Notes under the pieces: model-generated
What the model saw: the letters and a program-made list of their open reading frames with translations, nothing else
The model's database searches: none
Told to the model about the DNA's origin: nothing
From: Anaerolineae bacterium
GTDB taxonomy: Bacteria; Chloroflexota; Anaerolineae; UBA7937; B3-Chlor
Assembly: GCA_034411995.1 (NCBI GenBank)
Contig: DAOUME010000022.1
Span: 3,965 to 67,964, forward strand
Reading direction: 5' to 3'
DNA length: 64,000 bases
Position numbers and translations under genes: made by a program
In this document: positions 1 through 64,000 of the stretch, one piece after another
Position numbering within the stretch: the first letter of the stretch is position 1
Layout: every line of letters begins with the position of its first letter

Positions 1-8
1 CTGACCCC

Positions 9-389
9 TTGCCTCCCGTATGGGGACTAGCGAATCAACTGAAGCAAGTCTTCCTCAACATCATCATCAACGCCGTGGAAGCGATGCCTGGGGGAGGCGA
101 TCTGCACATCGATACGGATGGGGACGAAGAACGGGGCGAGGTAAGTGTGAGCTTCACCGACACGGGTGCGGGTATCCCCCTCTCGGAACTCGGCAACATC
201 TTCGATCCCTTCTTCACCTCAAAGCCCAAGGGTACGGGGCTCGGCCTTTCTATCAGCCACGGCATCATTGAGAGACACGGAGGGAGGATCGAGGTCAAGA
301 GCGAGGCCGGCAAAGGGTCCACGTTCACCGTACATCTTCCCACTCAGGCGCGGAGCCTACACGCGAACGCAATTTCTCCGGCTCGGTGA
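9..389 (+). CDS. Sensor histidine kinase, C-terminal HATPase_c fragment (5-prime end cut by window edge)
   Basis: Translation contains the G-box motifs GTGLGLSISHGIIERHGGRIEVKSEAGKGSTFTVHLP typical of the HATPase_c domain of histidine kinases; the ORF runs from the window start. Confidence 0.8.
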   Translation: MPPVWGLANQLKQVFLNIIINAVEAMPGGGDLHIDTDGDEERGEVSVSFTDTGAGIPLSELGNIFDPFFTSKPKGTGLGLSISHGIIERHGGRIEVKSEAGKGSTFTVHLPTQARSLHANAISPAR

Positions 390-597
390 GCAGCATGATC
401 CACGAGCGTTGCAGCACGAGCGCGCAGTTGTTGACAACTGCGAGAAAAGGTGATATACTACACTGGCAAGGCCCTCGCGTCTGCAACCACGTTGGTCCCT
501 TGTCTTGCCGAGGGGAGTTAGTCAGCAGGTCAGCTTCTGTGGAGATGGAATAGGGGGCTGGCCTTTTTTGCATTCGGGTAGATGACGAGGGGAGGGC

Positions 598-1203
598 ATG
601 AGAAGACAGGCCGTTTCTTCACTGTCGGGGGAGTACCTGGAAGCCATCAGCAGGAGGCTGAAAGAACTGCTTGTCGATGCCGATGCGGCGTCCGTGGTCA
701 TGGTCGACACCATGGGCCAGGTCATCGCGCAGGCCGGAGAAGTCGGCGATCTCGACATCACCACCGTCGTTTCGCTCCTGGCAGCCAGCTTCGCCACCAC
801 CTCGGAAATGTCACGTCAATTGAAGGAGGCGCGCAGGACGTTCAACCTCACCTTCCACGAAGGAGAGAGGTATGACATCTATGCGTCCAACATCGCCAGC
901 GGTCTGTTCCTGGTCCTGATTTTCGACAGGCATGCCTATGCTCCCAAGATCGGGATGGTCTGGCTGTACATCAAGCGGAGCATTCAGGACCTGCTGCGCA
1001 TCGTGGCCGAGACAGACGCCGCAAGGCCCAAGGAGACCCTGACCTCTGACTTCGCCAAGTCCCTTAGCAGCGAGCTGGATAACCTCTTCCAGGATAGAAA
1101 AGCGCCAGCGCCACCGAGTGGCAAATGGGAGGAGGAACAGATGCAGGACCTGATCCGTTGGCGAACCAGAGGCCCGCAAGGGTCCACGAAAGGGGAGGGG
1201 TAG
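598..1203 (+). CDS. Roadblock/LC7 (MglB-like) domain protein with C-terminal extension
   Basis: N-terminal about 120 aa with the Roadblock/LC7 pattern (VVMVDTMGQVIAQAGEV...); GGGAGGG RBS directly upstream of the ATG. Confidence 0.65.
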   Translation: MRRQAVSSLSGEYLEAISRRLKELLVDADAASVVMVDTMGQVIAQAGEVGDLDITTVVSLLAASFATTSEMSRQLKEARRTFNLTFHEGERYDIYASNIASGLFLVLIFDRHAYAPKIGMVWLYIKRSIQDLLRIVAETDAARPKETLTSDFAKSLSSELDNLFQDRKAPAPPSGKWEEEQMQDLIRWRTRGPQGSTKGEG

Positions 1204-1893
1204 ATGCCGCTCGAGGGAAACCTGCGGGAGCTAAGCCTGACGAACATCATCCAGTTGAACTGCAACGAAATGAACACCGCCACAGTGGTTCTGATGCACG
1301 AAGGCAGGGAGGGCATCGTCTGCTTCTCAGATGGAGCGGTCGTGCACGCTGCCGTGGAGGACCTGGTCGGTGAGGAGGCTGTCTACGAACTCCTCGCCTG
1401 GCCGGACGGGTCTTTCGTCGTGCACCAGGGACAGGCGGCGCCGGAGAGAACCATCTCAGGCAATTGGAACACCCTTCTTCTCGAGGGTATTCGCCGACTG
1501 GATGAAGGCGAGAGCGTGACGTGGGACAAGGTGGAGGCGGAACCCGCCACGGCCTCATCCGATCAGGGTGATGACATGACCAGACTCGCTCACGATCTGA
1601 AGATGATAGGCGGTGTGGAAGGGACGGTCATCATCTCCCACGACGGAGTGGTCTTCGCCAGTGACATCGATGGCAACCCTGAGAAAGAGGGTGCGGTCGC
1701 TGTGTTCGTGGGCAATGCGGCCAAGGAAGCAGGGGAAATGATGGAGCTTGCCCCGTTCGACTGGGGACTGATTACCATGGGCAAAGACAGAATGCTGGTC
1801 ATGGAACGGCCCAGGTTCTTCGTCGGCCTGGCCTTGGGCGAGAAGGCGTCACCGGCCCTGGTGAGCGCCGAGGCAGCGAAAATTCTGGGATAG
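1204..1893 (+). CDS. DUF4388 plus Roadblock/LC7 two-domain protein
   Basis: N-terminal LRELSLTNIIQLNCNE...GAVVHAA...YELLAWPDGSFVV resembles DUF4388; the C-terminal half (TVIISHDGVVFASDIDG) is Roadblock-like. The start overlaps the stop of the upstream gene (TAGATG). Confidence 0.6.
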   Translation: MPLEGNLRELSLTNIIQLNCNEMNTATVVLMHEGREGIVCFSDGAVVHAAVEDLVGEEAVYELLAWPDGSFVVHQGQAAPERTISGNWNTLLLEGIRRLDEGESVTWDKVEAEPATASSDQGDDMTRLAHDLKMIGGVEGTVIISHDGVVFASDIDGNPEKEGAVAVFVGNAAKEAGEMMELAPFDWGLITMGKDRMLVMERPRFFVGLALGEKASPALVSAEAAKILG

Positions 1894-1909
1894 AAACGGA
1901 GGGAGGCCC

Positions 1910-3070
1910 GTGGAACAACTCTTGGCTGACATCAATGCTGTGGCTGGCGTGAAGGGGTCCTTCGTATGCGACGTAGACGGCGCGATAGTGGCGCGAGCCC
2001 TACCCGCATCCCTCGATGAGACCAGAATCCTGCCTGCCGCTCGTACCATTCTGCAAACCATCGACGGATTGGAAACCACCAGACGGCGCAAGGTCCAGGA
2101 ATTGGACATACTCTTTCGCGACGCACGGATGGTCGTCAAGAACCTGCGTGTAGGCTGCCTGTACGTCGTCTGCGCGCGCAACATCAATGTCCCCCTGCTG
2201 AACTTGACGGCCAACCTGTCGGCGAAGAAGCTGGCCGAGATGCTGAAGGAGCCAGAGTCGGAAACCGCCGGCCCTCCAGCGGTAGCAGTGGCCGCGGAGA
2301 AAGCCGCAACGCTCGAGGAGGTCCCCACCGGAGACCCCTCCGTCTTGCTGCTGGCGCGGGCCCACGAGCTCATCGGCGCTGCCTCGCGGAGAGGTATCTG
2401 TCTGCGCCTCCTGGGAGGCATGGCCGTCAAGGCCACGTGTGGGAGCGCGGCCAGCATTTCCCTGCCACCGGAGGGACTCGACCTGGATCTCGCCGCCTAT
2501 GGCAAGGATCGCAAGCAACTGGAACTCGTCATGGAGGAGCTGGGTTATGATCCTCAGCGACGCTTCAACGCCCTGCACGGGCACAGACGCCTCAAGTACT
2601 TTAACGAGGAGCAGGGCCTTGGGCTGGACGTGTTCGTCGATACCTTCCACATGTGTCACCAACTGCCCTTCAGCGATCGCCTGGAGATGAGCGAGTTCAC
2701 GCTGCCCATGGCCGATCTGTTGCTGTCCAAGCTGCAGATAGTGCAGATGGGAGAGAATGACCTTAGAGACATCTACGCCATCTTATGTGATCACGAACTC
2801 GGGCACCTGGGAGACGTGGACAGCGTGGAAGCCAGCTACATCGGCTCCATCTGCAGCGATGACTGGGGCTGGTACAAGACGATCACCCTGAACCTGACCA
2901 AGAGTATAGAGTTGGTAGATGACTTCCTGGCAGACGAGGAGAGGGAGGTTTACGTATCCCGCGCCCGTCAACTCATGCAAGTCATCGAGGCGGTGCCCAA
3001 GTCGCTCCGCTGGCAGGCCAGGGCAAGGATTGGCGAGGCCAGGCGCTGGTACGACTTGCCTGAAGAGTAG
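1910..3070 (+). CDS. Roadblock-like N-terminal domain fused to an uncharacterised C-terminal domain (nucleotidyltransferase-like GG..GS..DLDL motif)
   Basis: GTG start with GGAGGGAGG RBS. The first about 120 aa are Roadblock-like (SFVCDVDGAIVARALP). The C-terminal about 250 aa contain LLGGMAVKATCGSAAS...LDLDL, a possible Pol-beta-like NTase signature; the domain assignment is uncertain. Confidence 0.45.
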   Translation: MEQLLADINAVAGVKGSFVCDVDGAIVARALPASLDETRILPAARTILQTIDGLETTRRRKVQELDILFRDARMVVKNLRVGCLYVVCARNINVPLLNLTANLSAKKLAEMLKEPESETAGPPAVAVAAEKAATLEEVPTGDPSVLLLARAHELIGAASRRGICLRLLGGMAVKATCGSAASISLPPEGLDLDLAAYGKDRKQLELVMEELGYDPQRRFNALHGHRRLKYFNEEQGLGLDVFVDTFHMCHQLPFSDRLEMSEFTLPMADLLLSKLQIVQMGENDLRDIYAILCDHELGHLGDVDSVEASYIGSICSDDWGWYKTITLNLTKSIELVDDFLADEEREVYVSRARQLMQVIEAVPKSLRWQARARIGEARRWYDLPEE

Positions 3071-3094
3071 CGACCAACTGATGGAGATGGCAAG

Positions 3095-3577
3095 ATGCAG
3101 CATCTGAATCCCCCAGACGAGCTTTTCGTCCGCATGGATGACTGCCTCGAGCGGCTCCTCGATCGGAGCCGGGCAGTCTGCGTACTACTGGCCGACATCA
3201 GCGGACAGTTGATCGTACAAAGAGGCAAGGACACCAGATTGGACACCTCGGCGCTGGCAGCCGTCACCGCCAGCAACATGGCAGCGACCGAGGAGATGGC
3301 CAGGCAGATAGGTGAGCCTGCACCTTTTTCCTACCTCTTCCACGAGGGGACCAGGCGGAGCATCTACGTCTCGGCCGTCGGCAAGACTTTTCTGCTGGTG
3401 ATCGTCTTTGACGAGATGTCACAAGTGGGGTTGGTGCGCATCTTCGCCAGGCTCGCGGTGAACGAACTGCTGGAGGTCACCACCGAGCTCGAGCCCTGGT
3501 TGGAGAAGGCAGGTTCGGTGGTGGATCGCGACTTCGGTGGGGCACTGGCCGACCAACTGGACAAAGCGTTCATCTGA
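3095..3577 (+). CDS. Roadblock/LC7 domain protein
   Basis: AVCVLLADISGQLIVQRGKD...SYLFHEGTRRSIYVSAVGKTFLLVIVFD fits the Roadblock/LC7 fold; GGAG RBS. Confidence 0.7.
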   Translation: MQHLNPPDELFVRMDDCLERLLDRSRAVCVLLADISGQLIVQRGKDTRLDTSALAAVTASNMAATEEMARQIGEPAPFSYLFHEGTRRSIYVSAVGKTFLLVIVFDEMSQVGLVRIFARLAVNELLEVTTELEPWLEKAGSVVDRDFGGALADQLDKAFI

Positions 3578-3613
3578 TCGAGAGGAACCACGGCCTTTGC
3601 CGTGGAGTGCACC

Positions 3614-4186
3614 ATGTTCGTCAACTGGAAGATGCGCGAGATCAACCTCAAAGTGGTGTACTACGGGCCGGCCCTCAGCGGCAAGACTACCAACCTGGAG
3701 TACATCTACAGCCGAACCAACCCAGAGCTCAGGGGAGAGCTCATCTCCCTCAAGACCCGCGGTGATCGCACGGTGTACTTCGATTTCATGCAGCTTGAGC
3801 TAGGGCGGATCAAGGGACTCAAGCCCAAGTTCAACCTCTACACCGTGCCCGGGCAGCCCTGCTACATAGCCAGTCGAAGACTGGTTCTCCAGGGTGCGGA
3901 CGGTGTGGTCTACGTGGCCGATTCCCAATTGAACCGACTCAAGGCCAACATAGATACGATGCGGAGCCTGCACCAGAACCTTCAGACCCTGGGGTTCGAT
4001 CCGCGCGACTTTCCCCTGGTGATGCAGTACAATAAGCGGGATCTGCCCAGCATAGCGCCCGTCGCCCTTCTGCGGATGCAGCTAGCCCACGACGGCGTCC
4101 CGCAGTTCCAATCGGTAGCCACCGAGGGCGTCGGCGTTCTGGAGACACTGAAGGCCGCCATCAACTTGGTAGTTTCCAGGCTGTAG
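3614..4186 (+). CDS. mglA: MglA-like Ras-superfamily small GTPase
   Basis: REINLKVVYYGPALSGKTTNLEYIY (P-loop), DRTVYFDF, and the NKRD G4 motif (MQYNKRDL) are typical of the MglA / conservon CvnD-like GTPase family. The ORF was trimmed to the ATG at 3614, which has a GGAG RBS. Confidence 0.75.
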   Translation: MFVNWKMREINLKVVYYGPALSGKTTNLEYIYSRTNPELRGELISLKTRGDRTVYFDFMQLELGRIKGLKPKFNLYTVPGQPCYIASRRLVLQGADGVVYVADSQLNRLKANIDTMRSLHQNLQTLGFDPRDFPLVMQYNKRDLPSIAPVALLRMQLAHDGVPQFQSVATEGVGVLETLKAAINLVVSRL

Positions 4187-4191
4187 GAAGA

Positions 4192-4572
4192 ATGCCCAAG
4201 ATACCCTTCGAAGAGACCCTGGAGAGAATCAACCGCGAAGGCAAGTTCGAGGCCTCGGTGCTCGCCACCCACGACGGCCTGCCCATCGCCACCGCACCCT
4301 CGGACTACGACACCGAGATCACGGCCGCCATGGTGGCCCTGCTGAGAAGTGCGGCACAGCAGACTCAGGTCCAGGTGGGATTGGCTGCGGTGGACGAAGT
4401 CTCCATCAGGTCCTCCGATCACATACGGCTGGTGTGCCGCTCTTTCCAGGTGGACGGCGAGGATTTCATCCTGGCGGTCGTGGTGCCCGCCGAGCAACGC
4501 TACTACAGGCAGCTCACCAACCGGGCGATCAAGGAGCTCAGAACAGCCTGGCGCGCCATGGTCCGGGCTTGA
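4192..4572 (+). CDS. Roadblock/LC7 (MglB-like) protein immediately downstream of the GTPase
   Basis: 126 aa, Roadblock pattern (ASVLATHDGLPIATAPS...); classic MglA-MglB gene pairing. Confidence 0.7.
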   Translation: MPKIPFEETLERINREGKFEASVLATHDGLPIATAPSDYDTEITAAMVALLRSAAQQTQVQVGLAAVDEVSIRSSDHIRLVCRSFQVDGEDFILAVVVPAEQRYYRQLTNRAIKELRTAWRAMVRA

Positions 4573-5187
4573 CGGCCCGCGCACTCGACGAAGTTGCGGT
4601 ATCCGGGTGCACGCTGGATATCTCTCCGGTTTCTTCGTCCGTTCGAGGCCACTGGCGGGGATCCCGAGAGCAAGCCCGGCGCCGGACCGCCAGGACCACG
4701 GACTACCAGCCCGACTCGTCGTACCTGCCCCTGGCCGCAGCCAATCACACCAGGCAGACGTGCCTTCTTTCAGTCCGATCCTTCTCGCCCATGTAGCCCT
4801 CGCTGACGATCAGCATACGATTCTGGCACTGATCGTCTTCCTCGCACCTCGCTGGTCGGTTTTCGGATCGTGCGCCCCCTCCGCAGGGAAAGCGGAGTAG
4901 TGGTTGGGCTTCCACCCTCCTGGAAGCGAAGTCCCACGCGCCGCAACGGACACCCCCTCGTCTGGAGCGACGTGGGCGCGGCTCACGCTGGTCACCCTGA
5001 CGGGGAGTCGCAGAGGCTCCCCTTCACGGCCTGACGCCGAAGATGGCCCAGGGCTACCAGTTCCCGAAAGGGAGAGGTCCCCCGGTGTTCGACCGAGGGA
5101 CCTCTGGCGATGGCGTCTAGCCTTGAGTCTGGCAGCGCACCGCCACGGCGGATGCCCACGGCGCGCCTGGCGGTCTGAGCTTTTGCG

Positions 5188-5856
5188 TCACTCCCCCACC
5201 GCCGTCTCCGTGGCTCTCGGCGTGGAGACAGCACCAGGGGTGGCGGGCTCTGCGCTCACCGTCGGTCCCGGTGTATCGGTGGGTGTGGGCGTGGGTTTCT
5301 CGGGCGGCTCGCTGATCAGCCGCTCCAGATCCCCGATGGCGGAGGAGGCCACCAGATAGACTTCGCTGCCCCCTTCTCTTTGTACGTAACTGGAGTAACC
5401 AGCGGGGTTCTTGTTCCCGACCAGGAGTACCTGGCTGCCACCGTCTGCCAGGCCAACCTCCACGCGCAGGGCCGGTTCGGCGAGACCGAAGGCCTCCAGA
5501 TCCACATCCTCCCCCTCCACGACTCTCGTGGACTGCATCTGCGACAGGCTCCCCAGGAGCCCCTCAATCCGCGTCGCATCCGCCTCGGCCTCGAGAGGCG
5601 CGGTCAAACGCCACATCCCCTCCGCAAGCCTCCGGACCATCACCGATTCGCTGCTCCTCTGATCGGTCACCTCCAGCGTTACGGCGTCTTCCACTTCGAA
5701 AGAAAACACGGGTACTCTACCCTCTTCCTCGGGCGCCGTCTCCTGGCCGCCCCTCATCTCCAGCACGAAGACCAGTGCCGCCAGGACCACGAAGACGGCC
5801 ACCACTATGATCGTAGTTCGCTGGTGTAATCTCATCGCTGTTACCTTCGCCTCCAC
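5188..5856 (-). CDS. DUF4340 domain protein (accessory component of GldG-type ABC systems)
   Basis: N-terminal TM helix, central DUF4340-like region and a Pro/Thr-rich C-terminal tail; co-oriented with and overlapping the GldG-like gene. The start could be the internal Met (MRLHQ...). Confidence 0.55.
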   Translation of the reverse strand: MEAKVTAMRLHQRTTIIVVAVFVVLAALVFVLEMRGGQETAPEEEGRVPVFSFEVEDAVTLEVTDQRSSESVMVRRLAEGMWRLTAPLEAEADATRIEGLLGSLSQMQSTRVVEGEDVDLEAFGLAEPALRVEVGLADGGSQVLLVGNKNPAGYSSYVQREGGSEVYLVASSAIGDLERLISEPPEKPTPTPTDTPGPTVSAEPATPGAVSTPRATETAVGE

Positions 5857-7373
5857 CAGACCACGGCGCCGACCAGCAGGATTGCCGCCGGCAAGAAGAT
5901 GACGCTGGAGTACTGCAAGAAACGAGCTTGCCCAGGGGACAGGACCAGGACGCGAGACACGGGCGGCTTCGGCCTTATGGAAATCAGCTCCTCTTCCTCA
6001 GCCAACCAGTTCACGCTATTGAGGAAGAGATCGCTGTTTCCTCCCAGCGTCAGGCTGGAGTTGCCGGCAAAATCCGAGTCTCCAAAGACCACCAGGCGCG
6101 TCCCCACGGTCGCCTCTCCTTCGCCCTGAGCCTCCACGCCCATGGCCATGGACAGCGGTCCCGCGGTGTCTGCGCCAACGTCGTACCGGGCTTCCTGCCG
6201 GCGCAGCGCCTCAAAGTCGGTTTCTCCCCAGCTCCCCTCACTGGATTCCACGAGGGCGAGCGCCGTCACCCCCTCCGGCTGCTCCACCGTGCGGGTAATC
6301 GACCTCGCCGTACTCAGCACCACGCCGGGCAAGTCCCGTGTGATTTCGCTGAACCGGAAGCTATCGACCACGGGCGACAGCGGATCGACGCCGAAAAGCC
6401 CTCGCTCAGGATCTATGACCACGTCATCCTCGTACTCCACACCCCACTCGCCCAGCACCTCGCTCAGGGCCGGTTCCTGCCCAGGTTCTTGCATGATCAG
6501 TGCCTTTCCCCCCTGCTGCAAGTAAGCGCTGATAGCCTCGCTCTCCTGCTCCAGCAAGGGAGTGCTGGGCGCCGCCACCACCAGGACAGATGCATCGACG
6601 GGAACGGTGCTGCTGATCGCCAGATTCAGCGTATTGACGACGTAGTTATCTCGCTCCAGGGCATCCCGGATCTCACTGTAGTCAGACTGATCGTACCCAC
6701 CCGGGTCGCGCTCACCGTGTCCGGTGAGGAAGTAGACGACCTTCTGCGAGTCTCGCGATACCTTCAGAAGGGCCCCGGTGATCTCCTGCTCGTCCACCGT
6801 CAAGCTGTCCTGTCTTCTCCCCGCGCACTCGAAGACGATCGTGCCGTATGACGTGATACCATACTGTTGAGCCACAAAGGGCTGCACGTCGGGATCCACG
6901 ACCTCATACGTGATCTTGTCCGTATGGTACACATACTCGGCCAGCAGGTCATCCAGTTCCTGCTGCGCGGGATCGCCCTGCACGAAGAAGGCCGTCACCT
7001 TCACAGGCTCAGTGAGATCAGACAAGATCTGCATCGTCTCAGGCGACAGCGTATAATCCTGAAACTCCGTCAGATCCAGACGTCGATGATGTCGATCCCC
7101 CAGGAAATTGAGGAGAACCAGTATGCCCAGGAAAGCTACGATGGCGATGCCAATGTTGGAGCCATACCTGGCCGCACGCCCAGTGATGGCAGACCTCAAG
7201 GCGTCCGGCCTGGCCGCCACGGACGCCACCAGCAGGATGGCACCCAGCCCCAACAACGCCTCCACGCGCAGGTCCAGCTCTTGGGTCAGTAGATACAGAA
7301 TCACCGCCAAGGTCAGAATAGCCAGCCCGGCGATGCCACCAGGAATAGCCAGGCGTTTCCACCAACCGCGCAT
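5841..7373 (-). CDS. GldG-like ABC transporter auxiliary/substrate-binding component
   Basis: 510 aa with N- and C-terminal TM segments and a large extracytoplasmic domain; lies in the conserved GldA-GldF-GldG order. Confidence 0.6.
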   Translation of the reverse strand: MRGWWKRLAIPGGIAGLAILTLAVILYLLTQELDLRVEALLGLGAILLVASVAARPDALRSAITGRAARYGSNIGIAIVAFLGILVLLNFLGDRHHRRLDLTEFQDYTLSPETMQILSDLTEPVKVTAFFVQGDPAQQELDDLLAEYVYHTDKITYEVVDPDVQPFVAQQYGITSYGTIVFECAGRRQDSLTVDEQEITGALLKVSRDSQKVVYFLTGHGERDPGGYDQSDYSEIRDALERDNYVVNTLNLAISSTVPVDASVLVVAAPSTPLLEQESEAISAYLQQGGKALIMQEPGQEPALSEVLGEWGVEYEDDVVIDPERGLFGVDPLSPVVDSFRFSEITRDLPGVVLSTARSITRTVEQPEGVTALALVESSEGSWGETDFEALRRQEARYDVGADTAGPLSMAMGVEAQGEGEATVGTRLVVFGDSDFAGNSSLTLGGNSDLFLNSVNWLAEEEELISIRPKPPVSRVLVLSPGQARFLQYSSVIFLPAAILLVGAVVWWRRR

Positions 7374-8084
7374 CTACCTCCACCTCCTCAACTGCAACAT
7401 CTGTACCGACAAGAAGAGAAACCCAGCGGTAGCGCTGAGGTAGAAGATGACGTCTTTGGTATCCACGATACCCCTGAGGAAATCGAAGTAGTGAGCGGAC
7501 ATCGAAAGGTAAGCCACGACATCACCCACAGGAGGGCCAAAGAGGCTTCCTGCGACGTCCACCAGCCAGAGGATGAGCATCGCTCCAAAGGCCAGCAAGG
7601 CTGCCACTACCTGATTTCGACTCAAGGAAGACGTAAACAGCCCAATAGACAAGAACGTCGCCCCCAGCAACGCCAGACCCACATATCCGCCGATGATGGC
7701 ACCTCGATCGGGATTACCGAGGCTGATCATGAGGAGCGGGTAGTATAGAGTCAGGGCCAGCATGACCCCGTAGACACCCAGACCGGCCAGGAACTTGCCC
7801 AGGACCACCTCCCAGTCCCTGACGGGCAGGGTGAGCAACAACTCGATGGTGCCTGACCTCTGTTCTTCGGCCAACAGTCGCATGGTCAGCGCGGGGGTCA
7901 CGAACAGCAAGGTGACCGCCATGTTGGCAAAGACTCCCCTCAGCGAGGCCTCTCGGGTATAGTAGACGATCAGCGAGAAGAAGAACCCCATGATCGCCAG
8001 AAAGGCAGCGATCACCACGTAGGCGATGGGGGATGCAAAATAGGCGTGCAGCTCTTTGCGGGCGATGACGACCATGTTCCTCAT
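7374..8084 (-). CDS. ABC-2 family permease (GldF-like)
   Basis: 236 aa, six predicted TM helices; stop/start abutting the upstream ATPase gene. Confidence 0.7.
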   Translation of the reverse strand: MRNMVVIARKELHAYFASPIAYVVIAAFLAIMGFFFSLIVYYTREASLRGVFANMAVTLLFVTPALTMRLLAEEQRSGTIELLLTLPVRDWEVVLGKFLAGLGVYGVMLALTLYYPLLMISLGNPDRGAIIGGYVGLALLGATFLSIGLFTSSLSRNQVVAALLAFGAMLILWLVDVAGSLFGPPVGDVVAYLSMSAHYFDFLRGIVDTKDVIFYLSATAGFLFLSVQMLQLRRWR

Positions 8085-9026
8085 TTAGGCAGCCTCCTCT
8101 CCCTTGTGCGCTTCCTCTTCCGTGGTCAACCTCAGGAAGATGTCTTCCAGCGTGAGCCCCAGCGGGCGCAGCTCCAGCAAGCCCCAACCCTGCTGAACCA
8201 CCAGAGAGGAGATCTCGGCACGGGGGTCCAGTCCGGCGCCGCACGCGACCACGTACTGGCCGTCTCCGCTGGTCTCCACGCCCGTCACACCCTCTATGGC
8301 GCCCACGAGTCTCACCACGTCTGGAGATGGATCCCGCACCTGAACCAGGACACGCCGAGCCTGCTCGAGCTTCGATCCCAACTCCTCGGGAGTGCCCTCA
8401 GCGGCTATCTCCCCCTCGTTGATGATCACCAACCGATTGCAGACCTCGCTGGCCTCGGGAAGGATGTGGGTACTGAGAATGACAGTGTGACTTCCTCCCA
8501 GACCCTTGATCAGTTGCCGCACCTCGCGGATCTGTCTGGGATCCAACCCGATGGTTGGCTCATCGAGGATGAGCACCTGGGGATCGTGGACCAGAGCCTG
8601 GGCCAACCCCACTCGCTGGCGATAGCCCTTGGAAAGTCTGCCGATCAAGGCGCCTGCGAAGTCGGTGAGATCGCACGTATCCATGATCTCCTCGATGCGC
8701 CGGCGACCATCGCTCACGTGGCGAATGCTGGCCACGAAGCTCAGGTACGAGGACACCGTCATCTCCGGGTAGAGAGGGACCATCTCGGGCATGTATCCGA
8801 TGCGCTTCCTCACCTCGAGAGAATCCTCCCAGACGTCGAACCCGGCGACGCGGGCCGTTCCAGCGCTGGGAGGCATGAAGGCAGTGAGAATGCGCATCGT
8901 GGTGGTCTTGCCCGCCGCGTTGGGACCCAGGAAAGCCAGGATCTCGCCGTCCTCGACTCGAAAACTCACGTCCTTGATCGCTGCGAAGCTCCCATAGTAC
9001 TTGGTGAGGCCCTCAACCTCTATCAT
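8085..9026 (-). CDS. ABC transporter ATP-binding protein (GldA-like)
   Basis: Walker A GPNAAGKTT, signature LSKGYRQRVGLAQAL, Walker B LILDEPT. The start was moved to the internal ATG (MIEVEGLTKYYG), which has a GGAGGA RBS. Confidence 0.8.
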   Translation of the reverse strand: MIEVEGLTKYYGSFAAIKDVSFRVEDGEILAFLGPNAAGKTTTMRILTAFMPPSAGTARVAGFDVWEDSLEVRKRIGYMPEMVPLYPEMTVSSYLSFVASIRHVSDGRRRIEEIMDTCDLTDFAGALIGRLSKGYRQRVGLAQALVHDPQVLILDEPTIGLDPRQIREVRQLIKGLGGSHTVILSTHILPEASEVCNRLVIINEGEIAAEGTPEELGSKLEQARRVLVQVRDPSPDVVRLVGAIEGVTGVETSGDGQYVVACGAGLDPRAEISSLVVQQGWGLLELRPLGLTLEDIFLRLTTEEEAHKGEEAA

Positions 9027-9262
9027 CTTTATCCTCCACTGGTGCTGGCCAGTCCTCAAATAGAGTGAAAGCACAAGGCTCGGCTCTCCGTCGCGTCACC
9101 ATGTGCTTCCCACCATGCGTTCTGTCAGCGCCGATATTACGGCACAAGCGGCACAGTGTCAAGTCACCAACAACTCAGGGTACCTCCGTCCTTCGGGGCG
9201 ATGGTCGAAATAGTATGCCCACCGCGGTGCGGGGCATCGGCCGCTCCGGGTCATCAGGGATC

Positions 9263-10663
9263 TCAGATGGCAGCCTTGTCTCGGAAGAATGTGAAGAACG
9301 TCTTGATAATGATCTTCAGGTCGAACAGGATCGACCAGTTCTCTATGTAGTAAAGGTCGTACTTGGTCCTCGTCACGATGGACGTGTCGCCCCTGAGACC
9401 GTTGACCTGAGCCCAGCCGGTCATCCCTGCCTTTTCCTGGTGCCGCTCGACGTAGCGGGGGATGATCTGCTTGAACTGCTCCACGAACACGGGCCGCTCG
9501 GGCCTGGGTCCTACCAGGCTCATCTCCCCGAGGAAGACGTTGATGAACTGGGGCAACTCATCGAGAGAATAGCGCCTTATGAACGCACCCAGTCTGGTCC
9601 GTCGCGGATCGCCCTTGACGGCCCACACTGGTCCTGTGTCGTTCTCCGCTCCCTCCTTCATCGATCTGAACTTGATCATCCGGAACGGCTTCTCGTCCAG
9701 TCCCATGCGCTCCTGGGTGTAGAAGGCAGATCCCGGAGAATCGAGCTTGATGAGCAGTGCGACGAGCACCATTAGCGGCGAAAGTATGACCAGGCCCACA
9801 GCGCTGCCGGTGATGTCCATGGCCCGCTTGAGAGTCAGTCTCCAGCCCCTGAGCACGGTATCCCTCACCGTCAGCAGCGGCAGGCCGCCCAGATGGCCAA
9901 TGCTCAGATCGGACGTGATGAGCTGGAACGCACTGGGATAGACCCTGGTGGCCACCCTCGCTCGGTGGCAATCGGAGATGATGGGCAAGATCTCACGGCT
10001 GGCCGCGTCCGGCAGGGCAATGATCACCTCATCGATGCGCTCCGAGCGTATCAAGGAAAGCAGCTCGTCAGTGGTTCCCAGAGTCGGGACTCCAAGGTCC
10101 ACACTCTGCTGCGAAGCCTGGCTCACCATCCCCACTACCGCGTACCCCAGGCCGGGCAGCCTGCGCATAGCCTGCAATACCATGCGCCCGGTCTCTCCCG
10201 TGCCCACGATGAGCACCCTGGCCCCGCCGACACCTCTGCTCTGGAGGCTCCATATCAAGCGGCTGTAAACCAACCGACCGAGCGTCACCAGGACGATGGT
10301 CAGCAACCAGCAGAAGACGATCATCCGCCTCGAGTAGTCGGGCCCGTTCCTGATGAGAAACGAGTTGGCCGCCACGGAGATGATGGTCCCCACAGAGACG
10401 GCCACGAAGACGGAGTAGAACTCATCCACGTGAGACAAGCCCCGCTGCCGGTGGTACAACCTGGAGAAGAAAAACACCGAGACCAGGGTCAGCACCTGGA
10501 TGACGATCACACTCGCGTAACCCCGCAAAGAGCCGAGTTCGGCCGGGGTCAGCCGCTCGGTCCACAGCCTCAGGTAGTAGGTGAAGACGAAGGCCAGGAC
10601 CATCATCGCCATGTCGATGATCACCAGGAGTCCTGCGAACAGCACCGCGCTCTTGCCCTTCAC
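9263..10663 (-). CDS. Polyprenyl-phosphate sugar phosphotransferase (WbaP/CpsE-like bacterial sugar transferase)
   Basis: N-terminal TM segments, a Rossmann-like linker and a C-terminal Bac_transf domain (KFRSM...DELPQFINVFLGEMSLVGPRPE). GTG start with GGAGG RBS, chosen to avoid overlap with the upstream GT2 gene. Confidence 0.8.
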   Translation of the reverse strand: MKGKSAVLFAGLLVIIDMAMMVLAFVFTYYLRLWTERLTPAELGSLRGYASVIVIQVLTLVSVFFFSRLYHRQRGLSHVDEFYSVFVAVSVGTIISVAANSFLIRNGPDYSRRMIVFCWLLTIVLVTLGRLVYSRLIWSLQSRGVGGARVLIVGTGETGRMVLQAMRRLPGLGYAVVGMVSQASQQSVDLGVPTLGTTDELLSLIRSERIDEVIIALPDAASREILPIISDCHRARVATRVYPSAFQLITSDLSIGHLGGLPLLTVRDTVLRGWRLTLKRAMDITGSAVGLVILSPLMVLVALLIKLDSPGSAFYTQERMGLDEKPFRMIKFRSMKEGAENDTGPVWAVKGDPRRTRLGAFIRRYSLDELPQFINVFLGEMSLVGPRPERPVFVEQFKQIIPRYVERHQEKAGMTGWAQVNGLRGDTSIVTRTKYDLYYIENWSILFDLKIIIKTFFTFFRDKAAI

Positions 10664-10665
10664 CA

Positions 10666-11556
10666 CTAAGCCTCCGCAGCCGTCTGTTCTCCCTCCAGGC
10701 GCACCATCTCTCGCAGCATCCTCCTCCCGCCGCGCAACGCCAGCCCTCCGAGAACCAGATAGTGAGCCCACGACGGAGTCGTTTCGGCATAATGCTTGCG
10801 ATAGAAGATGTACATCGCGCGCCAGAACTCGTAGTTGGCCTTGTCCCTGTTCTGCTCGCTGGCCTTTCGCTTGTAGTGGAGCACAGTCACTTCGGGATAG
10901 TAATAGACCTTCCAGCCAGCCTGCTTGGCCCGAAGAGCCCAGTCCAAGTCCTCAGCGTACATGAAGTAGGACTCGTCCAGACCGCCCACCTGCTCGATGA
11001 CCTCCCCGCGGACTATCATAAACGCGCCCACCACCGAGTCTACCTCAGCCGTCTCGTCGGGGTCAAGATACGTCAGGTTGTACCGTCCGAAGCGCTTGCT
11101 CTTGGGGAAGAGATGGCTCAAACCGAACAGCTTGTAGAAGGAGTTCTCCACGGTCGGGAAACTGCGCCGGCAAGCCAGGTCCAAACTCCCGTCGGCCAGG
11201 ACCAGCTTGGGGCCCGCCATGCCGGCCTCAGGGTGGGTATCCATGAACTCCAGCATCTGCTCGAGGGCGTGCGGAGGAAGCACTGTGTCGCTGTTCAGCA
11301 AGAGGTAGTAGCGCGCGTGGAAGCGCCGCAACCCCAGGTTGTTCGCGTAGGCGTAGCCACCATTGATCTCACTCTCGATGACGTGCACCTGGGGGAACTC
11401 GTGTCCCACCATGGCACAGCTCCCGTCGCGAGAGCAGTTGTCCACGACCACGGTTTCGAAGGTGAACAAACCTTCGCTCTCGTATACGGACTTCAGGCAA
11501 TCCCGCAGCAGCTCTCGGGTATTCCAGTTGACGATGACGATCGAGAGATCACGCAT
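10666..11556 (-). CDS. Family 2 glycosyltransferase
   Basis: [18 protein letters not shown]...[10 protein letters not shown] is a typical GT2 N-terminus; contains a DxD-like motif. Confidence 0.8.
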
Positions 11557-11625
11557 GGTAAGCTACCGAAGACAGCCGTTCCACTGGGCCCGGCACAGGA
11601 TCATCCAGACGGAGGCACAGAAGCC

Positions 11626-12294
11626 TCACTCGGGGGCCGTATCCTCCCCCCGTTCTCCCACCGCCGATAGCACCCTCTGGAGCATGAGTGGTTCAGGCAC
11701 CATCCCGTCCACGAAGGTGGTCTGGTTGATCACGGTACGCGGCACACCGCGGACTTGATAATTGATTGCCAACTGGGGAAACTCGGTGGCCTCCACCATG
11801 TCTGCGGTAACGTAATCACTCTCCACCGCCATCCTGTGCGTCAGCACGACCGCGCTGGGGCAGTATGGTCAAGTAGGAGTGACGAAAACCTGAAAGTGGA
11901 TCGCTTCATCTATCCCCGCCAGCGCCTTCCTCGTGGCCTCGCACAACCTGGACTGTCCGGAGGAGACCGCCTTGATGGCCTCGATCAAAGAGACGAACTC
12001 GTAACCTGAGGGTATGCCATAGAAACGTACCCCGTAATCCCTCTCACCCACGACGGCGATGGCCGGGATCTTGTCTATGCCATACTCATCGACCTCGTCC
12101 TTGTCCGTGGCGAAATCGTAGATCTCGGCCTCCACCTTGTCGGACAGAGAGGCCAGCTCCTCCACCAGCTCGTGCGTTTCGGCGCAGAAGTCGCATTCCA
12201 AGTTCTGCGTGAACATCAACAGCCGCACCGGGCTCACCAGCTCGGCCAGTTGCTTGCCGACCTCCTTCCTGTCCTCATCCCTCAGCATGGGCAT
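11626..12294 (-). CDS. Two-domain thioredoxin-fold protein (Pyrococcus PDO / glutaredoxin-like family), candidate selenoprotein with in-frame TGA (Sec) at 11869-11871
   Basis: ORF 11869..12294 ends ...HFQVFVTPT-TGA. Reading straight through in the same frame gives PYCPSAVV and then the 11626..11847 ORF (LTHRMAVESDY...). The first domain has a CDFC motif. The second site therefore reads TPT-U-PYC, i.e. the canonical CPYC with Sec replacing the first Cys. Confidence 0.6.
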
Positions 12295-12327
12295 GACTTT
12301 CCCTCCTCGTCCAAGGGGACACGGCCC

Positions 12328-13095
12328 TCACCGCCGACTCGCCGCTGGCTTCCTGCCCAGGGCCCAGAAATGGGGCATGAAGAACAGACGCGATCCGTCC
12401 TGGAGAGCCTTCCACGCCCGGTTCCGATACCCCCGCAGTAAGGCTCCGTCGGCGACGTTGTCCAGCGTCTCGAAGATGAAATCCCATTCTGCATCGAACT
12501 CCTCCGAGAGCTGCCGGTCGTCCCAAACAGAGCCGATAATCCCCGCTTGCGCCACCAGCCCGGCGCCCGAGAGAAGCGCCTTCAAGCGCCGGCCGAGGCG
12601 AGGATTCGCCCCCTCGCGGCGCAGCGACTCCTCCATCAGCGGGCCCAGCTCAATGTCTTCTGGATAGTCTATCCGTCCCCCGTAGTCAGGCTCCGTCGTG
12701 GCCAGGACCGCGCCACCCTCCTTGACCACGCGAGCCATCTCCTGCACTACCAACGCCGGGCTCTCCACCCACAACAACAGGTAGCTGCACACCACCAGGT
12801 CGAAGCTCCCGTCTCGGAACGGCAACTGCTGGGCATCTCCCACCAGCCAGTCCACATCCGAGATCCAGGCGGCCGCAAACCTGATCACGGACGGGTCCAG
12901 ATCGAGACCCGTCACCCTCCCTCGGGTTCGCTGCGCGATCTCTGCGGTCACGGCCCCGGTGCCGCAGCCGACGTCGAGCACCCTCTCCGCGCCCCACAGT
13001 CCCGCCTGGCGATAGAGATGAAAACGTGTTTCCTGGGTCCAGTGAGCCTGCCGCTGGAACTGCCGATGCCATTGCTCAACGGTGAGGCTCACCAA
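12328..13095 (-). CDS. Class I SAM-dependent methyltransferase
   Basis: VLDVGCGTGAVTAEIAQ motif I, DLVVCSYLLLWV motif; 255 aa. Confidence 0.75.
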   Translation of the reverse strand: MVSLTVEQWHRQFQRQAHWTQETRFHLYRQAGLWGAERVLDVGCGTGAVTAEIAQRTRGRVTGLDLDPSVIRFAAAWISDVDWLVGDAQQLPFRDGSFDLVVCSYLLLWVESPALVVQEMARVVKEGGAVLATTEPDYGGRIDYPEDIELGPLMEESLRREGANPRLGRRLKALLSGAGLVAQAGIIGSVWDDRQLSEEFDAEWDFIFETLDNVADGALLRGYRNRAWKALQDGSRLFFMPHFWALGRKPAASRR

Positions 13096-13158
13096 TGTCG
13101 CTCCATCCTGCCTGCCGATGGCCCCCGTACGGAAGAGCCGATGATCACGAAGAGCGAT

Positions 13159-14532
13159 CTAGACCGCGGTTGACGTGCTCTCGACGCACAGGGCACCCTG
13201 GTTCTTCAGGTACAGGGGGCACCCACCACCACACAGCGGCAGCTCATCGCAGGAACGACATTTCTCCATCACCCAGTCCCTGTTCCTGAGACTCACCGCC
13301 TCCTCATGATTCCAGATGGAACCCCAGTCGTCTCGAAGTATGTTCCCCAGGCTCGAATAGTAGCTCTGGCAGGGAATGACGTCCCCGTTGGGCTCGACGC
13401 ACATGTTGTACCTGGCGGCCGTACAGAACTTGGCTCCCAACTCCAGATCCACCGGATGGAACTCACAATACTGCGTCGGCGTGTACCAGATGAGCCTCAT
13501 CCCCTCAGCGATCGCCTTGTCGCGCACCCTGACCATGAGACCTTCCAGCTCTGTTTCCAGGATGCCGATGCCGCTGGAGGGCCCCTTCCCAGAATAGATG
13601 AGACTGTTGCAGGCAAAGGTCTCGATCCCCAGCTCCTTCAGGAACTCTATGGTCCGCTCGAACTGCGGAGCGTTCAGAGTGGTCAGCGTGCTATTGGTGA
13701 TCGTATAGACGTCCGTGGCGACCGCGTTCTTGATGCCCTGCACCGTCTGCTTCCAGACCTCTGCCCCCACCATCCGGTTGTGGATCGCCTCGTCGTGAGA
13801 CTCCAGCGTGATCTGAATGTGGTCCAACCCCGCGTCCACCAGCTCTTCAAGGTACCCTTCGTCCGCCAGCTTGATGCCGTTGGTTAGCAGACCAGCGACC
13901 AGCCCCACGTCCTCGGCGTGCCGAACCAGCTCGACCAGGTCGGGGTACAGGGTCGCCTCTCCCCCGGTGAAGACCACGTGCGGTATGCCCAGGTCCCACA
14001 GCTTGTCGATAACCTGTTTCCACTCCGCCGTGGTCAGGCTCTCCATATCCCTGGGGCGGCCAACGTAGCAGTGCCCGCAGTCAGCGTTGCACCTGTAGGT
14101 GAGCGCCAGGTCCATACGGTAGGGCGCCGAGACAGGTGTGTTGAAGGGTTCGATCCTCTGTACGTCCAGATACGAGATGGGGCACACGTTGTCGGTGGTA
14201 GCCAGGGTGAAGATGGTGTCTTTCAGGTGCTCGTAATCCTCGCGCAGCCTGGCCGTCGACGCTTTGTAACGCCTCTTCAGCTCTCTGACCGCCTCATCTG
14301 TGTCTTTGCCCTCGACGAGCAGCTTGGCATGCTCGGTGGCCGTCTTGTTGAGGTGCAAGACCTTCGCGGCGTTGACCACCAGGATACCCTCGCCGTTATC
14401 CTCCACCCGCAAATGGATCCGGAATCGCTGGTCAGCACCATCCGGAGTCATGTAATGGAACATGCCCTTCTCCAAGGGTTCGGGTGCCGTAGGAAAGAAG
14501 GTGTCCTTCAAAGACCGCCAAACGCTCATCAC
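13159..14532 (-). CDS. Radical SAM / SPASM-domain enzyme with N-terminal PqqD-like RRE domain (putative peptide-modifying maturase)
   Basis: CNADCGHC (CxxxCxxC) after an about 115 aa N-terminal region resembling PqqD/RRE (VLHLNKTATEHAKLLVEGKDTDEAVRELKRRY). C-terminal Cys-rich SPASM region (CVEPNGDVIPCQ...CRSCDELPLCGGGCP). Confidence 0.7.
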   Translation of the reverse strand: MMSVWRSLKDTFFPTAPEPLEKGMFHYMTPDGADQRFRIHLRVEDNGEGILVVNAAKVLHLNKTATEHAKLLVEGKDTDEAVRELKRRYKASTARLREDYEHLKDTIFTLATTDNVCPISYLDVQRIEPFNTPVSAPYRMDLALTYRCNADCGHCYVGRPRDMESLTTAEWKQVIDKLWDLGIPHVVFTGGEATLYPDLVELVRHAEDVGLVAGLLTNGIKLADEGYLEELVDAGLDHIQITLESHDEAIHNRMVGAEVWKQTVQGIKNAVATDVYTITNSTLTTLNAPQFERTIEFLKELGIETFACNSLIYSGKGPSSGIGILETELEGLMVRVRDKAIAEGMRLIWYTPTQYCEFHPVDLELGAKFCTAARYNMCVEPNGDVIPCQSYYSSLGNILRDDWGSIWNHEEAVSLRNRDWVMEKCRSCDELPLCGGGCPLYLKNQGALCVESTSTAV

Positions 14533-14637
14533 ACGCCCTCCGCCCGTTTTCTAGAATGTCGCAGCGCCCTCGTCACTCCGCGACCCCGACGGTGCCCTGG
14601 CCCGTCGACATCGTGCGCGCATCCCTCTACTTCCGCT

Positions 14638-14666
14638 AGTATACCATAGAGGATAGTCTCAAGCAA
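14638..14666 (-). promoter_or_regulatory. Sigma70-like promoter for the radical-SAM operon (-35 TTGCTT, 17 nt spacer, -10 TATACT on minus strand)
   Basis: Minus-strand TTGCTTgagactatcctctatggTATACT about 100 nt upstream of the radical-SAM start; GGAGGG RBS before the ATG. Confidence 0.45.
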
Positions 14667-14669
14667 AAG

Positions 14670-14701
14670 AGGCCGCCTCAACAGAGACTGAGGCGGCCTC
14701 C
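14670..14701 (-). terminator. Rho-independent terminator downstream of the SIMPL gene
   Basis: Perfect 12-bp inverted repeat GAGGCCGCCTCA-acagagac-TGAGGCGGCCTC, followed on the minus strand by TCTTTTGCTT. Confidence 0.6.
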
Positions 14702-14737
14702 GATGTTTCCCGCGAGCGCGTTGCTCCAGGGAGACTA

Positions 14738-15478
14738 TTAGCGAATGTCGAAGGTGACCTGGACCTGCACCGAGACCTCCAACTGGCCCGGCTGCACCGG
14801 CGCCGCACCTCCGCCTATCGCTCTCTCCGCGGTAGCGTAGATCGGCTCCAGATAGTACGGTGGCGACTCCGTGAAGGATTCGTTGATGTACCGGGGTCTC
14901 CCCAGCCCTACACCAGCCAACTGAGCCAGCGCCTCTGCCTTGTCTCGCGCCTGAGCCATCGCGTCGGCCCTGGCCTCTTCACGTAGCGCTGTGGGATCAT
15001 CGAACGTGAACCGGATGCCGTAGATGTTATTGGCTCCCGCCCCGGTCGCCGCATCCAGTACGTCTCCCGCCTTGTCTACCTCTCGCAGTTTCACCACCAC
15101 GGAGTTGTCGACCACGTAGCCGATGACCCGCTGCTCGTCGTCCTCCCAGTCGATCTCAGCCCGGACGCTGTAATCCACCGTCTGGACGTCCTCCTCAGCG
15201 ACTCCCAGCTCCAGGATCGCAGCCATCACGTCGGCCATCCGCTCGTCGTTCTCCGCGGCCGCCGCCCGGGCTTCTGCATTCCTCGTCTCCACCCCGATGG
15301 TGATCATGGCCAGATCTGGTTTCGCCGTCGCTTTTCCCTGGGCCATGACTGTGATGCCGGTCGGCTCTGTCACACCGCCCGACGGGCTAGGCACCGCCAC
15401 CACCATCAACTGAAGCACCAGCACGACAGCCACTAGGACCAGGCCCACTGCACCCACGACGATACCTGCTTTGGACAT
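14738..15478 (-). CDS. SIMPL-domain (DUF541) protein
   Basis: N-terminal TM/signal, then the SIMPL-like pattern (VETRNAEARAAAAENDERMADVMAAILELGV...DYSV...GYVVDNSVVVKL). Confidence 0.65.
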   Translation of the reverse strand: MSKAGIVVGAVGLVLVAVVLVLQLMVVAVPSPSGGVTEPTGITVMAQGKATAKPDLAMITIGVETRNAEARAAAAENDERMADVMAAILELGVAEEDVQTVDYSVRAEIDWEDDEQRVIGYVVDNSVVVKLREVDKAGDVLDAATGAGANNIYGIRFTFDDPTALREEARADAMAQARDKAEALAQLAGVGLGRPRYINESFTESPPYYLEPIYATAERAIGGGAAPVQPGQLEVSVQVQVTFDIR

Positions 15479-15621
15479 CTCGACTTGCCCTCCTTACAGA
15501 CTTGGTCTGATCGCGCCCCAAAAGCGCGTCTCTCTCAGCATGTAGACGACGCGGAGAGGAAGAAGGTTCCCCAGCCCCAGGGAGGAGCGAGAAACAAGAG
15601 CGGAGGCTAGCACCATACCAC

Positions 15622-15650
15622 AAAAAAGGCCCCAGCTCACGCCGGGGCTC
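15622..15650 (-). terminator. Rho-independent terminator after tRNA-Leu
   Basis: GC hairpin (GAGCCCCGGCGTGAGCTGGGGCC on minus strand) followed by TTTTTT. Confidence 0.5.
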
Positions 15651-15660
15651 CCATGCTCAG

Positions 15661-15744
15661 TGCCGAGAAAGGGACTCGAACCCTTACGGGGTTACCCCCA
15701 CTGCGCCCTGAACGCAGCGCGTCTACCTGTTCCGCCACCTCGGC
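15661..15744 (-). tRNA. tRNA-Leu(CAG): tRNA-Leu (anticodon CAG), type II with long variable arm
   Basis: Minus-strand sequence GCCGAGGTGGCGGAACAGGTAGACGCGCTGCGTTCAGGGCGCAGTGGGGGTAACCCCGTAAGGGTTCGAGTCCCTTTCTCGGCA folds with a 7-bp acceptor stem, D-arm, anticodon loop TTCAGGG (anticodon CAG), long variable arm and T-loop GGTTCGAGTCC; CCA is not encoded. Confidence 0.85.
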
Positions 15745-15789
15745 ACGGCACCTGAAGCCAGTATATACTCACTGGACCCGTTTGTCAAG

Positions 15790-17442
15790 TCATTCCTGCG
15801 GCTCCTCGCTGACCACCATTCTCCGGGTCTTGATGTACCACTGGCTGACGGTACGGAAGCGATCGCTGGGGTCGACGAGGGGACTCAACTGCACGCCGTT
15901 CACCATCTCGTCGACCGCGTAGTTGTACACCGGGTAGTAGAGCAGCAAGGCCGGCACCTCGTCGGCGAATAGATCCTGGAAGTCCCGGTACAGTTCGGCT
16001 CGTTCGGCTTGATCGGTGCTCTGGCGGCCCTGCTCCAGGAGCTGGTCGATGTCCACGTTGTTTAGGCCGCCATAGTTCTGCCCCTCCCCACCAATCTGCG
16101 TCGAGTGCCACATCAAGTAGGGGTCAGGATCGCTGGGCAGATTGCCCCAACTGAACAACAGCGCATCGAAGTTGCGGGGTCGAAGGGCCTCGTTCACCAC
16201 CCAGGCGCTGTCTTCCACGACGGGCACTACTCTGACTCCCACCTCCCACAGTTGGCGGGCGATCTCTTCGATGATCTGTCGACGCAGAGGGTCCTTGTTG
16301 GTAAGCAGGTTGAACTCCAGCCTGACCTGCTCCTTCTCGCGAACACCGTCATGATCGCTGTCCACCCAGCCGGCCTCCGTCAGCAATTCAGCGGCCTTGC
16401 CCGGATCGTAGGTGTACTGGTGGACATCGTGGTTGTACGCCCAGGAGTCAGGCATGATCGGGGTGTGGGCCACGATGCCCTGCCCGTCGAGGATGCTATC
16501 GATGATACCCTGGCGGTCGATGCCCCACAGCAACGCCTGCCGCACCTCCTTGTCTTCGAAGATGGGCAGGTCGAGATTGAGAAAGATCAACGTGTAGCCG
16601 GACAGACGCGCGGTGTACAGGTTCAGGTACTCCTCCTCCCGCACCTTGGGCAGGTCCTCCGGCAAGACCTCGCTGATGCCCTCCACCTCGCCTTGCTGAT
16701 AGGCGGTGAAGATGCTCTGGTTGTCCGGATAGAACTTGAACTCGATCTTCGAGAGGAGAGGTTGCTCGCCGTAGTAGTCCGGGTTGGCCTCCAGGATCAC
16801 GTAGTCGGTGCTGACCTCACTGATCTTGAACATGCCCGTCCCCACGGGGCGCACGCTGAACTGATCTCCCGGCAGGTCGCCGGCCGGAACGCTGGCCAGC
16901 ACGTGCTCCGGAAGCATGCCCACCGTCGTGTAATCCAGGAACGTGGCCAGCGGGGCCTGCAAGGTGAACGTGACGGTGTAGTCGTTGATCTTCTCGGCGA
17001 CCACCGTGCGCCACAGCTCGGCCAGTTCAGGTGGGCCCTGGTAGTCCTCATCCTGCATGGCGCTTACCGTGAACAGCACGTCATCTGCCGTGAACGCCTC
17101 CCCATCGTGCCAGACCACGTCCCTGCGCAGATAAAAGGTGTACACCAGGCCATCGTCAGACAAGTCCCAGTCCCTGGCCAGAGCAGGCACGATCTCGCCA
17201 CGCTCGTTGAGGTCGGTGAGACCCGAGAAGATGAGGGAGACCAGATCGGTGTCGACCTGGTTGTACTGACAGAGGATGGGGTTGATGTAGCTGGGGCGTC
17301 CGGCGACGCCCTCCACGTAGGTGCCACCGGCGTCAGGGACGACCACGGTGGTGGTGGTGTACGCGACATACCACAGGAGCAGAATGATCAGCGCCACGCC
17401 TACGATGGCGATGACAGCTTGCCAGCGGATATGTCTCGTCAA
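15790..17442 (-). CDS. ABC transporter substrate-binding protein, family 5 (OppA/DppA-like)
   Basis: 550 aa, N-terminal TM anchor, SBP_bac_5-like pattern (YTFYLRRDVVWHDGEAFTADDVLFT). Confidence 0.8.
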   Translation of the reverse strand: MTRHIRWQAVIAIVGVALIILLLWYVAYTTTTVVVPDAGGTYVEGVAGRPSYINPILCQYNQVDTDLVSLIFSGLTDLNERGEIVPALARDWDLSDDGLVYTFYLRRDVVWHDGEAFTADDVLFTVSAMQDEDYQGPPELAELWRTVVAEKINDYTVTFTLQAPLATFLDYTTVGMLPEHVLASVPAGDLPGDQFSVRPVGTGMFKISEVSTDYVILEANPDYYGEQPLLSKIEFKFYPDNQSIFTAYQQGEVEGISEVLPEDLPKVREEEYLNLYTARLSGYTLIFLNLDLPIFEDKEVRQALLWGIDRQGIIDSILDGQGIVAHTPIMPDSWAYNHDVHQYTYDPGKAAELLTEAGWVDSDHDGVREKEQVRLEFNLLTNKDPLRRQIIEEIARQLWEVGVRVVPVVEDSAWVVNEALRPRNFDALLFSWGNLPSDPDPYLMWHSTQIGGEGQNYGGLNNVDIDQLLEQGRQSTDQAERAELYRDFQDLFADEVPALLLYYPVYNYAVDEMVNGVQLSPLVDPSDRFRTVSQWYIKTRRMVVSEEPQE

Positions 17443-17501
17443 GGGAAGAATCAGGCTCCTTCCAGAGGTCTAGGGCGAAGGTCTGCCCCTACACCGGGGC
17501 T

Positions 17502-17726
17502 TTACGGCTTGACAAGAACCGAGGCCAGCGAGAAGACGAAGAAGACAACCGTCAGGACGATGGTGAGGTTGAACAACGTCTTCTCTGCACCGCGGCGCGT
17601 CTTGTAGATCCCGGCGTCAGTGCCCCCGAAGATGCCCCCCAGGCCCTGACCTTTGACCTGGAGAAGAACGGCCACGATGAGACAGGTCGAGATTATGATC
17701 TGCACGATTTGCAAGTAGCCAAGCAC
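17502..17726 (-). CDS. secG: Preprotein translocase subunit SecG
   Basis: 74 aa, two TM helices, conserved LLQ.KG.GLGG motif (VAVLLQVKGQGLGGIFGG). Confidence 0.8.
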   Translation of the reverse strand: MLGYLQIVQIIISTCLIVAVLLQVKGQGLGGIFGGTDAGIYKTRRGAEKTLFNLTIVLTVVFFVFSLASVLVKP

Positions 17727-17810
17727 TTGACCACCTCCAGACTTCCTACATTATAGCATCCCACCCGTCCACCTGTCAAACTCCGCCCACAGGAGGTTGT
17801 CATGTAGGGG

Positions 17811-17842
17811 CGACCCGGCGGGTCGACCCTACTCTTACCATA
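17811..17842. repeat. REP-like GC-rich palindrome (GTAGGGGCGACCCG-GC-GGGTCGACCCTAC)
   Basis: Imperfect palindrome with GTAGGGG / CCCTAC arms in the secG-lepA divergent intergenic region; same family as the elements at 27315 and 44048. Confidence 0.6.
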
Positions 17843-17943
17843 CCCTCCAGCACCGTCTTTCAGTTTGGGGTCGATTCAAGTATAATGAATCGAAGCCAAC
17901 GTAAAGACACTACCAGTGCCCTGCGAGCACTCTCTCCCCGGCC

Positions 17944-19746
17944 ATGGACCAGGAAAGAATCAGGAACTTCTCCATCATCGCACACATCGATCACGGCAAG
18001 TCCACCCTGGCGGACCGCCTGCTGGAGTACACAGGCACTATCTCCCCCCGGGAGATGGCCGATCAGGTCCTGGACCAGATGGACCTGGAGCGCGAGAAGG
18101 GCGTGACCATCAAGTCCTCCGCCGTGCGCATGCGCTACCAGGCCGACGATGGCCAAGAGTACGAGCTCAACCTCATCGACACGCCGGGCCACGTGGACTT
18201 CACCTACGAGGTCTCCCGGGCCCTGGCGGCCTGCGAAGGCGCCGTCCTGGTGGTGGATGCCACCCAGGGGGTGGAAGCGCAGACTCTGGCCAACCTCTAC
18301 CTGGCCCTGGAGCACGATCTGGCCATCATCCCCGTGGCCAACAAGATCGACCTGGAAAGCGCCCGCCCGGAGGATGTGGCGCACGAGCTGGAAGAGCTGC
18401 TGGGCATCCCGGCGGAGCAGGTGCTGCGAACCTCGGCACGAGAAGGGATAGGGACCAAGGGTGTCCTGGAGGCCATCGTCAGGGCCGTCCCGCCGCCCCA
18501 GGGTCATTCTGAAGCCCCCCTGCGCGCTCTCATCTTCGACTCCCACTACGACCCGTACAAGGGCGTGGTGGCCTACGTGAGGATCGTGGACGGCCAGCTA
18601 AGGGGTCACCAGCGACTCGAGCTTATGTCAAACGAGCGGGCCTTCGAGCCTCTGGAGATCGGTGTCTTTACACCAGGAATGAGACCCACATCTGAGCTGG
18701 CCACCGCCGAAGTGGGATACATCGCCACCGGCCTCAAGAACGTCCGGGACTGCTCCGTGGGCGATACGATCACCACCGCCACAGACTCCGCCCAGGAGCC
18801 GCTCCCCGGATACCGGCCCATCAAGCCCATGGTCTTCGCCGGACTCTATCCCGCGGAAGCTGAAGACTATCACCTGTTGAGGGATGCCCTGGACAAGCTG
18901 CACCTCAACGATGCTTCGCTCTCCTACCAGCCAGAGGACTCCCAGGCTCTGGGCTTCGGCTTTCGCTGCGGGTTTCTGGGCCTCTTCCACATGGAGATCG
19001 TCCAGGAACGGTTGGAGAGGGAATACGGCCTCAGCCTCCTGGCCACGGCGCCCAGCGTGGAATACCACGTCCTGACCGGGGACGGCGAGCTGATCGAAGT
19101 CGACCGCCCCGCTGATCTGCCGGCACCGGTGGACATCGAGTCTATCGAGGAGCCGTGGGTCAAGATCAGCGTCTTCAGTCCCGAGGACTACATCGGCCCC
19201 ATCATGGAGCTGGTCACTTCCCGGCGCGGCGAGTACGAGTCCATGGAATACCTGGACCCTCAGCGGGTGCTGCTCACCTACCAGATGCCTTTGGGCGAGA
19301 TGATCGTGGAGTTCTACGACCAGCTCAAGTCTCGCACCAGGGGATACGCCTCTCTCGACTACGCCCTGTCTGGCTACCGGCCTGGGGACCTGGTCAGGCT
19401 CGACGTGCTGGTGAACAATCAGGCGGTGGATGCGTTGTCCCTGATCACCCACAGGGACCAGGCCTACGGCAAGGGCAGCTTGCTGGTCAAGAAGCTGAAG
19501 GAGGTGATCCCCCGGCAGTTGTTTCCCGTGCCGATTCAGGCCGCCGTGGGCAGCCACGTCATCGCTCGCGAGACGGTGAAGGCGCTGCGCAAGAACGTGC
19601 TGTCCAAGTGCTACGGCGGCGACGTGACCCGCAAACGGAAGCTGCTGGAGAAGCAGAAGGCCGGAAAGAAGAGAATGAAGAAGATCGGCCAGGTGAACAT
19701 CCCCCAGGAAGCGTTCATGGCCGTCTTGAACCTGTCGGAAGAGTAG
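17944..19746 (+). CDS. lepA: Elongation factor 4 (LepA)
   Basis: [35 protein letters not shown] GTPase motifs and the LepA C-terminal domain; 600 aa. Confidence 0.95.
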
Positions 19747-19764
19747 GAACAGCCAGAGCAGGCC

Positions 19765-21198
19765 ATGACCTCAGGCACCACCCGGCTGACCATCCTCCAT
19801 ACCAACGATCTGCACGGGCGCATCGAGCAACTGCCGTTCCTCAGCGCCATGGCCAGGGCCATCCGCAGGGAAGTGGCCAGCCAGGGGGGCCACGCGCTGC
19901 TCTGGGACGCGGGCGACGCAGAGGATCGTATCCTCCTGGAGAGCGACGTCACCAAGGGCGCGGCGATCGTGCCGCTGATGTCTGCCGTGGGCTACGACGC
20001 AGCGGCGGTCGGCAATTCCATCGGCGTCACCTACGGCCCCCAGAACCTGTCCCAGCTGGCGAAGATCGCCCCCTACCCGCTGATGGCCGCGAACCTGGCC
20101 TGGTCCGACACCGGCCAACTGGTAGAGGGGTTGGTGCCGTACAAGCTGTGGGACCTGGGCCCGGCCAGGCTGGGCGTGGTGGGGCTCACCGCTCCCTCCG
20201 TGGCCTACTCGTCGTTCGGCGCTCGCTGCTACGTCCCGGCGCCCCTGGTCACGGAGCTGACCCGTCACCTGCGGGAGCAGGGAGCCACCATCATCTCCAT
20301 CCTCTCGCACCTGGGGCTGGAGGATGACCGGGCGCTGGCCGAGTCAGTGGAAGGCATCGATCTCATCGTCGGTGGGCACTCGCACACCCTGCTAGAGGAG
20401 CCTCTGCTGGTCCAGGGGACGCTCATCACCCAGGCCGGCTCCTACGGACAGCACCTGGGTCAGATCGACCTGGAGGTAGACGACGCCTCTGGAAGGGTCT
20501 TGGAGCGACGGGCACAGGTGCTGCCGGTGGAGACGTCCCGAGCCGACGACGTGGTGGTGGAGGCCATCCAGGCGCAGGCGCAGGAGGTGCAGAAGCTGCT
20601 GGGTCGCGTCGTCGGTCAGACCGTGGCCTTCCTAGACGTGAACTACTTCCAGGAATGCGCCCTCGGCAACTTCCTGGCTGACGTATTACGAGCGCGCATG
20701 GGCACCGAACTGGCCTTCGTGGTCACCGGCATGCTGGACGAGGCCCTCAGGGAAGGCCCCATCACCTTCGGCGACCTGTGCAGAGCCACGTCCTCCACGG
20801 CCAACCCCGGCCGGGCTGAGCTGACCGGCGAGCAGATACTGGGCGCCCTGAACCACGGTCTCCGCCCTGAGGTGGCGCAGGACCGTCCATCTCCCATGCG
20901 CGGCAACCCCCAGGGGATCCTTCAGGTGTCGGGACTCACGGTCACCTACGACCCTTACGGCGACCCCCAGGAGCAGGTGGTGGCGGTTCTGGTAGGAAAG
21001 GAACCGCTGGACAGGAACCGTACCTACACTGTGGCCTCGACAGACTGGGAGCTGGGCCACCTCACCGCCTACGTCGACCTGGACCGGGACGACGTGAGAT
21101 ACGACGTACCGACGATTCTCCGCGAAGCGATGGAGGAGCATTTGCGTCAGCACTCTCCCATCTCCGTAGCAGTGGAGGGGAGAATGCAGCCCGTATGA
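19765..21198 (+). CDS. Bifunctional metallophosphatase / 5-prime-nucleotidase (UshA-like)
   Basis: LTILHTNDLHGR metallophosphoesterase motif, GNHE-like motif, C-terminal 5-nucleotidase domain. Confidence 0.8.
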   Translation: MTSGTTRLTILHTNDLHGRIEQLPFLSAMARAIRREVASQGGHALLWDAGDAEDRILLESDVTKGAAIVPLMSAVGYDAAAVGNSIGVTYGPQNLSQLAKIAPYPLMAANLAWSDTGQLVEGLVPYKLWDLGPARLGVVGLTAPSVAYSSFGARCYVPAPLVTELTRHLREQGATIISILSHLGLEDDRALAESVEGIDLIVGGHSHTLLEEPLLVQGTLITQAGSYGQHLGQIDLEVDDASGRVLERRAQVLPVETSRADDVVVEAIQAQAQEVQKLLGRVVGQTVAFLDVNYFQECALGNFLADVLRARMGTELAFVVTGMLDEALREGPITFGDLCRATSSTANPGRAELTGEQILGALNHGLRPEVAQDRPSPMRGNPQGILQVSGLTVTYDPYGDPQEQVVAVLVGKEPLDRNRTYTVASTDWELGHLTAYVDLDRDDVRYDVPTILREAMEEHLRQHSPISVAVEGRMQPV

Positions 21199-22373
21199 AA
21201 GCCAGAGCTCTTCCGGGGGGTTACAGCCCCACTTTCTACCTGGCCTTCCTGTCCTGCTTTCTCTTCTTCAGCAGTATTCACTTGCTGATCACACCGCTGC
21301 CCACCTACATCGAGGCCCTGGGAGGGGGCCCGGTCCACGTCGGGCTGGCCGGGACGACCTTCGCCCTGGCGGCCCTCGTCCTCCGCCCCTGGATGGGCCG
21401 CCTGGTGGACACTCGAGGGCGCAAGATAGCCCTGCTCATCGGAACGGCCGTCTTCACCGTAGGGCCTCTGTGCTACATTGTGACCACCACCCTGCCCGCC
21501 TTTCACCTGGCGCGGGTCTTCCACGGCATCGGCATCGCCGCGTTCACCAGTGCGTACTTTGCCCTCATCGCCGACGTCACGCCGCCCGCCCGCTGGGGTG
21601 AAGCCCTGGGACTGGCCGGCGTCGCCGCCTCTCTCTCCGTGATCATCGCCTCACCCGCAGGGACGGCGCTCCTCGAACACACCAGCCATCGACTGGTCTT
21701 CGTCGCCTCCAGCCTGACGGCACTGGCCAGCTTCGCCGTCGCCCTTTCCATCCACGAGTCCAGACGGGCGGTCGTCGCCTCCCAGAGCCTGGATTCCAGC
21801 CAAGAGGGCCTGCTCGACGTGATCAAGCTGCCTGGCGTGAGCGCACCGTCCATGGTCACTCTGGCCCTGGGGCTGAGCTACGGCGCGGTCTACTCCTTCC
21901 TGCCCCTCTTTGCCCGAGATCGCAACCTGGGCAACGTGGGGTTCTTCTTCACCGGCCTGAGCCTCTCCATGGTGGTCTCCCGATCCATGGGCGGACGGGT
22001 GTCGGACAGGCTGGGCCGCCTCCCTGTGATCCTGCCCATGGGTGGCCTCCTGGCCCTCAGCCTGGCGGGCCTCAACTGGACCTACGCCTTCGGCACGCTC
22101 ATGCTCATGGCCGTCTTTCATGGCTTGGGCTTCGGGGGCGCCCGGGTGGTCCTGGAGACCATGGTCGTGGACAGCGCACCGGCCAGGGTGAGAGGAAGGG
22201 CCTTGAGTATCGTGTACTTCTGTTTCGACACCGGCCTGGCCGCCAGCGGGCTGTTGTTGGGGCCGGTCATCGATCTGGCGGGATACGGGATGGCCTTCCT
22301 CTTGGTGGGTGGTGTCTGCGTCCTCGCTCTGATCCTCTTCGCGGCGGCCATGAGGCGGGCAGAGACCGCCTAG
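21195..22373 (+). CDS. MFS transporter
   Basis: 392 aa, 12 predicted TM helices, MFS motif GRLVDTRGRK between TM2 and TM3; start overlaps the upstream stop (ATGA). Confidence 0.8.
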   Translation: MKARALPGGYSPTFYLAFLSCFLFFSSIHLLITPLPTYIEALGGGPVHVGLAGTTFALAALVLRPWMGRLVDTRGRKIALLIGTAVFTVGPLCYIVTTTLPAFHLARVFHGIGIAAFTSAYFALIADVTPPARWGEALGLAGVAASLSVIIASPAGTALLEHTSHRLVFVASSLTALASFAVALSIHESRRAVVASQSLDSSQEGLLDVIKLPGVSAPSMVTLALGLSYGAVYSFLPLFARDRNLGNVGFFFTGLSLSMVVSRSMGGRVSDRLGRLPVILPMGGLLALSLAGLNWTYAFGTLMLMAVFHGLGFGGARVVLETMVVDSAPARVRGRALSIVYFCFDTGLAASGLLLGPVIDLAGYGMAFLLVGGVCVLALILFAAAMRRAETA

Positions 22374-22383
22374 TATCCCGAGC

Positions 22384-23502
22384 TCAGACAGGCCCCTGGT
22401 CGGCCACTTCCAGCAGGACCTCCAGCACCCTCCCTGCCGTCACCCCCCAATCGAAGGCCCGCAACCGGTCACGGCCCCGCCGCACCAGTTCGGAGCGTAG
22501 TGCTCGATCCATGATAACCCGCAACGTGGCCTGGGCTATCCCCTCCACGTCCAGGGGGTCGACCAGCAGCGCCGCCTCCCCCGCCACCTCGGCCAGGGCG
22601 GAAGTGTCCGAGGTCACCACGGGCACGCCGTACGCGGCGGCCTCCAGGATGGGGAAACCGAAGCCCTCGTACAGCGAGGGGAAGAGGAAAGCCTCGGCCC
22701 CGGCGAAGAGGCCGGCCTTCTCCCGGCCCACGTATCCGGTGAGCACCACGTCCACGCCGTGTGGTGAGGCGTTGATCAAGCGCGCCACCTCCTCGAACCC
22801 CACGCCGGGCGTGCCCCCCAGCACCAGTTGATGCGGCAGGCCGCGCTCTTTGAGCCTCAGGAAGGCCTGCACGATGCGCGCCACGTTCTTCTTCGTCTCC
22901 AACCGCCCCAGGAAGAGGAGGTACGGCGGGGTGATCTCGTACCGCTCCAACGTGGCGGCCACCTGGTCAGGTGTCGGCAGCTCCGCCTCGGTGACGGTCA
23001 ACCCGGAGAGGACGGCTTCGATGCGCGCCGGGTCAACACCGTAGATGCGCACCAGGTCGTCCTTCGTGGCCTGGGAGACAGCGATGATCTTCGCCGCCGT
23101 GCGCAGGGCGAAGCGGGTGGTGAGCTCCAGGTACCAGCGCGCCAGCGGCGAGTAACACTCCGGGAAGTAGTGAAAGGCCACGTCGTGGATGGTGGTCACG
23201 CAGCGCGGCGGACGCAGGAAGGGGATGACGTTGGCCGGAGCGAAGAACACGTCGGGCTTCAGCCGTCGCAGCTCCGTGGCCATCCGAGTCTGCGCCCACA
23301 GGGTGCGTCGCGGTATCTCGAGAGGGACGAAGTTGGAGGGCAGGTCCCCGAACTCCTCCGGCACCCTGTCGTTCAACAAGAGGGTGTACTGGTTGGTGGA
23401 GTCCAGCCGCGCCAGAGCCAGGATCAGGTGTAGCGTGTAGAACTCCGTGCCGGTCCGGCGTTTCTTGGCCGCCGGGGAAGCGTCGATGGCGATCCTCTTC
23501 AC
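22384..23502 (-). CDS. Family 4 (GT-B) glycosyltransferase
   Basis: C-terminal Glycos_transf_1 pattern (AFLFPSLYEGFGFPILEAAAYGVPVVTSD). The ORF was trimmed to the GTG at 23502 (RBS GGAGGG); the 114-aa Arg/Gly-rich N-terminal extension in the six-frame track looks spurious. Its GTG start overlaps the stop of the upstream methyltransferase (GTGA). Confidence 0.75.
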   Translation of the reverse strand: MKRIAIDASPAAKKRRTGTEFYTLHLILALARLDSTNQYTLLLNDRVPEEFGDLPSNFVPLEIPRRTLWAQTRMATELRRLKPDVFFAPANVIPFLRPPRCVTTIHDVAFHYFPECYSPLARWYLELTTRFALRTAAKIIAVSQATKDDLVRIYGVDPARIEAVLSGLTVTEAELPTPDQVAATLERYEITPPYLLFLGRLETKKNVARIVQAFLRLKERGLPHQLVLGGTPGVGFEEVARLINASPHGVDVVLTGYVGREKAGLFAGAEAFLFPSLYEGFGFPILEAAAYGVPVVTSDTSALAEVAGEAALLVDPLDVEGIAQATLRVIMDRALRSELVRRGRDRLRAFDWGVTAGRVLEVLLEVADQGPV

Positions 23503-24539
23503 CCTACGCCCTCCACCGGTTTCCGGGCCACGGCGGTGAGCCCGTACTCGACGAAGAGCAGCCCAGCCAGGTTGGCCCCCTGCGAACGGAGCATCCTCCG
23601 TGCCCACGCTCCCTTCCACATCCGTCTGGTGAGGGCGAAGAGCGAAGACTTCACCCTCCCCCCCTCTGGGGCTCCCTCCTCCCCGTCCAGCATGGCGCGC
23701 AGCGCCCCGGGGAGGTAGTAGCGGGGATTCAGCCCTGCGGCCCCGAAGGCCTGGCGGTAGTCGAGGATGGTATAGGCGTGCTCGTTGATGCCCGCCTCCG
23801 TCTCCTCGTTGTCCACGCGTTTGTCCTTGAGGATCCTGTAGCACGGCTCACTGGTCAGCGCCAGCCTCCCTCCCTCTCTCAGCACGCCAGCGCACTGTAT
23901 CACCACCTGACCCAGCATCGGGCTATGGTGGATGCTGGCCACGGAGAGCACCAGGTCGAAGGTCTCAGGACGAAAGGGCAGCTTCTCCATGCTGGCCAGG
24001 ACCCGCTCGAAGGGAGGGGTCCCCTGCCGCAGGTACACCTCCCCCGTCTCCAACCCTCCTGCCCGTCTGTCCCTCACCACGTCCAGGGCCACCACCTGGC
24101 ACCCCGCCCGCGCCAGAAAAGCGCTGGCCCAGCACCGTCCAGCCCCCAGCTCCAGCACCCGCTCTCCACCGCGCAGGTCCAGCAGTTCCATCAGGCCGAA
24201 GAAGTTGTCGCCCTGCCTCTTCCAGTGGGCTACGCTCTGGAGGTTGGAGGTGACGCCCTGGTGCACGCGGGGCAGGGACAGGATCCACTCCTCCCTCATC
24301 TCCTCGGCGCCGCCCTGAAGGAACCTCTCCCAGCCGGCCCGCTCCCGAAGGACCGCCTCGGGCGGGTGCGGAAGGAGGTCCAGGACACCGTGGCTGAGGG
24401 CGTAGCGAGCGCCGCAGGCCCCACACTCCAGCCAGCCCTCGGTGAGAACGTCTGGCTGTGCGCTGCGCAGGGCTTCCAGGTGCCAGTGGCCTTCCCCGCA
24501 GGCCGGGCAAACCAGCCAATCCAGTAGCTCCTCTCTCAT
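23499..24539 (-). CDS. Trm112-like zinc-ribbon domain fused to class I SAM-dependent methyltransferase
   Basis: N-terminal LDWLVCPACGEGH...CGACGARY (Trm112/DUF343-like double CxxC), then VLELGAGRCWASAFLARAG methyltransferase motif I. Confidence 0.7.
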   Translation of the reverse strand: MREELLDWLVCPACGEGHWHLEALRSAQPDVLTEGWLECGACGARYALSHGVLDLLPHPPEAVLRERAGWERFLQGGAEEMREEWILSLPRVHQGVTSNLQSVAHWKRQGDNFFGLMELLDLRGGERVLELGAGRCWASAFLARAGCQVVALDVVRDRRAGGLETGEVYLRQGTPPFERVLASMEKLPFRPETFDLVLSVASIHHSPMLGQVVIQCAGVLREGGRLALTSEPCYRILKDKRVDNEETEAGINEHAYTILDYRQAFGAAGLNPRYYLPGALRAMLDGEEGAPEGGRVKSSLFALTRRMWKGAWARRMLRSQGANLAGLLFVEYGLTAVARKPVEGVG

Positions 24540-24626
24540 GGTCAGCCTATCATATCAGCGCTATGGGGCAGAGTCAAGGCAAGGACGTTGGGGCGAGGCG
24601 GCCTTGCCCCCCTTCTTTGCCTCGTC

Positions 24627-24648
24627 GCCGCACGGCATGCCGTGCGGC
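24627..24648. repeat. Perfect 22-nt palindrome GCCGCACGGCATGCCGTGCGGC
   Basis: Shares the CACGGCATGCCGTG core with the palindrome at 27315..27342. Confidence 0.7.
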
Positions 24649-24710
24649 TACACCCAACGCGCGCGCTGCACACATCCTCCCACCTGCGAATCCCTTGCCC
24701 CCCGCAATCC

Positions 24711-24735
24711 GTAGGGCAAGCTTAAGCTTGCCTAG
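24711..24735. repeat. Imperfect palindrome GTAGGGCAAGCTTAAGCTTGCCTAG
   Basis: GGCAAGCTT/AAGCTTGCC inverted repeat with GTAGGG/CCTA flanks; REP-like family member. Confidence 0.6.
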
Positions 24736-24982
24736 CGCTGGATGCCTGATCCTGCGCGTGCCTTCCACGCTCCCATGTCGGCGCCAATACCTGTCCTGCC
24801 ACCCTCGCCCCACGTCGAGCTGAAGCTCGACGCTACATCAGCCCTAAACGCGCCACAGCGCGTTCCTCCCCCCCACCACCCCCTGCTGCACCCCGTCCCC
24901 TGCGTCACCAAGCAGGCATTCCCCATGCCCGGCGACTCGGCCTGCCCCCCCGCCCCTACCCCCGTTCCCAGCCGCACCTGAC

Positions 24983-25011
24983 GTGACACCTGTCACCAGA
25001 CATGGTACAAT
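24983..25011 (+). promoter_or_regulatory. Sigma70-like promoter (-35 GTGACA, 17 nt, -10 TACAAT) with overlapping palindromic operator GTGACAccTGTCAC
   Basis: GTGACAcctgtcaccagacatggTACAAT; the -35 hexamer is the left arm of a 6+2+6 perfect inverted repeat, suggestive of a repressor site. It sits about 45 nt upstream of a GGAGGAA RBS and the small ORF at 25054. Confidence 0.5.
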
Positions 25012-25053
25012 AGCCTGTGACCATCGCCGCTGCTCGAAACGGAGGAATAGCCC

Positions 25054-25299
25054 GTGAGCACGGAAGAAGACCTCATCCCCGAGGAAGCCATCGGGGGTGG
25101 TGGCGCGGCACGCGCCCCATCCCGGCCTCCCTGTGGCTCCGTGGTTCACCATTTCTACTCAAGCACACCGTTCGGCAGCGATGAACGAAGCGTTGGACTT
25201 CTCTGTGACGCCATAGGCCCCGGCTTCGGGGCGTTCGACGCCGTCCTGACCGGCTACTGCTACCCCTCACGGAGATCGCCAGCGAGGTGGTTACGGTGA
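25054..25299 (+). CDS. Small hypothetical protein (81 aa, acidic N-terminus, Gly run, 4 Cys), translationally coupled to the downstream membrane protein
   Basis: GTG start 6 nt after GGAGGAA; sequence MSTEEDLIPEEAIGGGG...CGSVVHHFYSS...LLCDAIGPGFGAFDAVLTGYCY; its stop TGA overlaps the GTG start of the next gene (GTGA). Coding status unproven. Confidence 0.3.
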   Translation: MSTEEDLIPEEAIGGGGAARAPSRPPCGSVVHHFYSSTPFGSDERSVGLLCDAIGPGFGAFDAVLTGYCYPSRRSPARWLR

Positions 25300-27134
25300 A
25301 GAAGAACCTGTGCGGAATAGCCAAGCTCCTGATTCTGCTCGTCGCGCTGGCTCTAGTCATGCCGGCGCGAAACCCTGTGGAAGCCCAGGAAGGAGGGCAA
25401 ACGGTAACCCTCGAGCTGATCCCCGTGGGTATCGAAGGGGAGGTCGGCGGGTCGATATCCTTCCGTCTCCCCCCAGGCTACGAACCGTGGGGGTCCTATC
25501 CCCACGAATCCAGGTGGGGGCCGGCCACGGCTATCTGGACCGACTACGATTACCACGGCACACGAGTGGTCCAGACCGTGACCTTCCCCGATGGTGCCCA
25601 GGACCGACGTACAGGCGATGAGATCGACGGCGTCGGCTTTGGCGGCGGCGTGCTCTATGTCAGAGGGTATGCGGACATTCACACCGAGGCGGAGGAGTCC
25701 CAGAGGCCGTACGTGGCGGGGGTGATCTACGAGGAAGGGGCCACTACCGTAGCTGGGGATGGAGTGGCGTACGATGCGTACTACTACCTCTCCTCACGGA
25801 CCGAAGAGGAGCAAGGGGACTATGAGTGGGTTTACGGCTACCACAATCTGGCGCTCAGGATAGCGCTCTCCGACACTGAGCCCCTTTACACCCTCTGGCT
25901 TCACTTCTGGACCTGGGGGCCTGCCGACTTCACCGACAGCCAGGGTACGGATTATACTTTCACGCTGGACGGCAACCCGGCGATGGACGCCCACCACGAA
26001 TACCTGAAGGCCATGCTCTCCAGCGTCACCATCACCGGCTGGAAGGCGCCACCGGCTGTCGCACCGCCAGAGACGGAGCTCACCGGCAGCGACTGGCTGG
26101 ATACGATCCCCCTGCCCACGGAAATCTCCACCGAGCCCAAGGTGGTGGGCACGAACCTGGGACTGGCTCTCTTCTTCGCCCTGGCCTTCGGGCTCACTTC
26201 GGAGCTCTTCAACGCCACCCTGAAGGAGAACGAAGAGCTCCTCCACGCCCGGCTGGCACCAGTGCTGGCGCCTCTCCGGCGTGGAAAGAAGCGGCTGCCG
26301 CGCCTGGAGGGAGGGCGGTGGACCCGTTTCGCCAAAGCGATGCTCATGCTCCTCCTCTCAGCCCTCCTCTACGCCTTTCTCGACCCTGGATTCGGCCTCA
26401 GCCCCAGCGGGGCCATCGTCTTCCTTTCCCTCTTCGTCGCCCTGCTGGTGGTGGTCTACTCGTACGACGGGTGCCAGGCCCTGCTGGGAGCCAGGTTCTA
26501 CGAGCTGAGGTCCCGCTTTCAACTCTTCCCCATCGCCCTGGCTTTTGGTCTGGCTTGCGTGCTGGTCACGCGAGGTATGGACTTCCACCCTGGCTATCTC
26601 TACGGCTTCGTGGCTGGCCTGGGTCTGCTGGGTCTGGAGGCGGAGACACCACGCCGCCAGGCGCTTCTGGTGCTGGGGGGCGTCGGGGCGCTCCTGGCCG
26701 CCACCCTGGTGGCCTGGGGGTTGGCCGTGCCGGTGGCTGGGCTGGCCGAGGGTGGCCTGCCTGGCGCCTCGGTTCTCTACGGCGTGCTGGTGGCCATCTT
26801 CGTCGCCGGGCTGGAGGGCCTCCTCTTTTCCCTGGTGCCGCTGGCTTTCATGGACGGATCCAAGGTCATGGCCTGGAGCCGGGTCGTCTGGGCGGTGACC
26901 TTCGGCCTGGCAGCCTGGCTGTTCTTCCACGTGCTCATCAACCCCGGCAGCGCTTATCTGGAGGCACTGAGCAGCAAGAAGGTCCTGTTGATGGTGGGGA
27001 CGTTGGCCGCCTACGGTGCCCTGACCGCCGGCACCTGGCTCTGCTTCCGGTGGTATGGGCCAGAAAGCGAGCCAGGACAGGCCGGGCCAGCTATGGAGAC
27101 CATGCAAAGAAAAGGCCGAGCCGGCCGCCGCTGA
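25296..27134 (+). CDS. Large membrane protein: signal peptide plus about 270-aa extracytoplasmic domain followed by about 8 TM helices (unknown function)
   Basis: VKKNLCGIAKLLILLVALALVMPA signal-like N-terminus (GTG at 25296, RBS GAGGTGG); the C-terminal half is highly hydrophobic with multiple helices. Confidence 0.6.
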   Translation: MKKNLCGIAKLLILLVALALVMPARNPVEAQEGGQTVTLELIPVGIEGEVGGSISFRLPPGYEPWGSYPHESRWGPATAIWTDYDYHGTRVVQTVTFPDGAQDRRTGDEIDGVGFGGGVLYVRGYADIHTEAEESQRPYVAGVIYEEGATTVAGDGVAYDAYYYLSSRTEEEQGDYEWVYGYHNLALRIALSDTEPLYTLWLHFWTWGPADFTDSQGTDYTFTLDGNPAMDAHHEYLKAMLSSVTITGWKAPPAVAPPETELTGSDWLDTIPLPTEISTEPKVVGTNLGLALFFALAFGLTSELFNATLKENEELLHARLAPVLAPLRRGKKRLPRLEGGRWTRFAKAMLMLLLSALLYAFLDPGFGLSPSGAIVFLSLFVALLVVVYSYDGCQALLGARFYELRSRFQLFPIALAFGLACVLVTRGMDFHPGYLYGFVAGLGLLGLEAETPRRQALLVLGGVGALLAATLVAWGLAVPVAGLAEGGLPGASVLYGVLVAIFVAGLEGLLFSLVPLAFMDGSKVMAWSRVVWAVTFGLAAWLFFHVLINPGSAYLEALSSKKVLLMVGTLAAYGALTAGTWLCFRWYGPESEPGQAGPAMETMQRKGRAGRR

Positions 27135-27256
27135 CATGGTGGGGGAGGGCCCTCTCGCCGAACCAGCGGCGAGGGTCCCTGACGAGGTCAAGCGGGTACT
27201 GCTGGCTGCTCAGCCTGGTTTCCTGCCGGGACATCCTTGCGCTACCCCACACCGTC

Positions 27257-27280
27257 CTGTAGGGCAAACTTCAGTTTGCC
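27257..27280. repeat. REP-like palindrome CTGTAGGGCAAACTTCAGTTTGCC
   Basis: GGCAAACT-TC-AGTTTGCC inverted repeat preceded by CTGTAGGG. Confidence 0.6.
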
Positions 27281-27314
27281 GCACCCCACACCCCGCAGCG
27301 ATGCCACCGCCCTG

Positions 27315-27342
27315 TAGGGGCACGGCATGCCGTGCCCCTACC
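27315..27342. repeat. Perfect 28-nt palindrome GTAGGGGCACGGCATGCCGTGCCCCTAC (REP-like; possible terminator of the membrane-protein gene)
   Basis: Exact palindrome downstream of the 25296..27134 gene; same arms as the elements at 44048 and 17811 and the same core as 24627. Confidence 0.7.
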
Positions 27343-27514
27343 AAGGCGTACACCCCACCTGTTTTTCTGAGCGCAGCGAAGAATCTCAGGCACAGATTCT
27401 TTGCTTCGACTGGGCTCAGGGCAAGCTCTGGTTCGCGCCTCAGGACGACAGGGGGACCGGGCCCCGAGGGCGGGTGATCCACCAAGTCTTGCCGCGCGGG
27501 CCTCGCCCCGCGCT

Positions 27515-27532
27515 GGGCAAGCCAGCTTGCCC
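27515..27532. repeat. Palindrome GGGCAAGC-CA-GCTTGCCC upstream of the RM gene
   Basis: Perfect 8-bp arms; about 110 nt upstream of the RM gene start. Confidence 0.5.
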
Positions 27533-27646
27533 TCGCTGGCCAGTTGTGCTACTATTGATTGACTTCGCCCCTACTTCGAGAACCGCTCGACAGACGCCTC
27601 GCCCCGGCAATGACCCGGGTCTGCCCACGCGCCAGAGGAGGAAAGC

Positions 27647-30600
27647 TTGGTGGCTCAAGAGGATCGCCCACAGGCAACCGCCCCGCCGGAGAGCCGTCGG
27701 GAGATCGAGGGTCTCGTCCAGCGCTTCGCCCGCAACCGCGACGTGTACACCCGCCCCGACTACAAAGAGACCCAGGTCCGCGTGGAGTTCATCGACCCCT
27801 TCTTCGAGGCCCTGGGCTGGGACGTGCGCAACGTCAAAGGGTACGCGGAACAGTACAAGGACGTGGTCCACGAGGACGCCATCAAGATCAGCGGGGCCAC
27901 CAAGGCCCCCGACTACTGCTTCCGCGTGGGCGGGGTGAGGAGGTTCTTCCTGGAGGCCAAGAAGCCCTCCACCGCGGTCAAGGGTGAGGTAGGCCCGGCC
28001 TACCAACTGCGCCGCTACGCCTGGAGCGCCAGGCTGCCCCTCAGTCTGCTCACCGACTTCGAGGAGCTCGCCGTCTACGACTGCCGCCAGCGGCCCCGGC
28101 CCACCGACAAGGCTGGCGTGGGCCGGGTGATGTATTACACCTTCGACCAGTACCTGGAGCGCCTGGACGAGATCTACTCCATCTTCGCCCGGGAATCGGT
28201 CCTCAAAGGCTCCTTCGACCGGTACGTGGAGGACACCAAACGCCAGCGCGGCACCAGCGAGGTGGACGTGGAGTTCCTCAAGGAGATCGAGGGCTGGCGC
28301 GACGAGCTGGCCCGCAACCTGGCCCTGAGGAACCCCCAGCTCTCCGTCCACGAGCTGAACTTCGCCGTGCAGCGCACCATCGACCGCATCATCTTCCTGA
28401 GGATGTGCGAGGACCGGGGCATCGAGAGGTATGGCGGCCTGCTGGGCCTGACCGCCGGTCCCCACGTCTACGACCGTCTGGGGGAGCTGTACCGCGAGGC
28501 CGATCAGAAGTACGACTCCGACCTCTTCGACTTCCAGGCGGACAGACTGACCAGGTCCCTCTCCCTCGACGACAAGACCCTCAAGCCCATCCTCTCCGGC
28601 CTGTACTACCCCGACTGCCCCTACGAGTTCTCCGTGCTCCCCCCGGAGATCCTGGGCCAGGTGTACGAGCAGTTCCTGGGCAAGGTCATCCGCCTCACCG
28701 CGGGCCACCGGGCCAAGGTGGAGGAGAAGCCGGAGGTGAAGAAGGCGGGCGGCGTGTACTACACCCCCTCCTACATCGTGGAGTACATCGTCCAGCAAAC
28801 GGTGGGTCGCCTCATCGAAGGCAAGACGCCCCAGCAGATCTCCAAGCTGCACATCCTGGACCCCGCCTGCGGCTCCGGATCGTTCCTGCTGGGCGCTTAC
28901 CAGCACCTGCTGGACTACCACCGGCGCTGGTACGAAGAGCACGACCCGGAGAAGTACGCCACGGCCAAGCGCCCCGCCCTGTACCAGGGCCGCGGGGGCG
29001 AGTGGCGGCTGACCACGGGGGAGAAGAAGCGCATCCTGCTCAACAACATCTACGGCGTGGACATCGACCGCCAGGCGGTGGAGGTGACCAAGCTGAGCCT
29101 GCTGCTCCAGGTGCTGGAGGGAGAGAGCCAGGAGACGTTGGGCCAGCAGTTGAAGCTGTGGCGGGAGAGGGCCCTGCCCGACCTGGGGGAGAACATCAAG
29201 TGTGGCAACTCCTTGATCGGCCCGGACTACTTTGAGGGGCAGTTGCTGCCCGACGAGGAGGAGATGCGCCGGGTGAACCCCTTCGACTGGGAGAAGGAGT
29301 TCCTCCAGATTATGAAGGCGGGCGGCTTTGACGCGGTCATCGGGAACCCGCCCTACATCCGCATCCAGAGGATCGAGCATAGCGTGGCGGACTACCTCTT
29401 CCGCTCCTATCGGGCTCCGACAAGCAAGACCGACCTCTCTCTGGTGTTTCTTGAGCGCGCTCTGGCCCTAGCAACGGACAGCGGACTTGTCGGCTTCATA
29501 TGCACGTCTCAGTGGCTGTCGACAGACTACGGGCGGAACATGCGGGCCATGCTGTCCGATGGGCGACTTCACCAAGTGGTCGACTTCGGCTCCCTGCCAG
29601 TCTTCCAGAAAGCCAATACATACCCTGCGATCCTGATCCTGAGCCCGACCCGATGCGACGCCCTTGCGCTTAAGCGGATCCGGCGAGGTGAACAGCTGAA
29701 CCTGCCGGGCATCCAAGCTACCGATCCGGTCTTGATCGATCTGGATGGACTATCGGACGACCCATGGAACCTTGGGCGTTTGGATATACCAACGCTGCTC
29801 GGCGAGCGCGGGCTCGAATGGAGACCGCTCAGCGCGTACGCGAACGCGTACATCGGAGTCCTGACCGGCATGGACAGGGCCTTCGTCGTCGAGACGAGGG
29901 CTGCCAAGCAACTCCAGTTGGAGACGGACCTGCTCTTGCCGTACGCGTACCGAGGGGCCGAAGTCCAGCGATATGCTCAGGTGGAGCCTGGGGCCCTGGT
30001 GATTTACCCGTACCGTGAAGGGCCAGGGGGCGCGCCGAGGCTCATCCCCGAACCAGAACTGAGGCGGCACTACCCGAATATCCACCAGCATCTCGTGGCT
30101 CACAAGGATGCTCTGCGTGAGCGAAGAGATAGCCGGAGATTCTACGCGAAGGGGCCAGACTGGTATCGTCACCTGCGCGCGGGCTCCTTCGACTACATTC
30201 ATGCCCGCAAGCTCCTCGTCAAGGGTATTGAGACCCGTACGGTCGTAGGCCTGTTGGACGCGGGGACAGCATTCAATGGCGCGAACTGTCCGGGCGTAAT
30301 CGTCGAAGAGCCACAACAACTCTCGCCTCTCTACATCCTGGGGATCCTCAATTCCGGCGTCATGTCGTATCACCTTCGGATGATCTGCCCGGCGAAGCTA
30401 GGCGGCTACACTAGATTCAATGCTCGCGGCATCAACAGTGCACCCATCCGCACCCTCAGTCGCACAGACCGGGCCGAGGAAGCCCGACACGACAAGATGA
30501 TCGCGCTGGTGGAGCGGATGTTGGACCTGCATGAGAAGCTGGCCGCGGCCACCATCCCCGCCGACAAGAAACTCTACCAGCGTCAGATCGAGGCCACAGA

Positions 30601-30679
30601 TGAGGAGATAGACGCGCTGGTGTATGAGTTGTATGGGTTGACCGAGGAGGAGATCGCTATCGTGGAGGGTCGGGCGTGA
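27647..30679 (+). CDS. Type IIG restriction-modification enzyme (single-chain endonuclease + N6-adenine methyltransferase + TRD; MmeI/Eco57I-like)
   Basis: 1010 aa; N-terminal PD-(D/E)xK-like region (APDYCFRVGG...FFLEAKKP), FxGxG-like SAM motif (ILDPACGSGSFLLGAY), NPPY motif (VIGNPPYIRIQ), and C-terminal methyltransferase-type tail DALVYELYGLTEEEIAIVEGRA. GTG start 9 nt after GAGGAGG. Confidence 0.8.
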   Translation: MVAQEDRPQATAPPESRREIEGLVQRFARNRDVYTRPDYKETQVRVEFIDPFFEALGWDVRNVKGYAEQYKDVVHEDAIKISGATKAPDYCFRVGGVRRFFLEAKKPSTAVKGEVGPAYQLRRYAWSARLPLSLLTDFEELAVYDCRQRPRPTDKAGVGRVMYYTFDQYLERLDEIYSIFARESVLKGSFDRYVEDTKRQRGTSEVDVEFLKEIEGWRDELARNLALRNPQLSVHELNFAVQRTIDRIIFLRMCEDRGIERYGGLLGLTAGPHVYDRLGELYREADQKYDSDLFDFQADRLTRSLSLDDKTLKPILSGLYYPDCPYEFSVLPPEILGQVYEQFLGKVIRLTAGHRAKVEEKPEVKKAGGVYYTPSYIVEYIVQQTVGRLIEGKTPQQISKLHILDPACGSGSFLLGAYQHLLDYHRRWYEEHDPEKYATAKRPALYQGRGGEWRLTTGEKKRILLNNIYGVDIDRQAVEVTKLSLLLQVLEGESQETLGQQLKLWRERALPDLGENIKCGNSLIGPDYFEGQLLPDEEEMRRVNPFDWEKEFLQIMKAGGFDAVIGNPPYIRIQRIEHSVADYLFRSYRAPTSKTDLSLVFLERALALATDSGLVGFICTSQWLSTDYGRNMRAMLSDGRLHQVVDFGSLPVFQKANTYPAILILSPTRCDALALKRIRRGEQLNLPGIQATDPVLIDLDGLSDDPWNLGRLDIPTLLGERGLEWRPLSAYANAYIGVLTGMDRAFVVETRAAKQLQLETDLLLPYAYRGAEVQRYAQVEPGALVIYPYREGPGGAPRLIPEPELRRHYPNIHQHLVAHKDALRERRDSRRFYAKGPDWYRHLRAGSFDYIHARKLLVKGIETRTVVGLLDAGTAFNGANCPGVIVEEPQQLSPLYILGILNSGVMSYHLRMICPAKLGGYTRFNARGINSAPIRTLSRTDRAEEARHDKMIALVERMLDLHEKLAAATIPADKKLYQRQIEATDEEIDALVYELYGLTEEEIAIVEGRA
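30548..30679 (+). repeat. Master copy (3-prime end of the RM gene) of a 35-130 bp direct repeat found five more times downstream
   Basis: GCCACCATCCCCGCCGACAAG...GAGGAGATCGCTATCGTGGAGGGTCGGGCGTGA; see partial copies at 31680, 33545, 34771, 37506 and 43994. Confidence 0.85.
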
Positions 30680-30789
30680 GCGGACGGCGCAGCTGGTCGA
30701 GCCGCACATCCGCTGGTAGGCGCGATGGCCCCGAATCTCGCAATCAGGGCAACCCAATGGGCAGCTAGGTTCGACAGCCGGCCGCGGCC

Positions 30790-31656
30790 GTGCGGATATT
30801 GGCTGGGCCGGGAGCGCGGAGAGTTGGAGTGACCGCAGTTGTAGGCGTAAGTTTCCTCTCGGAAGTCATAATGATCGCAGATACTAGGGTGTCCTGGCCA
30901 GGCGCCCCACGGCCACCAGCAGATATGTTGCGGAAGCTGTACCCGGTCTTTTCGCCGCGAACTCCACAAAAGGCAGCTGTGCTGGGTTTCTCCGGCACAA
31001 TATCGGCGGCCAAAACAGTAATGATACACCTCGTGAAGGACAAGCTTCGCAACTACAATCGGCCCCTGATAATGGTCAATCTGAAAGACCATTTGAAGTG
31101 CTGGATAGAAGAAGTGACGGTGACCTGCCTGAGTCCGAGGAGCAGAACCGGCCTCACCTTCATGCTCTGCGGGCTTGAACCCTCCCGCACTGCTGCTGCA
31201 AGAAAGGGAAACGCGCTCGTGAGGTATAGACAGATCTTGGAAACCCACATATACGTCTTCAGTGTGAGCCAGAGCACCGGCAGAGTAGACGTGGTGAAGA
31301 AAGGCCTCTTCGCCGTCATTGGCTCGGGTGCAACACTCGAGCGAGAGCTGAAACGGAAGATTCCGCCAATGATCAGGTTCGGATTCAACCAGCCGAATCT
31401 GCATTGGGCACGAGCTCGCTTGGTGGGCGAAGTAGCGCGAGGAGTTTTTGACAGCGGCGGCGCAACCACAGTTGGCGGACCGTTTCAAGTGTTCCGCATC
31501 ACAGCAGAAGGCTTGGTCACCGAGTACATCTGGCCGGCAAGTATACAACCAAGAGACGTCAGCGTACGACAAGAAGGCCAAAAGACCATAATACAGAATC
31601 GAGACCTCAACCAGACTTACACGCTCCATCCCATATGGGACCTGCCATTGCAGTAG
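30790..31656 (+). CDS. Hypothetical protein, weak resemblance to Ntn-hydrolase / HslV-proteasome-like fold (cassette A)
   Basis: Segments AVLGFSGTISAAKTVMIHLVKDKL and LFAVIGSGATLERELKRK resemble HslV/proteasome-beta motifs (IAGFAGGTADAF.., AIGSGG..). The start is uncertain (GTG 30790 or ATG 30874). Lower GC than surrounding sequence. Confidence 0.4.
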   Translation: MRILAGPGARRVGVTAVVGVSFLSEVIMIADTRVSWPGAPRPPADMLRKLYPVFSPRTPQKAAVLGFSGTISAAKTVMIHLVKDKLRNYNRPLIMVNLKDHLKCWIEEVTVTCLSPRSRTGLTFMLCGLEPSRTAAARKGNALVRYRQILETHIYVFSVSQSTGRVDVVKKGLFAVIGSGATLERELKRKIPPMIRFGFNQPNLHWARARLVGEVARGVFDSGGATTVGGPFQVFRITAEGLVTEYIWPASIQPRDVSVRQEGQKTIIQNRDLNQTYTLHPIWDLPLQ

Positions 31657-31679
31657 TGGGCGAACCAGCAAGTGGCGCC

Positions 31680-31811
31680 GCCACCATCCCCGCTGACAAG
31701 AAGCTCTGCCAGCGCCAGATGGAGGCCACCGATGAGCAAATCGACGCGCTGGTGTACAAATTGTATGGGGTGACGGAGGAAGAGATCGCTATCGCGGAGG
31801 GCCGGGGTTGA
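31680..31811 (+). repeat. Direct repeat copy 2 of the RM-gene 3-prime end (about 130 bp, about 88% identical), ends in TGA
   Basis: GCCACCATCCCCGCTGACAAGAAGCTCTGCCAGCGCCAGATGGAGGCCACCGATGAGCAAATCGACGCGCTGGTGTACAAATTGTATGGGGTGACGGAGGAAGAGATCGCTATCGCGGAGGGCCGGGGTTGA. Translated in frame it reproduces ATIPADKK...ALVYKLYGVTEEEIAIAEGRG*. Confidence 0.85.
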
Positions 31812-31851
31812 CAGCCAGAAACCCGATGCGGTAGGGACCTAGACGGGCGGC

Positions 31852-33510
31852 TTGCGGCATGACCAGACCGGCCTCCTCTCGCAGAGCGCAAGGCCGGGCA
31901 ATGCAGCGACCGGGGGCATCAGGGGAAATACATTGACAACCATCTCGCAGGGTGAACTGAACAACCTGAGCGTGCTCATCGTGGAAGATGCGCGGCAGGC
32001 TCTGGAGATGCTACTACGGTATCAGCAGAAGTACCGCGACGACATCAATTTCGCCGCGAACAAAGGAGGTTTGCTGATTGACATTGGTAGTCGTCTCGGC
32101 GACACCGGTGTTGTACGGCAGGGCATGGCGTCGATTGATGAGTTGCTGCCGAGGGCTGGTGAGCAATCTCGTCCCCTTCTCCTCTACAATCTAGGCAACG
32201 GGTATATGGCGTTGCACTCCATTGCTCGGCGCCAACCTGGCTTCTCATTCGACCCCGATGACACTAGACTCCGTGAAGCCAAGCGCTGTTACCGCGGCGT
32301 GCTGGGAGGATCAGAGCGTCTTGATGCCAACCAACGCGCTGGACTCCGAGTGAACTATGGCAACTGTCTCGCGAGTCTTGGCCGTTCCCTCGAGGCAATC
32401 CACCAATACGAGACGGCTCTCCGCCACGCGCCCAATCACCCCATGGCATGGGGGAACCTGGGAGTTGAGTTGGAGCGCTTCGCGTTCGTTGGTCAAGACC
32501 CGGCCATCCTGCGGGCTGCGAATGAAGGGCTACTCAGGGCTCTTGCAGATGATAGCCTTGAGCAAATGGGAGAGGATTCGGCGCGCCCCGGTTTCGAAAA
32601 GGCGCAGCAACGTATTGCACGGCTGTTGAGCCAGCTTGTAGAAGACGCGGGACTGGGCGGGCCCGAGGTGCCCCAGGCCGCGACACCGTATCATCAAGCG
32701 TACAGCGAGTTCTGTGTGAAGCATGAACTCTTCCTGAATTTCTGTCTGAAGGGCCGCCCATGCCAGCGGGTGGCTGAAGATGCTGTCAGTTTGTCAATTA
32801 CCACGCCACTTGATGACGAGACGACCTACCCTCGGCTCGCACGAGTGGTCAACGAGATCAAAGAACGATACGCGGTCGCCCGCCTACTGCTGTTCGAAGC
32901 CTGCAATCCGCCTCTTGACACTCAGCCATATGACGAGATGACCTACTACGCGGACAATCTCGACTACGCCGTATACGGGATTGGTCCCACCAAGCTGAAG
33001 CTGGCCTTTGAAAGTGCCTACAACATCTTGGACAAGCTGGCCTTCTTCGTCAACGACTATCTCGATCTGGGGATCAAGGTGCGGCTGGTGAGTTTTCAGG
33101 GGCTATGGAAGGAGCGCAAGACGGCCGCTCTCAGGCCTGCGATTGTCGAACGTGGTAATTGGCACCTGTATGGCCTGTACGACCTCTCCAAAGACCTAGC
33201 ACCGACAGGCTACCTTGAGCACCTGCGGCTCACCCGAGACTATCTAACACACCGCTATCTGGTGCTCCATGTTGAGGGGCTAGATTGGCTAACGTCCGCC
33301 GATGGTCCTGGGTACCACTCGGGCTACCGCCAGTTGCTGACCAACACGATCGAATTGATGCGACTCGTCCGCAGTGCGGTCATCTACCTCATCGCCTTCA
33401 TCGACCGAGAGGAGCGCGCGAAACGCCAAGACGGAGAGGGCTCTATTGCACCCATGCGTGTCCCGCCTTATAGGCCTTACCGGTTGGGTCCGCAGGATGC
33501 TCCAATGTAG
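31852..33510 (+). CDS. TPR-repeat protein with C-terminal HEPN-like domain (candidate defence/abortive-infection effector; cassette B)
   Basis: TPR-like helical repeats in the N-terminal half (LLYNLGNGYMALH..., YETALRHAPNHPMAWGNLG). C-terminal region with Rx4H motif (LRLTRDYLTHRYLVLH) in a context resembling LA2681/Abi-type HEPN domains. Confidence 0.5.
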   Translation: MRHDQTGLLSQSARPGNAATGGIRGNTLTTISQGELNNLSVLIVEDARQALEMLLRYQQKYRDDINFAANKGGLLIDIGSRLGDTGVVRQGMASIDELLPRAGEQSRPLLLYNLGNGYMALHSIARRQPGFSFDPDDTRLREAKRCYRGVLGGSERLDANQRAGLRVNYGNCLASLGRSLEAIHQYETALRHAPNHPMAWGNLGVELERFAFVGQDPAILRAANEGLLRALADDSLEQMGEDSARPGFEKAQQRIARLLSQLVEDAGLGGPEVPQAATPYHQAYSEFCVKHELFLNFCLKGRPCQRVAEDAVSLSITTPLDDETTYPRLARVVNEIKERYAVARLLLFEACNPPLDTQPYDEMTYYADNLDYAVYGIGPTKLKLAFESAYNILDKLAFFVNDYLDLGIKVRLVSFQGLWKERKTAALRPAIVERGNWHLYGLYDLSKDLAPTGYLEHLRLTRDYLTHRYLVLHVEGLDWLTSADGPGYHSGYRQLLTNTIELMRLVRSAVIYLIAFIDREERAKRQDGEGSIAPMRVPPYRPYRLGPQDAPM

Positions 33511-33544
33511 TCCCCAGGTGCCGCGTGCAGAACTCTAGTTCGGG

Positions 33545-33598
33545 GTGCTAGTGTATGAGTTATATGGGTTGACCGAGGAGGAGATCGCGATTGTCTGA
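33545..33598 (+). repeat. Direct repeat copy 3 of the RM-gene 3-prime end (about 55 bp), ends in TGA
   Basis: GCTAGTGTATGAGTTATATGGGTTGACCGAGGAGGAGATCGCGATTGTCTGA. Confidence 0.8.
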
Positions 33599-33631
33599 AG
33601 GGCTTCCTCAGCGCAGAGAGTAGGCTGTAGC

Positions 33632-34135
33632 ATGATTCAGCCTTGGAGCGACCCCATACCGTACGACCTATCCCGCACGCTGCGTCGGGCAAGTGTCCCG
33701 CCGGGGTTCAGCAGTAGTGTGCCGCAGACTCCGGGTACGTACGTGATCTATTGCACCGCTCAACCAGACCTATGTGAAGCTATCATTGATATCGGAGAAG
33801 CTGGCCCGCGCGCCAAAGCGAGACCAAAGGGCCTCCGAGGGAGGCTGGCAACTACAGTTGCCCACACGGCCTCTGAAAGGATGGCCGCTGACGTACAGGC
33901 CGGCAAACTCCCGAACAGACTCCGTGTAGTTTGGATCGAGAGGCCGTCCAAAGAGGACGCCAAGGAGTTACAGGACGCACTTATCAGCCTCTTCCGAACG
34001 GATTGCGGACGCCAGCCGCGACACAACAAGAGACTGGAGCAGCACCCAAAGCCTGAGGCCTTCCTGGCGATTTGCGCCGCCCTGAAGAGGCACATTGGCG
34101 GCCTATTGCGCCACCCGACGGCCCGCTGCGGGTGA
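33632..34135 (+). CDS. Hypothetical protein with GIY-YIG-like nuclease motif (cassette C)
   Basis: PGTYVIYCTAQ...AIIDIGEAG...R..E spacing resembles GIY-(10-11)-YIG with downstream Arg/Glu; weak and unverified. Confidence 0.35.
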   Translation: MIQPWSDPIPYDLSRTLRRASVPPGFSSSVPQTPGTYVIYCTAQPDLCEAIIDIGEAGPRAKARPKGLRGRLATTVAHTASERMAADVQAGKLPNRLRVVWIERPSKEDAKELQDALISLFRTDCGRQPRHNKRLEQHPKPEAFLAICAALKRHIGGLLRHPTARCG

Positions 34136-34245
34136 CCAGACCGGCGTGCCCCAGGTTGGAGTGAGCGCTGCCCCCCGGCGGGCTCAGCCCGAGGGGGCCG
34201 GGGGCAAATCGTTCGGTGCAACAGCAGAATCAAAGGAGGAGGAGA

Positions 34246-34691
34246 TGTCTGAGTTGCTCACTGCTATCGGCGTCGTATCAGCCGCTAGTGTGTCGATCCT
34301 TAGTGTCTTTGTCCCTTCTTACTACGACAGGCAGCACCGCAAGGAGGAGAAAGCCGACGCCGAACTCCGAAGAATAGACGAGACTACCTTGGGTTTTCTA
34401 GCACAGCTCTCGAACTTCCGGCATTGGGAACCCAGGAGCCTTCAGAAGATCGCGGGGGATCGTGCACTAGAGCATCTCTACACCGACTTGCAGGTAGCGC
34501 AGTATGCTTGGGAGCGCGCCGTTTGGCCAAAACTGGGTGATCAAGACCGCGCCAAGGTCGAGACCATCCGCACAAGGCTTGAAGGGGTCCATACCGCCAA
34601 CGACCTGTCGAGACGCGCAAATGAGTCGGATGTTCCTGCATTGGCAGATCAAATCCTCGCATTGGCTCGTGCCGCAAATGGACGGCCCTAG
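34246..34691 (+). CDS. Hypothetical small membrane-anchored protein (cassette C)
   Basis: ATG directly after GGAGGAGGAG; N-terminal TM helix (LLTAIGVVSAASVSILSVFV) then a charged helical region. Confidence 0.4.
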
Positions 34692-34770
34692 TCGACCAAG
34701 TGTGTTTGGTTTTGGTGTACAGTGTGCACTGACGCACAGCTGCTTCGGCCCAACAATGGCTTGACCCCAT

Positions 34771-34848
34771 GGGGAGATCGACACGTTGGTGTATCACTTG
34801 TATGGGTTGACGGAGGGAGAGATCGCTATCGTGGAGGGGCGATCGCTG
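34771..34848 (+). repeat. Direct repeat copy 4 of the RM-gene 3-prime end (about 78 bp), ends in TGA
   Basis: GGGGAGATCGACACGTTGGTGTATCACTTGTATGGGTTGACGGAGGGAGAGATCGCTATCGTGGAGGGGCGATCGCTGA. Confidence 0.85.
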
Positions 34849-35029
34849 AACGCGCTGCGCGGACCGGCTACCCCGAAACAGAGTTCGGTGATCTCTCGGG
34901 GCTCGGATGTGGCATGGTGATGGGGACCAACGTTGGGCCACTGCGCCAGTTGAGGTGACTGGGTGGAAAGATGTCCGCATAATCATTAGTTAGCACGCTT
35001 CACGCCGCTGACGCTCGGGAAGGAAAACC

Positions 35030-36085
35030 ATGAGCAAAGAAATCCTAGTGAGAATGGACATACCAATCCCCGCTCACAAAATCGTCAATACACCTGCCAT
35101 GGTTTTCAGCAGGTGGATGCCTCTGGACGAGGATGAGTCTATTGTAGTCCAAGAGGAAAACGCCACCCTGAGGTTATGGTTCGACAGAAGTTGCTGGCAT
35201 AACGTGACTCACGCGGGAGGAGACATACCTAATCACGTGAATGTTCTCGTAGACAAGGTATTCGCAGATGTAACGCTCCGCGACTTGTCTGAGGGTTTAG
35301 TAGACTACATTGAACTCACAGCCACTGAACCTCACCCTCCAGAGAGCCCCTACCAGCAAGAGTACCGGGAGCTAGGACAGAAAGTGTACCTTCTAACTCT
35401 CACCTACCTGAACAGATTGATTAACTACGCACGAAGCATGAAGGGGCAATACTGGCTACAAGAATACCCCCTTAGCGAAGCTGAGGGCCTGTCTACTGTC
35501 AACCTGGCTTTCAAAGCCCGTGTCCTAATCGACTCTGAATGGGTTAGGTGGTTCCCGGATGTCAGGCAGCTAGTTATCGGCAGGGTGGGAGGCTGTCAAG
35601 ACAGAGAGCGTTTCATAGACAAGGACTCCTGGTCACAGGTCAGGAGCTTCATCACATCAAAGCAACGGGCCTCACTTGTCCGGGAACTCCTCGCCGGGGC
35701 AGAGTGGCTCGCTGGAATTGGGCACCGCAGAAGTGCATTGACAGAAGCAATAACAGCACTTGAAGCCGCAATCACCACATTCTCAAACCAGCCCAAAGCA
35801 GAGGAAGCTTTCGGCTCTCTTATTACGGAGAGAATGAACGTGAGCTCACTGAGCAATTGGACTGAAAAGATGGGTTTGTCGGGCACCATTCACTACCTCT
35901 TCCCACTGGTATTCTCTGAAGAGATGATGCCCACCGACATTCTGACAGATTGTCAGGAGGCGATACTAGAGCGCCAGAATGTGGTGCACAACGCTCAGCG
36001 AGATGTTCAGGAAGATAAGCTGTCAGTGTACCTGGAGGCAATTCGCAATATGTGTCGCCTGCTCGAAACTTACCAGCAAACTTAG
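35030..36085 (+). CDS. Hypothetical protein, 351 aa, markedly lower GC (cassette D)
   Basis: AT-richer codon usage than the flanking DNA. No recognisable domain; a C-terminal Rx4H (ERQNVVH) could be an HEPN-like motif or chance. Confidence 0.45.
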   Translation: MSKEILVRMDIPIPAHKIVNTPAMVFSRWMPLDEDESIVVQEENATLRLWFDRSCWHNVTHAGGDIPNHVNVLVDKVFADVTLRDLSEGLVDYIELTATEPHPPESPYQQEYRELGQKVYLLTLTYLNRLINYARSMKGQYWLQEYPLSEAEGLSTVNLAFKARVLIDSEWVRWFPDVRQLVIGRVGGCQDRERFIDKDSWSQVRSFITSKQRASLVRELLAGAEWLAGIGHRRSALTEAITALEAAITTFSNQPKAEEAFGSLITERMNVSSLSNWTEKMGLSGTIHYLFPLVFSEEMMPTDILTDCQEAILERQNVVHNAQRDVQEDKLSVYLEAIRNMCRLLETYQQT

Positions 36086-36259
36086 TACCTAGTCACGCAG
36101 TCCATCCCGAGAAGAGCGTGGTAACAGGTCGCTGGCGGCGACAGCCCCTGTCGGTGCCAGGCTGCGTGTGGAGCGACGACTCGGCGATACTCCAGGCTAG
36201 CGGAAGAGCGTCGACGAGAAGACTCAGGCACGCGAAATGACCTATCGCTTCTACGAGAA

Positions 36260-36460
36260 TTGTGCGTGCGACCCAAGAAGGCGAAGATACATTTCTCCAA
36301 TTGCAGGTCCTGCAACTACGGATTAGGAAAAAACAAGCACAAGGTGGAAGGGCTTCACGGGAGATGGCACGGCCCATTCTCGACGTTCGAGGAGGCATGG
36401 GACGCAGCACAACACACCGGCAAGAAGCCGACCACCTGCGGCCACTGCAGACCTCGGTGA
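36260..36460 (+). CDS. Possible small zinc-ribbon protein (two CxxC pairs)
   Basis: SNCRSC...TCGHC in 66 aa. TTG start and no clear RBS, so low confidence. Confidence 0.2.
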   Translation: MCVRPKKAKIHFSNCRSCNYGLGKNKHKVEGLHGRWHGPFSTFEEAWDAAQHTGKKPTTCGHCRPR

Positions 36461-36574
36461 GAGGGGCGGCGCTGCGCCTTGTGCGCTTGCGCGCCGCTGG
36501 TCCAGCTCTACCCAAGCAGACCGCTCTGCCATGGAGGGGTCAATCACCCAGGCACCCAGCGACACCTTCGTAGA

Positions 36575-36593
36575 GGCGGGTCTGAGACCCGCC
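36575..36593. repeat. Palindrome GGCGGGTCTGAGACCCGCC (member of the GGGTCTSAGACCCGCCC repeat family)
   Basis: Perfect 9+1+9 palindrome followed by CGCAAG, the same tail as the copy at 46635. Confidence 0.6.
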
Positions 36594-36734
36594 CGCAAGC
36601 GGCCTCCCGATTCGTCATGGTCGTTCGCACAAACCTCGGCCGGTGCGCCGGTTTGGAGCACCACGCGCGACGCTGTCGGCCAGGCAGCTCGGATCAAAGA
36701 GCTCCATAGTCACGAGTGAGGGACTAGCAACGTC

Positions 36735-37478
36735 ATGAGCATTCGTTTACTCGATTGCGCGCCGATGGCTCCCCGGTACCCACGGTGGCACCTGGGGACT
36801 CCCTGTCTGCTCGTCGACACCGACCAGGGCCTCGTTCTCGTCGATACCGGCCTCGGCCTGCACGACTTTCTGGCCCCAGGGCCCCTGGTCCGCCTCTTCG
36901 CGTGGGCTTTGCGCTTCCCTCACGATCCCGAGCACGCCGCCGTGCGCCAGCTCTCGCGCCTGGGCCACGACCCCGAATCTGTCCGGCACATCGTGATGAC
37001 CCACCTCCATTTCGACCACGCCGGGGGCCTTCCCGACTTCCCCCACGCTCAGGTTCACGTACACCGCCGCGAGTACGAGGCCATGCTCCATCCTCGCAGT
37101 CTGCTAGAGCTGGGCTACGATGGCCTCGATTTCGCCCATGGGCCCTCCTGGGTTCTCTACGACCAACCCACCGAGGACTGGCTCGGGTTCGAGGCTTTCC
37201 GGCTGCCCTTCACGCCGGAGATGTATCTCGTCCCACTCTTCGGCCACACCCGCGGCCATTGCGGGGTAGCCATCCAGGACGATGATGGTTGGGTCTTGCA
37301 GTGTGCCGACGCCCTGCCCACGAATGCTGACTTCGACCTCACCCCGCCATGGCTCAACCGTTTGGTGATCGGACCGCACGTTGCCAGGTTGCGGGAGTGG
37401 GCTTGCCGCCATCCCGAAGTTCGCCTGTTGGCCGGGCACATGCGGCACCCTTTCCCCGATCACAAGGGCGAAGTCTGA
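36735..37478 (+). CDS. MBL-fold metallo-hydrolase
   Basis: HxHxDH motif (MTHLHFDHAGG) and downstream His/Asp ligands (GHTRGH). Confidence 0.8.
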   Translation: MSIRLLDCAPMAPRYPRWHLGTPCLLVDTDQGLVLVDTGLGLHDFLAPGPLVRLFAWALRFPHDPEHAAVRQLSRLGHDPESVRHIVMTHLHFDHAGGLPDFPHAQVHVHRREYEAMLHPRSLLELGYDGLDFAHGPSWVLYDQPTEDWLGFEAFRLPFTPEMYLVPLFGHTRGHCGVAIQDDDGWVLQCADALPTNADFDLTPPWLNRLVIGPHVARLREWACRHPEVRLLAGHMRHPFPDHKGEV

Positions 37479-37505
37479 GAGTCCCCGGCCGAAGCGGACC
37501 CGACT

Positions 37506-37544
37506 GGAGAAGAGATCGCTATCGTCGAGGGCCGGAATTGCTGA
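37506..37544 (+). repeat. Direct repeat copy 5 of the RM-gene 3-prime end (about 39 bp), ends in TGA
   Basis: GGAGAAGAGATCGCTATCGTCGAGGGCCGGAATTGCTGA. Confidence 0.8.
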
Positions 37545-37836
37545 ACCGCTGAGGCCAGCTTCGCAAGGCCAGGCCTGACACCCGCCCCTACCAACCCCCC
37601 AGCCCTGCGTGCGGCGGGCCTTTCTTTGCCCAACACAGACTCGCGAAAGAACCTGAGCTCAGCATACACTTGCGGCAGCTAGCCCTTCTGGCGCCACTGA
37701 GTGCCGCCCGGACACAGCCCATTGGCGAGGACAAACGTGCGCCTGAGGCGCCAGATGGCTTGACGGCGCCGAACGATATCCCCATAATCACTAGTTGGGA
37801 GGACACAACAGGAGGGAATATGAAAGAGCGCGAATC

Positions 37837-38832
37837 AGTATGGGAAGATTGAGAGTCGGCTTGCTGAACAAGAAACGGGGCAACTTTGCACTCGAAGAAA
37901 GGTTCATAGGCCCCGATGGCGTCGTTGATAGGACGAACGCCGAAGCAGAACATCACCAGCGGGCCCTGACCGAAGCCGGTTACGTTGTCCGCCAGATTCG
38001 CTGGGGCCCTGATTTCATCAACGATCTACAGGCTTCCCCAGTCGATCTTGTGTTCAACGTTTCCAGTCTGGTAGAAGCCGCGATCCTCGAAGAATTGCAG
38101 ATACCCTACGTGGGCTCCGATACGTTCACCATCGCCATCGCCACCGACAAATCGCTGGCGAAAAGGCTCTGGCAGCAGGCGGGCCTGCCGACATCGCCTT
38201 TCTGGCTGGCCAGATCGCAGAAGGACTGTGGCCTGTTTGGGGGCATCCCACCCTTCGAGTATCCCCTGTTCGTCAAGCCGGTGGCCGGCCGAGGCAGCGC
38301 AGGGATCGACGACACGTCCATCGTTCACAGCTACGACCAACTGGTCAGCGCAGTTGTGGAAAGGCTGGAGACTATCGGTCAACCAGTCCTCATAGAGAAG
38401 CTGCTGCGGGGCAGAGAAATCACCCTGGGCGTCCTGGGAAATGAGCGCGCAAGGGCCCTTCCTCCATTAGAGATCGCGTATTGCGAGGGGGATGACACAC
38501 TGACTTTCGAGAAGAAAGAGTTGGACAACGATACCTTCCTCTGCCCTGCTCCGCTGACCGCTGAAGAGACCCACACCATGCAGCAATTGGCGCTTCGGGC
38601 CTACCACGTGTTGGGCTTCAGGGACTTTGGCCGAATTGACACGATCTTGACCGACGAAGGGCCGTGCTTGTTGGAGGGGAACACTTTCGCGGGGCTCATG
38701 TGCACACCCAAGGAGAAACCTCGTAGCTATATTGGCTTCATGGCTCGCGCAGAGGGAAAGGACGGCAAGGCTCTGCTGGATGAGATCATGCAGATAGCTA
38801 TCAGGAGACTCAACTTGAAAGCCTGTGATTGA
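37837..38832 (+). CDS. ATP-grasp enzyme of the D-alanine--D-alanine ligase family
   Basis: Ddl-like N-terminal and ATP-grasp patterns (LRVGLLNKKRG..., EYPLFVKPVAGRGSAGI, ITLGVLG). The ORF was trimmed to the ATG at 37837. Confidence 0.7.
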   Translation, partial: SMGRLRVGLLNKKRGNFALEERFIGPDGVVDRTNAEAEHHQRALTEAGYVVRQIRWGPDFINDLQASPVDLVFNVSSLVEAAILEELQIPYVGSDTFTIAIATDKSLAKRLWQQAGLPTSPFWLARSQKDCGLFGGIPPFEYPLFVKPVAGRGSAGIDDTSIVHSYDQLVSAVVERLETIGQPVLIEKLLRGREITLGVLGNERARALPPLEIAYCEGDDTLTFEKKELDNDTFLCPAPLTAEETHTMQQLALRAYHVLGFRDFGRIDTILTDEGPCLLEGNTFAGLMCTPKEKPRSYIGFMARAEGKDGKALLDEIMQIAIRRLNLKACD

Positions 38833-39436
38833 GATGTCAGTACCTCGGATAGAGATAGAACTCGACAAACTGAGCCATAACGCCCGCAAGCTGATAGCTC
38901 TATACGGTTCCAAGCGAATCCACATCGTGGCTGTCACGAAGGGGCTCTGTGGCTCTCCCAGGATTGCGAATCCTCTGCTCAAGAGCGGATTCCGCTGCTT
39001 CGGCGACTCACGCACCCCCAACGTACGAGAGCTGCGCGAGGGTGGCATAGATGCGCAATTCACCTTCATCCGCTCCCCCATGCCCAGCCGGGTCGAGCGA
39101 GTGCTCGAATCTGACGACGTAAGTCTCGATACAAAGATCGCCGTTATGCAGCTTCTTGCCGATGAGGCCACCAGATGTGGCAGAAGCCATCGAGTCAGTC
39201 TGATGGTTGGGCTGGCCTATCTACGGGAGGGCATACTACCCTCCGATCTCGAGCCGGTGGTGAAGGGGATCATTGGCATGCAAGGCATGGATCCACTTGT
39301 CTCCGGCAGGCTGCGGGACGATAATCTGCTGGGCTGGGGTAGTGCCCGCCCGTGGGAGGAAAGGGCAGGCCCAGCGTGCTCATCCGCGTGGATCGGCGGA
39401 AGGGTCGCGCCTGATTCTCTCCCTGAGCAGCGATGA
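38825..39436 (+). pseudogene. Alanine-racemase-like N-terminal (PLP-binding barrel) fragment, apparently truncated or frameshifted
   Basis: LIALYGSKRIHIVAVTKGLCGS resembles the alanine racemase N-terminal domain. Only about 200 aa are present, the C-terminal 60 aa look like out-of-frame read-through, and the ORF overlaps the downstream ADH start. Confidence 0.35.
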
Positions 39437-39483
39437 CCTTCGAGCAGTCGAACCGGCGCGGTTCGGAAAGGAGGGCTACACCA

Positions 39484-40512
39484 ATGTCTGCTTCAACCAT
39501 ACTGGGATACGCCGCGAGGGCGGTGGGACAACCGCTCGAGCCCTTCACCTACGAGCCGCCGCCGTTGGACGAACACGACGTGCGGGTTTCTGTCACTCAC
39601 TGCGGCGTCTGCCACACCGACGTCCACGCCATCGACGACTACTACGGAATCACCACCTATCCCTTCGCGCCCGGTCACGAGATCGTGGGCTACGTCTCGG
39701 ATGTGGGCCCGGCAGCGTCCGGCCTGAAGGAAGGGGACAGGGTGGGCATAGGCTGGCAGGGCCGTTCTTGCGGGCAGTGTGAGTGGTGCTTGAAGGGAGA
39801 AGAGCAACTGTGTATGGACATCGTCCAGGCGGCAACCTGGCTCCCCTACGGAGGGTTCTCCTCCTCCGTCGTCGTGGACAGCCGCTTCGCCTACGGGCTC
39901 CCTGACGGTATGCCCTCGGAGATAGCCTCGGTGCTCATGTGCGCCGGGATCACCGTCTACTCTCCCCTCCGCTCCTTCGCCGCGCCACCCTCGCAGAAAC
40001 TCGGCATCGTCGGCGTGGGAGGGCTGGGCCATCTCGCCCTACAGTTCGCCCGCGCCTTCGGCTACGAGGTCACCGCCATTTCCTCGTCCCCAGAGAAGAA
40101 GGAGCAGGCGCTGGCCTTCGGCGCAGACCACTTCGTCGTCTCGGACCAGGCCAGCCTGTCCGAGCTCGAGTTCACCTTCGACCTGCTGCTATGCACCGCC
40201 AGCGGCAAGATCGACTGGGTGCCGCTGCTGGACACTCTGAAGAAGAACGGCAAGATGATCCTCGTCGGCTTCCCCGACGTGGAGCTCAATTCGACCGACC
40301 TGGTGGCGCACCAACTCTCCATCCTCACGTCCTTCCTGGGCAACCGGGCGCGAATGCGGGAGATGCTGTCGTTCGCGCAGGCCCACGGCATTACCCCCGC
40401 CATCGAGCAAATGCCCATGTCGGAGGTCAACGAAGCCCTTCAGAGAGTGAGAGACAACCAGGCCCGCTACCGCATCGTGCTCGTCAACGAGACGGAGAGC
40501 ACAGGGGCCTAG
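39484..40512 (+). CDS. Zinc-dependent alcohol dehydrogenase (MDR family)
   Basis: CGVCHTDVH, GHEIVGYV, a structural-zinc Cys cluster (CGQCEWCLKGEEQLC) and GxGxxG (GIVGVGGLGH); ATG at 39484 with GGAGGG RBS. Confidence 0.85.
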   Translation: MSASTILGYAARAVGQPLEPFTYEPPPLDEHDVRVSVTHCGVCHTDVHAIDDYYGITTYPFAPGHEIVGYVSDVGPAASGLKEGDRVGIGWQGRSCGQCEWCLKGEEQLCMDIVQAATWLPYGGFSSSVVVDSRFAYGLPDGMPSEIASVLMCAGITVYSPLRSFAAPPSQKLGIVGVGGLGHLALQFARAFGYEVTAISSSPEKKEQALAFGADHFVVSDQASLSELEFTFDLLLCTASGKIDWVPLLDTLKKNGKMILVGFPDVELNSTDLVAHQLSILTSFLGNRARMREMLSFAQAHGITPAIEQMPMSEVNEALQRVRDNQARYRIVLVNETESTGA

Positions 40513-40590
40513 TCCCCCCTTCCCTCACGGGTGATCTGGTCCAGCCAGACTCGCACCATTACTGCTCAGACTACGGCACAGGAGGCCACC

Positions 40591-41823
40591 ATGGATTACG
40601 ACTTCGACGCCGAGGTCGACCGCCGAGGCACCGACTCTCTGAAATGGGAGTTCATACAGAGCGACGAAGATCCGCTGAAGTGGGAGCTCACCGATTCTTT
40701 CTTCGGAGAAGACCGTACCCTCCCCTTGTGGGTGGCGGACATGGACTTCCCCTGTCCCCAGCCGGTAGTGGATGCGCTGGTGGCCAGGGCCCAGCACGGG
40801 ATCTACGGCTACACCATGCCCTCTCCCGCCTTCTATCGATCCGTCGTCGGCTGGATGCGGAGACGGCACGGGTGGGAGATAGCGCCCGAATGGATCTGTA
40901 TCACCCCTGGGGTCGTGCCGGCCGTCAACATGCTGGTCCGCGCCTTCGTCGCCCCTGGCGACAAAGTACTGATCCAGCCCCCGGTCTACTATCCTTTCTA
41001 CTCCGCCATCGAGAACAACGGCGCCGAGCTGGCCCTCAACCCCCTGATCTACGAGGACGGTCGCTATCGCATGGACCTGGCGGACCTGGAGGCCAAATGC
41101 CAGGATCCTCAGGTCAAGCTGGCCATCCTGTGCAGTCCGCACAACCCCGTGGGGCGCGTGTGGACCCCGGAGGAGCTCCGCCGCTTTGGGGAGATCTGTA
41201 TCGACAACGACGTGCTCGTCGTCTCTGACGAGATCCACGCCGACCTGATCTTCAAAGGTCACGTGTTTACGCCCTTCGCCAAGGTCAGCGAACCCTTCGC
41301 CCAGCATTCCGTCACCTGCACCGCGCCCAGCAAGACCTTCAACCTGGCCGGGTTGCAGACCTCTTGTATCGTCATCCCCAATCACGATCTGCGCTCCGTC
41401 TTCGATAGAATCGTGCAGAGCAACGGGCTGGTCACCGTCGGCACCTTCGGCGCGGTTGCCCTTCAGGCCGCGTACGATCTTGGAGAGGAATGGCTGGGGC
41501 AGCTTCTCGACTATCTCCAGGGGAACCTCGAATACCTCGAGCAGTACGTGGCGGAGCAGATCCCGCAACTATCCGTGGTGCGACCAGAGGGGACCTACCT
41601 GGTCTGGCTCGACTGTCGCCGGCTTGGGCTCAGCAAGTGGGGGCTAAAGCAACTCATGCTGGAGGAGGCGAGAGTCTATCTCGACGAGGGTTTCGTGTTC
41701 GGCCCCCAGGGTGAGGGCTTCGAACGTCTCAACATCGCTTGCCCCCGAGGAGTCCTGGCTGAGGCGCTCGATCGAATCAGGCAGGCCGTGGAAAGCCTGC
41801 CGGCCGGACCGATGTCCGCGTAG
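40591..41823 (+). CDS. PLP-dependent C-S lyase / aminotransferase class I-II (MalY/PatB-like)
   Basis: GTDSLKWE N-terminus, PLP-Lys region (SPHNPVGRVW...S.SKTFNLAGL). Start set at MDYDFDAEVD. Confidence 0.75.
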   Translation: MDYDFDAEVDRRGTDSLKWEFIQSDEDPLKWELTDSFFGEDRTLPLWVADMDFPCPQPVVDALVARAQHGIYGYTMPSPAFYRSVVGWMRRRHGWEIAPEWICITPGVVPAVNMLVRAFVAPGDKVLIQPPVYYPFYSAIENNGAELALNPLIYEDGRYRMDLADLEAKCQDPQVKLAILCSPHNPVGRVWTPEELRRFGEICIDNDVLVVSDEIHADLIFKGHVFTPFAKVSEPFAQHSVTCTAPSKTFNLAGLQTSCIVIPNHDLRSVFDRIVQSNGLVTVGTFGAVALQAAYDLGEEWLGQLLDYLQGNLEYLEQYVAEQIPQLSVVRPEGTYLVWLDCRRLGLSKWGLKQLMLEEARVYLDEGFVFGPQGEGFERLNIACPRGVLAEALDRIRQAVESLPAGPMSA

Positions 41824-41881
41824 CCGGTCGCTGAGCAGCCCCACGCCGTGCTCGTCACATCTCCCAGAGGGTTACAGGAAG

Positions 41882-42886
41882 ATGAACGAAGAGGACCAAC
41901 CTGCTTGGGTGAATCCGCGTCTCGTGCGGCCGCACGGCTGGTCACCCATACTGCACGTCGACCTGGAAAAGATGACAGACCAGCAGAGGCAGACGTTTGC
42001 CCTTCATCGCCTCTCCGGTTTCACGGCTGCGGGTTACCCTGCAGAGAGGTGCTACCATTTCTACACCAACAAGCAAGCTGAGTCCTTCTCGCTGCCCACC
42101 TACGTGTGGACACCCTGGAGCAGAGACTCAACCGCGTTGGAACCCGCGAAGATCGAATCGGTGCAGGAAATGCTGCCGTACGTCGCGGATGAGGAAATTG
42201 TCCATGTCTGTCGTTCTCTCATCGAACAGGGACAACTGCTGGACCACACCAGCGAGCAACTGGGCCGGGCACTCGCCGACTTCCTTGGCCTACCCTCCCC
42301 AGAAACCGACCGGCATTCCGAGCAACTGTGGCGACGAGCGAACGAGTATCGCGCGAAGCACGGCCCGGCCTGGGCAAGTCAGGCACAGATCAGGCCACTG
42401 GTCGCCCAGTTGAAGGACGTCTTCGTGGAGCTGAGTTCGTCGCAGTTTGAGCTTCACGGCAGGCTCCGACCCTATTACGAGCGCCTGGCCCCAGGTGGCG
42501 CGGAGATGGGCGATCAACGAGCCGACGACCTGGTCAACCAGGCCATGGAAGAGCCCGACGCCGATCGTGCCATACGCCTGCTCGAGAGAGCCTTACGATA
42601 CGGCAAGACCGGTATCCCGGCCAGCAGGGCCTACGTGGAACTTGCCGGACGCTACTCAGACCGGGGGGAGACCAAGAGAGCCATCGCCTACTACACCAAG
42701 TCCATCGAAGCCTCCAAGATTCCTAACGCCTACGCTCTCTACTGGCGGGGAGAGCTATACTATCAGCAAGAGGAGTGGGACAAGGCGCTCGGCGATTTCG
42801 AACGGGCGGTGTCCATAGGGCTTTTCTCGCCCGAGTGCGAGCAGGCGCAAGAGTATCTAGCCGAGCTGCGTGGCCGTCAGCCCTAG
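41882..42886 (+). CDS. Hypothetical protein with C-terminal TPR repeats
   Basis: ATG at 41882; C-terminal AIAYYTKSIEA..AYALYWRGELYYQQEEWDKALGDFERAV are TPR-like. Confidence 0.5.
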   Translation: MNEEDQPAWVNPRLVRPHGWSPILHVDLEKMTDQQRQTFALHRLSGFTAAGYPAERCYHFYTNKQAESFSLPTYVWTPWSRDSTALEPAKIESVQEMLPYVADEEIVHVCRSLIEQGQLLDHTSEQLGRALADFLGLPSPETDRHSEQLWRRANEYRAKHGPAWASQAQIRPLVAQLKDVFVELSSSQFELHGRLRPYYERLAPGGAEMGDQRADDLVNQAMEEPDADRAIRLLERALRYGKTGIPASRAYVELAGRYSDRGETKRAIAYYTKSIEASKIPNAYALYWRGELYYQQEEWDKALGDFERAVSIGLFSPECEQAQEYLAELRGRQP

Positions 42887-42897
42887 CGATGACCCGT

Positions 42898-42959
42898 GGG
42901 GGTGGGTCTCAGACCCGCCCCTACGCAGGTGCCCTTGCTACGTGGGGTGATCTCACCCC
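42898..42959. repeat. Dispersed about 50-60 bp repeat (GGGGGTGGGTCTCAGACCCGCCCCTACGCAGGTGCC..TTGCTACGTGG) containing two hairpins
   Basis: About 90% identical to 45063..45110; the core palindrome GGGTCTSAGACCC also occurs at 36575 and 46635. Confidence 0.7.
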
Positions 42960-43066
42960 CGCATACCGTCCGGGCCTGAACAGACATGTCGGCATAGCCA
43001 GTAATCAGCCGCCCCGTCGTGGTACTCACGGTCCCGCTTCGTGGGCAAGGGTAGAGCGGAGGGAGA

Positions 43067-43882
43067 GTGATGACCAAGAAAGGCGAGGACAGTCGCAAAC
43101 CGCTTGGCACCCGCGAATGGTACGATTTCGTTGGTCAACTCGCAGACGCGCTGCCAGGGATGCACCTGGGAGGACAGGAAGCTACGCAGAAACTGCTGGA
43201 GATGTGCGATCTGGAAGCGACGAGCCGCGTTCTCGATGTGGGCTGCGGTGGCGGGAACACAGCCTGCTTCATCGCCGAGCAGTACGGTTCGTCTGTCCGA
43301 GGGATAGACATATCCGAGGTCATGATCGACAAGTCCAAAGAGAGGGCGCGCCGACAGGGACTGGAGGACAAAGTCGAGTTCCGGGTTGCCGACGCGGCCG
43401 AGCTACCCTTCGAGGATGACTCATTTGACGTGGTCATCGTTGAGTCCGTCTTGACGCCGATACCTGGCGACAAGAGCAAGGCGCTTGGGGAGATGGTCAG
43501 GGTTGCGCGTGCCGGAGGGCGGATTGGGGCCAATGAATCCACTGTGGATCCGTCGGCGCCGGAAGAGTGGCTGGCTCTCCTGGACGAGCACCCGGCCATA
43601 CATGGGTACTTCACGCCGCAGACGCTCCGCAGCCTGTTCGAAGAATCCGGGCTGCAAGTGGTGGAGATGATCGAGGCTCAATACGTGGATACCCCGAAGG
43701 CGCTCAAGGACATGGGCCTACGCGCGGTGTTCTCCTTCATGCTCAGGGCCTATCCAAAGATCCTGCTCCGGCTGCTGCGCGACGCACGGATCAGGGAAGC
43801 CAGCAGGGTCGATGGCCAAATGACGAAGCGGGGCAAGGAGTACATGGGCTACACCTTGATCGTTGGGCAGAAACCTGGATAG
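43067..43882 (+). CDS. Class I SAM-dependent methyltransferase (UbiE/COQ5-like)
   Basis: VLDVGCGGGNTACFIAEQYG motif I and DVVIVESVL post-I motif. Confidence 0.75.
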   Translation: MMTKKGEDSRKPLGTREWYDFVGQLADALPGMHLGGQEATQKLLEMCDLEATSRVLDVGCGGGNTACFIAEQYGSSVRGIDISEVMIDKSKERARRQGLEDKVEFRVADAAELPFEDDSFDVVIVESVLTPIPGDKSKALGEMVRVARAGGRIGANESTVDPSAPEEWLALLDEHPAIHGYFTPQTLRSLFEESGLQVVEMIEAQYVDTPKALKDMGLRAVFSFMLRAYPKILLRLLRDARIREASRVDGQMTKRGKEYMGYTLIVGQKPG

Positions 43883-43993
43883 CGACCGCGGCCACGTCGT
43901 AGAAAGTGCAGCGCAAAACGGCAGGTGTCGAATGGATTGTGTTCATAGGGGCGACGGCCCATAAGGCGCTACAGGGCCAGACTCGGGCCACCG

Positions 43994-44030
43994 CTGGAGA
44001 GATCGCTACGGTGGAGGGGCGGGACCGCTG
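43994..44030 (+). repeat. Direct repeat copy 6 of the RM-gene 3-prime end (about 37 bp), ends in TGA
   Basis: GGAGAGATCGCTACGGTGGAGGGGCGGGACCGCTGA. Confidence 0.75.
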
Positions 44031-44047
44031 AGAACAGCGAGGGCGCA

Positions 44048-44078
44048 CTGTAGGGGCGAGTCGGCGACTCGCCCCTAC
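44048..44078. repeat. REP-like palindrome CTGTAGGGGCGAGTCGGCGACTCGCCCCTAC
   Basis: 13-bp perfect arms with GTAGGGG/CCCCTAC ends, located directly after direct-repeat copy 6. Confidence 0.7.
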
Positions 44079-44417
44079 TGCTCGATGGACAAAAACGAAA
44101 GCATGACCCCACGATGAATCGAATATCCCAGGCCCAAACCGCTGACCCCACCTACCGGAGCCTCTACAAATTGGGCGGCGCGGCCGCCTTCATCGTGGTG
44201 GGCTTGACCCTGAGCGAGGTCGTCGGCTTCACCATCTTCAGGCAACCTGCCACGGCAGCAGGCTGGTTCGAACTGTTCCAGGGGAACACCGTCCTCGGAC
44301 TTCTGGGGGTTGGAAGTCCCCATGTACGTGTTGTTCGCTTTGGTATATCTGGCGCTCTGCGCCGTGCTCAGAAATGCCAGCCCGGCTGGATATCATCCTC
44401 GTGGGGGTACAATCGTA

Positions 44418-44803
44418 TGAAAGCTGACCACGGCACACCCCGGACTATTGACCAGTACATCGCCGGCTTCCCCGATGAAGTTCGAGAGATCCTGCAACAG
44501 GTGAGGAAAACGATCAGCGAGGCAGCGCCGGACGCGGAAGAGGCCATCAAGTATCGAATGCCGACCTTCACTCTGAGAGGCAATCTGGTTCATTTTGCCG
44601 CGTACAAGAGGCACCTCGGCTTTTATCCCACGTCGACGGGAATCGAAGCGTTCAAGAACGAGCTATCTGCCTATAAGAGCTCGAAGGGTGCGGTACAGTT
44701 TCCGTTGGACAAACCGATCCCTTTCGACCTGATAGGCAGGATCGTGAGGTTCAGGGTAGAGGAGAATCTGGCCAGAGCAGCAGCGAAAGGGAAGAAGAGA
44801 TAG
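44418..44803 (+). CDS. DUF1801 (YdhG-like) domain protein
   Basis: PRTIDQYIAGFPDEVREILQQVRKTI...YRMPTFTLRGNLVHFAAYKRHLGFYP is the DUF1801 pattern. The ORF was trimmed to the ATG at 44418; upstream in-frame sequence lacks this similarity. Confidence 0.65.
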
Positions 44804-45062
44804 AGAGCACCGCCTGCCCTTCGCCCTGTTGTTCACGTCGAGAATCACCGCCCCACAGCTTGCACCGGCGACGGTTGCCGTGCCACCGCCGACCCCGAGC
44901 GCAGGATGCCCGGCCCGCCGCGAGAATCAGGTTCATGGATCCACTGGCACACGCTTCGGTGGGATTGATGGCCAGTCCGTCTCAACCCCCCAACGCTTCT
45001 CCAGGCGGCTGCTACTCGAGATGCTGGGGCTCTGGCGGTATCGGACGCGTGCCGCCCTGGCG

Positions 45063-45110
45063 GGGGTGGGTCTGAGACCCGCCCCTACGAAGGTGCCGTT
45101 GGTACGTGGA
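45063..45110. repeat. Second copy of the dispersed repeat seen at 42898 (GGGGGTGGGTCTGAGACCCGCCCCTACGAAGGTGCCGTTGGTACGTGG)
   Basis: About 44/48 identity to 42898..42945. Confidence 0.7.
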
Positions 45111-45287
45111 TCGATTCTGCCCCAACGCACTCCGCAGCCGGGAGCGGAGGGGGGCCTCTCTGCGGCCGGCACGCCACCGACGTGAACGAAACCCTGCGCG
45201 GCACCAGGTCGGGCCGGCAAAGCCCTCCCGGACGGCACGGTAGCCACCAACGTCGGCGGCGTGCACCAGACGCGGTGACCAGCTACA

Positions 45288-45734
45288 ATGACGTCCACAT
45301 CATCAGTAGTCGGGCGGCGCAGGACGTCCGCCGTGGAGAAGCTATCGTGGCCAGGAGGATTTGCAGTGCGAAACGATCACCGGTGGTTACCGCTGGCCCT
45401 GTTGTTCGTCATGGTGCTAGCCTGCCGATGGACAGGCGCGTCCCTCACGTTCTCGCCGCCTGAGCTTCCGGAGGCCCAGGTGGGCCGGCCGTACGAGGCG
45501 ACCATCGCCGTTTCCGGCAACCACACGCCGGTGTTCCTCATCTCCGTCGACCATGAGGAGCTTCCGCCGGGTCTGACCCTGCAGTACGAAGAGGGCGCCA
45601 GCACCGCCGACATCTCGGGAGTCCCCCAACAGGCCGGGGAGTTCCAGCTCACGGTGCGCGCCTCGTGCTACGGCACCAACGTATCGGGGCAGACCGGGGA
45701 GCGACGGTACAGGTTGCTGGTTCGAGAGGAGTGA
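45288..45734 (+). CDS. Secreted/membrane-anchored protein with Ig-like (putative cadherin-like) domain
   Basis: Hydrophobic leader WLPLALLFVMVLAC, then a beta-rich about 90-aa domain (PPGLTLQYEEGASTADISGVPQQAGEFQLTVRAS). Start uncertain. Confidence 0.45.
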   Translation: MTSTSSVVGRRRTSAVEKLSWPGGFAVRNDHRWLPLALLFVMVLACRWTGASLTFSPPELPEAQVGRPYEATIAVSGNHTPVFLISVDHEELPPGLTLQYEEGASTADISGVPQQAGEFQLTVRASCYGTNVSGQTGERRYRLLVREE

Positions 45735-45843
45735 CGTCGGGGGTGGCAGAAGGGGGGCGAAGCTGAACGAGAAATCAGAATTCGTCGCCGCGCTTGGTGA
45801 AGAGCTCGATCGTTGGGAAGGATTCCTGGCTAGCCTGAACGAA

Positions 45844-46224
45844 GTGCAGATCACCGCCCCGCTCCCGCCTTCTCACTGGTCCGTCAAAGACGTGGTGGCC
45901 CACTTCCGGGCCTGGCAGCAGGTCTCCATCGCCCGCCTGGAAGCCGCTCTGTCGAACGAAGAACCCCAGTTTCCAGAATGGATTGGCGGAGCGCATCCAG
46001 AAGCGGAGGATAATCGAGAGACGTACAACGAAAGGATCTATCGAGCGCATCGTGACCAGCCCTGGGCAGCCGTGCACCGAGCGTGGAAAGAAGGGTTCGT
46101 GCGGTGTCTGGAACTGGCAGAAACGATTCCTGAGGAGGATCTGCTGGAGAGCGGACGTTATCCCTGGCTCGAAGAATACCCTCTCTCAGCGGTTCTTCTT
46201 GGTACCTGCAATCATCATCGATAA
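45844..46224 (+). CDS. ClbS/DfsB-family (DUF1706) four-helix-bundle protein; N-terminus probably extends upstream to about 45763
   Basis: WSVKDVVAHFRAWQQVSIARLEA...ERIYRAHRDQPWAAVHRAWKEGF matches the ClbS/DfsB family. The in-frame upstream sequence (EFVAALGEELDRWEGFLASL) also matches the family but has no ATG/GTG/TTG; a CTG lies 5 nt after an AGGGGGG RBS. Confidence 0.55.
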   Translation: MQITAPLPPSHWSVKDVVAHFRAWQQVSIARLEAALSNEEPQFPEWIGGAHPEAEDNRETYNERIYRAHRDQPWAAVHRAWKEGFVRCLELAETIPEEDLLESGRYPWLEEYPLSAVLLGTCNHHR

Positions 46225-46634
46225 CATCTCGAACCTCTTCTGGTGTTGTTCGGTCAACAGCGAGCGTGAGCCTAGTCCTCCCTGCACCGGCCAGCGAAGC
46301 GCGCCGCGGAGCGCCTGGAGGCCGAGACCGAGGAACACCACCGGACTGGCGCGGTAGAATCGCCTGAGAGGCGTCCACCGACCACACCTCGCTCGCGGCT
46401 CTTGGGAGCTGTCGCTGGGTGCTGCCAGGAGGCAGCACCCCTGCTTTGCGCTGGTGGAAGTTATGTCTATGTGGCGGTACTGTGCAGCCCGATTCCGCTC
46501 AGAGATGGTTATCGAAGCCCAGAGTTCAACTTGCCTCAGTGGTTCAAGGCGAGACAATGCTCCGTGGGGTCGGCGGCCGAGACGGGAACAATCGTGTCAC
46601 GCTGGTTCGCATACAACAACCCCCCGTGGGCACA

Positions 46635-46655
46635 GGACTGAGACCCGCCCGCAAG
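46635..46655. repeat. Half-copy of GGGTCTGAGACCCGCCCGCAAG repeat (GGACTGAGACCCGCCCGCAAG)
   Basis: Identical over 18 nt to 36584..36601. Confidence 0.55.
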
Positions 46656-46831
46656 TGACCTGCCATCGGCGTCAGCCGTTTCCTCTTCGCCCAACCGCGA
46701 CAGTGGTTTGACGGAGAAGCCCTGCGGGGGCAGAATTGCGCCCGGCTTAGTCAGCGGCTGTCCGCCGTTGACTCGAGCTCGCATCCATGTACATCTTCCA
46801 TCTGCATGATGGACAACAGGAGGTTCGTGTG

Positions 46832-47734
46832 TCACACGCGATATCTCGAGCTATCAAACCGCTGGTAATCTTGTCTCTGGCCGCGGTGCTGATCGGTTGC
46901 GCGTCCGCAGCGCAGCCGCAGCCCACGCCCACTCCAGAGTCGGCGGCCCAGATCGCCAACCCCGCCTCCCAGAACTGCGTGGACCAGGGCGGCATGCTGG
47001 TCATTCAGGAACGCCCTGATGGAGGCCAGTACGGTGTGTGTGCCTTCGAGGATAACAAGCAATGCGAGGAGTGGGCCATGTTCCGCGGCGAGTGCCCGGT
47101 CGGTGGGGTCAAGGTCACCGGCTACATCACTCCCGCAGCTTTGTACTGCGCCATCACCGGAGGAGAGTATCAGGTCACGGGCAGCAGCAACACCGAAGAG
47201 GAACAGGGGACCTGCACCCTCCAGAACGGCCAGACCTGCGATGTGTGGGAGTACTACGGAGGGACGTGCAGCGGCGGCGCCGAGGCGAGCCCCTCGTCGT
47301 GGAGCGACCCCTTTGCCTATTGCGCGGCGGTGGGGACCATCGACGCCCCAGACGAGCGATACGACGGGCCCCCGATGCCGGACTCCATCGTTCAGGCCAT
47401 GATCCGCCAGGACATCGTGTCGGCCGATGCGCCGCTGGAGTTCCAGCAGCACGCCGTGTGGCGGTGTTTGGAGAACAGCGTGTGGGTCTGCCATTTTGGG
47501 GCCAACCTCCCCTGCGAGGAAAAAGCCGACACCTCCCAGGTGCCGAACGAGGGCATGGAAGAGTATTGCACGGAAAACCCCACCGCCGAGATCATTCCGG
47601 TTTTCGCCACCGGGCGAGCGACGGTGTACGAATGGGCCTGTCAGGACGGCCAACCCCAGGTGGTCAAGCAGGTCCTCACCGCTGATCCACGAGGGTACCT
47701 GGCCGAATTCTGGTACGAGCTGAGCCCGGAATGA
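46832..47734 (+). CDS. DUF333-domain lipoprotein (tandem DUF333 repeats)
   Basis: GTG start giving a lipoprotein signal (LVILSLAAVLIGC). Two repeats of the ANPASxNCxxQGG...G.C.F.D...C..W pattern are followed by a Cys-rich C-terminal domain. Confidence 0.6.
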   Translation, partial: SHAISRAIKPLVILSLAAVLIGCASAAQPQPTPTPESAAQIANPASQNCVDQGGMLVIQERPDGGQYGVCAFEDNKQCEEWAMFRGECPVGGVKVTGYITPAALYCAITGGEYQVTGSSNTEEEQGTCTLQNGQTCDVWEYYGGTCSGGAEASPSSWSDPFAYCAAVGTIDAPDERYDGPPMPDSIVQAMIRQDIVSADAPLEFQQHAVWRCLENSVWVCHFGANLPCEEKADTSQVPNEGMEEYCTENPTAEIIPVFATGRATVYEWACQDGQPQVVKQVLTADPRGYLAEFWYELSPE

Positions 47735-47835
47735 GCGTTCGAACGAGACCGCCTGTGGTGGCCCCTGGCTGATGGAGGTGAGGCCAGGGAACGAGGAGAA
47801 CGGGAGGGTCGCCCCCCCATAGAGAGGGCTTACCG

Positions 47836-48603
47836 ATGGACGAGAAGCCTCTCGTGATTGCGCGAAGGGGTGACCTGGAGAGGGCGCCCGAGAACACGCT
47901 GCCTGCTTTCGAGAGCGCCATCGCCAGAGGGGCGGACGGCGTGGAGCTGGACGTCCATCTCTCCCGGGATGGTCAACTCGTGGTCCATCACTTCTACAAC
48001 CTGGGCGCCACCGACGACGGCCAGGGCCTGGTCGGCGAGCACACGCTGGCCGAGTTGAAGGCGCTCGACTCCGGTAGCTGGTATGCCGAGCAGTTCGCCG
48101 GTGAGCCGAAGCCCACATTGAGCGAGGTCTTCGAGCTGTGTGCCGGCCGGGCCAGCCTGGAGGTCGACTTGAAGGACTCCAGCCCGGTTTTCCTGCACCT
48201 GGTCATCGAGGAAGTGGAGAGGTTCGACCTGGGGGGCGAGGTGGAGCTGACCACGGCCCACTACCCGCTCCTGACGTTGGTCAAGGAGCTCAACGGGGAG
48301 CTGCGCACCGGGACCTTCTTCTGCGAGCCTCCTGAGTGGATGCCGGTCCGTCTGGCCCAGAACCACCTTCTGGACTGGGCCGAGCTGCTGGGGATCGCCG
48401 TGGCTCACCTGGACATAGCGCTGATCACCCCCGATTTCGTGGACGAGCTGCATGACCGGGGCTTCGTCGTGCACGGCTCGAATCTCGATTCGGTAGAGCA
48501 GATCCAGCGCGGCTTGAATCTGGGGATCGATTCACTGTCGACGGGTCAGCTTGGCCTGGCCTTGCGGCTGCGAGATGAGTTCGTGGAGTCTCGTTGGAGA
48601 TAG
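47836..48603 (+). CDS. Glycerophosphodiester phosphodiesterase
   Basis: LVIARRGDLERAPENTLPAFESAIARGADGVELDVHLSRDGQLVVHH is the GDPD catalytic motif (HR..ENT...E.D). Confidence 0.8.
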   Translation: MDEKPLVIARRGDLERAPENTLPAFESAIARGADGVELDVHLSRDGQLVVHHFYNLGATDDGQGLVGEHTLAELKALDSGSWYAEQFAGEPKPTLSEVFELCAGRASLEVDLKDSSPVFLHLVIEEVERFDLGGEVELTTAHYPLLTLVKELNGELRTGTFFCEPPEWMPVRLAQNHLLDWAELLGIAVAHLDIALITPDFVDELHDRGFVVHGSNLDSVEQIQRGLNLGIDSLSTGQLGLALRLRDEFVESRWR

Positions 48604-48971
48604 TCACTGCCGCTCCAACGTCGTTCGGCAACAGGAGGCAAGAGGTTTCAGTGCGTCAAGCGACCCGTGACACGATCCTCGCCAGCACCGATCCGGCCTT
48701 CGTGCGCGGTGCTGGCGCTGCCCGACGCCGTCTTAGCCGCCAGGCCCGCAACAGATAACGTCAACGACGTGGCTCCCAAGCCCCCACACTTCAAGGCGCA
48801 CGAGCACGGCCTGCACGGGCCGGAAACTTGACCTGGACCGGCTCCTGGGGGATAGTCTACGAAACTGGTCCACCCCTTAGCTGTGGCCGCGAGGTCTGCT
48901 GAAGACGCCCCATCGGCCAGGTCAACGGAACGAGGTCCGCACAGCCGGGTCGCTCTGGCTGGGGAGGAAGA

Positions 48972-49655
48972 ATGGACCACAAGATCATCCTGCGCTACGC
49001 CGTCCGGGAAGCTATGGGGCTTTTCCTCATGGCTGTGGCCCTGTTCTGGTCAGCCGGGCGGATAGACTGGTGGCCAGCCTGGGCTCTGATCGTGCTGATG
49101 CTGGCCTGGACCACGGCCACGGCCATCGTCATCCTGCGTTTCAACCCGGACCTGCTGGCCGATCGTTTGGGACCGCGCCGGGGTGGCAAACGCTGGGACC
49201 TGGCCATCATGAGTATCATAGGCCTCACCACCCTGGTGAGACTGATCGTGGCTGGGCTGGACCAGCGGTATGGCTGGAGCAGGGGTATTCCGCCCACCGC
49301 CCAGGTCGTCGCTCTGGTCGTATCTGCCCTGGGATACGTTCTGGTGGTCTGGGCCACCGCCTCCAACGCCTTCTTTTCGCAGGTCGTCCGTATCCAATCC
49401 GAGCGCGACCACGTTGTGGTTACTGGCGGCCCGTACCGATACGTGCGTCATCCGGCCTACCTGGGCACGATACTCTACGAGCTGGCGGTGCCCATCCTGC
49501 TCGCTTCCTGGTGGGCCTTGGTCGTCGGCGGATTGAACGTCATCCTGTTCGTGCTGCGCACGGCCCTGGAGGACCGCACCTTGCAGGGAGAGTTGAGCGG
49601 CTACGACGACTATGCTCGCCAGGTGCGCTATCGTCTGCTGCCGGGCATCTGGTAG
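48972..49655 (+). CDS. Isoprenylcysteine carboxyl methyltransferase (ICMT/PEMT) family membrane protein
   Basis: Multi-TM protein with C-terminal TGGPYRYVRHPAYLG...E motif, typical of the ICMT family. Confidence 0.65.
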   Translation: MDHKIILRYAVREAMGLFLMAVALFWSAGRIDWWPAWALIVLMLAWTTATAIVILRFNPDLLADRLGPRRGGKRWDLAIMSIIGLTTLVRLIVAGLDQRYGWSRGIPPTAQVVALVVSALGYVLVVWATASNAFFSQVVRIQSERDHVVVTGGPYRYVRHPAYLGTILYELAVPILLASWWALVVGGLNVILFVLRTALEDRTLQGELSGYDDYARQVRYRLLPGIW

Positions 49656-49727
49656 CCACGCGGAGACATGTGCGCACAGTCATCGGTCAGGCACAGTCCC
49701 GAAGTATGAGATCAAAGGGAGGGAGAA

Positions 49728-50366
49728 ATGAATCTGACACTTACTCTCGCGGCACTGCTGGCTACTTTCGAGAGCTACAACCTCGCAATCTGGCCCATGC
49801 AGGTGCTGGCCTACGCGCTGGGGCTGGTGGCGCTGTTCTTCGCCATCAGACCGGGCAGGTATTCCAGTAGAATCATCAGCGGTATCCTCTGTTTCCTGTG
49901 GCTGTGGACGGCGATTGTGTTCTTCCCGTTCTACTTCGGTCCGGTCTACACCCCTGCCTACGGATTCGGCCTGTTGTTTCTCATCCAGGGCCTGGTCTTC
50001 CTGGCCAGCGTGGTCAAGCCGCGAATCTCCTTTGGCTTCCACGGGAGCGTGTACTCCATCGTGGGGCTCCTGTTCGTCGCCTATGCCATGATCGGCTATC
50101 CCGTATTCGGCTACTTCCTGGGTCACGTATTCCCACAATCACCCCCCTTCGGGCTCACTCCTTGTCCCGCTACCATCTACACCTTTGGCCTGTTCCTGCT
50201 CACCGACAAGAAGGTGCCGAGGCTGTTTCTGGTCATTCCGCTGCTCTGGGGCCTGGGCGGAATCTTGCCGGTGTCTATCGGCATCCTAGAGGATCTGGGC
50301 CTGATCACCTCCGGCGTCCTGGGCACGGCCATGATCCTGTACCGGGATAGGAAGATGCAGGCTTAG
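49728..50366 (+). CDS. Polytopic membrane protein (DUF6064-like)
   Basis: 212 aa, about 6 TM helices; no catalytic motif recognised. Confidence 0.5.
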   Translation: MNLTLTLAALLATFESYNLAIWPMQVLAYALGLVALFFAIRPGRYSSRIISGILCFLWLWTAIVFFPFYFGPVYTPAYGFGLLFLIQGLVFLASVVKPRISFGFHGSVYSIVGLLFVAYAMIGYPVFGYFLGHVFPQSPPFGLTPCPATIYTFGLFLLTDKKVPRLFLVIPLLWGLGGILPVSIGILEDLGLITSGVLGTAMILYRDRKMQA

Positions 50367-50506
50367 GAGCGCTGGGTCCCCGACCCGCTGAGCGGGAGGC
50401 GAACAAAGTAAGGCGGTGGGGAGCAACGTCCGGCGCGGGACGACAGATGAGGTCACCAACGGCTGCGGCGTCCCCGTGACCACACGTCAGGCCGCAAACG
50501 AGCCAG

Positions 50507-52334
50507 GTGGACAGTTTCCAGAGCCGTAGCGGCCAGCATGGCCCACTGCGGAAGGTAACCATGGGGCAGGCAGAAAACAGGAGAGCTGTGGCTGGTTCTG
50601 GGCGAAGAAAGGCCCTGAGGGCGTTGCTCGTGGCCGTGGCCTGCGTTGTTTTGGCCGCGATCACGACGAGCCCAGACCTGGCGCAAGAGGGCGAGATGCA
50701 ACTGCCGCCCGAATATGACTACGAGATCATATACCGTCCAGAAATCACAGGGCTCAGCGGGATCGTCGCCAGCCACGATGGCACACTGTACGCCAGACAC
50801 TTGAACTCGACCGGCGGGGTAATGGTCTCCCAGGTAGACGTGGACCTGGGAACGCTGACCACGGTGCTGGACCTGCCGCCAGAGACCTCGGTCTCCGGCA
50901 TCGTCGGCGGCCCTGAAGAGACCTTTTTCGCTTCAGTAGACGGGGAGTTCCGCCAGGTATGGCCCGATGCACTTTACGAGGTTTGGGGCGTCATTTCACC
51001 CGCCGGCTTCCCCATGTACTACACCACAGACGACCACATGCTGGGCATATCGAACGACGGGACCGCCGTCCTGGAGCTCTTCTCAGACGGCTCCTACGAC
51101 ACGCTGCTCATCGGACTGACGTCGGCCTACGACCTCGTGGCTGCTGACGACGGCACGATCTTCGTCGCGGACATGGGAGCCGGCGAGCTCGTTCGTCTCG
51201 AGACCGGCGGCACTCACAGCGTCCTGGCCACGATTGCGCAGGACAATACCGATCTGGCCTTTGACCACGGGGGGAGAGCTCTACGTCAACAACGCCAAAG
51301 ACCGTTTCTCCCAGGTCGACCTCCTCACCGGAGCGTTCACTGAGATGACCGCCCCCAATGCGGAATGTCCAGTGATCAGGAGCCCCGCCGCCGTGGCCTT
51401 CGACAGCTCCAATAGAGCCGTCTTCGGCGCCTGGGCAGAGAACCTGATCACCTGGGCTGATCTGAGCGCAGGTGACGGTGGGTTGGTCATTCACCAACAC
51501 TGGTCCAACTCGAACGCGGCGGACATCGGCCCGGACCAGGCGCTGTATCTCAGCGTGAACGGCTGTGGCAGCTCCCCGTCATCGTTAATCGAGCGCTTCA
51601 CCGCAGATGGTTCGCACGCCACATACCTCAACGGTCTGGTCGGTGGTATCCACGGCCTGGCCTTTGACTCCGCCGGGGGACTGTACGTCTCCCTGGCAAC
51701 GCAGACCGGCAGCGGGGTCTACTTCGTGGCAGCGGGGACCACTACCCTCACGCTGGTCCCCGATTCTGCCAATGCTGACATAGGCTACCTGGCCGTGGAC
51801 CCGGTAACCGGGCACGTCTTCGGCTATGGGGGCCAGGACCCGGCAGATCAGACTCGCGCTGTGCTGGTGGAGTTCTCCACGCTGGGCAAAGTCGACGAAT
51901 ACCAGGTGAAGCTGCCCATGGCAGCGATCGAGGTCCTCCTGGACTTTGCACCCGATGGCACGCTCTACGCCTTCGCCACAGAGGAAGCCCGGTTCATGAC
52001 CGGTCCCGAGGTGGAGCGCTGGATACTGCGTGTGGACCTGGCAGGAGAGACCTCGGAGCTCGTGGCCCAGGTCAATCGAGTGGGTTGTTGTCCCATGGGC
52101 AGCTTCAGCGTCGATGGCGGTGGATACGTCTGGTGGCTCCTCAACCCTGACTTCCTGCTCTATCGGATCTCTCCCAACGATAGGATGAGACTGTTTGGCG
52201 AGAACCTGCCTGTCGATGCAGGTTACGTAAATCGGAACTCCAACGGAGACGTCTTCGTCAACTCGCCTGACGGACTGTACCGGTTGTGGGTCTGGGCCGA
52301 CCACAGGGCGAGCCTGCCCCTCGCCTTGCACTAG
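50507..52334 (+). pseudogene. Secreted NHL/SMP-30-like beta-propeller protein disrupted by a +1 frameshift in a G6 homopolymer (51269-51274)
   Basis: ORF 50507..51343 ends ...TDLAFDHGG and ORF 51234..52334 continues ...GGELYVNNAKDRF. Joining across the G-run restores the NHL-like repeat DLAFDHGGELYVNN. Repeated DxxGxxYVxD motifs occur throughout. Confidence 0.6.
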
Positions 52335-52426
52335 GACGCTGCCCAACGACTTCTTGTCCCTAACGCCGGAGTCCCCATGGACACCGCCTCCTCGCCACCA
52401 TCGTGCGGCTACCCGTTTCCGTACAC

Positions 52427-52455
52427 TTGCCGCATCCCTCCACTTAGGCTATAAA
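52427..52455 (+). promoter_or_regulatory. Sigma70-like promoter (-35 TTGCCG, 17 nt, -10 TATAAA)
   Basis: TTGCCGcatccctccacttaggcTATAAAT about 50 nt upstream of the zinc-ribbon gene. Confidence 0.4.
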
Positions 52456-52505
52456 TCAAGGCGACGCGCGTTTACCTAGATCGACGTTCGTGCAAGGAGA
52501 CCCTT

Positions 52506-53033
52506 ATGCCAGAGATTCCTGACCTCTCGGAATTGTTCGCCACCCTGGGGTTGATCGGCCAGGTGCTGTTCTGGGTGATCGGCGCCTACTTCGTGGCCTT
52601 CTGGTTCAGCCTCATCGTCTGGACCTTTCGAGACGTTCGTTCCCGGTCCCGAGACCTGTTCACGCAAGCGTTGGGCACCCTGTTGGTCGTGCCCCCTCCC
52701 CCCATGGACCTCCTTGGCCTGGTACTGTACCTCATCCTCCGGCCCCGCGAGACCCTGTCCGAGGCGTACGACCGCTCCCTGGAAGAGGAGATCCTGCTCC
52801 AGGGCATCGAGGACGTGAACGTCTGCCCGGCCTGCAAGCAGCTCATCCAGCAAGACTACATCGTCTGTCCCAGTTGCTATACGCAGCTCAGAAAGCAGTG
52901 CCCCGAATGCGGGCGCCTCCTGGAGCTGGGCTGGACCGTCTGCGCCTATTGCGGCGCGAAGGTGCCCGGTCGAGCGGTCCCTGCGACCACACCTACTGAC
53001 CGGCTGCCCGAAAAGCATAGTGAGCCCGAGTGA
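52506..53033 (+). CDS. Membrane protein with C-terminal double zinc-ribbon
   Basis: TM helix (VLFWVIGAYFVAFWFSLIVWTF) then CPACKQL...CPSCYTQL...CPECGRL...CAYCG (four CxxC pairs). Confidence 0.6.
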   Translation: MPEIPDLSELFATLGLIGQVLFWVIGAYFVAFWFSLIVWTFRDVRSRSRDLFTQALGTLLVVPPPPMDLLGLVLYLILRPRETLSEAYDRSLEEEILLQGIEDVNVCPACKQLIQQDYIVCPSCYTQLRKQCPECGRLLELGWTVCAYCGAKVPGRAVPATTPTDRLPEKHSEPE

Positions 53034-54000
53034 CGTCTCCGTCATAGTCACCGTCAAGAACGAAGCCTCCACCATCCACCGGCTGCTGGACTCCCTGCGC
53101 GACCAGACTATCGCCCCTTCTGAGGTGGTGGTGGTCGACGGAGGTTCCACCGACGGGACGGTGGAACGCATAGAAAGCTACCGCCCGCGACTTCCCATCA
53201 AGCTTCTCCTGCGCGCGGGGACCAACATCTCCGAGGGGAGAAACGAGGCTATCAGGGCTGCCGGGGGCAAGATCATCGCCAGCACCGACGCCGGCGTGCG
53301 ACTGGTCCCCCACTGGCTGGAAGAGCTGACCCGCCCGCTGGAAGAGGACGTTTCCCTGGACGTGGTCAGCGGGTTCTTCCTCCCCGATCCCCAGACCGTC
53401 TTCGAGAGGGCCATGGGAGCGGCCGTGCTTCCCGTGGAAGGCGACGTGCATGCGGAGCGTTTCCTGCCCTCCAGCCGCTCCGTGGCCTTTCGCCGGGAGG
53501 CCTGGCAGGAGGTGGGCGGTTATCCTCAGTGGCTGGACTTCTGCGAGGACCTGGTCTTCGACCTGGCCCTGCTGCGTGCTGGCCGCAAATTCACCTTCGC
53601 GCCCCAGGCAGTGGCCTACTTCCGCCCCCGGGAGAGCCTGTCAGCCTTCTGGCGGCAGTACTACCGGTACGCTCGGGGAGACGGCAAGGCCGATCTGTGG
53701 CGCAAGCGCCACGCCATACGCTACCTCACCTATCTCGTCGGGGTACCCCTGGTGACTGTGGCGGGCGTGGCCTACCATCCGCTGTGCTGGATGCTGCTCC
53801 CCCTGGCTGCGGCCGTTTACCTCTGGTCCCCCTACCGGCGTCTAGGGCCGATGATCGAGGGGCTCGCGGTGGGGGAGAAGATCAAGGCCGTCCTCTGGGT
53901 GCCCATCATCCGTCTCTGGGGAGACGTGGCCAAGATGGTGGGGTATCCCGTGGGGGTGTTGTGGAGATTACGCCACCGGGACCTGGTCAGAGCCAGGTGA
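53020..54000 (+). CDS. Family 2 glycosyltransferase with C-terminal TM segments
   Basis: VSVIVTVKNEASTIHRLLDSLRDQT...VVVVDGGSTDGT and a downstream DAG (DxD-like) motif. Confidence 0.75.
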   Translation: MSPSDVSVIVTVKNEASTIHRLLDSLRDQTIAPSEVVVVDGGSTDGTVERIESYRPRLPIKLLLRAGTNISEGRNEAIRAAGGKIIASTDAGVRLVPHWLEELTRPLEEDVSLDVVSGFFLPDPQTVFERAMGAAVLPVEGDVHAERFLPSSRSVAFRREAWQEVGGYPQWLDFCEDLVFDLALLRAGRKFTFAPQAVAYFRPRESLSAFWRQYYRYARGDGKADLWRKRHAIRYLTYLVGVPLVTVAGVAYHPLCWMLLPLAAAVYLWSPYRRLGPMIEGLAVGEKIKAVLWVPIIRLWGDVAKMVGYPVGVLWRLRHRDLVRAR

Positions 54001-54275
54001 GTCTGCAGGAGAAGCCGTCGTAGCCCCCCGCCCTCTGGCACGGCAGTCGCCGTCCACCGCGCGCCAAGCCTACTCGTCACTCGCCATCTCCATGCAACCG
54101 TTGAACCACTGATTTCGACCATTTGCCGCAAAACCGTTGACCCAGCTCAAATCCTCTTCTATAATGGTCATGCAGCCGATATCTACGGCCCATTGCGAGA
54201 AGACCTCGCCGAATCGTCTCCACACGATAGCTGTGCCAGATGTAGCCCGACCGCGACACGGCGAGGAGATCCGGA

Positions 54276-55300
54276 TGGTGACTACTCGAGACGAAGTCAG
54301 GAGATTATTGATCTGGGATGCCCTGGGCGCGCTGGCGGTGGGGCTCATCGCCGGTTTTTTCAGTGGGGACTACGTCTACGCCCTCGCTATCAGCTTCGCC
54401 ATGGTCTACATGGTCGAGGTCTTCTACTTCCTGACCAAGCACCTTCTCAGACCAAGGATCGAGAGCCTCCCGCGCGTGAGGAGGGTGCTGGTGGAGATCG
54501 GTGCCTCCTTCGGGAGCCACCTGCTGGGCGGCGTCCTCGGCGCGTTGTTGGTTACCCTGCTCCTCCAGCGCTACACCCCTTTGCTGCTCGTCTATCTGGT
54601 GACCTTCTCCCTCTTCTTCCCGGCGGCTCACTCGGTGCAGTACGTCCGCATGTTCTACCGGGAGCTGAGAGAGACGGAGCTCCAGGAGGAACGGCTCAAG
54701 TCCCTGGCGGCTGAAGCCGAGCTCAAGGCGCTCAAGGCCCAGATCAACCCCCACTTTCTGTTCAACACCCTCAACACCATAGCCCACCTCATACGCACCG
54801 ATCCCTCGAGGGCTGAGAGGATGGTCGAGAGGCTGGCCGAGGTCTTTCGCTACGCACTCTTCGCCATCGAACGAGATACGGTCTCCTTGGAGGAGGAACT
54901 CGCCTTCATCGAGGATTATCTCGACCTGGAACACGAGCGCTTTGGAGACAGGCTGTCGGTGGAGGTCCGCGTGGCACCGAGCAGCCTTCGGGTCGCGGTA
55001 CCTCCCCTGATTCTCCAACCCCTCGTAGAAAACGCCCTGAAACACGGCCAGGGCCCGAAAGGAGAGGTGTTTCTGGAGCTGCAGGCCTCTCTCGACGATC
55101 AGCGCCTGACCATCGCCGTGAAGGACCAGGGTCCCGGGCTACCAGTTCAGAGGCGACAGGCACGCAGAGACGGCATCGGACTGCGAAACGTCCGGGAGCG
55201 GCTGAAAAAGACCTATGGAGAGGCATACCATCTGAGACTTGCCCCCAACGAGCCAAGGGGAGCAAAGGTCACCATCACCATTCCCCTGGAGCGAACATGA
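54276..55300 (+). CDS. LytS/YehU-family sensor histidine kinase
   Basis: N-terminal TM helices, His_kinase domain INPHFLFNTLNTIAHL, C-terminal HATPase_c (GIGLRNVRERL). The ORF was trimmed to the ATG at 54276. Confidence 0.8.
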
Positions 55301-56046
55301 AGCTGACCACCCTCATCGTTGATGACGAAGCGCCGGCCAGAGACCGGCTCCGGCACCTTCTGGCCGGCAACGAACTCGTGGACCTGGTCGGCGAGGCCAG
55401 GGACGGCGCCGAGGCGATAGAAGCCGTCGAGCGACTCTCTCCGGACCTCGTGCTGCTGGACATCCAGATGCCGGTGCTCGACGGTTTCGAGGTCATCGAA
55501 GCGCTCGACAAGCCGCCCGCCATCATCTTCGTGACCGCTTACGACGAATACGCCATCCGGGCGTTCGAGGTCAACGCACTGGACTACCTCTTGAAGCCCT
55601 TCCGGCAAGAGAGGCTGGAGAGGGCTGTAGCCAGAGCTCACGAGGAACTGACCGCGGGGCGCGAATTCGCCAGCAGAATCGGACCGCTTCTGGAGACCCT
55701 CCGTGAGGAGAAGCGCCTCCTGACTCGTGTGGCTGTACGCAAACCCGGTAGTCTCCTGGTGGTGGATGTCCGTGATATCGACTGGATGGAGGCCAGGGAA
55801 GGCGGTGTGCTCCTCCACATCGGCGCCGAGGAGCACGCCATAAGTCGCACGTTGACAGAGCTGGAGTCCCGACTAGACCCCAGCCTGTTCTTCCGCGCAC
55901 ACCGGTCGATCATCGTCAATCTCGATCGGGTCAAGGAGATCGTGCCCTGGTTCGCAGGGAGCCACCGGCTGCGCTTGACCACCGGGACGGAGGTGGATCT
56001 GAGCCGCTCCCGGGCCAGGGAACTCCGCGAGATACTGGGCCTCTAG
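55297..56046 (+). CDS. LytTR-family response regulator
   Basis: Receiver domain (LIVDDE...DLVLLDIQMP) plus C-terminal LytTR DNA-binding domain; start overlaps the kinase stop (ATGA). Confidence 0.85.
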   Translation: MKLTTLIVDDEAPARDRLRHLLAGNELVDLVGEARDGAEAIEAVERLSPDLVLLDIQMPVLDGFEVIEALDKPPAIIFVTAYDEYAIRAFEVNALDYLLKPFRQERLERAVARAHEELTAGREFASRIGPLLETLREEKRLLTRVAVRKPGSLLVVDVRDIDWMEAREGGVLLHIGAEEHAISRTLTELESRLDPSLFFRAHRSIIVNLDRVKEIVPWFAGSHRLRLTTGTEVDLSRSRARELREILGL

Positions 56047-56074
56047 ATGCCCTGTCAGGCGAGGAGGAGAGGGC

Positions 56075-56992
56075 ATGCCAGCCATCGAGGTCCAGCAACT
56101 CGTGAAGACGTACCACCAGGTGAGAGCGGTGGATGGCATCACCTTCTCCGTGGGCCAAGGAGAGGTCTTCGGGTTCCTGGGACCCAACGGTGCCGGCAAG
56201 ACGACCACCATAGAGATTCTGGAAGGATATCGCAGGCCCGACTCTGGGCTGGTGAGCGTGCTGGGCCTGGATCCCTGTGACGATGGCTACGAGCTCAAAG
56301 AGCGCGTGGGCATCCTGCTCCAGTCAACCTCCCTCCACCCTGACCTGACGGTGGCCGAACTGGTGTCCCTGTTTGAGGGATACTACCGGCACGCCACTCG
56401 ACCAGACACGCTCCTGCAAGCGATGGGACTGGGCGAGAAGCGTAGCGCCCGATACAGAGAGTTGTCAGGAGGTCAGCAGCAGAGGCTAGCTCTGGTTCTG
56501 GGCTTCATCAACGATCCTCGCCTCCTGTTCCTCGACGAGCCCACCGCTGGCCTCGATCCTCAGTCGCGACAAGCCGTGTGGGGATGGATCGTCCAGGCGC
56601 GCCTCGACAGCAAGACTGTCTTCCTCACCACACACCACATCGAGGAAGCACAGGAGTTGTGTGACCGGGTGGCTATCATCGACCACGGCAAGATCATCGC
56701 CCTGGACACCCCCCGGCGTTTGATGGCAGATCTGGGGATCGAGCAGAAGATCGTGTTCCTCACCGAGGACCCCGTGGACCTGGCCAGGCTTTCGTCGCTA
56801 CCGGGAGTGTGGGCAGCCGTGAGCCGCAGGGAGGGCGAATACTTGCTCCACGCAGAGGATCCACAACTGGCCCTCGCAGGTCTGATGGAGCTGGCCTCCG
56901 AGGAAGGGTTTCGACCAAGAGACCTGAGACTCGAGGGTGCCGCTCTGGAGGACGTGTTCATCAGTCTGACCGGCAGGAGAATGAGGGAATGA
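56075..56992 (+). CDS. ABC transporter ATP-binding protein
   Basis: Walker A GPNGAGKTT, signature LSGGQQQRL, Walker B LLFLDEPT. Confidence 0.85.
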   Translation: MPAIEVQQLVKTYHQVRAVDGITFSVGQGEVFGFLGPNGAGKTTTIEILEGYRRPDSGLVSVLGLDPCDDGYELKERVGILLQSTSLHPDLTVAELVSLFEGYYRHATRPDTLLQAMGLGEKRSARYRELSGGQQQRLALVLGFINDPRLLFLDEPTAGLDPQSRQAVWGWIVQARLDSKTVFLTTHHIEEAQELCDRVAIIDHGKIIALDTPRRLMADLGIEQKIVFLTEDPVDLARLSSLPGVWAAVSRREGEYLLHAEDPQLALAGLMELASEEGFRPRDLRLEGAALEDVFISLTGRRMRE

Positions 56993-57735
56993 AAGTCCTG
57001 TGGTCCGAGGTGCTGATTAACGTGAAGCTCTACTTCCGCAACGGACACGCCCTGGTGCCCACGGCGGGGTTTCCTCTGATCCTGATGATGCTCTTCGGCT
57101 ACATGTGTCGCGGCGAGAGCACGGGCGACGTGCCCCTGGTGGCCTACGTATTCGCCAGCACCGTCAGCATGTCGGTGGGAGGAACCGCGTTTCTCAACCT
57201 CTCCATCAGCCTGGTTGAGGAGCGAGACCAGGGAATCCTGAAGAGGCTCCGGGGCACGCCGCTCCGGGAGTGGCAGCTCCTGGGAGGAAAGGTCTTTGCT
57301 GCCAGCCTGGTCATCTGCTTGCAGTTGCTCGTCCTCTCCGTTGTCGGCGTGGCGCTCTTCGAACTCCGCCTGAAGGGGACTCCCCTCCCGTCATTGACCA
57401 TCCTCGTCGTGGGAACCCTGACCTTCCTGGCCATGGGCTTTTGCCTGGCCAGTCTGATGAAGAACGCCAGAGCGGCGGAGGCCTGGGCACTGGCCCTGTT
57501 CCTACCCATGCTGTTCATCGGTGGGGGGTTCTTCCCCACTGAGTCGCTGCCGCGAGCCGTACAGCAACTGGCGTGGGCCTTGCCTCTGACCCACTTCTAC
57601 GAAGCCCTGGTCTCGGTAATGGTGGAGGGCAGCAGCATCGTGAACAGCGCTCATCATCTGCTGATCGTGGGCCTCTGGGCGATAGGTTGTTTTGCGGTGA
57701 CGCTCAAAGCGTTCCGCTGGGAATCAAGCAGATAG
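56989..57735 (+). CDS. ABC-2 type permease
   Basis: MKVLWSEVLINVKLYFRN start overlapping the ATPase stop (ATGA); six TM helices. Confidence 0.75.
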   Translation: MKVLWSEVLINVKLYFRNGHALVPTAGFPLILMMLFGYMCRGESTGDVPLVAYVFASTVSMSVGGTAFLNLSISLVEERDQGILKRLRGTPLREWQLLGGKVFAASLVICLQLLVLSVVGVALFELRLKGTPLPSLTILVVGTLTFLAMGFCLASLMKNARAAEAWALALFLPMLFIGGGFFPTESLPRAVQQLAWALPLTHFYEALVSVMVEGSSIVNSAHHLLIVGLWAIGCFAVTLKAFRWESSR

Positions 57736-57924
57736 GAGAGTACAGGGTGGACTGGCCAGCGGGCAGAGAGGGCGGCGAGGATGCCATGGCCAGAGAACGG
57801 ATTCCCTTCGCCGCCGTGTGCGTATCGCTCGTCCGTAGCTCAGAAGGAGCAATGACCGGCGGGCGATCAGGGACGGCATCTACGGCACGCTGAGCCGGCT
57901 ACCAGTATTCCTGGGAGGACCCAA

Positions 57925-58470
57925 ATGACTTCTTTCAAGGAGCAACTATACAGACTCAACCCCTGGATCCTTTCGTCAGTGGCGGGCGTTCTCACAGCGG
58001 TGCAGATTGGCCTGTGCATCGTTCGCTCCCATCCGGAGGGTGTGCCCCTGCTCAGATATACGGGCTATGTCCTCTGGACAGCAGCCGTGGTCTTCGCTGT
58101 GCTGCCCGTCTTCACCCTCAAGCGCAAGGGGCGGGTGGCCGAGGGCCAGAGCTACATGAAGACCACAACCCTGGTGACCAGCGGGGTGTACTCTCTGGTT
58201 CGGCATCCGCAGGGAGGCCTGGCCTGGCTGCTGATGAACCTGGCAGTGATGCTGGTGGGGCAGACCTGGCCCATCGTACTCCTGGGCGGCGTGTCCATGC
58301 TCCTGGTGTACCTGGACGCGCACAAGACCGATCAGTACTGTGTTGAGAAGTTCGGCGAGGAGTATGAACGTTATATGGAGATTGTGCCCAGGGTCAACGT
58401 GATAGTGGGAGCAACACGGCTGCTGCGGAGAAAGGCAGGGGGTGGCCAGCAACCGGACCCCTCCATCTGA
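57925..58470 (+). CDS. ICMT/PEMT-like methyltransferase-family membrane protein
   Basis: TM helices plus LVTSGVYSLVRHPQ motif typical of isoprenylcysteine carboxyl methyltransferase-like proteins. Confidence 0.55.
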   Translation: MTSFKEQLYRLNPWILSSVAGVLTAVQIGLCIVRSHPEGVPLLRYTGYVLWTAAVVFAVLPVFTLKRKGRVAEGQSYMKTTTLVTSGVYSLVRHPQGGLAWLLMNLAVMLVGQTWPIVLLGGVSMLLVYLDAHKTDQYCVEKFGEEYERYMEIVPRVNVIVGATRLLRRKAGGGQQPDPSI

Positions 58471-58594
58471 GGAACCCAGCACGGGAACACGAGGCAAAGA
58501 AACAGCCCCCGCGATCGCGGGGGCTGTCGTCTTCCTGGTACGAATGCCGAGCGGCGGCGTGTCCGTCGTCTGCGTCAGCCGTAGGGCCTACAGC

Positions 58595-59935
58595 TCATCT
58601 GTTGGGAGTGCAGCAATACGCCTGACCAACGCCGGGAGAGTCCATGGCATCCGTGGCGATCCGATCAAGGTCCAGGCCTACCAGGAAACTTCCATTCGGA
58701 CACCAGGTCACGGGCTGGTGGCTGTTAATCCCGGCCTGTTCCACCTTCACCCAGGAACATGAACCCCAGCCACTGTACTTGGGGTCACCCAGCGGACAGC
58801 AGAAACCTTGTCCAACTCCTGGGGAGTCCATGGGGTCGGTCGCGATACGATCCAGGTCCAGGCCTGTCAGATACTGGCCGTTGGGACACCAAGCCACGGG
58901 CTGGTGGCTATTGATGCCGGCCTGTTCCACCTTCACCCAGGAACACTGGCCCCAGGGACTGAACTGGGCAACACTCAGTGGGCAGCAAAAACCCGCACCA
59001 ACCCCGGGAGAGTCCATGGGGTCCGTGGCGATCCGATCGAGGTCCAGACCGGCCAGGAAACTCCCGTTGGGACACCAGGTCTTCGGCTGATGGCTGTTGA
59101 TCCCTGCCTGTTCCACTCCCACCCAGGAACACTGACCCCACACGGGGACGAAAGTTGTTGGCGTCGCCGTGGCCGCCGGAGGTGGCGGCGGTGGCTGAGT
59201 TGCCGTAGCCGCAGGAGGTGCGGGTGGCTGAGTCGCCGTGGCCGCAGGGGGAGCCGGTGGCTGCGGCGTGGGCTCTGGTGGCGCGCCGTCCTCGACGTGC
59301 AGGGTCACGTTGCGCGTCTGAGGTCCTCCCGGTCCTTCCACCAACAGCTCGTAGGTGACGGTTCCCTCGGGGCACTCCTCCCTCTCCCCAATGGGCGGCG
59401 CCTCCTGACCATTGACGAAGGTGGGGAACTCGGGAGGCTGTACCTCCCAGTGCAGCATGGCGCACCCACCCTTGGGGATCACGTCAGGGTCGACGATGAA
59501 GTTGATGACCTCTGGTCCTCCTTCAGGAGGTGGCTCTTCCGGTGGGACTTCCTCCGGAGGGCCTTCTTCCGGCGGCGGTTCCTCGCCTCCGCCCTCGACC
59601 CGGATCAGCACGGTCTCCCTCACCGATCCGCTGGGTGCCGCCACCACCAGCTCGAAGGTCCTGGTCTCGTCGAGACACACGTCCTGCTCACCCGAGGCAG
59701 GGACTTCCCGGCCGTCGAAGAAGATCGGATAGTCTTCGGCGCCGCTAACGTCCCAGTGCACCAACGTGCACCCGCCCGGCGGGACCACTTCCTCGCTCGA
59801 CCAGAGCTGTATCTCGGGCTCCGTGCCAACACCCGGAAACACGCTGGGAAGCGTACAGCCAGCGGCGCCGGCGAACAGTGCGAGAGCCACCGCCAGCGTC
59901 AGCCCAAGTAAGACTGGAGATCTCTGTCTACTCAT
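58595..59935 (-). CDS. Secreted lipoprotein with two Ig-like modules, Pro-rich linkers and three tandem 62-aa Cys-rich repeats (unknown domain)
   Basis: ATG at 59935 preceded by AGGGAGGA; lipoprotein signal LALALFAGAAGC; repeats WGQCSWV(K/G)VEQAGINSHQPxxWCPNGxxLxGLDLDRIATDPMDSPGVGxGFCC, three copies; PPxE and PPAPPAATATQ linkers. Confidence 0.65.
   Translation of the reverse strand: MSRQRSPVLLGLTLAVALALFAGAAGCTLPSVFPGVGTEPEIQLWSSEEVVPPGGCTLVHWDVSGAEDYPIFFDGREVPASGEQDVCLDETRTFELVVAAPSGSVRETVLIRVEGGGEEPPPEEGPPEEVPPEEPPPEGGPEVINFIVDPDVIPKGGCAMLHWEVQPPEFPTFVNGQEAPPIGEREECPEGTVTYELLVEGPGGPQTRNVTLHVEDGAPPEPTPQPPAPPAATATQPPAPPAATATQPPPPPPAATATPTTFVPVWGQCSWVGVEQAGINSHQPKTWCPNGSFLAGLDLDRIATDPMDSPGVGAGFCCPLSVAQFSPWGQCSWVKVEQAGINSHQPVAWCPNGQYLTGLDLDRIATDPMDSPGVGQGFCCPLGDPKYSGWGSCSWVKVEQAGINSHQPVTWCPNGSFLVGLDLDRIATDAMDSPGVGQAYCCTPNR
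58598..59145. repeat. Tandem 186-bp coding repeat, three copies (inside the Cys-rich repeat gene)
   Basis: Repeat visible in both the minus-strand gene and its plus-strand shadow ORF 58644..59090 (MASVAIRSRSRP.. repeated three times). Confidence 0.75.
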
Positions 59936-60123
59936 CTGATCCTCCCTTCTAGTGCCCTCACTCATTGGGGCCCGGGCACCTGAGCCCCCCCAATGGATTT
60001 CGATTACTATAGCAGCCAGCCAGCACAATGTCAACCCGGTGACGGAGCAGGGTGCGGAAAAAGGCGGCGAGCGAGGGGCGCTGTACAGGCTCGAAAACCA
60101 CACGTATAATGACAGGCAGGGCC

Positions 60124-61554
60124 ATGTCGCGAGCAGGCCATCCTGGTCTGCTGAAGAAACACGTACCGGTGTGGCCGTGCCCGGAACAGGCAGTGAAAGG
60201 TCGAATACTCCTCATCAACCCCTGGATCTACGACTTCGCCGCCTACTGCGAATGGAGCGAGCCCCTGGGCCTGCTCTCCGTCGCCGCCGTGCTGAAGGAG
60301 AACGGCTATGAGGTCTCCCTCATCGACTGCCTGGACAGGCACCATCCCCAACTGCCCACCGGGTCTCGTGAAGACTCCTATGGCCGCGGCAAGTTCCTGA
60401 AGACCTTCATCGAGACACCGCCCCTCCTCTCCCACGTCCCACGTCGCTACGGGCGATACGGCCTCCCGGCGGAGGTCTTCGAGGAGGAGCTGGAGCGGCA
60501 GCCCCGGCCTGACATCACTATGGTCACCTCCGGGATGACCTACTGGTACCCGGGGCCTTTCGAGGCCATCCGGAGAGCCAAGGCGCACTTCCCGGGGGTG
60601 CCCACCGTTCTGGGGGGCGTCTACGCCACGCTCTGCCCCCATCACGCCCGGGAAGAGTCAGGCGCCGATCACATCGTCACGGGCGAGGGGGAGCTCCAGG
60701 CGCTGCGCCTCGTTGATGAGTTGACCGGCAACAGGTCCGACTACGGGCCGTACAGCTCGGATCTCGACTCCCTGCCCTGGCCTTCCCACGAGCTGCGCAG
60801 GAATCAGGGGTACGCAGCTATCCAGACGTCGCGCGGCTGCCCCTTCCACTGCACGTATTGCGCTTCTTCCCTGCTGCACCCACAGGGCTTCAGGCGAAGA
60901 GCTCCACACCGCGTGGCGGACGAGATAGAACAGTGCCGAAGGGAGTTGGGAATCCGCGATTTCGCCTTCTACGACGACGCCCTCCTGGTGGAGGCCACCG
61001 GTCACCTCCACCTCCTCCTGGACCAGGTGCTGCAACGGCGCCTGGACTGCCGGTTTCACACCCCCAACGGCCTGCACGCTCGTTACCTGGACGAACCCCT
61101 GGCCTCCAAGATGTACCGGGCTGGGTTCAGAACGATCAGGCTGGGGTTGGAGACCTCGGATGCCCGCGAGCAGCAGCGCACCGGCTCCAAGGTCAACAAC
61201 GAGGACTTCCGCTCCGCCGTCCGAGCCCTGAAGGGGGCCGGCTTCAGGACGGATCAGATCACCGCCTACGTGCTCATGGGACTGCCCGGGCAAGCGGTGC
61301 CGGAGGTGATGGACAGCGTGGATTTCGCCCACGAAAACGGGGTACTGGTCCAGATCGAGGCCCTCTCACTCATCCCTGGGACCGTGGAATGGGAGCGCGC
61401 CCGGCTCGGCGGCCACCTGGACGGCGGTGTCGACCCGCTTCTGCACAACAACTCCCTCTACCCCTTTTCCTGGTGCGCAGCCAGTATGGATGACTTCCAG
61501 AAAGCCAAGTCGCGCGCCACGGCGGGAAACCGCGCCCTGGTCCGCGCCTCATGA
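60124..61554 (+). CDS. B12-binding domain radical SAM protein
   Basis: N-terminal B12-binding Rossmann region ([15 protein letters not shown]...[21 protein letters not shown]), radical SAM cluster motif ([10 protein letters not shown]). The ORF was trimmed to the ATG at 60124. Confidence 0.75.
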
Positions 61555-61661
61555 CCTGGCCCTGCAAGTGTGGTTTCCACAATCAACCGTTCTATGTTAG
61601 AATACTCTTGGACCCCAGGCTCGCACGCAGAGCAGAGCACCCGGGTCAGGAGGTTGTGGTT

Positions 61662-62567
61662 GTGAGCAAGATTGGCAGGAACGACCCTTGCCCTTGCGGC
61701 AGTGGGAAGAAGTACAAGCACTGCTGTCTCCAGAAGGAAGCGGCCGGCAAGTCGGAAGCCATGAGCCGCGACCGGGCCTGGGACACGATGATGGACAAGC
61801 TCCTCGACTTCTCGCGCGAGACACGATTCCGTGTGGATCTGGAAGCGGCGTTTGACCTCTTCTGGAACAAGAGCTACACCCTCGAACAGAGCGGCGAACT
61901 CGTGCCTCCGCAGATCATGAGTTTTCTGGACTGGTACGTCCACGACTACCAGACCTCGGCTGACGGCCGGAGGATCGTGAAGATCTTCCTCGAGGAGAAG
62001 GGCCGTGCGCTTTCCGAGCAAGAGCGGAACCTGCTGCGAGCGGACACCGACGCCCTCCTCAGCGCCTTCAAGGTCACCGGGGCGGAACCGGGTGAAACCA
62101 TCGGGCTGCTGGACGTGTTTCAGAACTCGGAGGTGGAGCTGCCCCACACTCCCTCTTTGCGGGGCGTGGAGGAAGGTCAGTTGTTGCTGGCTCGCCTGGT
62201 CACCGCGGGCGAGTACCGCCGTTTCTCCTGGATCAGCGCCCTCATACCGCCAGAGGTCGAGGAGAGCTTCACAGCCCACGTCCAGGAGATGTTCGCCGCC
62301 TACCAGGACGAGCACTACCAGGCCCCGTGGCCGCAGTTCCTGCGGCAAAGGAGCTACGTCTTCAATCACTTCCTGCTAGAGCTGAGAGGAGAGGTGGCCC
62401 CACCCAGGATCATACTGCCCGACCAGGAGAGGACTCAGGCTGAGCCTCGGCCCACCGTTCTCACCCTCGACGACCTGCGATCGAAGGATGGTCCTCCCGT
62501 TGCTGTGCCGGGGCAGAAGGAGCGCAGACCCCGACCTACCGTTCTGGTGCCCGGCAGGGACACCTAG
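61662..62567 (+). CDS. SEC-C metal-binding motif protein
   Basis: GTG start after a GGAGG RBS; N-terminal [17 protein letters not shown] (SEC-C motif) followed by about 280 aa of unknown function. Confidence 0.55.
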
Positions 62568-62859
62568 GCGGCGGCCAGACATCGCCGGCGATTGATCGAG
62601 CTCCCAGAATTGCAGCAGATGGACTTCAGGCCGTGGGCCAGTGTGGCGCTCCAGCAACTGAAGGTGTCTCAAGAAAACCACGCTGGACCTCATCGACTTC
62701 CAGGACGACGAGCCCCCAGGGTCGCAATGGCGGTCAGCCTGGAGCACCAGGGGAGGAAAGTCCAACGCAGGCGCTGAAGCGTGCTGCGACCTTCGCGGGC
62801 ATGAATCCGCGGCTCGAAATCCATCGTGGGCGCGAAGTGCTCGAGTGTATTGGGGATGA

Positions 62860-63738
62860 GTGAATCAGGAGCGAGAATTGAACCCAGATGAGCTGGCCGG
62901 TGCACAGCCACAGTCGCGGCCAGTAGAGCTGGAGGCGAAGCTGGACGACCTCAGGCAACTTCTCCGGGACATGGGCCGGGTGATCGTCGCCTACTCCGGA
63001 GGCACGGATAGTACGCTCCTGCTCAAGGTCGCCCACGAGGAACTGGGCCCAGGCGCCGTCGCGGTGACCGCCGTCAGCCCCACCACCCCCAGAGAGGAGC
63101 TGGATAGTGCGGCCAGCGTGGCCAGGGAGATCGGCGCTCAACACCTGCTCGTCGACAGCGATGAACTGGACGACGCGGACTACGTGGCCAACACGCCGGA
63201 ACGGTGTTATCACTGCAAGCACGTGCGCTTCGGCAAGCTCACGGAGATGGCTCGAGACAGAGATTTCTCCTACGTGGTAGATGGAAGTAACCTCGACGAT
63301 CTGGGAGACCACAGGCCGGGCATGAGGGCCGCTCGCGAACTGGGCGTGCGCAGCCCTCTCCGGGAGGCTGGTCTGAACAAGGCTGACATTCGTGCCCTGA
63401 GCCGGAAGCTGGGCCTATCCACCTGGGACAAGCCGTCCGGCGCATGTCTGGCCAGTCGCCTCCCTTACGGGACCCCCATCACCGGCGCGCGTCTAAAACA
63501 GGTCGAAGATGCGGAGAGGTTTGTCCGCAGTCTGGGCATCTCTCAACTGCGCGTCCGGCTCCACGGGGACATAGCCCGCATCGAGGTAGAAGCGAAAGAC
63601 CTGCCGGTACTGCTTCAGAACCGATCGTTGATCGTGAAGGAGTTGCGAGGACTGGGATTTTCGTACGTGACGGCCGATCTGGAGGGGTATCGCACGGGGA
63701 GCATGAACGAGACCCTGGCGGAAGAAGAGCATGAATGA
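62860..63738 (+). CDS. larE: ATP-dependent sacrificial sulfur transferase LarE (PP-loop ATP pyrophosphatase)
   Basis: PP-loop SGGTDS ([14 protein letters not shown]), conserved Cys in ...[13 protein letters not shown]..., and the overall LarE pattern; immediately followed by LarB. Confidence 0.75.
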
Positions 63739-64000
63739 CCGGATGAGAAAGCTCCTGGAAGACGTCAGGAGTGGCCGCCTGGAGGTCGAGGAAGCCCTCT
63801 CCCTCCTGCGGGATCTGCCCTACCAGGATCTGGACTACGCGATACTGGACCACCACCGCGGATTGAGGAAAGGCTTTCCCGAGGTAGTCTTCTGTCAGGG
63901 CAAGACGCCCGCACAGGTCGCGGAGATTCTGGTCGAGTTGTCCAAGCACCACGACCGCGTCATGGCCACGCGGGCCGACGAAGAGACGTTCAGAACGGTG
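63735..64000 (+). CDS. larB: Nickel-pincer cofactor biosynthesis protein LarB (N-terminal part; 3-prime end cut by window edge)
   Basis: [37 protein letters not shown] matches the LarB N-terminal domain; start overlaps the larE stop (ATGA). Confidence 0.7.

Follow-up and report, generated by a model that had tools for sequence, protein, structure and literature searches.

A conspicuous set of palindromes in an uncultured Anaerolineae genome consists of ordinary members of an already described bacterial repeat class. We assign a probability of about 0.8 to the specific reading that they belong to the "canonical long" and "double-foot" types of GTAG-tagged REP, partners of the TnpA-REP (RAYT) subclass 2.4 HuH-Y1 endonucleases, and that they spread as hairpins via a RAYT.

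Tagged hairpins in one sector of the window

The window, the whole 64-kb stretch of DNA analysed, contains at least ten hairpin palindromes starting with GTAG or GTGG, together with three to five decayed remnants. Every one of them is intergenic, and their positions run from 17.8 to 45.1 kb, within one 27-kb sector (strand is given as. where none is assigned):

17804..17832, strand., double-foot REP (GTAG on both strands) GTAGGGGCGACCCGGCGGGTCGACCCTAC; 14-nt arms with one G/A mismatch and one central base; -13.7 kcal/mol, z -5.5; in the spacer between the divergent secG and lepA promoters
24586..24612, strand., decayed REP remnant CGTTGGGGCGAGGCGGCCTTGCCCCC, aligning to an intact GTAGGGGCGAGTCGGCGACTCGCCCCTAC in relatives L122/L123; weak fold, z -1.4
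24624..24651, strand -, REP GTCGCCGCACGGCATGCCGTGCGGCTAC; GTAG intact on the minus strand, plus-strand tag mutated to GTCG; centre CACGGCATGCCGTG in common with 27314
24711..24735, strand +, REP of the GTAG + GGCAAGCTT/AAGCTTGCC subfamily; compensatory A-T to G-C change relative to 27259
24813..24836, strand -, REP with GTAGCGTCGAGCTTCAGCTCGACG on the minus strand; z -4.8
24931..24959, strand., remnant of a REP 3' half, GGCGACTCG...CGCCCCTAC, read off the sequence on weak evidence
27259..27280, strand +, REP, GTAG + GGCAAACT-TC-AGTTTGCC; 125 nt downstream of a membrane-protein gene
27314..27341, strand., perfect 28-bp double-foot REP GTAGGGGCACGGCATGCCGTGCCCCTAC; -15.7 kcal/mol
36570..36593, strand +, REP of the GGCGGGTCT-G-AGACCCGCC subfamily
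37562..37591, strand., decayed REP remnant ending in CCCGCCCCTAC; 21 nt past a restriction-modification gene 3'-end remnant (repeat family D4)
42896..42924, strand., double-foot REP tagged GTGG on the plus and GTAG on the minus strand, with one G-T pair; 10 nt past the stop codon of a TPR gene; within a 48-nt direct repeat (family D6) common to 42898-42945 and 45062-45109
44050..44078, strand., perfect double-foot REP GTAGGGGCGAGTCGGCGACTCGCCCCTAC; 14-nt arms and one central base; -17.2 kcal/mol, z -6.3
45060..45088, strand -, REP tagged with GTAG only on the minus strand

Every palindrome named in a sequence-only reading of this DNA is present, and its five named members stand, with small corrections of position: the first lies at 17804-17832 rather than 17811-17842, the perfect 28-mer at 27314-27341 and the last at 44050-44078, the others being at 24711-24735, 27259-27280 and 24624-24651. 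That reading missed the copies at 24813-24836 (-), 36570-36593 (+), 42896-42924 and, just beyond its span, 45060-45088 (-); remnants lie at 24586-24612, 24931-24959 and 37562-37591. The centre it reported as common to 24624-24651 and 27314-27341, CACGGCATGCCGTG, occurs exactly twice, at 24631 and 27321. No REPs were found in the remaining ~54 kb examined of the same genome (the rest of the window plus flank), so the genome-wide number cannot be extrapolated from this sector and may be modest.

The family is non-random. The pattern GTAGGG-N6-30-CCCTAC has three matches in the window against 0.10 expected, and none of 100 shuffles gave three or more. We also applied a published REP rule, in which GT[AG]G precedes a G+C-based stem by 0-2 nt; the Methods of Quentin et al. 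(2018, PMC6006769) ask for GTAG or GTGG ahead of the hairpin by 0-2 nt, 7-20 nt of unbroken pairing at the stem base, a loop of 2-5 nt, and G or C at three or more of the first four stem positions. With a perfect stem, this rule gives 10 strand hits in the window where 1.5 are expected; relaxed to a stem of at least 9 bp with at most one mismatch, it gives 14 against 1.8, about eight times chance. All ten loci found by the relaxed rule are intergenic, as the sequence-only reading had held, and 19 of 31 GTAGGG/CCCTAC hexamers fall within the 17.7% of the window outside confident genes.

A GT[AG]G tag stands at the hairpin foot on at least one strand in all ten clear loci and on both strands in four, the double-foot copies 17804, 27314, 42896 and 44050. 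Seven of the ten have a perfect stem, the stems of 17804, 42896 and 45060 qualifying only with one mismatch or G-T pair; an eighth perfect-stem locus, 17294, lies inside a gene and is probably a chance match. Folded as single-stranded DNA, intact copies reach -6.4 to -17.2 kcal/mol (z -2.2 to -6.3), and several are palindromic through the centre, which makes the effective loop 3-4 nt. Compensatory differences distinguish the members of three subfamily pairs (24711/27259, 17804/44050 and 24624/27314), and the clustering is BIME-like with alternating orientation. The palindromes follow the published rule and have the structure of GTAG-tagged REPs, and their earlier description as REP-like was apt.

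Relation to described REPs

Quentin et al. (2018, BMC Genomics 19:475, PMC6006769) describe a "canonical long" type, GTAG followed by a stem beginning with G-C pairs, and a "double-foot" type, 5' GTAG ... CTAC 3', both partners of TnpA-REP (RAYT) subclass 2.4, equivalent to Bertels RAYT group 4. The window elements resemble these in having GT[AG]G directly at the hairpin foot, G-C pairs at the stem base and, in double-foot copies, C[TC]AC at the 3' end, and in being intergenic and, within the 27-kb sector, multi-copy; the type is also patchily spread over a wide range of phyla. They differ in their host, an uncultured Anaerolineae (Chloroflexota) MAG where the paper stresses Cyanobacteria, Bacteroidetes "and various phyla", and in the presence of several stem subfamilies together within 27 kb with no partner RAYT found in the sequence examined. 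The GTAG-tagged REP superfamily of Di Nocera et al. (2013, BMC Genomics 14:522, PMC3733652) comprises 24 families, including GTAG-23 of Thermomicrobium roseum (Chloroflexi). Compared by description rather than by consensus sequences, it shares the GTAG tag, stems of 6-13 bp, short loops, intergenic placement, subfamilies with complementary changes, and dimers and clusters of alternating orientation; in most of its families, however, GTAG is unpaired and at one end only, whereas many copies here are symmetric, with GTAG paired to CTAC.

The REP/BIME elements of E. coli and their TnpA-REP (YafM, PDB 4ER8; subclass 2.2) likewise combine a GTAG guide tetranucleotide 5' of a G+C-rich hairpin with an HuH-Y1 enzyme acting on single-stranded DNA. 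The enzyme families are homologous, and E. coli TnpA-REP as a query matches the L049 and L029 proteins described below. In E. coli the REP palindrome is imperfect and has a bulge on which the enzyme depends (PMC8266576), in contrast to the perfect or near-perfect and often symmetric window elements. The E. coli tnpA-REP gene also differs in holding no inserted REP. The REPINs of Pseudomonas, inverted REP doublets that Bertels and Rainey reportedly described in 2011, are symmetric units with a tagged hairpin on both strands, and the REPIN is the proposed unit mobilised by a single-copy RAYT; it consists, however, of two REPs and a spacer over ~100 nt, whereas one palindrome of 28-29 bp makes up a double-foot REP. 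Quentin et al. suggested that the double-foot REP could derive from a doublet by loss of its centre (PMC6006769).

In-frame palindromes in RAYT genes of other genomes

Scanning genome contigs, we found GTAGGGGC-N12-GCCCCTAC 28-mers with freely co-varying centres in dozens of phyla. The GTAG 28-mer REP type is very widespread in uncultured lineages, which include Patescibacteria, Atribacterota, Omnitrophota and Bipolaricaulota. Among the 128 matches listed, a lower bound, 111 measure 28-29 nt, and in 103 the centre is itself palindromic, with many different sequences among them. Of the matches, 62% are intergenic, where the same crude gene caller leaves 12.7% of sequence non-coding. No gene family was common to the neighbourhoods of these matches.

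Two of the matched loci, L049 and L029, encode RAYT-like proteins, detected by NCBIfam NF047646 (E 1.6e-19 and 2.9e-16, the better match at 70 bits being under the equivalog cut-off of 80) and by A3, a RAYT family profile that we built from an alignment (E 8e-95 and 1e-67). These proteins and their homologues, 175-220 aa in length, have the subclass 2.4 consensus ...MPNHxHGII...VWQRNYYEH...YIxNNP. The A3 consensus agrees with the motifs given for that subclass by Quentin et al. (2018, PMC6006769): HuH NH[IFV]H, a WQ motif and the Y motif YIxNNP, in a protein of ~194 aa with an insertion of variable sequence separating HuH from Y. The biochemical action of RAYTs on GTAG hairpins has been described (PMC8266576).

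In both genes the 28-mer lies in frame directly after the HuH motif, and L029 has further identical copies 26 nt and 1.8 kb upstream. At the same spot, 87 of the 120 best RAYT homologues carry an RG-x4/5-APT or VGA-x4/5-PL peptide whose codons co-vary as the palindrome requires, and nearly all the remainder of these 120 have split or decayed versions. At 80 further metagenomic RAYT loci, a REP lies inside the gene in 60, again in frame directly after the HuH motif, and within 1 kb in 41. The window's own sequences recur in this setting: its exact 28-mer from 27314 is found at -76, inside and at +61 of the RAYT gene of L139 and inside the RAYT genes of L149 and L172, and close variants of 17804 occur at L155 and L168. 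The REPtron arrangement, with the same REP flanking and in frame within a subclass 2.4 tnpA-REP gene, is thus present in other genomes.

The REP-associated tyrosine transposase link suggested in the sequence-only reading proved to be the key to the identification, the same palindromes lying in or beside RAYT genes elsewhere. No RAYT gene was found, however, in the window, in ~17 kb of extra flank (two loci) of the same genome or in the relatives' syntenic loci (best profile match E 0.56), so a partner enzyme in this genome is assumed.

Turnover and proposed spread

REPs decay and are replaced at the same spots rapidly between close relatives. In relatives whose LepA is 96% and 88% identical, the REPs at orthologous sites are decayed, replaced or missing, the 17804 site being degenerate in the former and absent from the latter. 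Relative L123 carries GTAGGCGCACGGCATGCCATGCGGCTAC, with both feet intact, at the 24624 site and a double-foot version at the 24711 site, and the 29-mer of 44050 is found in L122/L123 at a different locus, upstream of a methyltransferase gene. The contigs of two close relatives stop at the REP cluster.

Decay and replacement in relatives are what we saw; the palindromes likely spread through RAYT-processed single-stranded-DNA hairpins, by steps that we infer from the E. coli, Stenotrophomonas and Marinomonas systems and carry over from TnpA-REP subclasses other than 2.4. In single-stranded DNA, for example at a replication fork, each strand would form a hairpin that has GTAG at the foot. A RAYT whose gene lies elsewhere in the genome would bind this hairpin, cut beside it and rejoin the ends, by which copies could spread and be amplified or reshuffled, and only those landing between genes would survive. 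Where a copy happens to be transcribed, any influence on transcription or on mRNA 3' ends would be incidental.

Alternative explanations

It is unlikely that the palindromes are primarily intrinsic terminators or hairpins stabilising mRNA from its 3' side and kept by selection for such a function, the general role offered in the sequence-only reading. The hairpins are stable and G+C-rich, E. coli REPs are known to stabilise upstream mRNA (cited in PMC6006769), and six copies lie past co-directional genes (27259, 27314, 36570, 44050, 45060 and 42896, the last only 10 nt past a stop codon). An intrinsic terminator, however, pairs its G+C-rich hairpin 3' of a gene with an immediate T/U-run, and no intact copy is followed by one; the one element picked up by a terminator scan is the decayed remnant at 24590-24610. 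Placement agrees only in part with the proposed association with gene 3' ends and convergent genes: convergent pairs outnumber divergent pairs 26 to 11 around the pan-bacterial matches listed, but half the copies in the window, namely 17804 and four or five units at 24586-24959, occupy spacers between outward-pointing divergent promoter-like sites (secG/lepA; methyltransferase/membrane protein) and are therefore probably untranscribed. A terminator role also leaves unexplained the conserved GTAG/CTAC feet, the palindromy through the loop and the identical in-frame sequences in RAYT genes. REPs and Rho-independent terminators are alike in forming G+C-rich stem-loops 3' of some genes, and differ in that REPs have no U-tract, have a conserved GTAG/CTAC foot, often stand between divergent promoters and are present inside coding sequence.

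A role as recombination or insertion landmarks, also raised earlier, is suggestive only. In an array at 30-44 kb, the 3' end of a type IIG restriction-modification gene recurs six times, as a copy or a remnant, each time marking a cassette junction, and in three or four of the six a GTAG, REP or remnant follows at the same offset of ~20 nt (31831, 37562, 44050). The 48-nt repeat, a REP plus flank, brackets two genes, the membrane-protein gene is indeed flanked by REP clusters on its two sides, and G+C content falls to 0.55-0.59 at 30-36 kb. Yet the array yielded neither an integrase or recombinase nor a RAYT, the ORFs at 30.7-36.1 kb have no Pfam match, and REPs also turn up well away from the array, in housekeeping spacers such as secG/lepA; what is repeated is the gene 3' end, with which a REP may have been co-copied and then decayed. 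That the palindromes delimit cassettes as att- or attC-like sites used in building the array is very unlikely. An attC site has an adjacent integron integrase, imperfect inverted core sites (R''/L''...L'/R') and extrahelical bases; the scanned window proteins include no integrase or recombinase domain, and the palindromes are perfect with GTAG feet and presumably unlike attC core sites in sequence. It is quite unlikely, too, that the 3'-end and REP unit (REP ~20 nt later, in varied decay), at up to six junctions between 30.5 and 44.1 kb, records REPs or a RAYT marking where defence and metabolic cassettes joined downstream of the type IIG gene; if true, this would make REPs landmarks of island growth, not passive passengers.

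Operators of a dimeric DNA-binding regulator, to which perfect palindromy through the centre and the copies in divergent promoter regions might point, are highly improbable, given unrelated neighbour genes in dozens of phyla, many copies 3' of genes, in-frame copies inside RAYT genes, and centres that vary between copies while pairing is kept, so that structure and not sequence is conserved.

Implications

As a described kind of element, the GTAG-tagged REPs of this genome should not be annotated as terminators, operators or att sites, and the main value of the identification is a clean explanation for a conspicuous palindrome family in an uncultured Chloroflexota genome. Such 28-29-bp palindromes break short-read assemblies and give rise to false small ORFs that encode peptides like RGxxxxAPT or VGAxxxxPL. 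GTAG 28-29-mer palindromes are also a quick marker of the presence of subclass 2.4 RAYTs, and the in-frame target palindrome within the enzyme's own gene is reproduced here on thousands of metagenomic homologues.

REP elements between the genes of the window

The window is bacterial chromosomal DNA of ~62% G+C, with housekeeping genes (an SBP_bac_5 solute-binding protein, SecG, LepA, a 5'-nucleotidase, an MFS transporter and glycosyltransferases) and others that include an Eco57I/MmeI-like type IIG restriction-modification gene and a HEPN protein. Anaerolineae MAGs are its nearest named LepA relatives (~85% identity), and a Logan contig (run SRR14802573) is identical to positions 15698-29062. 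An Rfam search of the window at gathering threshold returned tRNA only; the sole Rfam or ARAGORN match is a tRNA-Leu (CAG) gene on the minus strand (15660-15744).

Every GTAGGGG/CCCCTAC palindrome described in the sequence-only reading is present, at slightly shifted coordinates. By applying the REP rule of Quentin et al. 2018 (GTAG or GTGG, 0-2 nt, then a stem with at least three G/C among its first four bases), we found further repetitive extragenic palindromes (REPs) that this reading had missed, and by reading all GTAGGG/CCCTAC sites and comparing relatives we recognized decayed remnants.

REP elements and remnants in the window
17804-17832: REP with one mismatch, sequence GTAGGGGCGACCCGGCGGGTCGACCCTAC
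24586-24612: decayed remnant
24624-24651: REP, sequence GTCGCCGCACGGCATGCCGTGCGGCTAC
24711-24735: REP
24813-24836, minus strand: REP, found by the REP rule
24931-24959: decayed remnant
27259-27280: REP
27314-27341: REP, perfect 28-mer
36570-36593, plus strand: REP, found by the REP rule
37562-37591: decayed remnant
42896-42924: REP, found by the REP rule
44050-44078: REP, 14-nt arms round one central base
45060-45088, minus strand: REP, found by the REP rule

The centre CACGGCATGCCGTG, said to be common to two members, occurs exactly twice in the window. The paired motif is well above chance, with three occurrences of GTAGGG-N6-30-CCCTAC against 0.10 expected, while the hexamer GTAGGG/CCCTAC by itself is not over-represented. 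Likewise, when the REP rule was restricted to perfect stems no shorter than 7 bp, there were 10 strand matches against 1.5 in random sequence of the same first-order composition; allowing up to one mismatch in stems of 9 bp or longer gave 14 strand matches, corresponding to 10 loci, against 1.8. All 10 clear loci lie between genes, as had been proposed, and 19 of the 31 GTAGGG/CCCTAC hexamers fall in the 17.7% of the window outside confident genes.

Folding energies of the intact copies, taken as single-stranded DNA, range from -6.4 to -17.2 kcal/mol. Members divide into several stem subfamilies, within which differences are compensatory (AAACTT/AGTTT vs AAGCTT/AAGCTT; GACCCG/CGGGTC vs GAGTCG/CGACTC; GGGGCACGG.../...CCGTGCCCC vs GCCGCACGG.../...CCGTGCGGC); the hairpin is therefore conserved and the stem sequence is not. 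Orientation alternates (minus, plus, minus) in the cluster at 24.6-24.85 kb. All copies lie within 17.8-45.1 kb and none in the other ~54 kb examined, and as they are confined to one 27-kb sector we rejected any extrapolation of genome-wide copy number or density.

Two other origins for the palindromes were considered. An assembly or adapter artefact was rejected, given genome-specific flanks, the occurrence of the elements in isolate genomes and the divergence of orthologous copies between relatives. The length of 28 bp recalls a dif/Xer-like site (11+6+11), but this reading was dropped, as the elements are present in many copies with variable arms and are unlike dif.

A perfect 26-bp palindrome between convergent genes at 58502-58527 (ACAGCCCCCGCGATCGCGGGGGCTGT, with the HIP1-like core GCGATCGC) falls outside the GTAG family. 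A second hairpin type (CGCAGCGAAGAATCT / AGATTCTTTGCTTCG) lies at 27372-27408, 30 nt past the REP at 27314. In other phyla, hairpins of the GTCATTCC / GTCATTGC ... GGAATC type are over-represented beside the 28-mers (e.g. loci L014, L018, L025 and L092), and TCATTCC is found in 11 of 260 such flanks against 1.6 expected; the second hairpin type may be a companion repeat family.

Occurrence in other genomes

When one genome per species (596 Gb) was scanned for GTAGGGGC-N6-20-GCCCCTAC, at least 120 loci matched. The matches listed span Cyanobacteria, Chloroflexota, Acidobacteriota, Bacillota, Bacteroidota, Desulfobacterota, Planctomycetota, Patescibacteria, Atribacterota, Omnitrophota and many other phyla. 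By our estimate, 16 fixed bases would match by chance on the order of 2,000 times in 596 Gb. Nevertheless, these matches are not chance, because 111 of the 128 listed are 28 or 29 nt long and 103 of the 128 have a palindromic centre, with dozens of different centre sequences. Among them, the same 28-mers turn up again in unrelated phyla. Judged by a crude gene caller, 62% of the listed palindromes were intergenic, compared with 12.7% non-coding DNA, and they lay more often between convergent than between divergent gene pairs (26 vs 11).

Clustering of the ORFs next to 126 palindromes revealed no linked neighbour gene, with no family common beyond the commonest; the largest clusters (histidine kinases, response regulators, ABC ATPases and short-chain dehydrogenases) are background. 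Literature searches with the raw strings GTAGGGGC, GTAGGGGCG and CGCCCCTAC brought up nothing but primers and papers on unrelated subjects. In IMG/VR, 28-mers are present on viral-classed contigs too, with more chance background than in the genome scan: 44 of the 125 pattern matches listed are true palindromes, the remainder resemble chance, and no RAYT (TnpA-REP) gene was found in the 120 loci listed.

Two individual loci deserve mention. In a Desulfacinum MAG (L105), the 28-mer forms the centre of a 133-nt intergenic repeat (2596-2728 and 6423-6555) whose copies are inverted and 85% complementary. Two inverted copies 3.8 kb apart could suggest a composite transposon, a reading we rejected as the repeats enclose ruvA, yebC, rlmE and an inositol monophosphatase gene. 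In an Atribacterota MAG (L092), an IS200-type TnpA gene (1647-2090; E 2e-23 to IS608 TnpA) is separated by 450 nt from a G+C-rich 28-mer (2544-2571) in otherwise A+T-rich surroundings, a proximity that may be coincidence.

Palindromes within and beside RAYT genes

Pfam returned no match to E. coli TnpA-REP at E 0.001, so that Pfam alone would miss a RAYT link. We searched all six-frame ORFs of the scan loci with E. coli TnpA-REP (sequence identical to PDB 4ER8), which singled out two of the loci listed, L049 and L029. In both, the palindrome lies in frame within a RAYT-like gene, directly past the HuH motif (L049, ...PNHMHGIIEIADGRGTMHRAPTVEQ...; L029, ...PNHIHGVLIIVG...DRRGVLQYAPTTVG...), and L029 has further identical 28-mers upstream, at distances of 26 nt and 1.8 kb from the gene. 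NCBIfam NF047646 ("REP-associated tyrosine transposase") matches both proteins (E 1.6e-19 for L049 and 2.9e-16 for L029), in each case below the equivalog cut-off.

This is a very large family, with at least 7,978 homologues at E<=1e-10, counted among 8,000 scored candidates; many of them are annotated as RayT or REP-associated tyrosine transposase. Among the best 120, RG-x4/5-APT or VGA-x4/5-PL is kept past the HuH motif in 87, and nearly all of the other 33 have split, duplicated or decayed versions of the peptide. The inner residues covary as a DNA palindrome demands: T(ACG)/R(CGT), M(ATG)/H(CAT), L(TTG)/Q(CAA), A(GCG)/R(CGC) and V(GTA)/Y(TAC). This gene segment is hypervariable. Homologues P0012-P0020, P0033, P0041, P0058, P0079, P0080 and others show this: often the REP-coded peptide is partly tandem-duplicated (e.g. 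GRDTMHCKDTMRCKGTMHRAPT) or the whole segment up to FGKPTSNTIPTI is present two or three times, and in others an insert splits the palindrome (RRGTMPRA...GTLQRAPT).

Of 80 further metagenomic RAYT loci, 60 carry a rule-conforming REP inside the gene, ~270 nt from its start, and 41 have a REP within 1 kb of the gene, often of identical sequence. The exact 28-mer of the window, GTAGGGGCACGGCATGCCGTGCCCCTAC, occurs at -76, inside and at +61 of the RAYT gene of one locus (L139) and inside the gene in two more (L149 and L172); close variants of window copy 17804 occur in L155 and L168. Identical 28-mers in or beside RAYT genes of other genomes thus support the REP/RAYT association raised by the sequence-only reading. 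Searches with E. coli RAYT, IS608 TnpA and the family profile found no RAYT in the 64-kb window, ~17 kb of added same-genome flank or the relatives' loci (best profile match, E 0.56).

Relation to known REP classes and a proposed mechanism

The consensus of our RAYT family alignment (...MPNHxHGII...VWQRNYYEH...YIxNNP) agrees with the motifs of TnpA-REP subclass 2.4 (NH[IFV]H, WQ and YIxNNP; median length 194 aa), defined by Quentin, Siguier, Chandler and Fichant 2018 and equivalent to Bertels group 4 (PMC6006769). This subclass ranges over "Cyanobacteria, Bacteroidetes and various phyla", and its REPs are of the types "canonical long", whose stem base has three G-C pairs, and "double foot", which carries GT[AG]G at the 5' end and C[TC]AC at the 3' end (PMC6006769). 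A GTAG-tagged REP superfamily with families in Chloroflexi, Cyanobacteria and Planctomycetes had been defined earlier by Di Nocera et al. 2013 (PMC3733652). As both the REP types and the superfamily are published, the window elements are further members of a known REP class. In presenting the same tagged hairpin on both strands, a symmetric double-foot copy amounts to a minimal counterpart of an inverted REP doublet.

The elements combine a tagged hairpin architecture, compensatory conservation, intergenic restriction, alternating-orientation clustering and a tie to RAYT. In vitro, the E. coli, Stenotrophomonas and Marinomonas RAYTs bind, cut next to the hairpin and rejoin ends; cleavage requires GTAG, which may guide cleavage-site choice, and a perfect stem matters (PMC8266576). 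By analogy, DNA that becomes single-stranded would form a hairpin with GTAG at its foot, which a RAYT would bind and cut beside before rejoining the ends.

Position relative to transcription

REPs in E. coli affect mRNA 3' ends, and a terminator or mRNA-stabilizer role had been suggested for the window palindromes. We found no T-run downstream of any intact copy in the window, which argues against termination, while six copies downstream of co-directional genes could affect 3' ends, as a side effect. By contrast, copy 17804 and the whole 24.6-24.96 kb cluster lie between promoter-like sites pointing outwards and are thus probably untranscribed, judging from these sites. The REP at 17804 lies a short way upstream of the -35 box of the secG promoter-like site (17750-17779, minus strand), which is of sigma-70 type and matches TTGACA-18-TATAAT at 12/12 positions, with TG.

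Turnover among close relatives

We compared syntenic loci from relatives with 96% (contigs L122 and L123) and 88% (L127) LepA identity. The REP of the secG-lepA spacer, intact in the window, has degenerated in the 96% relative, where it carries a 6-nt indel, and is missing from the 88% relative, which has no convincing REP across its 21.8-kb locus. Ahead of the methyltransferase gene, where the window has a remnant only, an intact 29-mer, GTAGGGGCGAGTCGGCGACTCGCCCCTAC, is present in the 96% relative; its sequence is identical to that of window copy 44050, located 20 kb away. The counterparts of 24624 and 24711 in the 96% relative are both double-foot, whereas the window versions lack one foot. 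These differences are the fast turnover expected of REPs; as evidence for transposition they are not direct. Both 96%-relative contigs end in or just past the REPs clustered ahead of the methyltransferase gene (L122 at 16729 and L123 at 11128), as expected when repeats break short-read assemblies.

An array of restriction-modification gene ends

The type IIG restriction-modification gene (27647-30679) has a 3' end coding ...EIDALVYELYGLTEEEIAIVEGR, and six copies or remnants of this end, in which the last 17-43 codons recur, lie within 30544-44027.

Copies of the restriction-modification 3' end
30544-30679: the gene's own 3' end
31676-31811: copy or remnant
33531-33603: copy or remnant
34769-34845: copy or remnant
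37502-37540: copy or remnant
43989-44027: copy or remnant

At three or four of the junctions, the gene-end copy is followed ~20 nt on, at the same offset, by a GTAG/REP or a remnant. The intervening blocks hold unrelated genes, namely a HEPN protein, ORFs without Pfam match, a metallo-beta-lactamase-fold protein and a Ddl/alanine racemase/ADH/aminotransferase cluster, and G+C drops to 0.55-0.59 at 30-36 kb. The arrangement resembles recurrent insertion or replacement at the restriction-modification gene end. For the shared offset of gene end and REP, the simplest explanation is copying of an ancestral unit that held both, followed by decay of the REPs. The methyltransferase gene, REP 44050 and a DUF1801 gene lie between the two copies of a 48-nt direct repeat (92% identical; 42898-42945 and 45062-45109), which consists of a REP and ~25 nt of flank. 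The palindromes had been taken as possible recombination or insertion landmarks of a cassette array; the array of repeated gene ends is real, but a causal role of the REPs in its growth, while possible, is unsupported, and a scan of the window proteins found no recombinase in it.

The added value of these findings is modest, lying in the breadth of this REP/RAYT type across uncultured lineages and, as a side observation, in the array of restriction-modification gene 3' ends.

Follow-up and report, generated by a model that had tools for sequence, protein, structure and literature searches.

Copies of a restriction-modification gene end separate co-oriented gene cassettes in an Anaerolineae genome and in related bacterial and archaeal loci

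Results

A restriction-modification gene followed by copies of its own end

The 64,000-nucleotide stretch of Anaerolineae DNA analysed here (the window) carries a restriction-modification (RM) gene whose product combines the Pfam domains HSDR_N, Eco57I, N6_Mtase, MmeI_Mtase and TaqI_C (Table 1). Its original classification as type IIG is confirmed, in the form type IIG-like, by the association of HSDR_N with Eco57I/N6_Mtase and TaqI_C. The gene is host-like in composition (GC3 of 0.85, for a host value of about 0.80) and shares 85% nucleotide identity with the RM gene of a locus from a Chloroflexota MAG (L062). As the original prediction had it, and as both pattern and profile searches confirmed, the last ~136 nt of this gene recur in five further copies downstream, all six being co-oriented on the plus strand. 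A 20-mer from this region (GAGATCGCTATCGTGGAGGG), searched with up to 3 mismatches, was matched five times, always on the plus strand, against 0.03 matches expected, and a pattern coding for YGLTEEEI was matched four times against 0.02 expected. A clade-specific nucleotide profile returned E-values of 2e-39 for c2, 2e-11 for c3, 2e-17 for c4, 1e-3 for c5 (nhmmer) and 0.27 for c6. Copies c2 to c5 are statistically secure. Copy c6, which matches the 20-mer with 2 mismatches, is marginal by itself and is backed instead by orthology, as c6 and the REP-like palindrome behind it align to a full-length, 124-nt tail copy (tail 4) and a palindrome in L062. The predicted palindrome behind the outermost copy is indeed present; it is one of four members of a family (D4) found at 36570, 42896, 44050 and 45060, and is not specific to the array.

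Table 1. Features of the array (positions in the window)
Feature	Position	Strand	Description
RM gene	27647..30679	+	Type IIG-like single-chain RM gene, 1010 aa; anchor gene of the array
Tail copy c1	30544-30679	+	Functional RM 3' end, encodes …IPADKKLYQRQIEATDEEIDALVYELYGLTEEEIAIVEGRA (stop)
Cassette 1	30680..31675	+	Single gene ending at 31656; start at GTG 30829 more likely than at 30790
Tail copy c2	31676-31811	+	Full length; own in-frame stop (…AEGRG, stop)
Cassette 2	31812..33546	+	TPR + LA2681-type HEPN gene, 31852-33510
Tail copy c3	33547-33598	+	52 nt, right-anchored (…LVYELYGLTEEEIAIV, stop)
Cassette 3	33599..34768	+	Two small ORFs, 33632-34135 and 34095-34691
Tail copy c4	34769-34848	+	80 nt; TGA out of frame
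Block 4	34849..37501	+	Promoter-like module 34955-34983; 351-aa gene 35030-36085; metallo-beta-lactamase-fold (MBL) gene 36735-37478
Tail copy c5	37502-37544	+	About 40 nt (…TGEEIAIVEGRNC, stop)
Block 5	37545..43988	+	Terminator + promoter module 37545-37803; Ddl-like, Alr-N, ADH, aminotransferase, TPR and methyltransferase genes (probably composite)
Tail copy c6	43989-44031	+	43 nt, truncated (…AGEIATVEGRDR, stop)
REP-like palindrome	44050..44078		Hairpin z-score -4.7

Copy c2 is 85-86% identical to c1 across 131-136 nt, the differences being distributed 3:2:13 over codon positions 1, 2 and 3, and the 4 differences between c3 and c1 all fall at third codon positions. The identity of c2 to the functional tails of other loci (88-90%) is above its identity to c1, and c4 is likewise nearer to functional tails elsewhere than to c1, reaching 93% identity with that of L093. 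Five of the six copies have kept an in-frame stop together with their own distinct last 1-5 codons. The prediction that every copy ends in TGA is correct in that a TGA stands behind all six, yet only five of these are in frame; c4 stays open for 27 further codons. The copies were also described as progressively shorter, which roughly fits this array (136, 52, 80, 43 and 43 nt) but is not a rule, as rank and length are uncorrelated among 73 displaced copies (rho = -0.12, p = 0.30).

Gene content of the cassettes

The gene of cassette 1 is predicted to encode a proteasome-beta/Ntn-hydrolase fold (AlphaFold pLDDT of 83; Foldseek match to 20S beta subunits in the PDB with E = 3.6e-9); its product has no Pfam or PADLOC match, and a homologous gene (76% nucleotide identity) likewise lies between tail copies in L168. 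The cassette 2 gene matches Pfam HEPN_LA2681 with E = 4e-46. Profile and PDB comparisons of both cassette 3 ORFs gave no match, and the first ORF is GIY-YIG-like by motif only; this ORF has relatives at 80% nucleotide identity in L062 (15764-16283) and 79% in L085, at different array positions. Further along, window positions 34774-34994 align to L062 21406-21658. Block 5 is probably composite. Its terminator and promoter module is conserved, and the ADH gene of both L093 and L081 stands directly behind a tail copy, followed in L093 by the aminotransferase gene. The originally proposed gene content therefore holds for the Ntn fold and the TPR-HEPN (LA2681), MBL hydrolase, Ddl, Alr N-terminal domain, ADH, aminotransferase, TPR and methyltransferase genes, but not, beyond a motif, for GIY-YIG. 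None of the cassette proteins of the window matched a PADLOC model.

The lower GC reported for several blocks was recovered as a GC3 of 0.58-0.69 in the genes of cassettes 1-3 (0.61 in cassette 1), in the first gene of block 4 and in the first two genes of block 5 (the Ddl-like and Alr-N genes, 37795-39436), but does not extend to the MBL, ADH and aminotransferase genes. Within block 5, ADH and aminotransferase are host-like (0.80-0.84) and the methyltransferase has a value of 0.75.

Geometry of the tails

The survey covered 161 loci of the RM family from Bacteria and Archaea, 142 of which bear a tail. The last ~45-85 codons of the family form a strongly conserved block just behind the hypervariable specificity domain. 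Alleles share ~90% identity in the N-terminal 1.7 kb, are unalignable through the ~1 kb specificity domain and become alignable again over the last 180-230 nt; the conserved tail is the right homology arm in specificity-domain swapping between alleles. Repeats of the final 1.5 kb of RM genes number 78, and all but one end within about -5 to +10 nt of the IVEG codons, so that the right anchor of the copies is the end of the conserved …EEIxIVEG motif. The left edges are scattered from -203 to ~0 and never lie beyond the conserved block; a single fragment is left-only. The leftover copies span 30-220 nt of the gene end. Such right-anchored, left-variable edges are expected when the conserved tail block provides the homology anchor and the second joint lies within this block.

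Differences between displaced copies and RM tails fall at third codon positions in 56% of cases, against 33% under neutrality and 68% in a control comparison of functional tails with each other. In-frame stops, this third-position bias and the proximity of c2 and c4 to other tails make the displaced tails look like former functional ends. The core that the original prediction saw preserved is conserved, but it is simply the coding sequence of EEIxIVEG. Its synonymous positions are free to vary within the family, and no DNA site more conserved than coding requires was found in the tails. They are also devoid of attC-like hairpins or single-stranded DNA structure (z from -1.3 to +1.3), in agreement with what had been anticipated.

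Recurrence and turnover of cassettes

Two to six tail copies were found in 40 of the 142 tail-bearing loci, and all 217 tail matches in the 161 loci lie on the RM strand. Arrays are present in 14 of 59 RM clades, with Methanothrix and a second archaeon among the carriers. In the clade to which the window belongs, 18 of 19 informative loci have one, against none of 11 loci in a Nitrosomonadales/Gallionella clade with equally conserved tails. Cassettes have a median size of 1.26 kb and often hold a single gene; 90% of their ORFs (82/91) are co-oriented, compared to 63-65% in the flanks. Across arrays their genes are mostly of defence type and encode defence or toxin-type domains (HEPN, PIN, NYN, HNH, PD-(D/E)XK, ParE, OLD-TOPRIM, AAA_15/21, DUF4238 and DUF3800), and some match the PADLOC models PDC-S18, HEC-09, PDC-M04A and PDC-S11.

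Comparison of related genomes, which had been put forward as a check, established that cassette content varies, with different cassettes behind orthologous RM genes. One cassette stands second in the L101 array and first in that of L105, with 95-100% internal identity that drops to 77-92% in both flanking tails; the N-terminal regions of the two RM genes are 90% identical and their specificity domains unalignable. Similarly, L089 and L103 have a segment in common at 99% identity, for 92% between their RM N-terminal regions. Both pairs show cassette transfer between arrays, with breakpoints in the tails. A Methanothrix trio provides a filled-versus-empty comparison in which the extra cassettes adjoin the RM gene, and two different cassettes meet a tail copy at the identical nucleotide, -221.

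Search for mobilising machinery

The reported lack of an integrase or transposase was upheld around the array, no such domain being detected in the genes of the ~10 kb to its left and right; in the whole window, no recombinase was present among the 25 best of 58 matched families. Apart from the RM gene, every gene family is confined to at most 19 of the 161 loci. Ten recurrent neighbour families were compared with Pfam and none is a recombinase, the second-largest cluster (19 loci, minus strand) being outside this annotated set.

Discussion

The idea that repeated insertion regenerated the gene end is supported by the different cassettes in relatives, the shift in position between L101 and L105, the filled and empty Methanothrix sites, the retained stops and the third-position bias. 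We favour, with a probability of roughly 0.55, homology-anchored gene stacking by serial 3'-end displacement, driven by homology of the conserved tail. DNA of another allele, bearing a tail, its own stop and downstream gene(s), would arrive and recombine on its left side with the resident tail, its right side being joined either illegitimately within that same tail or to a further tail copy. The RM gene would thereby get a fresh end, while the old tail, from the joint to the stop, and everything behind it would be pushed downstream. Repeated rounds would build a stack of co-oriented cassettes, and any cassette flanked by two tails could be moved, swapped or deleted by ordinary homologous recombination between them. 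The machinery would then be that of host homologous recombination (RecA/RadA) with occasional illegitimate joining. The common -221 junction in Methanothrix requires either that one joint be preferred or that cassettes were swapped afterwards. The lineage bias of the arrays is not predicted by purely generic recombination, and fits either the spread of arrays that already existed or a factor particular to certain lineages. The displacement model gives no account of the first duplication in each of the ~14 clades.

A close parallel is offered by rhs and cdiA arrays, in which a large gene is followed by co-oriented units, each of which opens with part of that gene's conserved 3' region. Recombination in this region brings new units in beside the main gene, old ends are pushed downstream, and no dedicated recombinase takes part. 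Their 'orphan' modules resemble the present cassettes in the fragments of the main-gene end, the entry beside the main gene and the lack of a dedicated recombinase. However, the repeat in toxin loci leads into an alternative C-terminal toxin domain and an immunity gene, whereas here it is followed by 1-5 codons and then by unrelated free-standing genes, and the anchor is an RM enzyme rather than a secreted toxin. Such C-terminal displacement in polymorphic toxins has been reviewed (PMC3482391).

Alternatively, though we hold it to be unlikely, foreign DNA might be inserted just past the IVEG codons non-homologously (e.g. at staggered breaks that are filled in), duplicating 30-220 nt of the resident tail, with homologous recombination only shuffling cassettes later. 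A precedent, which serial displacement resembles as well, is insertion with long target duplication, an RM-linked process recognised from the comparison of filled with empty sites (Nobusato et al. 2000; Furuta, Abe and Kobayashi 2010, PMC2853133), with which our arrays have in common direct target repeats of more than 30 bp and variable length, the absence of transposase or integrase genes, the RM context and a single-copy empty site in a relative. The most recent event seen, in L017, also speaks for it: the flanking copies are 94% identical and have 13 derived positions in common relative to the empty-site locus L024, which is more like in-situ target duplication or a same-lineage donor than a foreign tail. 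In the published cases, however, RM genes are the insert and enter various targets, each used once, whereas here the RM gene's own 3' end takes the inserts, serially and up to five times, with repeats right-anchored at one position. The model explains neither this reuse nor why 77 of 78 right edges coincide with the close of the conserved motif, and displaced copies differ mainly at third positions and are often nearer to the functional tails of other loci, a pattern that could nevertheless be mimicked if the functional tail underwent allelic replacement at a later stage.

Less probable still is a dedicated site-specific system, in which a recombinase, distant or of an undescribed type, would use the tail as an att site and integrate circular cassettes. 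Co-oriented, short and often single-gene cassettes, the right end common to all copies, the strong lineage bias and the identical Methanothrix left edge for two cassettes would suit it. As in integrons, short and mostly single-gene cassettes of one orientation and variable content stand behind one fixed point, with newer ones near the anchor; as in tandem islands at tRNA genes or gene 3' ends (e.g. of tycheposon type), the target end is regenerated and partial copies lie between inserts. Yet there is no IntI, attI/attC or folded single-strand site, the separators being copies of coding sequence, and tRNA-type islands rely on tyrosine integrases with a fixed crossover, whereas here cassettes of ~1 kb have left edges scattered over 200 nt and no integrase. 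Identity fades gradually into the tails with no step at a core, the tails show neither conservation above coding need nor an attC-like fold, no recombinase was found near the array or recurrently in the 161 loci, and arrays occur in Bacteria as well as Archaea. The integron- or tRNA-island-like mechanism originally proposed is therefore not borne out.

Remnants of several independently decayed tandem RM or methyltransferase genes, each with a downstream partner gene, were considered as well. A few loci (L083, L091 and L093) also contain copies of the RM 5' end, and one head-to-tail fused mini-gene was seen, so that whole RM copies have sometimes been reduced in these loci. Nonetheless, all 77 remnants are right-anchored and none exceeds ~203 nt of a 3-kb gene, recognisable specificity-domain coding sequence precedes none of 74 displaced tails (the longest remnant in this set being ~85 aa), nor does any remnant have methylase sequence in front, and random deletion would yield broad lengths and as many left-only as right-only fragments; this reading was rejected as highly improbable. 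Chance resemblance or an assembly artefact, for which the many metagenome-derived loci and the marginal c6 could be invoked, can practically be dismissed given the matches found over expectation and the same architecture on 40 independent contigs, and since copies that are 75-95% identical rather than identical would not be produced by repeat collapse or mis-joining.

We found no prior description of such RM-tail cassette arrays in the literature. RM, BREX and Hma systems have been reported to hold 'embedded' defence genes (Payne et al. 2024, bioRxiv 10.1101/2024.01.29.577857), and the two observations agree in the presence of small defence genes in or beside RM-type systems, some proteins of related arrays matching the HEC/PDC models of that study. 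That work differs from ours in describing co-location only: recombination is not mentioned in its text, and 'repeat' and 'duplicat', which occur once each, do not concern gene-end duplication. The cassettes may act in defence, and recurrence of this layout in many bacteria and archaea suggests an integrase-free way to collect genes behind an RM gene.

The RM gene and the copies of its 3′ end

The array is anchored by a restriction-modification (RM) gene encoding a 1010-aa single-chain enzyme, in which Pfam domains are recognized for the nuclease (HSDR_N, residues 39-149), the methyltransferase (N6_Mtase; Eco57I, 466-653) and the specificity determinant (TaqI_C, 848-934). Type IIG enzymes combine a nuclease, a gamma-class N6-adenine methyltransferase and a C-terminal specificity domain in one polypeptide and, judging from its sequence, the predicted product of the anchor gene does the same. 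The GC3 of the gene (0.85) is like that of the surrounding genes, and the array is flanked by housekeeping genes (LepA, 5′-nucleotidase, MFS transporter, glycosyltransferase, GDPD and others). A 615-aa ORF with host-like GC3 and no match in Pfam or PADLOC lies directly 5′ of the RM gene; since homology with the related locus L062 begins only ~150 nt before the RM start, this upstream neighbour is not conserved.

The conserved end of the RM gene, hereafter the tail, is present in its functional form as copy c1 (last ~136 nt), which codes for a peptide closing with IPADKKLYQRQIEATDEEIDALVYELYGLTEEEIAIVEGRA and the stop codon. The original prediction that this 3′ end recurs downstream on one strand was borne out: a 20-mer core allowing up to 3 mismatches has 5 matches against 0.03 expected, all on the plus strand, and a clade-specific nucleotide profile supports c2 to c5 (E from 2e-39 to 1e-3). 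Copy c6 alone is unsupported by this profile (E = 0.27); L062, however, has a full tail copy of 124 nt with a palindrome, to which c6 and the palindrome behind it align. All copies had been thought to end in TGA, and this holds in frame for 5 of the 6, where the stop follows 1-5 codons past the IVEG that ends the conserved EEIxIVEG motif, but not for c4, which is shifted. The terminal residues differ among the five in-frame copies (GRA, GRG, V, GRNC and GRDR, each before the stop). REP-like palindromes of one family (GTAGGGGCGGGTCTGAGACCCGCCCCTAC) form strong hairpins that are spread within and beyond the array and are unlinked to the tail copies.

Coordinates of the features discussed in the text, by locus
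Feature	Locus	Position	Strand	Remark
615-aa ORF	window	25287-27134		directly 5′ of RM gene
RM gene	window	27647-30679	+	anchor of array
Tail copy c1	window	30544-30679	+	functional end of RM gene
Cassette-1 protein	window	30829-31656		
Tail copy c2	window	31676-31811	+	86% identical over 131 nt
Tail copy c3	window	33547-33598	+	
Tail copy c4	window	34769-34848	+	
Tail copy c5	window	37502-37544	+	
Tail copy c6	window	43989-44031	+	
Alanine racemase homologue	window	38825-39436		
REP-like palindromes	window	36570-36598, 42896-42924, 44050-44078, 45060-45088		
Terminator and promoter module	window	37545-37803, 34849-34994		
Terminator and promoter module	L062, L083, L085, L086, L093, L098, L100, L101, L159			
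RM 5′-end (head) copy	L083	1920-2300		
RM 5′-end (head) copies	L093	658-995, 2826-3271, 9292-9539		
RM 5′-end (head) copy	L091	8180-8460		
Cassette-1 homologue with IS630-type transposase pair	L170	807-2152		metagenome contig
Cassette-1 homologue with IS630-type transposase pair	L171	44-1389		metagenome contig

RM alleles of the window's clade (the window compared with loci L081-L105) are mosaic: the N-terminal ~1.7 kb are ~90% identical, the ~1 kb encoding the specificity domain is unalignable, and alignment resumes over the last 180-230 nt. Because the alleles become alignable again at the 3′ end, the tail corresponds to the right-hand conserved arm of specificity-domain swapping, and the allele sequences point to frequent exchange of specificity domains between two conserved arms in this clade. 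The RM 5′ end with its upstream region (-150 to +97 or +260) is also repeated in a few loci, with no such head copy found in the window. In L083 a 58-codon head and a 43-codon tail are joined in frame into a mini-ORF of ~100 aa, the orthologue of which in L093 contains an in-frame TAG; one head copy is located right behind a tail and ahead of an AAA-ATPase cassette.

Distribution and geometry of the repeats

Scans with the RM protein yielded 80 genome loci and 80 metagenome loci, in which tails were detected by a protein profile of the 40-residue tail in all six frames. The array of the window was thereby confirmed and its occurrence widened: 217 tail copies were found, all 217 on the RM strand, and 2-6 copies are present in 40 of 142 tail-bearing loci. 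When loci were required to have 1.5 kb or more of sequence downstream, arrays were present in 32 of 102 loci and in 14 of 59 RM clades (loci grouped at a nucleotide identity of at least 85%), including clades from Chloroflexota, Planctomycetota, WOR-3, Leptospiraceae, a proteobacterial MAG, Methanothrix and another archaeon. The spread is uneven, with arrays in 18 of 19 informative loci of the window's clade versus 0 of 11 in a Nitrosomonadales/Gallionella clade. A tblastn search of plasmids with the tail peptide, too short a query to be informative, gave no match at E <= 1e-3.

When the final 1.5 kb of every RM gene were compared with the locus in which that gene lies, 78 repeats emerged, all direct. 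The right edge falls within about -5 to +10 nt of the IVEG codons in 77 of these, a minority extending to or past the stop, and a single fragment has no right end; left edges are scattered from -203 to about 0 along the tail, none reaching further into the gene, and the longest remnant spans ~85 codons. The copies had been described as shortening progressively, but neither length nor identity shows a trend with rank from the RM gene, which rules out progressive decay with distance. The possibility that the repeats derive from several independently decayed methyltransferase genes, raised with the original prediction, is likewise contradicted: specificity-domain-like coding sequence precedes none of 74 displaced tails (vs ~140 specificity domains), and no longer RM remnants were found inside arrays. 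Such a distribution of edges, with remnants anchored on the right and confined to ~85 codons or fewer, cannot result from whole RM paralogues decaying at random.

Cassette contents

The blocks between the tail copies of the window carry plus-strand genes. Their products are a proteasome-beta/Ntn-fold protein, a TPR-HEPN(LA2681) protein, those of two small unknown ORFs, and an unknown protein together with an MBL-fold hydrolase; a 6.4-kb, probably composite block contains Ddl-like, Alr-N, ADH, aminotransferase, TPR and methyltransferase genes. GC3 is 0.58-0.69 in the genes closest to the RM gene versus ~0.80 in the host. The alanine racemase homologue of block 5 comprises the N-terminal domain only (203 aa) and may be truncated, and its GC3, like that of the preceding Ddl-like gene, is below that of the ADH and aminotransferase genes downstream. 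Given the partial racemase and this GC3 contrast, the block looks composite.

The family of the cassette-1 protein is rare, with 20 clusters in a set of 5.8 billion proteins; the protein itself is predicted to adopt a proteasome-beta/Ntn-hydrolase fold, with an invariant Thr immediately past the likely GTG start. Homologues that are 40-47% identical have no flanking tails, so the family is not confined to such arrays. The more distant members of the family adjoin NYN or HEPN genes in other genomes, and on two metagenome contigs (L170 and L171) an IS630-type (DDE_3) transposase pair interrupts or abuts a cassette-1 homologue.

Across loci, ~70 cassettes were found, mostly unannotated, with 1-3 genes each and a median length of 1.26 kb; 82 of 91 cassette ORFs (90%) are oriented as the RM gene, compared with 63-65% in the flanks. 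Cassette proteins contain defence or toxin-type domains and some match PADLOC candidate models, none being a recombinase; PADLOC gave no match for the cassette proteins of the window itself. Many tails of the window's clade are followed by a conserved non-coding module of 150-250 nt, in which a terminator-like hairpin precedes a TTGACN-17-CATAAT promoter. The module matches no Rfam family, shows no conserved RNA structure (the covariation term being unfavourable) and is probably a shared promoter/operator that moves with cassettes. No known RNA family was detected across window 27-47 kb (Rfam, E <= 1).

Cassette turnover

Comparison of the same locus in relatives, the check proposed with the original prediction, revealed that cassette content and order differ among related loci. 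L062, the RM gene of which is 85% identical to that of the window at the nucleotide level, has six tails and mostly different cassettes; the pieces that it shares with the window, at different positions, are the cassette-3 gene, the ADH gene and c6 with its palindrome and a DUF1801 gene. One cassette of 1.3 kb stands second in the array of L101 and first in that of L105, being 95-100% identical inside and 77-92% identical in both flanking tails, and the RM genes of these two loci are only 90% identical in their N-terminal halves and unalignable in their specificity domains. L089 and L103 have a tail-plus-cassette segment in common at 99% identity (RM N-terminal regions, 92%), and the tail before it differs in length between the two loci (130 nt versus 70 nt). 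A cassette-1 homologue in L168 (76% nucleotide identity) likewise lies between tails, not at the first position.

Filled and empty sites are found in Methanothrix. At the empty site, L024, the RM tail is directly followed by a common cassette, and in L017 and L055 different extra cassettes separate the RM tail from a second tail that precedes the cassette of L024. Direct repeats of more than 30 bp flank the insert, and the repeated sequence is present only once at the empty site. L017 represents the freshest event; its own copies c1 and c2 have 13 derived positions in common relative to L024. Two different Methanothrix cassettes have an identical left joint. Copies with their own stops, the filled and empty sites and the turnover of cassettes together support the proposal of serial insertion regenerating the gene end.

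Nature of the tail and search for a recombinase

A set of 88 non-redundant tails combines an almost invariant amino-acid motif with third codon positions that are close to maximally variable; synonymous sites are free, and the tails thus contain no DNA-level site beyond the coding constraint. The proposed site-specific mechanism with a crossover core is not supported, left edges being scattered and the "core" consisting of conserved codons. Of the differences that separate displaced copies from RM tails, 26%, 18% and 56% are at codon positions 1, 2 and 3 (functional tails compared mutually: 20%, 13% and 68%; neutral prediction: one third each), and c2 and c4 of the window are 88-93% identical to functional tails of other loci versus 86% to c1. 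This codon-position bias and the closer foreign tails suggest that much of the divergence arose while the copies were working gene ends, although later allelic replacement could also be the source of both.

The reported lack of an integrase or attC-like structure held up. No recombinase domain is present in genes within ~10 kb of the array, nor among the best 25 of 58 matched families elsewhere in the window, and folding of the tails as single-stranded DNA, on both strands, gave z-scores of -1.3 to +1.3, ruling out attC-like structure. An Xer/dif-like site was dismissed by inspection, as the core has no dyad symmetry. When 1,629 ORFs from 161 loci were clustered, no gene family besides the RM gene occurred in more than 19 of the 161 loci. 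Ten recurrent neighbour families compared with Pfam (ABC transporter, Fic/DOC, TPR multihaem cytochrome c protein, aldehyde dehydrogenase, SelB, aspartokinase, PriA, PAS sensor histidine kinase and two with no Pfam match) include no recombinase, which rules out a conserved recombinase neighbour within these ten; the second-largest cluster (19 loci, minus strand) is outside them.

A displacement model and its alternatives

The arrays are most economically read as the outcome of serial displacement of the RM gene 3′ end, anchored by homology, for which we infer the following recombination steps. DNA from another allele would enter, bearing a tail, its own stop and one or more downstream genes, and the incoming tail would pair with the resident tail. 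The far end of the incoming DNA would join inside the resident tail, or to a second tail if the donor already has one; the incoming end would complete the RM gene, and the resident tail from the joint onward would be pushed downstream with its followers. Tail-cassette-tail units could then be swapped or lost through ordinary recombination. Such displacement would explain why the copies are anchored on the right, vary in length and stay within the conserved block, why left-only fragments are almost missing, and why each copy has a stop and terminal codons of its own; it would also explain the codon-position signature, the co-orientation, the presence in both domains of life without a recombinase, and the way in which identity declines into both tails when a cassette is transferred. 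Three observations may weigh against the model: the strongly lineage-biased distribution, the 13 derived positions common to both flanking copies of L017, and the identical left joint of the two Methanothrix cassettes.

In C-terminal displacement of rhs and cdiA genes, fragments of the conserved region separate orphan modules. The working is alike, in that co-oriented 3′-region fragments delimit units (217/217 co-oriented; 77/78 right-anchored). In polymorphic toxins, however, the fragment leads into an alternative C-terminal domain with an immunity gene, whereas here 1-5 codons lead to a stop and unrelated free-standing ORFs follow. Another close counterpart is "insertion with long target duplication", known from RM genes (PMC2853133), which the Methanothrix repeats of more than 30 bp and their single-copy empty site resemble. 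Under such duplication both flanks would derive from the recipient; the 13 common derived states of c1 and c2 in L017 fit in-situ target duplication or a donor of the same lineage, while the third-position bias and the closer foreign tails point the opposite way, unless they stem from later allelic replacement. A more far-reaching alternative is that the RM tail is the attachment point of an undescribed gene-capture platform in Bacteria and Archaea, an integron-equivalent for defence genes run either by an unrecognised lineage-restricted recombination activity or as a self-propagating recombinase-free format, in which tail-cassette-tail units excise as circles and re-enter any tail; we regard this as unlikely.

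The layout recalls an integron or tandem tRNA-gene islands. With integrons the array has in common short co-oriented cassettes that vary in content between relatives, but the IntI tyrosine recombinase that adjoins integron arrays is absent here (within ~10 kb; 161 loci), and in place of the attC hairpins that end each cassette the separators are coding-sequence copies with no fold, so the array does not qualify as an integron. Integrase islands are similarly flanked by direct repeats of the target 3′ end with the gene regenerated, yet they carry a tyrosine or serine integrase and use a fixed crossover, whereas the cassettes hold no recombinase and left edges range from -203 to 0 and the shared core amounts to conserved codons with free synonymous sites, which sets the array apart from this class too. 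A diversity-generating retroelement acting on c1 and c2 is excluded by differences that are not adenine-specific and by the lack of an RT domain in the array, and a phase-variable shufflon-type RM locus by the uniformly direct repeats, cassettes with no specificity-domain sequence and the missing recombinase.

The text of a study of embedded defence genes (bioRxiv 10.1101/2024.01.29.577857) makes no mention of recombination, its single uses of "repeat" and "duplicat" being unrelated to gene-end duplication. The array architecture was not found described in open-access papers, which is not proof of novelty, and we class the array as a variant of known recombination-driven displacement and stacking.

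Significance

There is ample documentation of defence islands and of "embedded" defence genes, but the way in which small defence genes reach RM systems without a mobility gene still calls for an explanation. RM loci of this type offer a concrete, testable route for defence-island assembly without mobility genes, in which a short protein-constrained block at the RM gene end would act as a universal homology handle by which cassettes are captured, stacked and exchanged. They also provide a cheap discovery rule, as any gene bracketed by two RM 3′ ends of the same orientation becomes a candidate for a role in defence; the mostly unannotated cassettes already include the rare proteasome-beta-fold protein family. 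Should a dedicated activity lie behind the arrays, they would be cassette systems of a new class, shared by Bacteria and Archaea.

Follow-up and report, generated by a model that had tools for sequence, protein, structure and literature searches.

The LA2681-like HEPN family (PF18733) was described by Anantharaman, Makarova, Burroughs, Koonin & Aravind (2013, Biol Direct 8:15, PMC3710099), whose Table 1 lists the conserved Rx4-6H motif as 'Yes' for LA2681 and gives fusion to TPR as the typical architecture. Homologues on plasmids carry the NCBI name 'LA2681 family HEPN domain-containing protein', and the literature that we searched contained no experiment on any LA2681-family protein. Several other HEPN systems invite comparison. 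PrrC and RloC are HEPN RNases with a large regulatory domain that are encoded within restriction-modification (RM) loci and step in once restriction fails (PMC3710099). ApeA is a single-protein HEPN abortive-infection system that cleaves tRNA anticodon loops, is often found in RM neighbourhoods and is switched on by a ligand bound away from the catalytic site (bioRxiv 10.64898/2026.01.26.701840). DARNA, or PD-T7-3, joins a tRNA-cleaving HEPN domain and a helical-repeat domain in one protein (bioRxiv 10.64898/2026.02.22.705581). HEC-08 and DS-11 are further validated one-protein HEPN systems.

Here we describe a TPR–HEPN gene encoded in 64,000 nucleotides of the genome of an Anaerolineae bacterium (GenBank assembly GCA_034411995.1, contig DAOUME010000022.1), the whole of which we refer to as the window; LepA likewise places the source among uncultured Anaerolineae. 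Its product is a member of the LA2681 family, and the TPR–HEPN(LA2681) fusion is a known architecture, noted in 2013. It matches the full family profile, retains the conserved Rx4H and shows no structural difference from the family; the RM association that we find, with homologues embedded in five RM classes, is however unlisted in PMC3710099. As in PrrC and RloC, a HEPN RNase is fused to a large regulatory domain and occurs in RM loci, but PrrC and RloC use an ABC ATPase for regulation where the window protein has TPR, and shared membership of the HEPN superfamily is the full extent of their sequence relationship. ApeA resembles it as a one-gene HEPN system of RM neighbourhoods, yet belongs to another HEPN family (the window protein has no PADLOC match), has no TPR and responds to a deoxydinucleotide, whereas the TPR domain of the window protein points to a ligand that is a protein or peptide. 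DARNA differs in its reversed domain order, with HEPN at the N terminus and a Pds5/HEAT-like helical domain that senses ssDNA, and has no detectable sequence homology to the window protein. HepT toxins of the HepT–MntA type, in contrast, are small stand-alone HEPN proteins without TPR, controlled by an adjacent MNT nucleotidyltransferase.

A TPR–HEPN protein of the LA2681 family

The gene and its parts are as follows.

31921..31926, plus strand: SD-like AGGGGA, 6 nt before TTG 31933, as read from the sequence
31933..33510, plus strand: most likely extent of the TPR–HEPN(LA2681) gene, 525 aa, TTG start, where homologue N termini align
31948..32640, plus strand: N-terminal TPR-like α-solenoid, residues ~6–236, 12–13 helices
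32686..33423, plus strand: C-terminal HEPN domain, a conserved N-terminal extension plus four core helices
33235..33252, plus strand: Rx4H catalytic motif R435-D-Y-L-T-H440, invariant in 201/201 family members

An uninterrupted open reading frame spans 31852–33510 of the plus strand, and would encode 552 aa if its most upstream TTG were used, as a preliminary description of this DNA had assumed. The open frame stands but that length does not: the real gene most likely starts 27 codons further downstream, at TTG 31933, because a database copy with 100% identity (P0001, 525 aa) and about 60 homologues of about 525 aa all begin at the equivalent position, and the SD-like hexamer lies immediately before it. 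The coding features of this frame, like the repeats of the array in which it lies, are far beyond chance.

The C-terminal region had been likened to LA2681/Abi-type HEPN domains, with a profile search proposed as the check. That search returns Pfam PF18733 (HEPN_LA2681) with an E-value of 4.4e-46 and 157.2 bits (cut-off 27), over profile positions 3–204 of 204 (nt 32815–33411), placing the window protein in the HEPN superfamily and in this family specifically; all 69 homologues carry the same domain. An N-terminal extension (residues 252–297) with an invariant C261 precedes the core helices at residues 298–324, 350–376, 429–439 and 465–496. The segment singled out earlier as bearing an Rx4H motif, RLTRDYLTHRYLVLH (33226–33270), does contain the true one, R435-DYLT-H440, and both R435 and H440 are invariant in 69/69 homologues as well as in all 201 family members that cover those columns. 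Conservation extends to D367 in helix 2 (201/201), N307 (196/198) and R317 (198/199). Other resources are silent on this protein: an NCBIfam search gave no meaningful match, the HEPN-domain profile matched no PDB sequence even at E 10, and PADLOC-DB v2, whose models include ApeA, PD-T7-3/DARNA, PD-T4-2, AbiD/F/J/U2/V and PrrC, returned 0 families at E ≤ 10. The LA2681 family is thus not one of the systems that had been validated or predicted by 2023, and we found no solved structure for it.

The full-length AlphaFold model is confident (pLDDT 90.9, pTM 0.91) and shows a rigid two-domain body, in which a ~230-residue TPR solenoid packs onto a four-helix HEPN domain. The N-terminal half qualifies as TPR by repeat profile or fold, in agreement with the repeats first noticed there, and the predicted four-helix topology is the one that had been anticipated. 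Rx4H lies where helix 3 ends, which fits the published description of HEPN domains (PMC3710099). Modelled alone, the HEPN domain is of moderate quality (pLDDT 75). The best structural matches are HepT-type toxins of HEPN–MNT modules. By analogy with other HEPN proteins, we predict a HEPN dimer with a composite, metal-independent endoRNase site.

Family distribution and genomic neighbourhoods

The family comprises 1,772 representatives among 1.84 billion, distributed patchily across phyla. Its architecture is fixed: 156 of 203 family sequences span the full-length profile, most of the others being short and probably fragments, and the best 150 of the 1,772 representatives are mostly 500–550 aa long with the HEPN domain at about residues 250–520. 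Members are carried on 26 plasmid records (from Alteromonas, Vibrio, Rhodococcus, Agrobacterium and others) and on one phage-labelled contig.

The gene in the window is intact and under purifying selection, with dN/dS ~0.2 against its orthologues in two related loci (L016 and L013), and non-synonymous change in the TPR half is ~2.4 times that in the HEPN half. It is also a compositionally foreign cassette acquired just downstream of a type IIG RM gene: its GC3 is 0.66 versus 0.85 for lepA, the RM gene and ADH, and its dS is 0.85–1.29 versus 0.22 for the flanking metallo-β-lactamase-fold (MBL) gene in the same genome pairs.

We searched for related loci with a profile built from 32 closer homologues, and examined about 22 homologous contexts for neighbours and partner genes. 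The family sits beside or inside RM systems of five different classes, and it recurs in conflict islands. The HEPN gene directly follows a type IIG RM gene after a 24-nt gap (L016) or lies in the same type IIG RM-anchored array (L013–15); elsewhere it is found inside a type I RM operon, beside an AbiU2 HEPN gene (L017), flanked by a DUF1156 methylase gene on one side and a DUF499 ATPase gene on the other (L020 and L137), and directly after a type III-like helicase–DUF4391–MTase–Res system (L139), a kind of system that is also nearby on a Vibrio IncC plasmid. Further plasmid neighbours are AbiEii, RHS toxin/immunity, DUF4365 and ATPase/helicase genes. In about one-third of contexts (L004, L007–L010, L022, L023 and L029), the neighbours are only housekeeping or unannotated genes.

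No partner or antitoxin gene is conserved across the ~22 loci, which fits a one-gene system; a DEAD/DEAH helicase of ~1,100 aa adjoins the HEPN gene in two alphaproteobacterial plasmids only. There is no MNT nucleotidyltransferase gene in the window or in the ~22 homologous loci, and no neighbouring TPR gene in the window.

The RM-anchored cassette array

The cassette array is the more interesting part of this locus, more so than the TPR–HEPN gene itself. Its elements in the window are listed below.

27647..30679, plus strand: type IIG RM enzyme (fused REase–MTase–TRD), array anchor, from Pfam and PADLOC
30544..30679, plus strand: repeat copy 1, 3′ end of the RM ORF itself (...DALVYELYGLTEEEIAIVEGRA, then stop)
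31676..31811, plus strand: repeat copy 2, a 136-nt relic of an RM 3′ end, left border of the HEPN cassette
33531..33603, plus strand: repeat copy 3, core 33546–33594, right border of the HEPN cassette
34713..34848, plus strand: repeat copy 4, closing the cassette with 167-aa and 148-aa ORFs
37502..37540, plus strand: repeat copy 5 (short), following the MBL gene, nhmmer E 2.7e-4

The preliminary description spoke of an insertion hotspot next to an RM system, and the type IIG RM gene, copies of whose 3′ end delimit the cassettes, gives that hotspot a concrete form. The gene is full length and host-like in GC3 (0.85); its product has the Pfam domains HSDR_N, N6_Mtase, Eco57I, MmeI_Mtase and TaqI_C, and matches REase_MTase_IIG in PADLOC with an E-value of 2.5e-226 over positions 5–1003 of 1011. 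Its last ~70–136 nt are repeated, imperfectly, after each downstream cassette, the array repeats ranging from 27 to 136 nt in length and from 70 to 97% in identity. Copy 2 is 86% identical to copy 1 and keeps its frame and stop, and copy 3 begins 21 nt past the HEPN stop. A repeat copy occupies that same position in both related loci with an orthologue (L016 and L013), and L013 also has one at the same position after the MBL gene.

The same layout recurs in 68 of 107 metagenome contigs with the shared repeat. In these arrays, a fixed anchor gene is followed by cassettes that share one orientation and mostly hold a single ORF. The cassettes carry an extremely wide variety of genes, defence genes among them; the TPR–HEPN gene is absent from the 107 related arrays at the same locus. 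In the window, another cassette separates the TPR–HEPN gene from the RM gene. For cassette A, the gene caller chose a minus-strand product of 348 aa, the plus-strand product of 288 aa looking more protein-like; neither has a Pfam, PADLOC or PDB match.

The closest parallel in layout is that of integron arrays with phage-defence genes (bioRxiv 10.1101/2024.07.02.601719), in which co-oriented cassettes are each followed by the same repeat. In the window, however, the repeat is a coding 3′-end relic of the type IIG RM gene and not an attC-like hairpin, and the head of the array is that RM gene in place of intI. We rejected the idea that the repeats act as attC-like hairpins, as they fold no better than shuffled sequence (z-scores −1.0 to +1.5), and the idea that they are the C termini of the cassette genes, as in 119 of 124 cassettes the ORF has already stopped before the repeat begins. 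No integrase was seen among the annotated neighbours in the window. The RM-linked 'insertion with long target duplication' of Furuta, Abe & Kobayashi (2010, PMC2853133) may be grouped with the window array as a similar layout.

A tentative reading, which we regard as possible but doubtful, is that the TPR–HEPN gene is a mobile unit of an undescribed, integrase-free gene-capture platform that uses the RM 3′ end as its recombination site. Each captured cassette would then bring or leave a copy of that site, building up arrays of as many as six or more cassettes in one orientation. Among related Anaerolineae, these arrays would turn over rapidly, and they would stockpile defence effectors (OLD-family nucleases, TIR proteins and the HEPN RNase) backing the anchor RM enzyme. 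If so, the HEPN cassette would serve an 'RM-anchored defence library' as a dedicated effector of the second line, beyond chance residence in an island. The array is in any case a concrete and abundant example of possible defence-gene capture or exchange beside a restriction gene without an integron integrase, and such a mechanism could help to explain 'defence islands' and 'embedded genes'.

Proposed function and rival explanations

We consider it reasonably probable that the TPR–HEPN protein is a self-contained, TPR-regulated abortive-infection RNase, that is, a one-gene defence effector. The suggestion of a defence role, already made from the sequence, gains strength from the five RM classes, plasmid carriage, foreign codon composition and cassette-array context, and we still word it as a candidate role. 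In an uninfected cell, the TPR domain would hold the RNase site, formed by dimerization of two HEPN domains, in an off state, or would keep the protein in an inactive assembly. Upon infection, a specific ligand, likeliest a phage protein or peptide and possibly an anti-restriction factor, would bind in the TPR groove and switch on the RNase, which would cleave host RNA and arrest translation before the phage cycle is completed. The likeliest RNA target, by analogy with PrrC, ApeA and DARNA, would be tRNA anticodon loops, and the protein may back up the neighbouring restriction enzyme as a second defence line. We infer dimerization, active-site geometry, TPR role, trigger and RNA target alike by analogy.

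The LA2681 TPR–HEPN proteins make up a compact one-gene family of ~1,800 representative clusters across phyla and plasmids. Invariant catalytic residues, purifying selection with a faster TPR half and association with five RM classes give good grounds for proposing the protein as a candidate member of an expanding class, that of the ligand-gated, one-protein HEPN tRNases represented by ApeA and DARNA, with the TPR domain as a putative and directly testable sensor.

A narrower version of the defence reading supposes that the protein is functionally coupled to the RM enzyme: the TPR domain would bind the neighbouring RM enzyme and keep the HEPN domain silent until phage anti-restriction proteins release the RNase, as in the PrrC/EcoprrI precedent summarized in PMC3710099. 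At least five independent settings do place the family beside or inside RM systems, and gaps of 0–24 nt to the RM or methylase gene in L016, L020 and L137 suggest co-transcription. RM linkage is nevertheless frequent and not obligatory as for PrrC, many loci and plasmids carrying the HEPN gene without any RM gene, and the partners are unrelated (type IIG, type I, type III-like and DUF1156/DUF499), which makes one conserved TPR–RM interface unlikely. Given also the intervening cassette in the window and the 107 related arrays without the HEPN gene, we judge such a guardian rather unlikely here, and PrrC-like coupling unlikely to be general across the family. An addiction toxin, stabilizing the cassette, array or plasmid and restrained by an unrecognized protein or RNA antitoxin or by intramolecular TPR control, would accord with the HepT-type structural matches, with plasmid carriage and with residence in a high-turnover array; this, too, seems unlikely, as no small gene or MNT nucleotidyltransferase is conserved next to the gene in the ~22 contexts and a large conserved TPR domain is atypical of toxin–antitoxin toxins.

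Two further explanations set defence aside. That the protein is a housekeeping or regulatory RNase, processing RNA or degrading mRNA under stress in an incidental RM neighbourhood, is suggested by the third of homologous loci lying among metabolic or housekeeping genes and by the RNA-processing enzymes found among HEPN families, Las1 and the KEN domain for example (PMC3710099). We find it improbable in view of the patchy distribution across phyla, the foreign GC3, plasmid occurrence, a dS far above that of the flanking genes and absence from the 107 related arrays at the locus. HEPN domains may also be non-catalytic, as in sacsin and KNTase C-terminal domains, and the gene could accordingly encode a nucleotide- or ligand-binding or scaffolding module, or be a decaying cassette gene. 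This is highly improbable for a family in which 201 sequences show no exception at R435, H440 or D367, and for an ORF that is intact, full length and evolving with dN/dS ~0.2.

The TPR–HEPN protein and its family

The preliminary description had placed a 552-aa protein with TPR-like repeats and a HEPN domain at 31852–33510 (+). This open reading frame (ORF) is real and uninterrupted; its length had been counted from the most upstream start. A length of about 525 aa is shared by some 60 homologues and by a database entry of identical sequence (P0001); the product of the TTG codon at 31933 starts in line with their N-termini, and AGGGGA lies 6 nt 5' of that codon. We therefore place the HEPN gene at 31933–33510 and number residues along the 525-aa product. 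The peptide previously highlighted for its Rx4H motif, RLTRDYLTHRYLVLH, is found at 33226–33270, and the actual motif within it is R435-D-Y-L-T-H440.

The C-terminal half is a HEPN domain of LA2681 type, as had been suspected, matching the Pfam entry HEPN_LA2681 (PF18733) at profile positions 3–204 of 204 (E = 4.4e-46, 157 bits; gathering score, 27). The TPR-like repeats of the N-terminal half are confirmed through the homologues: Pfam TPR models match one unit of the window protein, below threshold, but many homologues pass the TPR thresholds, and a profile built from 69 homologues has matches to TPR structures, both consensus-TPR and OGT. In the full-length predicted model (mean pLDDT 90.9, pTM 0.91), residues 239–243 form a short disordered linker, which is followed by a conserved extension with an invariant C261 and the motif LFLNFCL, and then by four long helices (residues 298–324, 350–376, 429–439 and 465–496), with extra elements between helices 2 and 3 and a small β-hairpin between helices 3 and 4. 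R435 sits within the third helix and H440 directly after it, and the acidic residue of the HEPN description by Anantharaman et al. (PMC3710099) corresponds to D367.

R435 and H440 are invariant in all 69 homologues from a word-index search. An exhaustive HMMER search among 1.84 billion sequences with the HEPN-domain profile returned 1,772 representatives at E ≤ 1e-3, of which 454 reached E ≤ 1e-30. When the best 150 of the 1,772 were combined with the 69 (n = 203), both residues were kept in 201 of the 201 sequences covering those columns, as was D367 (201/201), with N307 in 196 of 198 and R317 in 198 of 199. Most of the best 150 are 500–550 aa long and carry the HEPN domain near residues 250–520; the two-domain profile is covered in full by 156 of the 203 sequences, most others being short and probably fragments. 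The family is thus small, widely scattered and fixed in architecture. Plasmid homologues are labelled 'LA2681 family HEPN domain-containing protein' by NCBI, PADLOC holds no model for the family, our literature search found no published experiment on it, and no solved or experimentally tested relative was found.

Relative to its orthologues in two related loci with similar arrays (L016 and L013), the HEPN gene has a dN/dS of about 0.2, with about 2.4 times more non-synonymous change in the TPR half than in the HEPN half (dN 0.254 versus 0.106). Its GC3 is 0.66, against 0.85 for lepA, the type IIG restriction-modification (RM) gene and ADH of the window, and between the window and L013 its dS is 1.29 (65% amino-acid identity) against 0.22 (92%) for the flanking metallo-β-lactamase-fold (MBL) gene. 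The low dN/dS, the GC3 shift and the contrast with the MBL gene show that the HEPN gene is functional and was horizontally acquired or exchanged, without co-divergence with its genome. The LepA of the host is 85% identical to sequences from Anaerolineae (Chloroflexota) MAGs, which places the host among the uncultured bacteria of that class.

An array of cassettes anchored at the RM gene

The HEPN gene had been assigned to a 'cassette B' in an insertion hotspot beside an RM system. Both parts of that assignment are correct: the RM gene is present, and copies of its 3' end bracket the HEPN cassette. The RM product terminates in ...DALVYELYGLTEEEIAIVEGRA before the stop codon, and the last 27–136 nt of the gene recur downstream as imperfect copies in the same orientation, enclosing four segments.

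Features of the RM-anchored array in the window
27647–30679 (+), RM gene; PADLOC REase_MTase_IIG, E = 2.5e-226
30544–30679 (+), repeat, the RM gene 3' end itself
30680–31675, segment 1, cassette A
31676–31811 (+), repeat copy; frame and stop codon of the RM end retained
31933–33510 (+), HEPN gene, in segment 2 (HEPN cassette)
33531–33603 (+), repeat copy
33632–34135 (+), 167-aa ORF, in segment 3 with a 148-aa ORF
34713–34848 (+), repeat copy
35030–36085 (+), 351-aa low-GC ORF, segment 4
36735–37478 (+), MBL gene, segment 4
37502–37540 (+), repeat copy
43996–44021, possible further repeat copy

In L016 and L013, as in the window, a repeat copy lies within about 20–40 nt 3' of the HEPN gene; the other cassettes differ among the three. 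Scanning metagenome contigs with an exact pattern of the repeat core yielded 107 contigs, 68 of which carry 2–6 copies, never in mixed orientation. The median inter-repeat segment (n = 138) is 1,215 nt long, and in 121 of 130 the longest ORF runs in the direction of the repeat. Because this ORF stops short of the next repeat in 119 of 124 cases, the repeats are intergenic relics, and the possibility that they are the C-termini of cassette genes is ruled out. The 124 cassette products represent 74 families, among them OLD-family ATPase-TOPRIM nucleases (4; Old E = 7.6e-74), TIR (3) and DUF5677 (4) proteins, a nucleoside hydrolase, DUF4268, RM and helicase genes, and ordinary-looking enzymes. 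On contigs with an RM homologue, this gene has the orientation of the array, whose first repeat usually contains its end. The ADH gene of the window recurs on 12 contigs at 80–88% identity, so many of the contigs represent the same chromosomal locus in related populations. An LA2681 homologue occurs on 0 of the 107, making the HEPN cassette a rare member of a large cassette pool.

This array is more unusual than the HEPN protein itself, and we found no published description of an RM-anchored array of repeats and cassettes. Its closest analogues are those integron cassette arrays that carry defence genes and, from the accessible part of Furuta et al. 2010 (PMC2853133), the RM-linked 'insertion with long target duplication'. 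The array repeats do not form attC-like hairpins, and no integrase is found among the annotated neighbours in the window. The array may also be simply the outcome of homologous recombination that acted repeatedly on a conserved gene end.

Several cassettes merit a separate remark. Cassette A holds two long overlapping ORFs, neither with a Pfam, PADLOC or PDB match or a homologue in related loci: the public gene call (minus strand, 348 aa, rich in Cys, Trp and His) enters the antisense of the RM 3' end, and the plus-strand product (30790–31656, 288 aa) is more protein-like in appearance. The 167-aa protein is about 70% identical in five contig arrays (L061, L077, L087, L110 and L119), and L110 also has the 148-aa neighbour at 83% identity; the two ORFs may form a two-gene cassette. 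The 351-aa ORF has the lowest GC of the region (0.51; GC3 0.58), with no Pfam or PADLOC match and no homologue in any fetched locus. The MBL gene is 92% identical in L013 and another related locus, L014, is host-like in GC3 (0.78) and shows, in precomputed Pfam data, a weak Anti-Pycsar_Apyc1 (PF23023) match beside Lactamase_B.

Genomic neighbourhoods and proposed function

Across about 22 loci surveyed, RM systems of five different kinds adjoin or enclose LA2681 family genes, an addition to the 2013 table of Anantharaman et al., which lists none for LA2681.

RM systems beside LA2681 family genes
Type IIG enzyme: window lineage; 24-nt gap to the LA2681 gene in L016
Type I operon: L017; AbiU2 HEPN upstream and HsdR downstream of the LA2681 gene
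DUF1156 methylase / DUF499 ATPase: separate contigs L020 (6777–11590) and L137 (3987–8653); LA2681 gene in between
Helicase-DUF4391-MTase-Res system: L139; LA2681 gene directly after
Helicase-DUF4391-MTase-Res kind of system: Vibrio IncC plasmid; one IS element from the LA2681 gene

In L020 and L137 the stop codon of the DUF1156 methylase overlaps the LA2681 gene start and the DUF499 ATPase lies downstream, an order that looks like conserved embedding in an RM-like system. Other plasmid copies adjoin AbiEii, RHS toxin/immunity pairs, WYL, DUF4365, and large ATPases and helicases; transposases surround two chromosomal copies, and in about a third of the loci the neighbours are housekeeping or unannotated. 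On two alphaproteobacterial plasmids, of Roseovarius and Agrobacterium (L026:7720–11019 and L028:2583–5879), homologous DEAD/DEAH helicase-family genes of about 1,100 aa (33% identity over 1,000 aa) directly adjoin the LA2681 gene, a pair that may be a two-gene variant. As no neighbouring gene is conserved across the loci, the window protein is most aptly described as a self-contained single-gene module.

What is established is an intact TPR–HEPN(LA2681) protein that keeps every family-invariant residue, evolves under purifying selection and is encoded in a cassette gained behind an RM gene. The earlier proposal of a defence effector is supported, in the form of a candidate defence RNase. The HEPN domains would act as a dimeric, metal-independent endoRNase and the TPR solenoid, by analogy with ApeA and DARNA, as sensor and auto-inhibitor; since TPR grooves typically bind peptides or proteins, the trigger would probably be a phage protein. 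We lean towards this reading. A sensor role agrees with the faster evolution of the TPR half, although weaker constraint is in any case usual for repeat domains. Defence systems made of a single HEPN protein have been validated, namely ApeA, DARNA/PD-T7-3, HEC-08 and DS-11; in the accessible text of the preprints on ApeA (bioRxiv 10.64898/2026.01.26.701840) and DARNA (10.64898/2026.02.22.705581), both stay off until a ligand binds outside the catalytic domain; they then cut tRNAs in the anticodon loop, leading to abortive infection.

A PrrC-like guardian dependent on the RM enzyme is improbable, given that the RM partners are diverse and some loci are RM-free, and an addiction toxin is slightly more doubtful again, with no antitoxin gene conserved beside it. 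We give still less credence to a housekeeping RNase, and a HEPN domain devoid of catalysis seems very unlikely. A defence RNase with a sensing TPR half remains our preferred reading, and the HEPN gene is a solid but unsurprising candidate for one. The family and its architecture were both already catalogued; added here are the strictly invariant catalytic set, a confident two-domain model, the repeated RM embedding and the cassette status of the gene, which owes most of its interest to its testability and to the surrounding array.

Other features around the RM gene

In sequence comparisons between the window and L013/L014, the RM gene looks more homogenised at either end than in the middle. 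Conservation is far higher in the DNA of its 5' end (27327–27938) than elsewhere in the gene: an out-of-frame ORF there reaches 87% amino-acid identity, whereas the RM protein as a whole has 67%. Its 3' end is about 88–91% identical in DNA. Upstream, a 615-aa ORF with no family match (25287–27134) is flanked by two copies (24619–24652 and 27309–27341) of a GC-rich palindrome with the core GCACGGCATGCCGTGC, possibly REP-like elements or the hairpins of terminators. Shortly before the RM region, at 22384–23844 (−) and 23499–24539 (−), there is a glycosyltransferase that matches PF20706 'GT4 in conflict systems' (E = 1.1e-11); a SAM-methyltransferase ORF lies next to it or overlaps with it.
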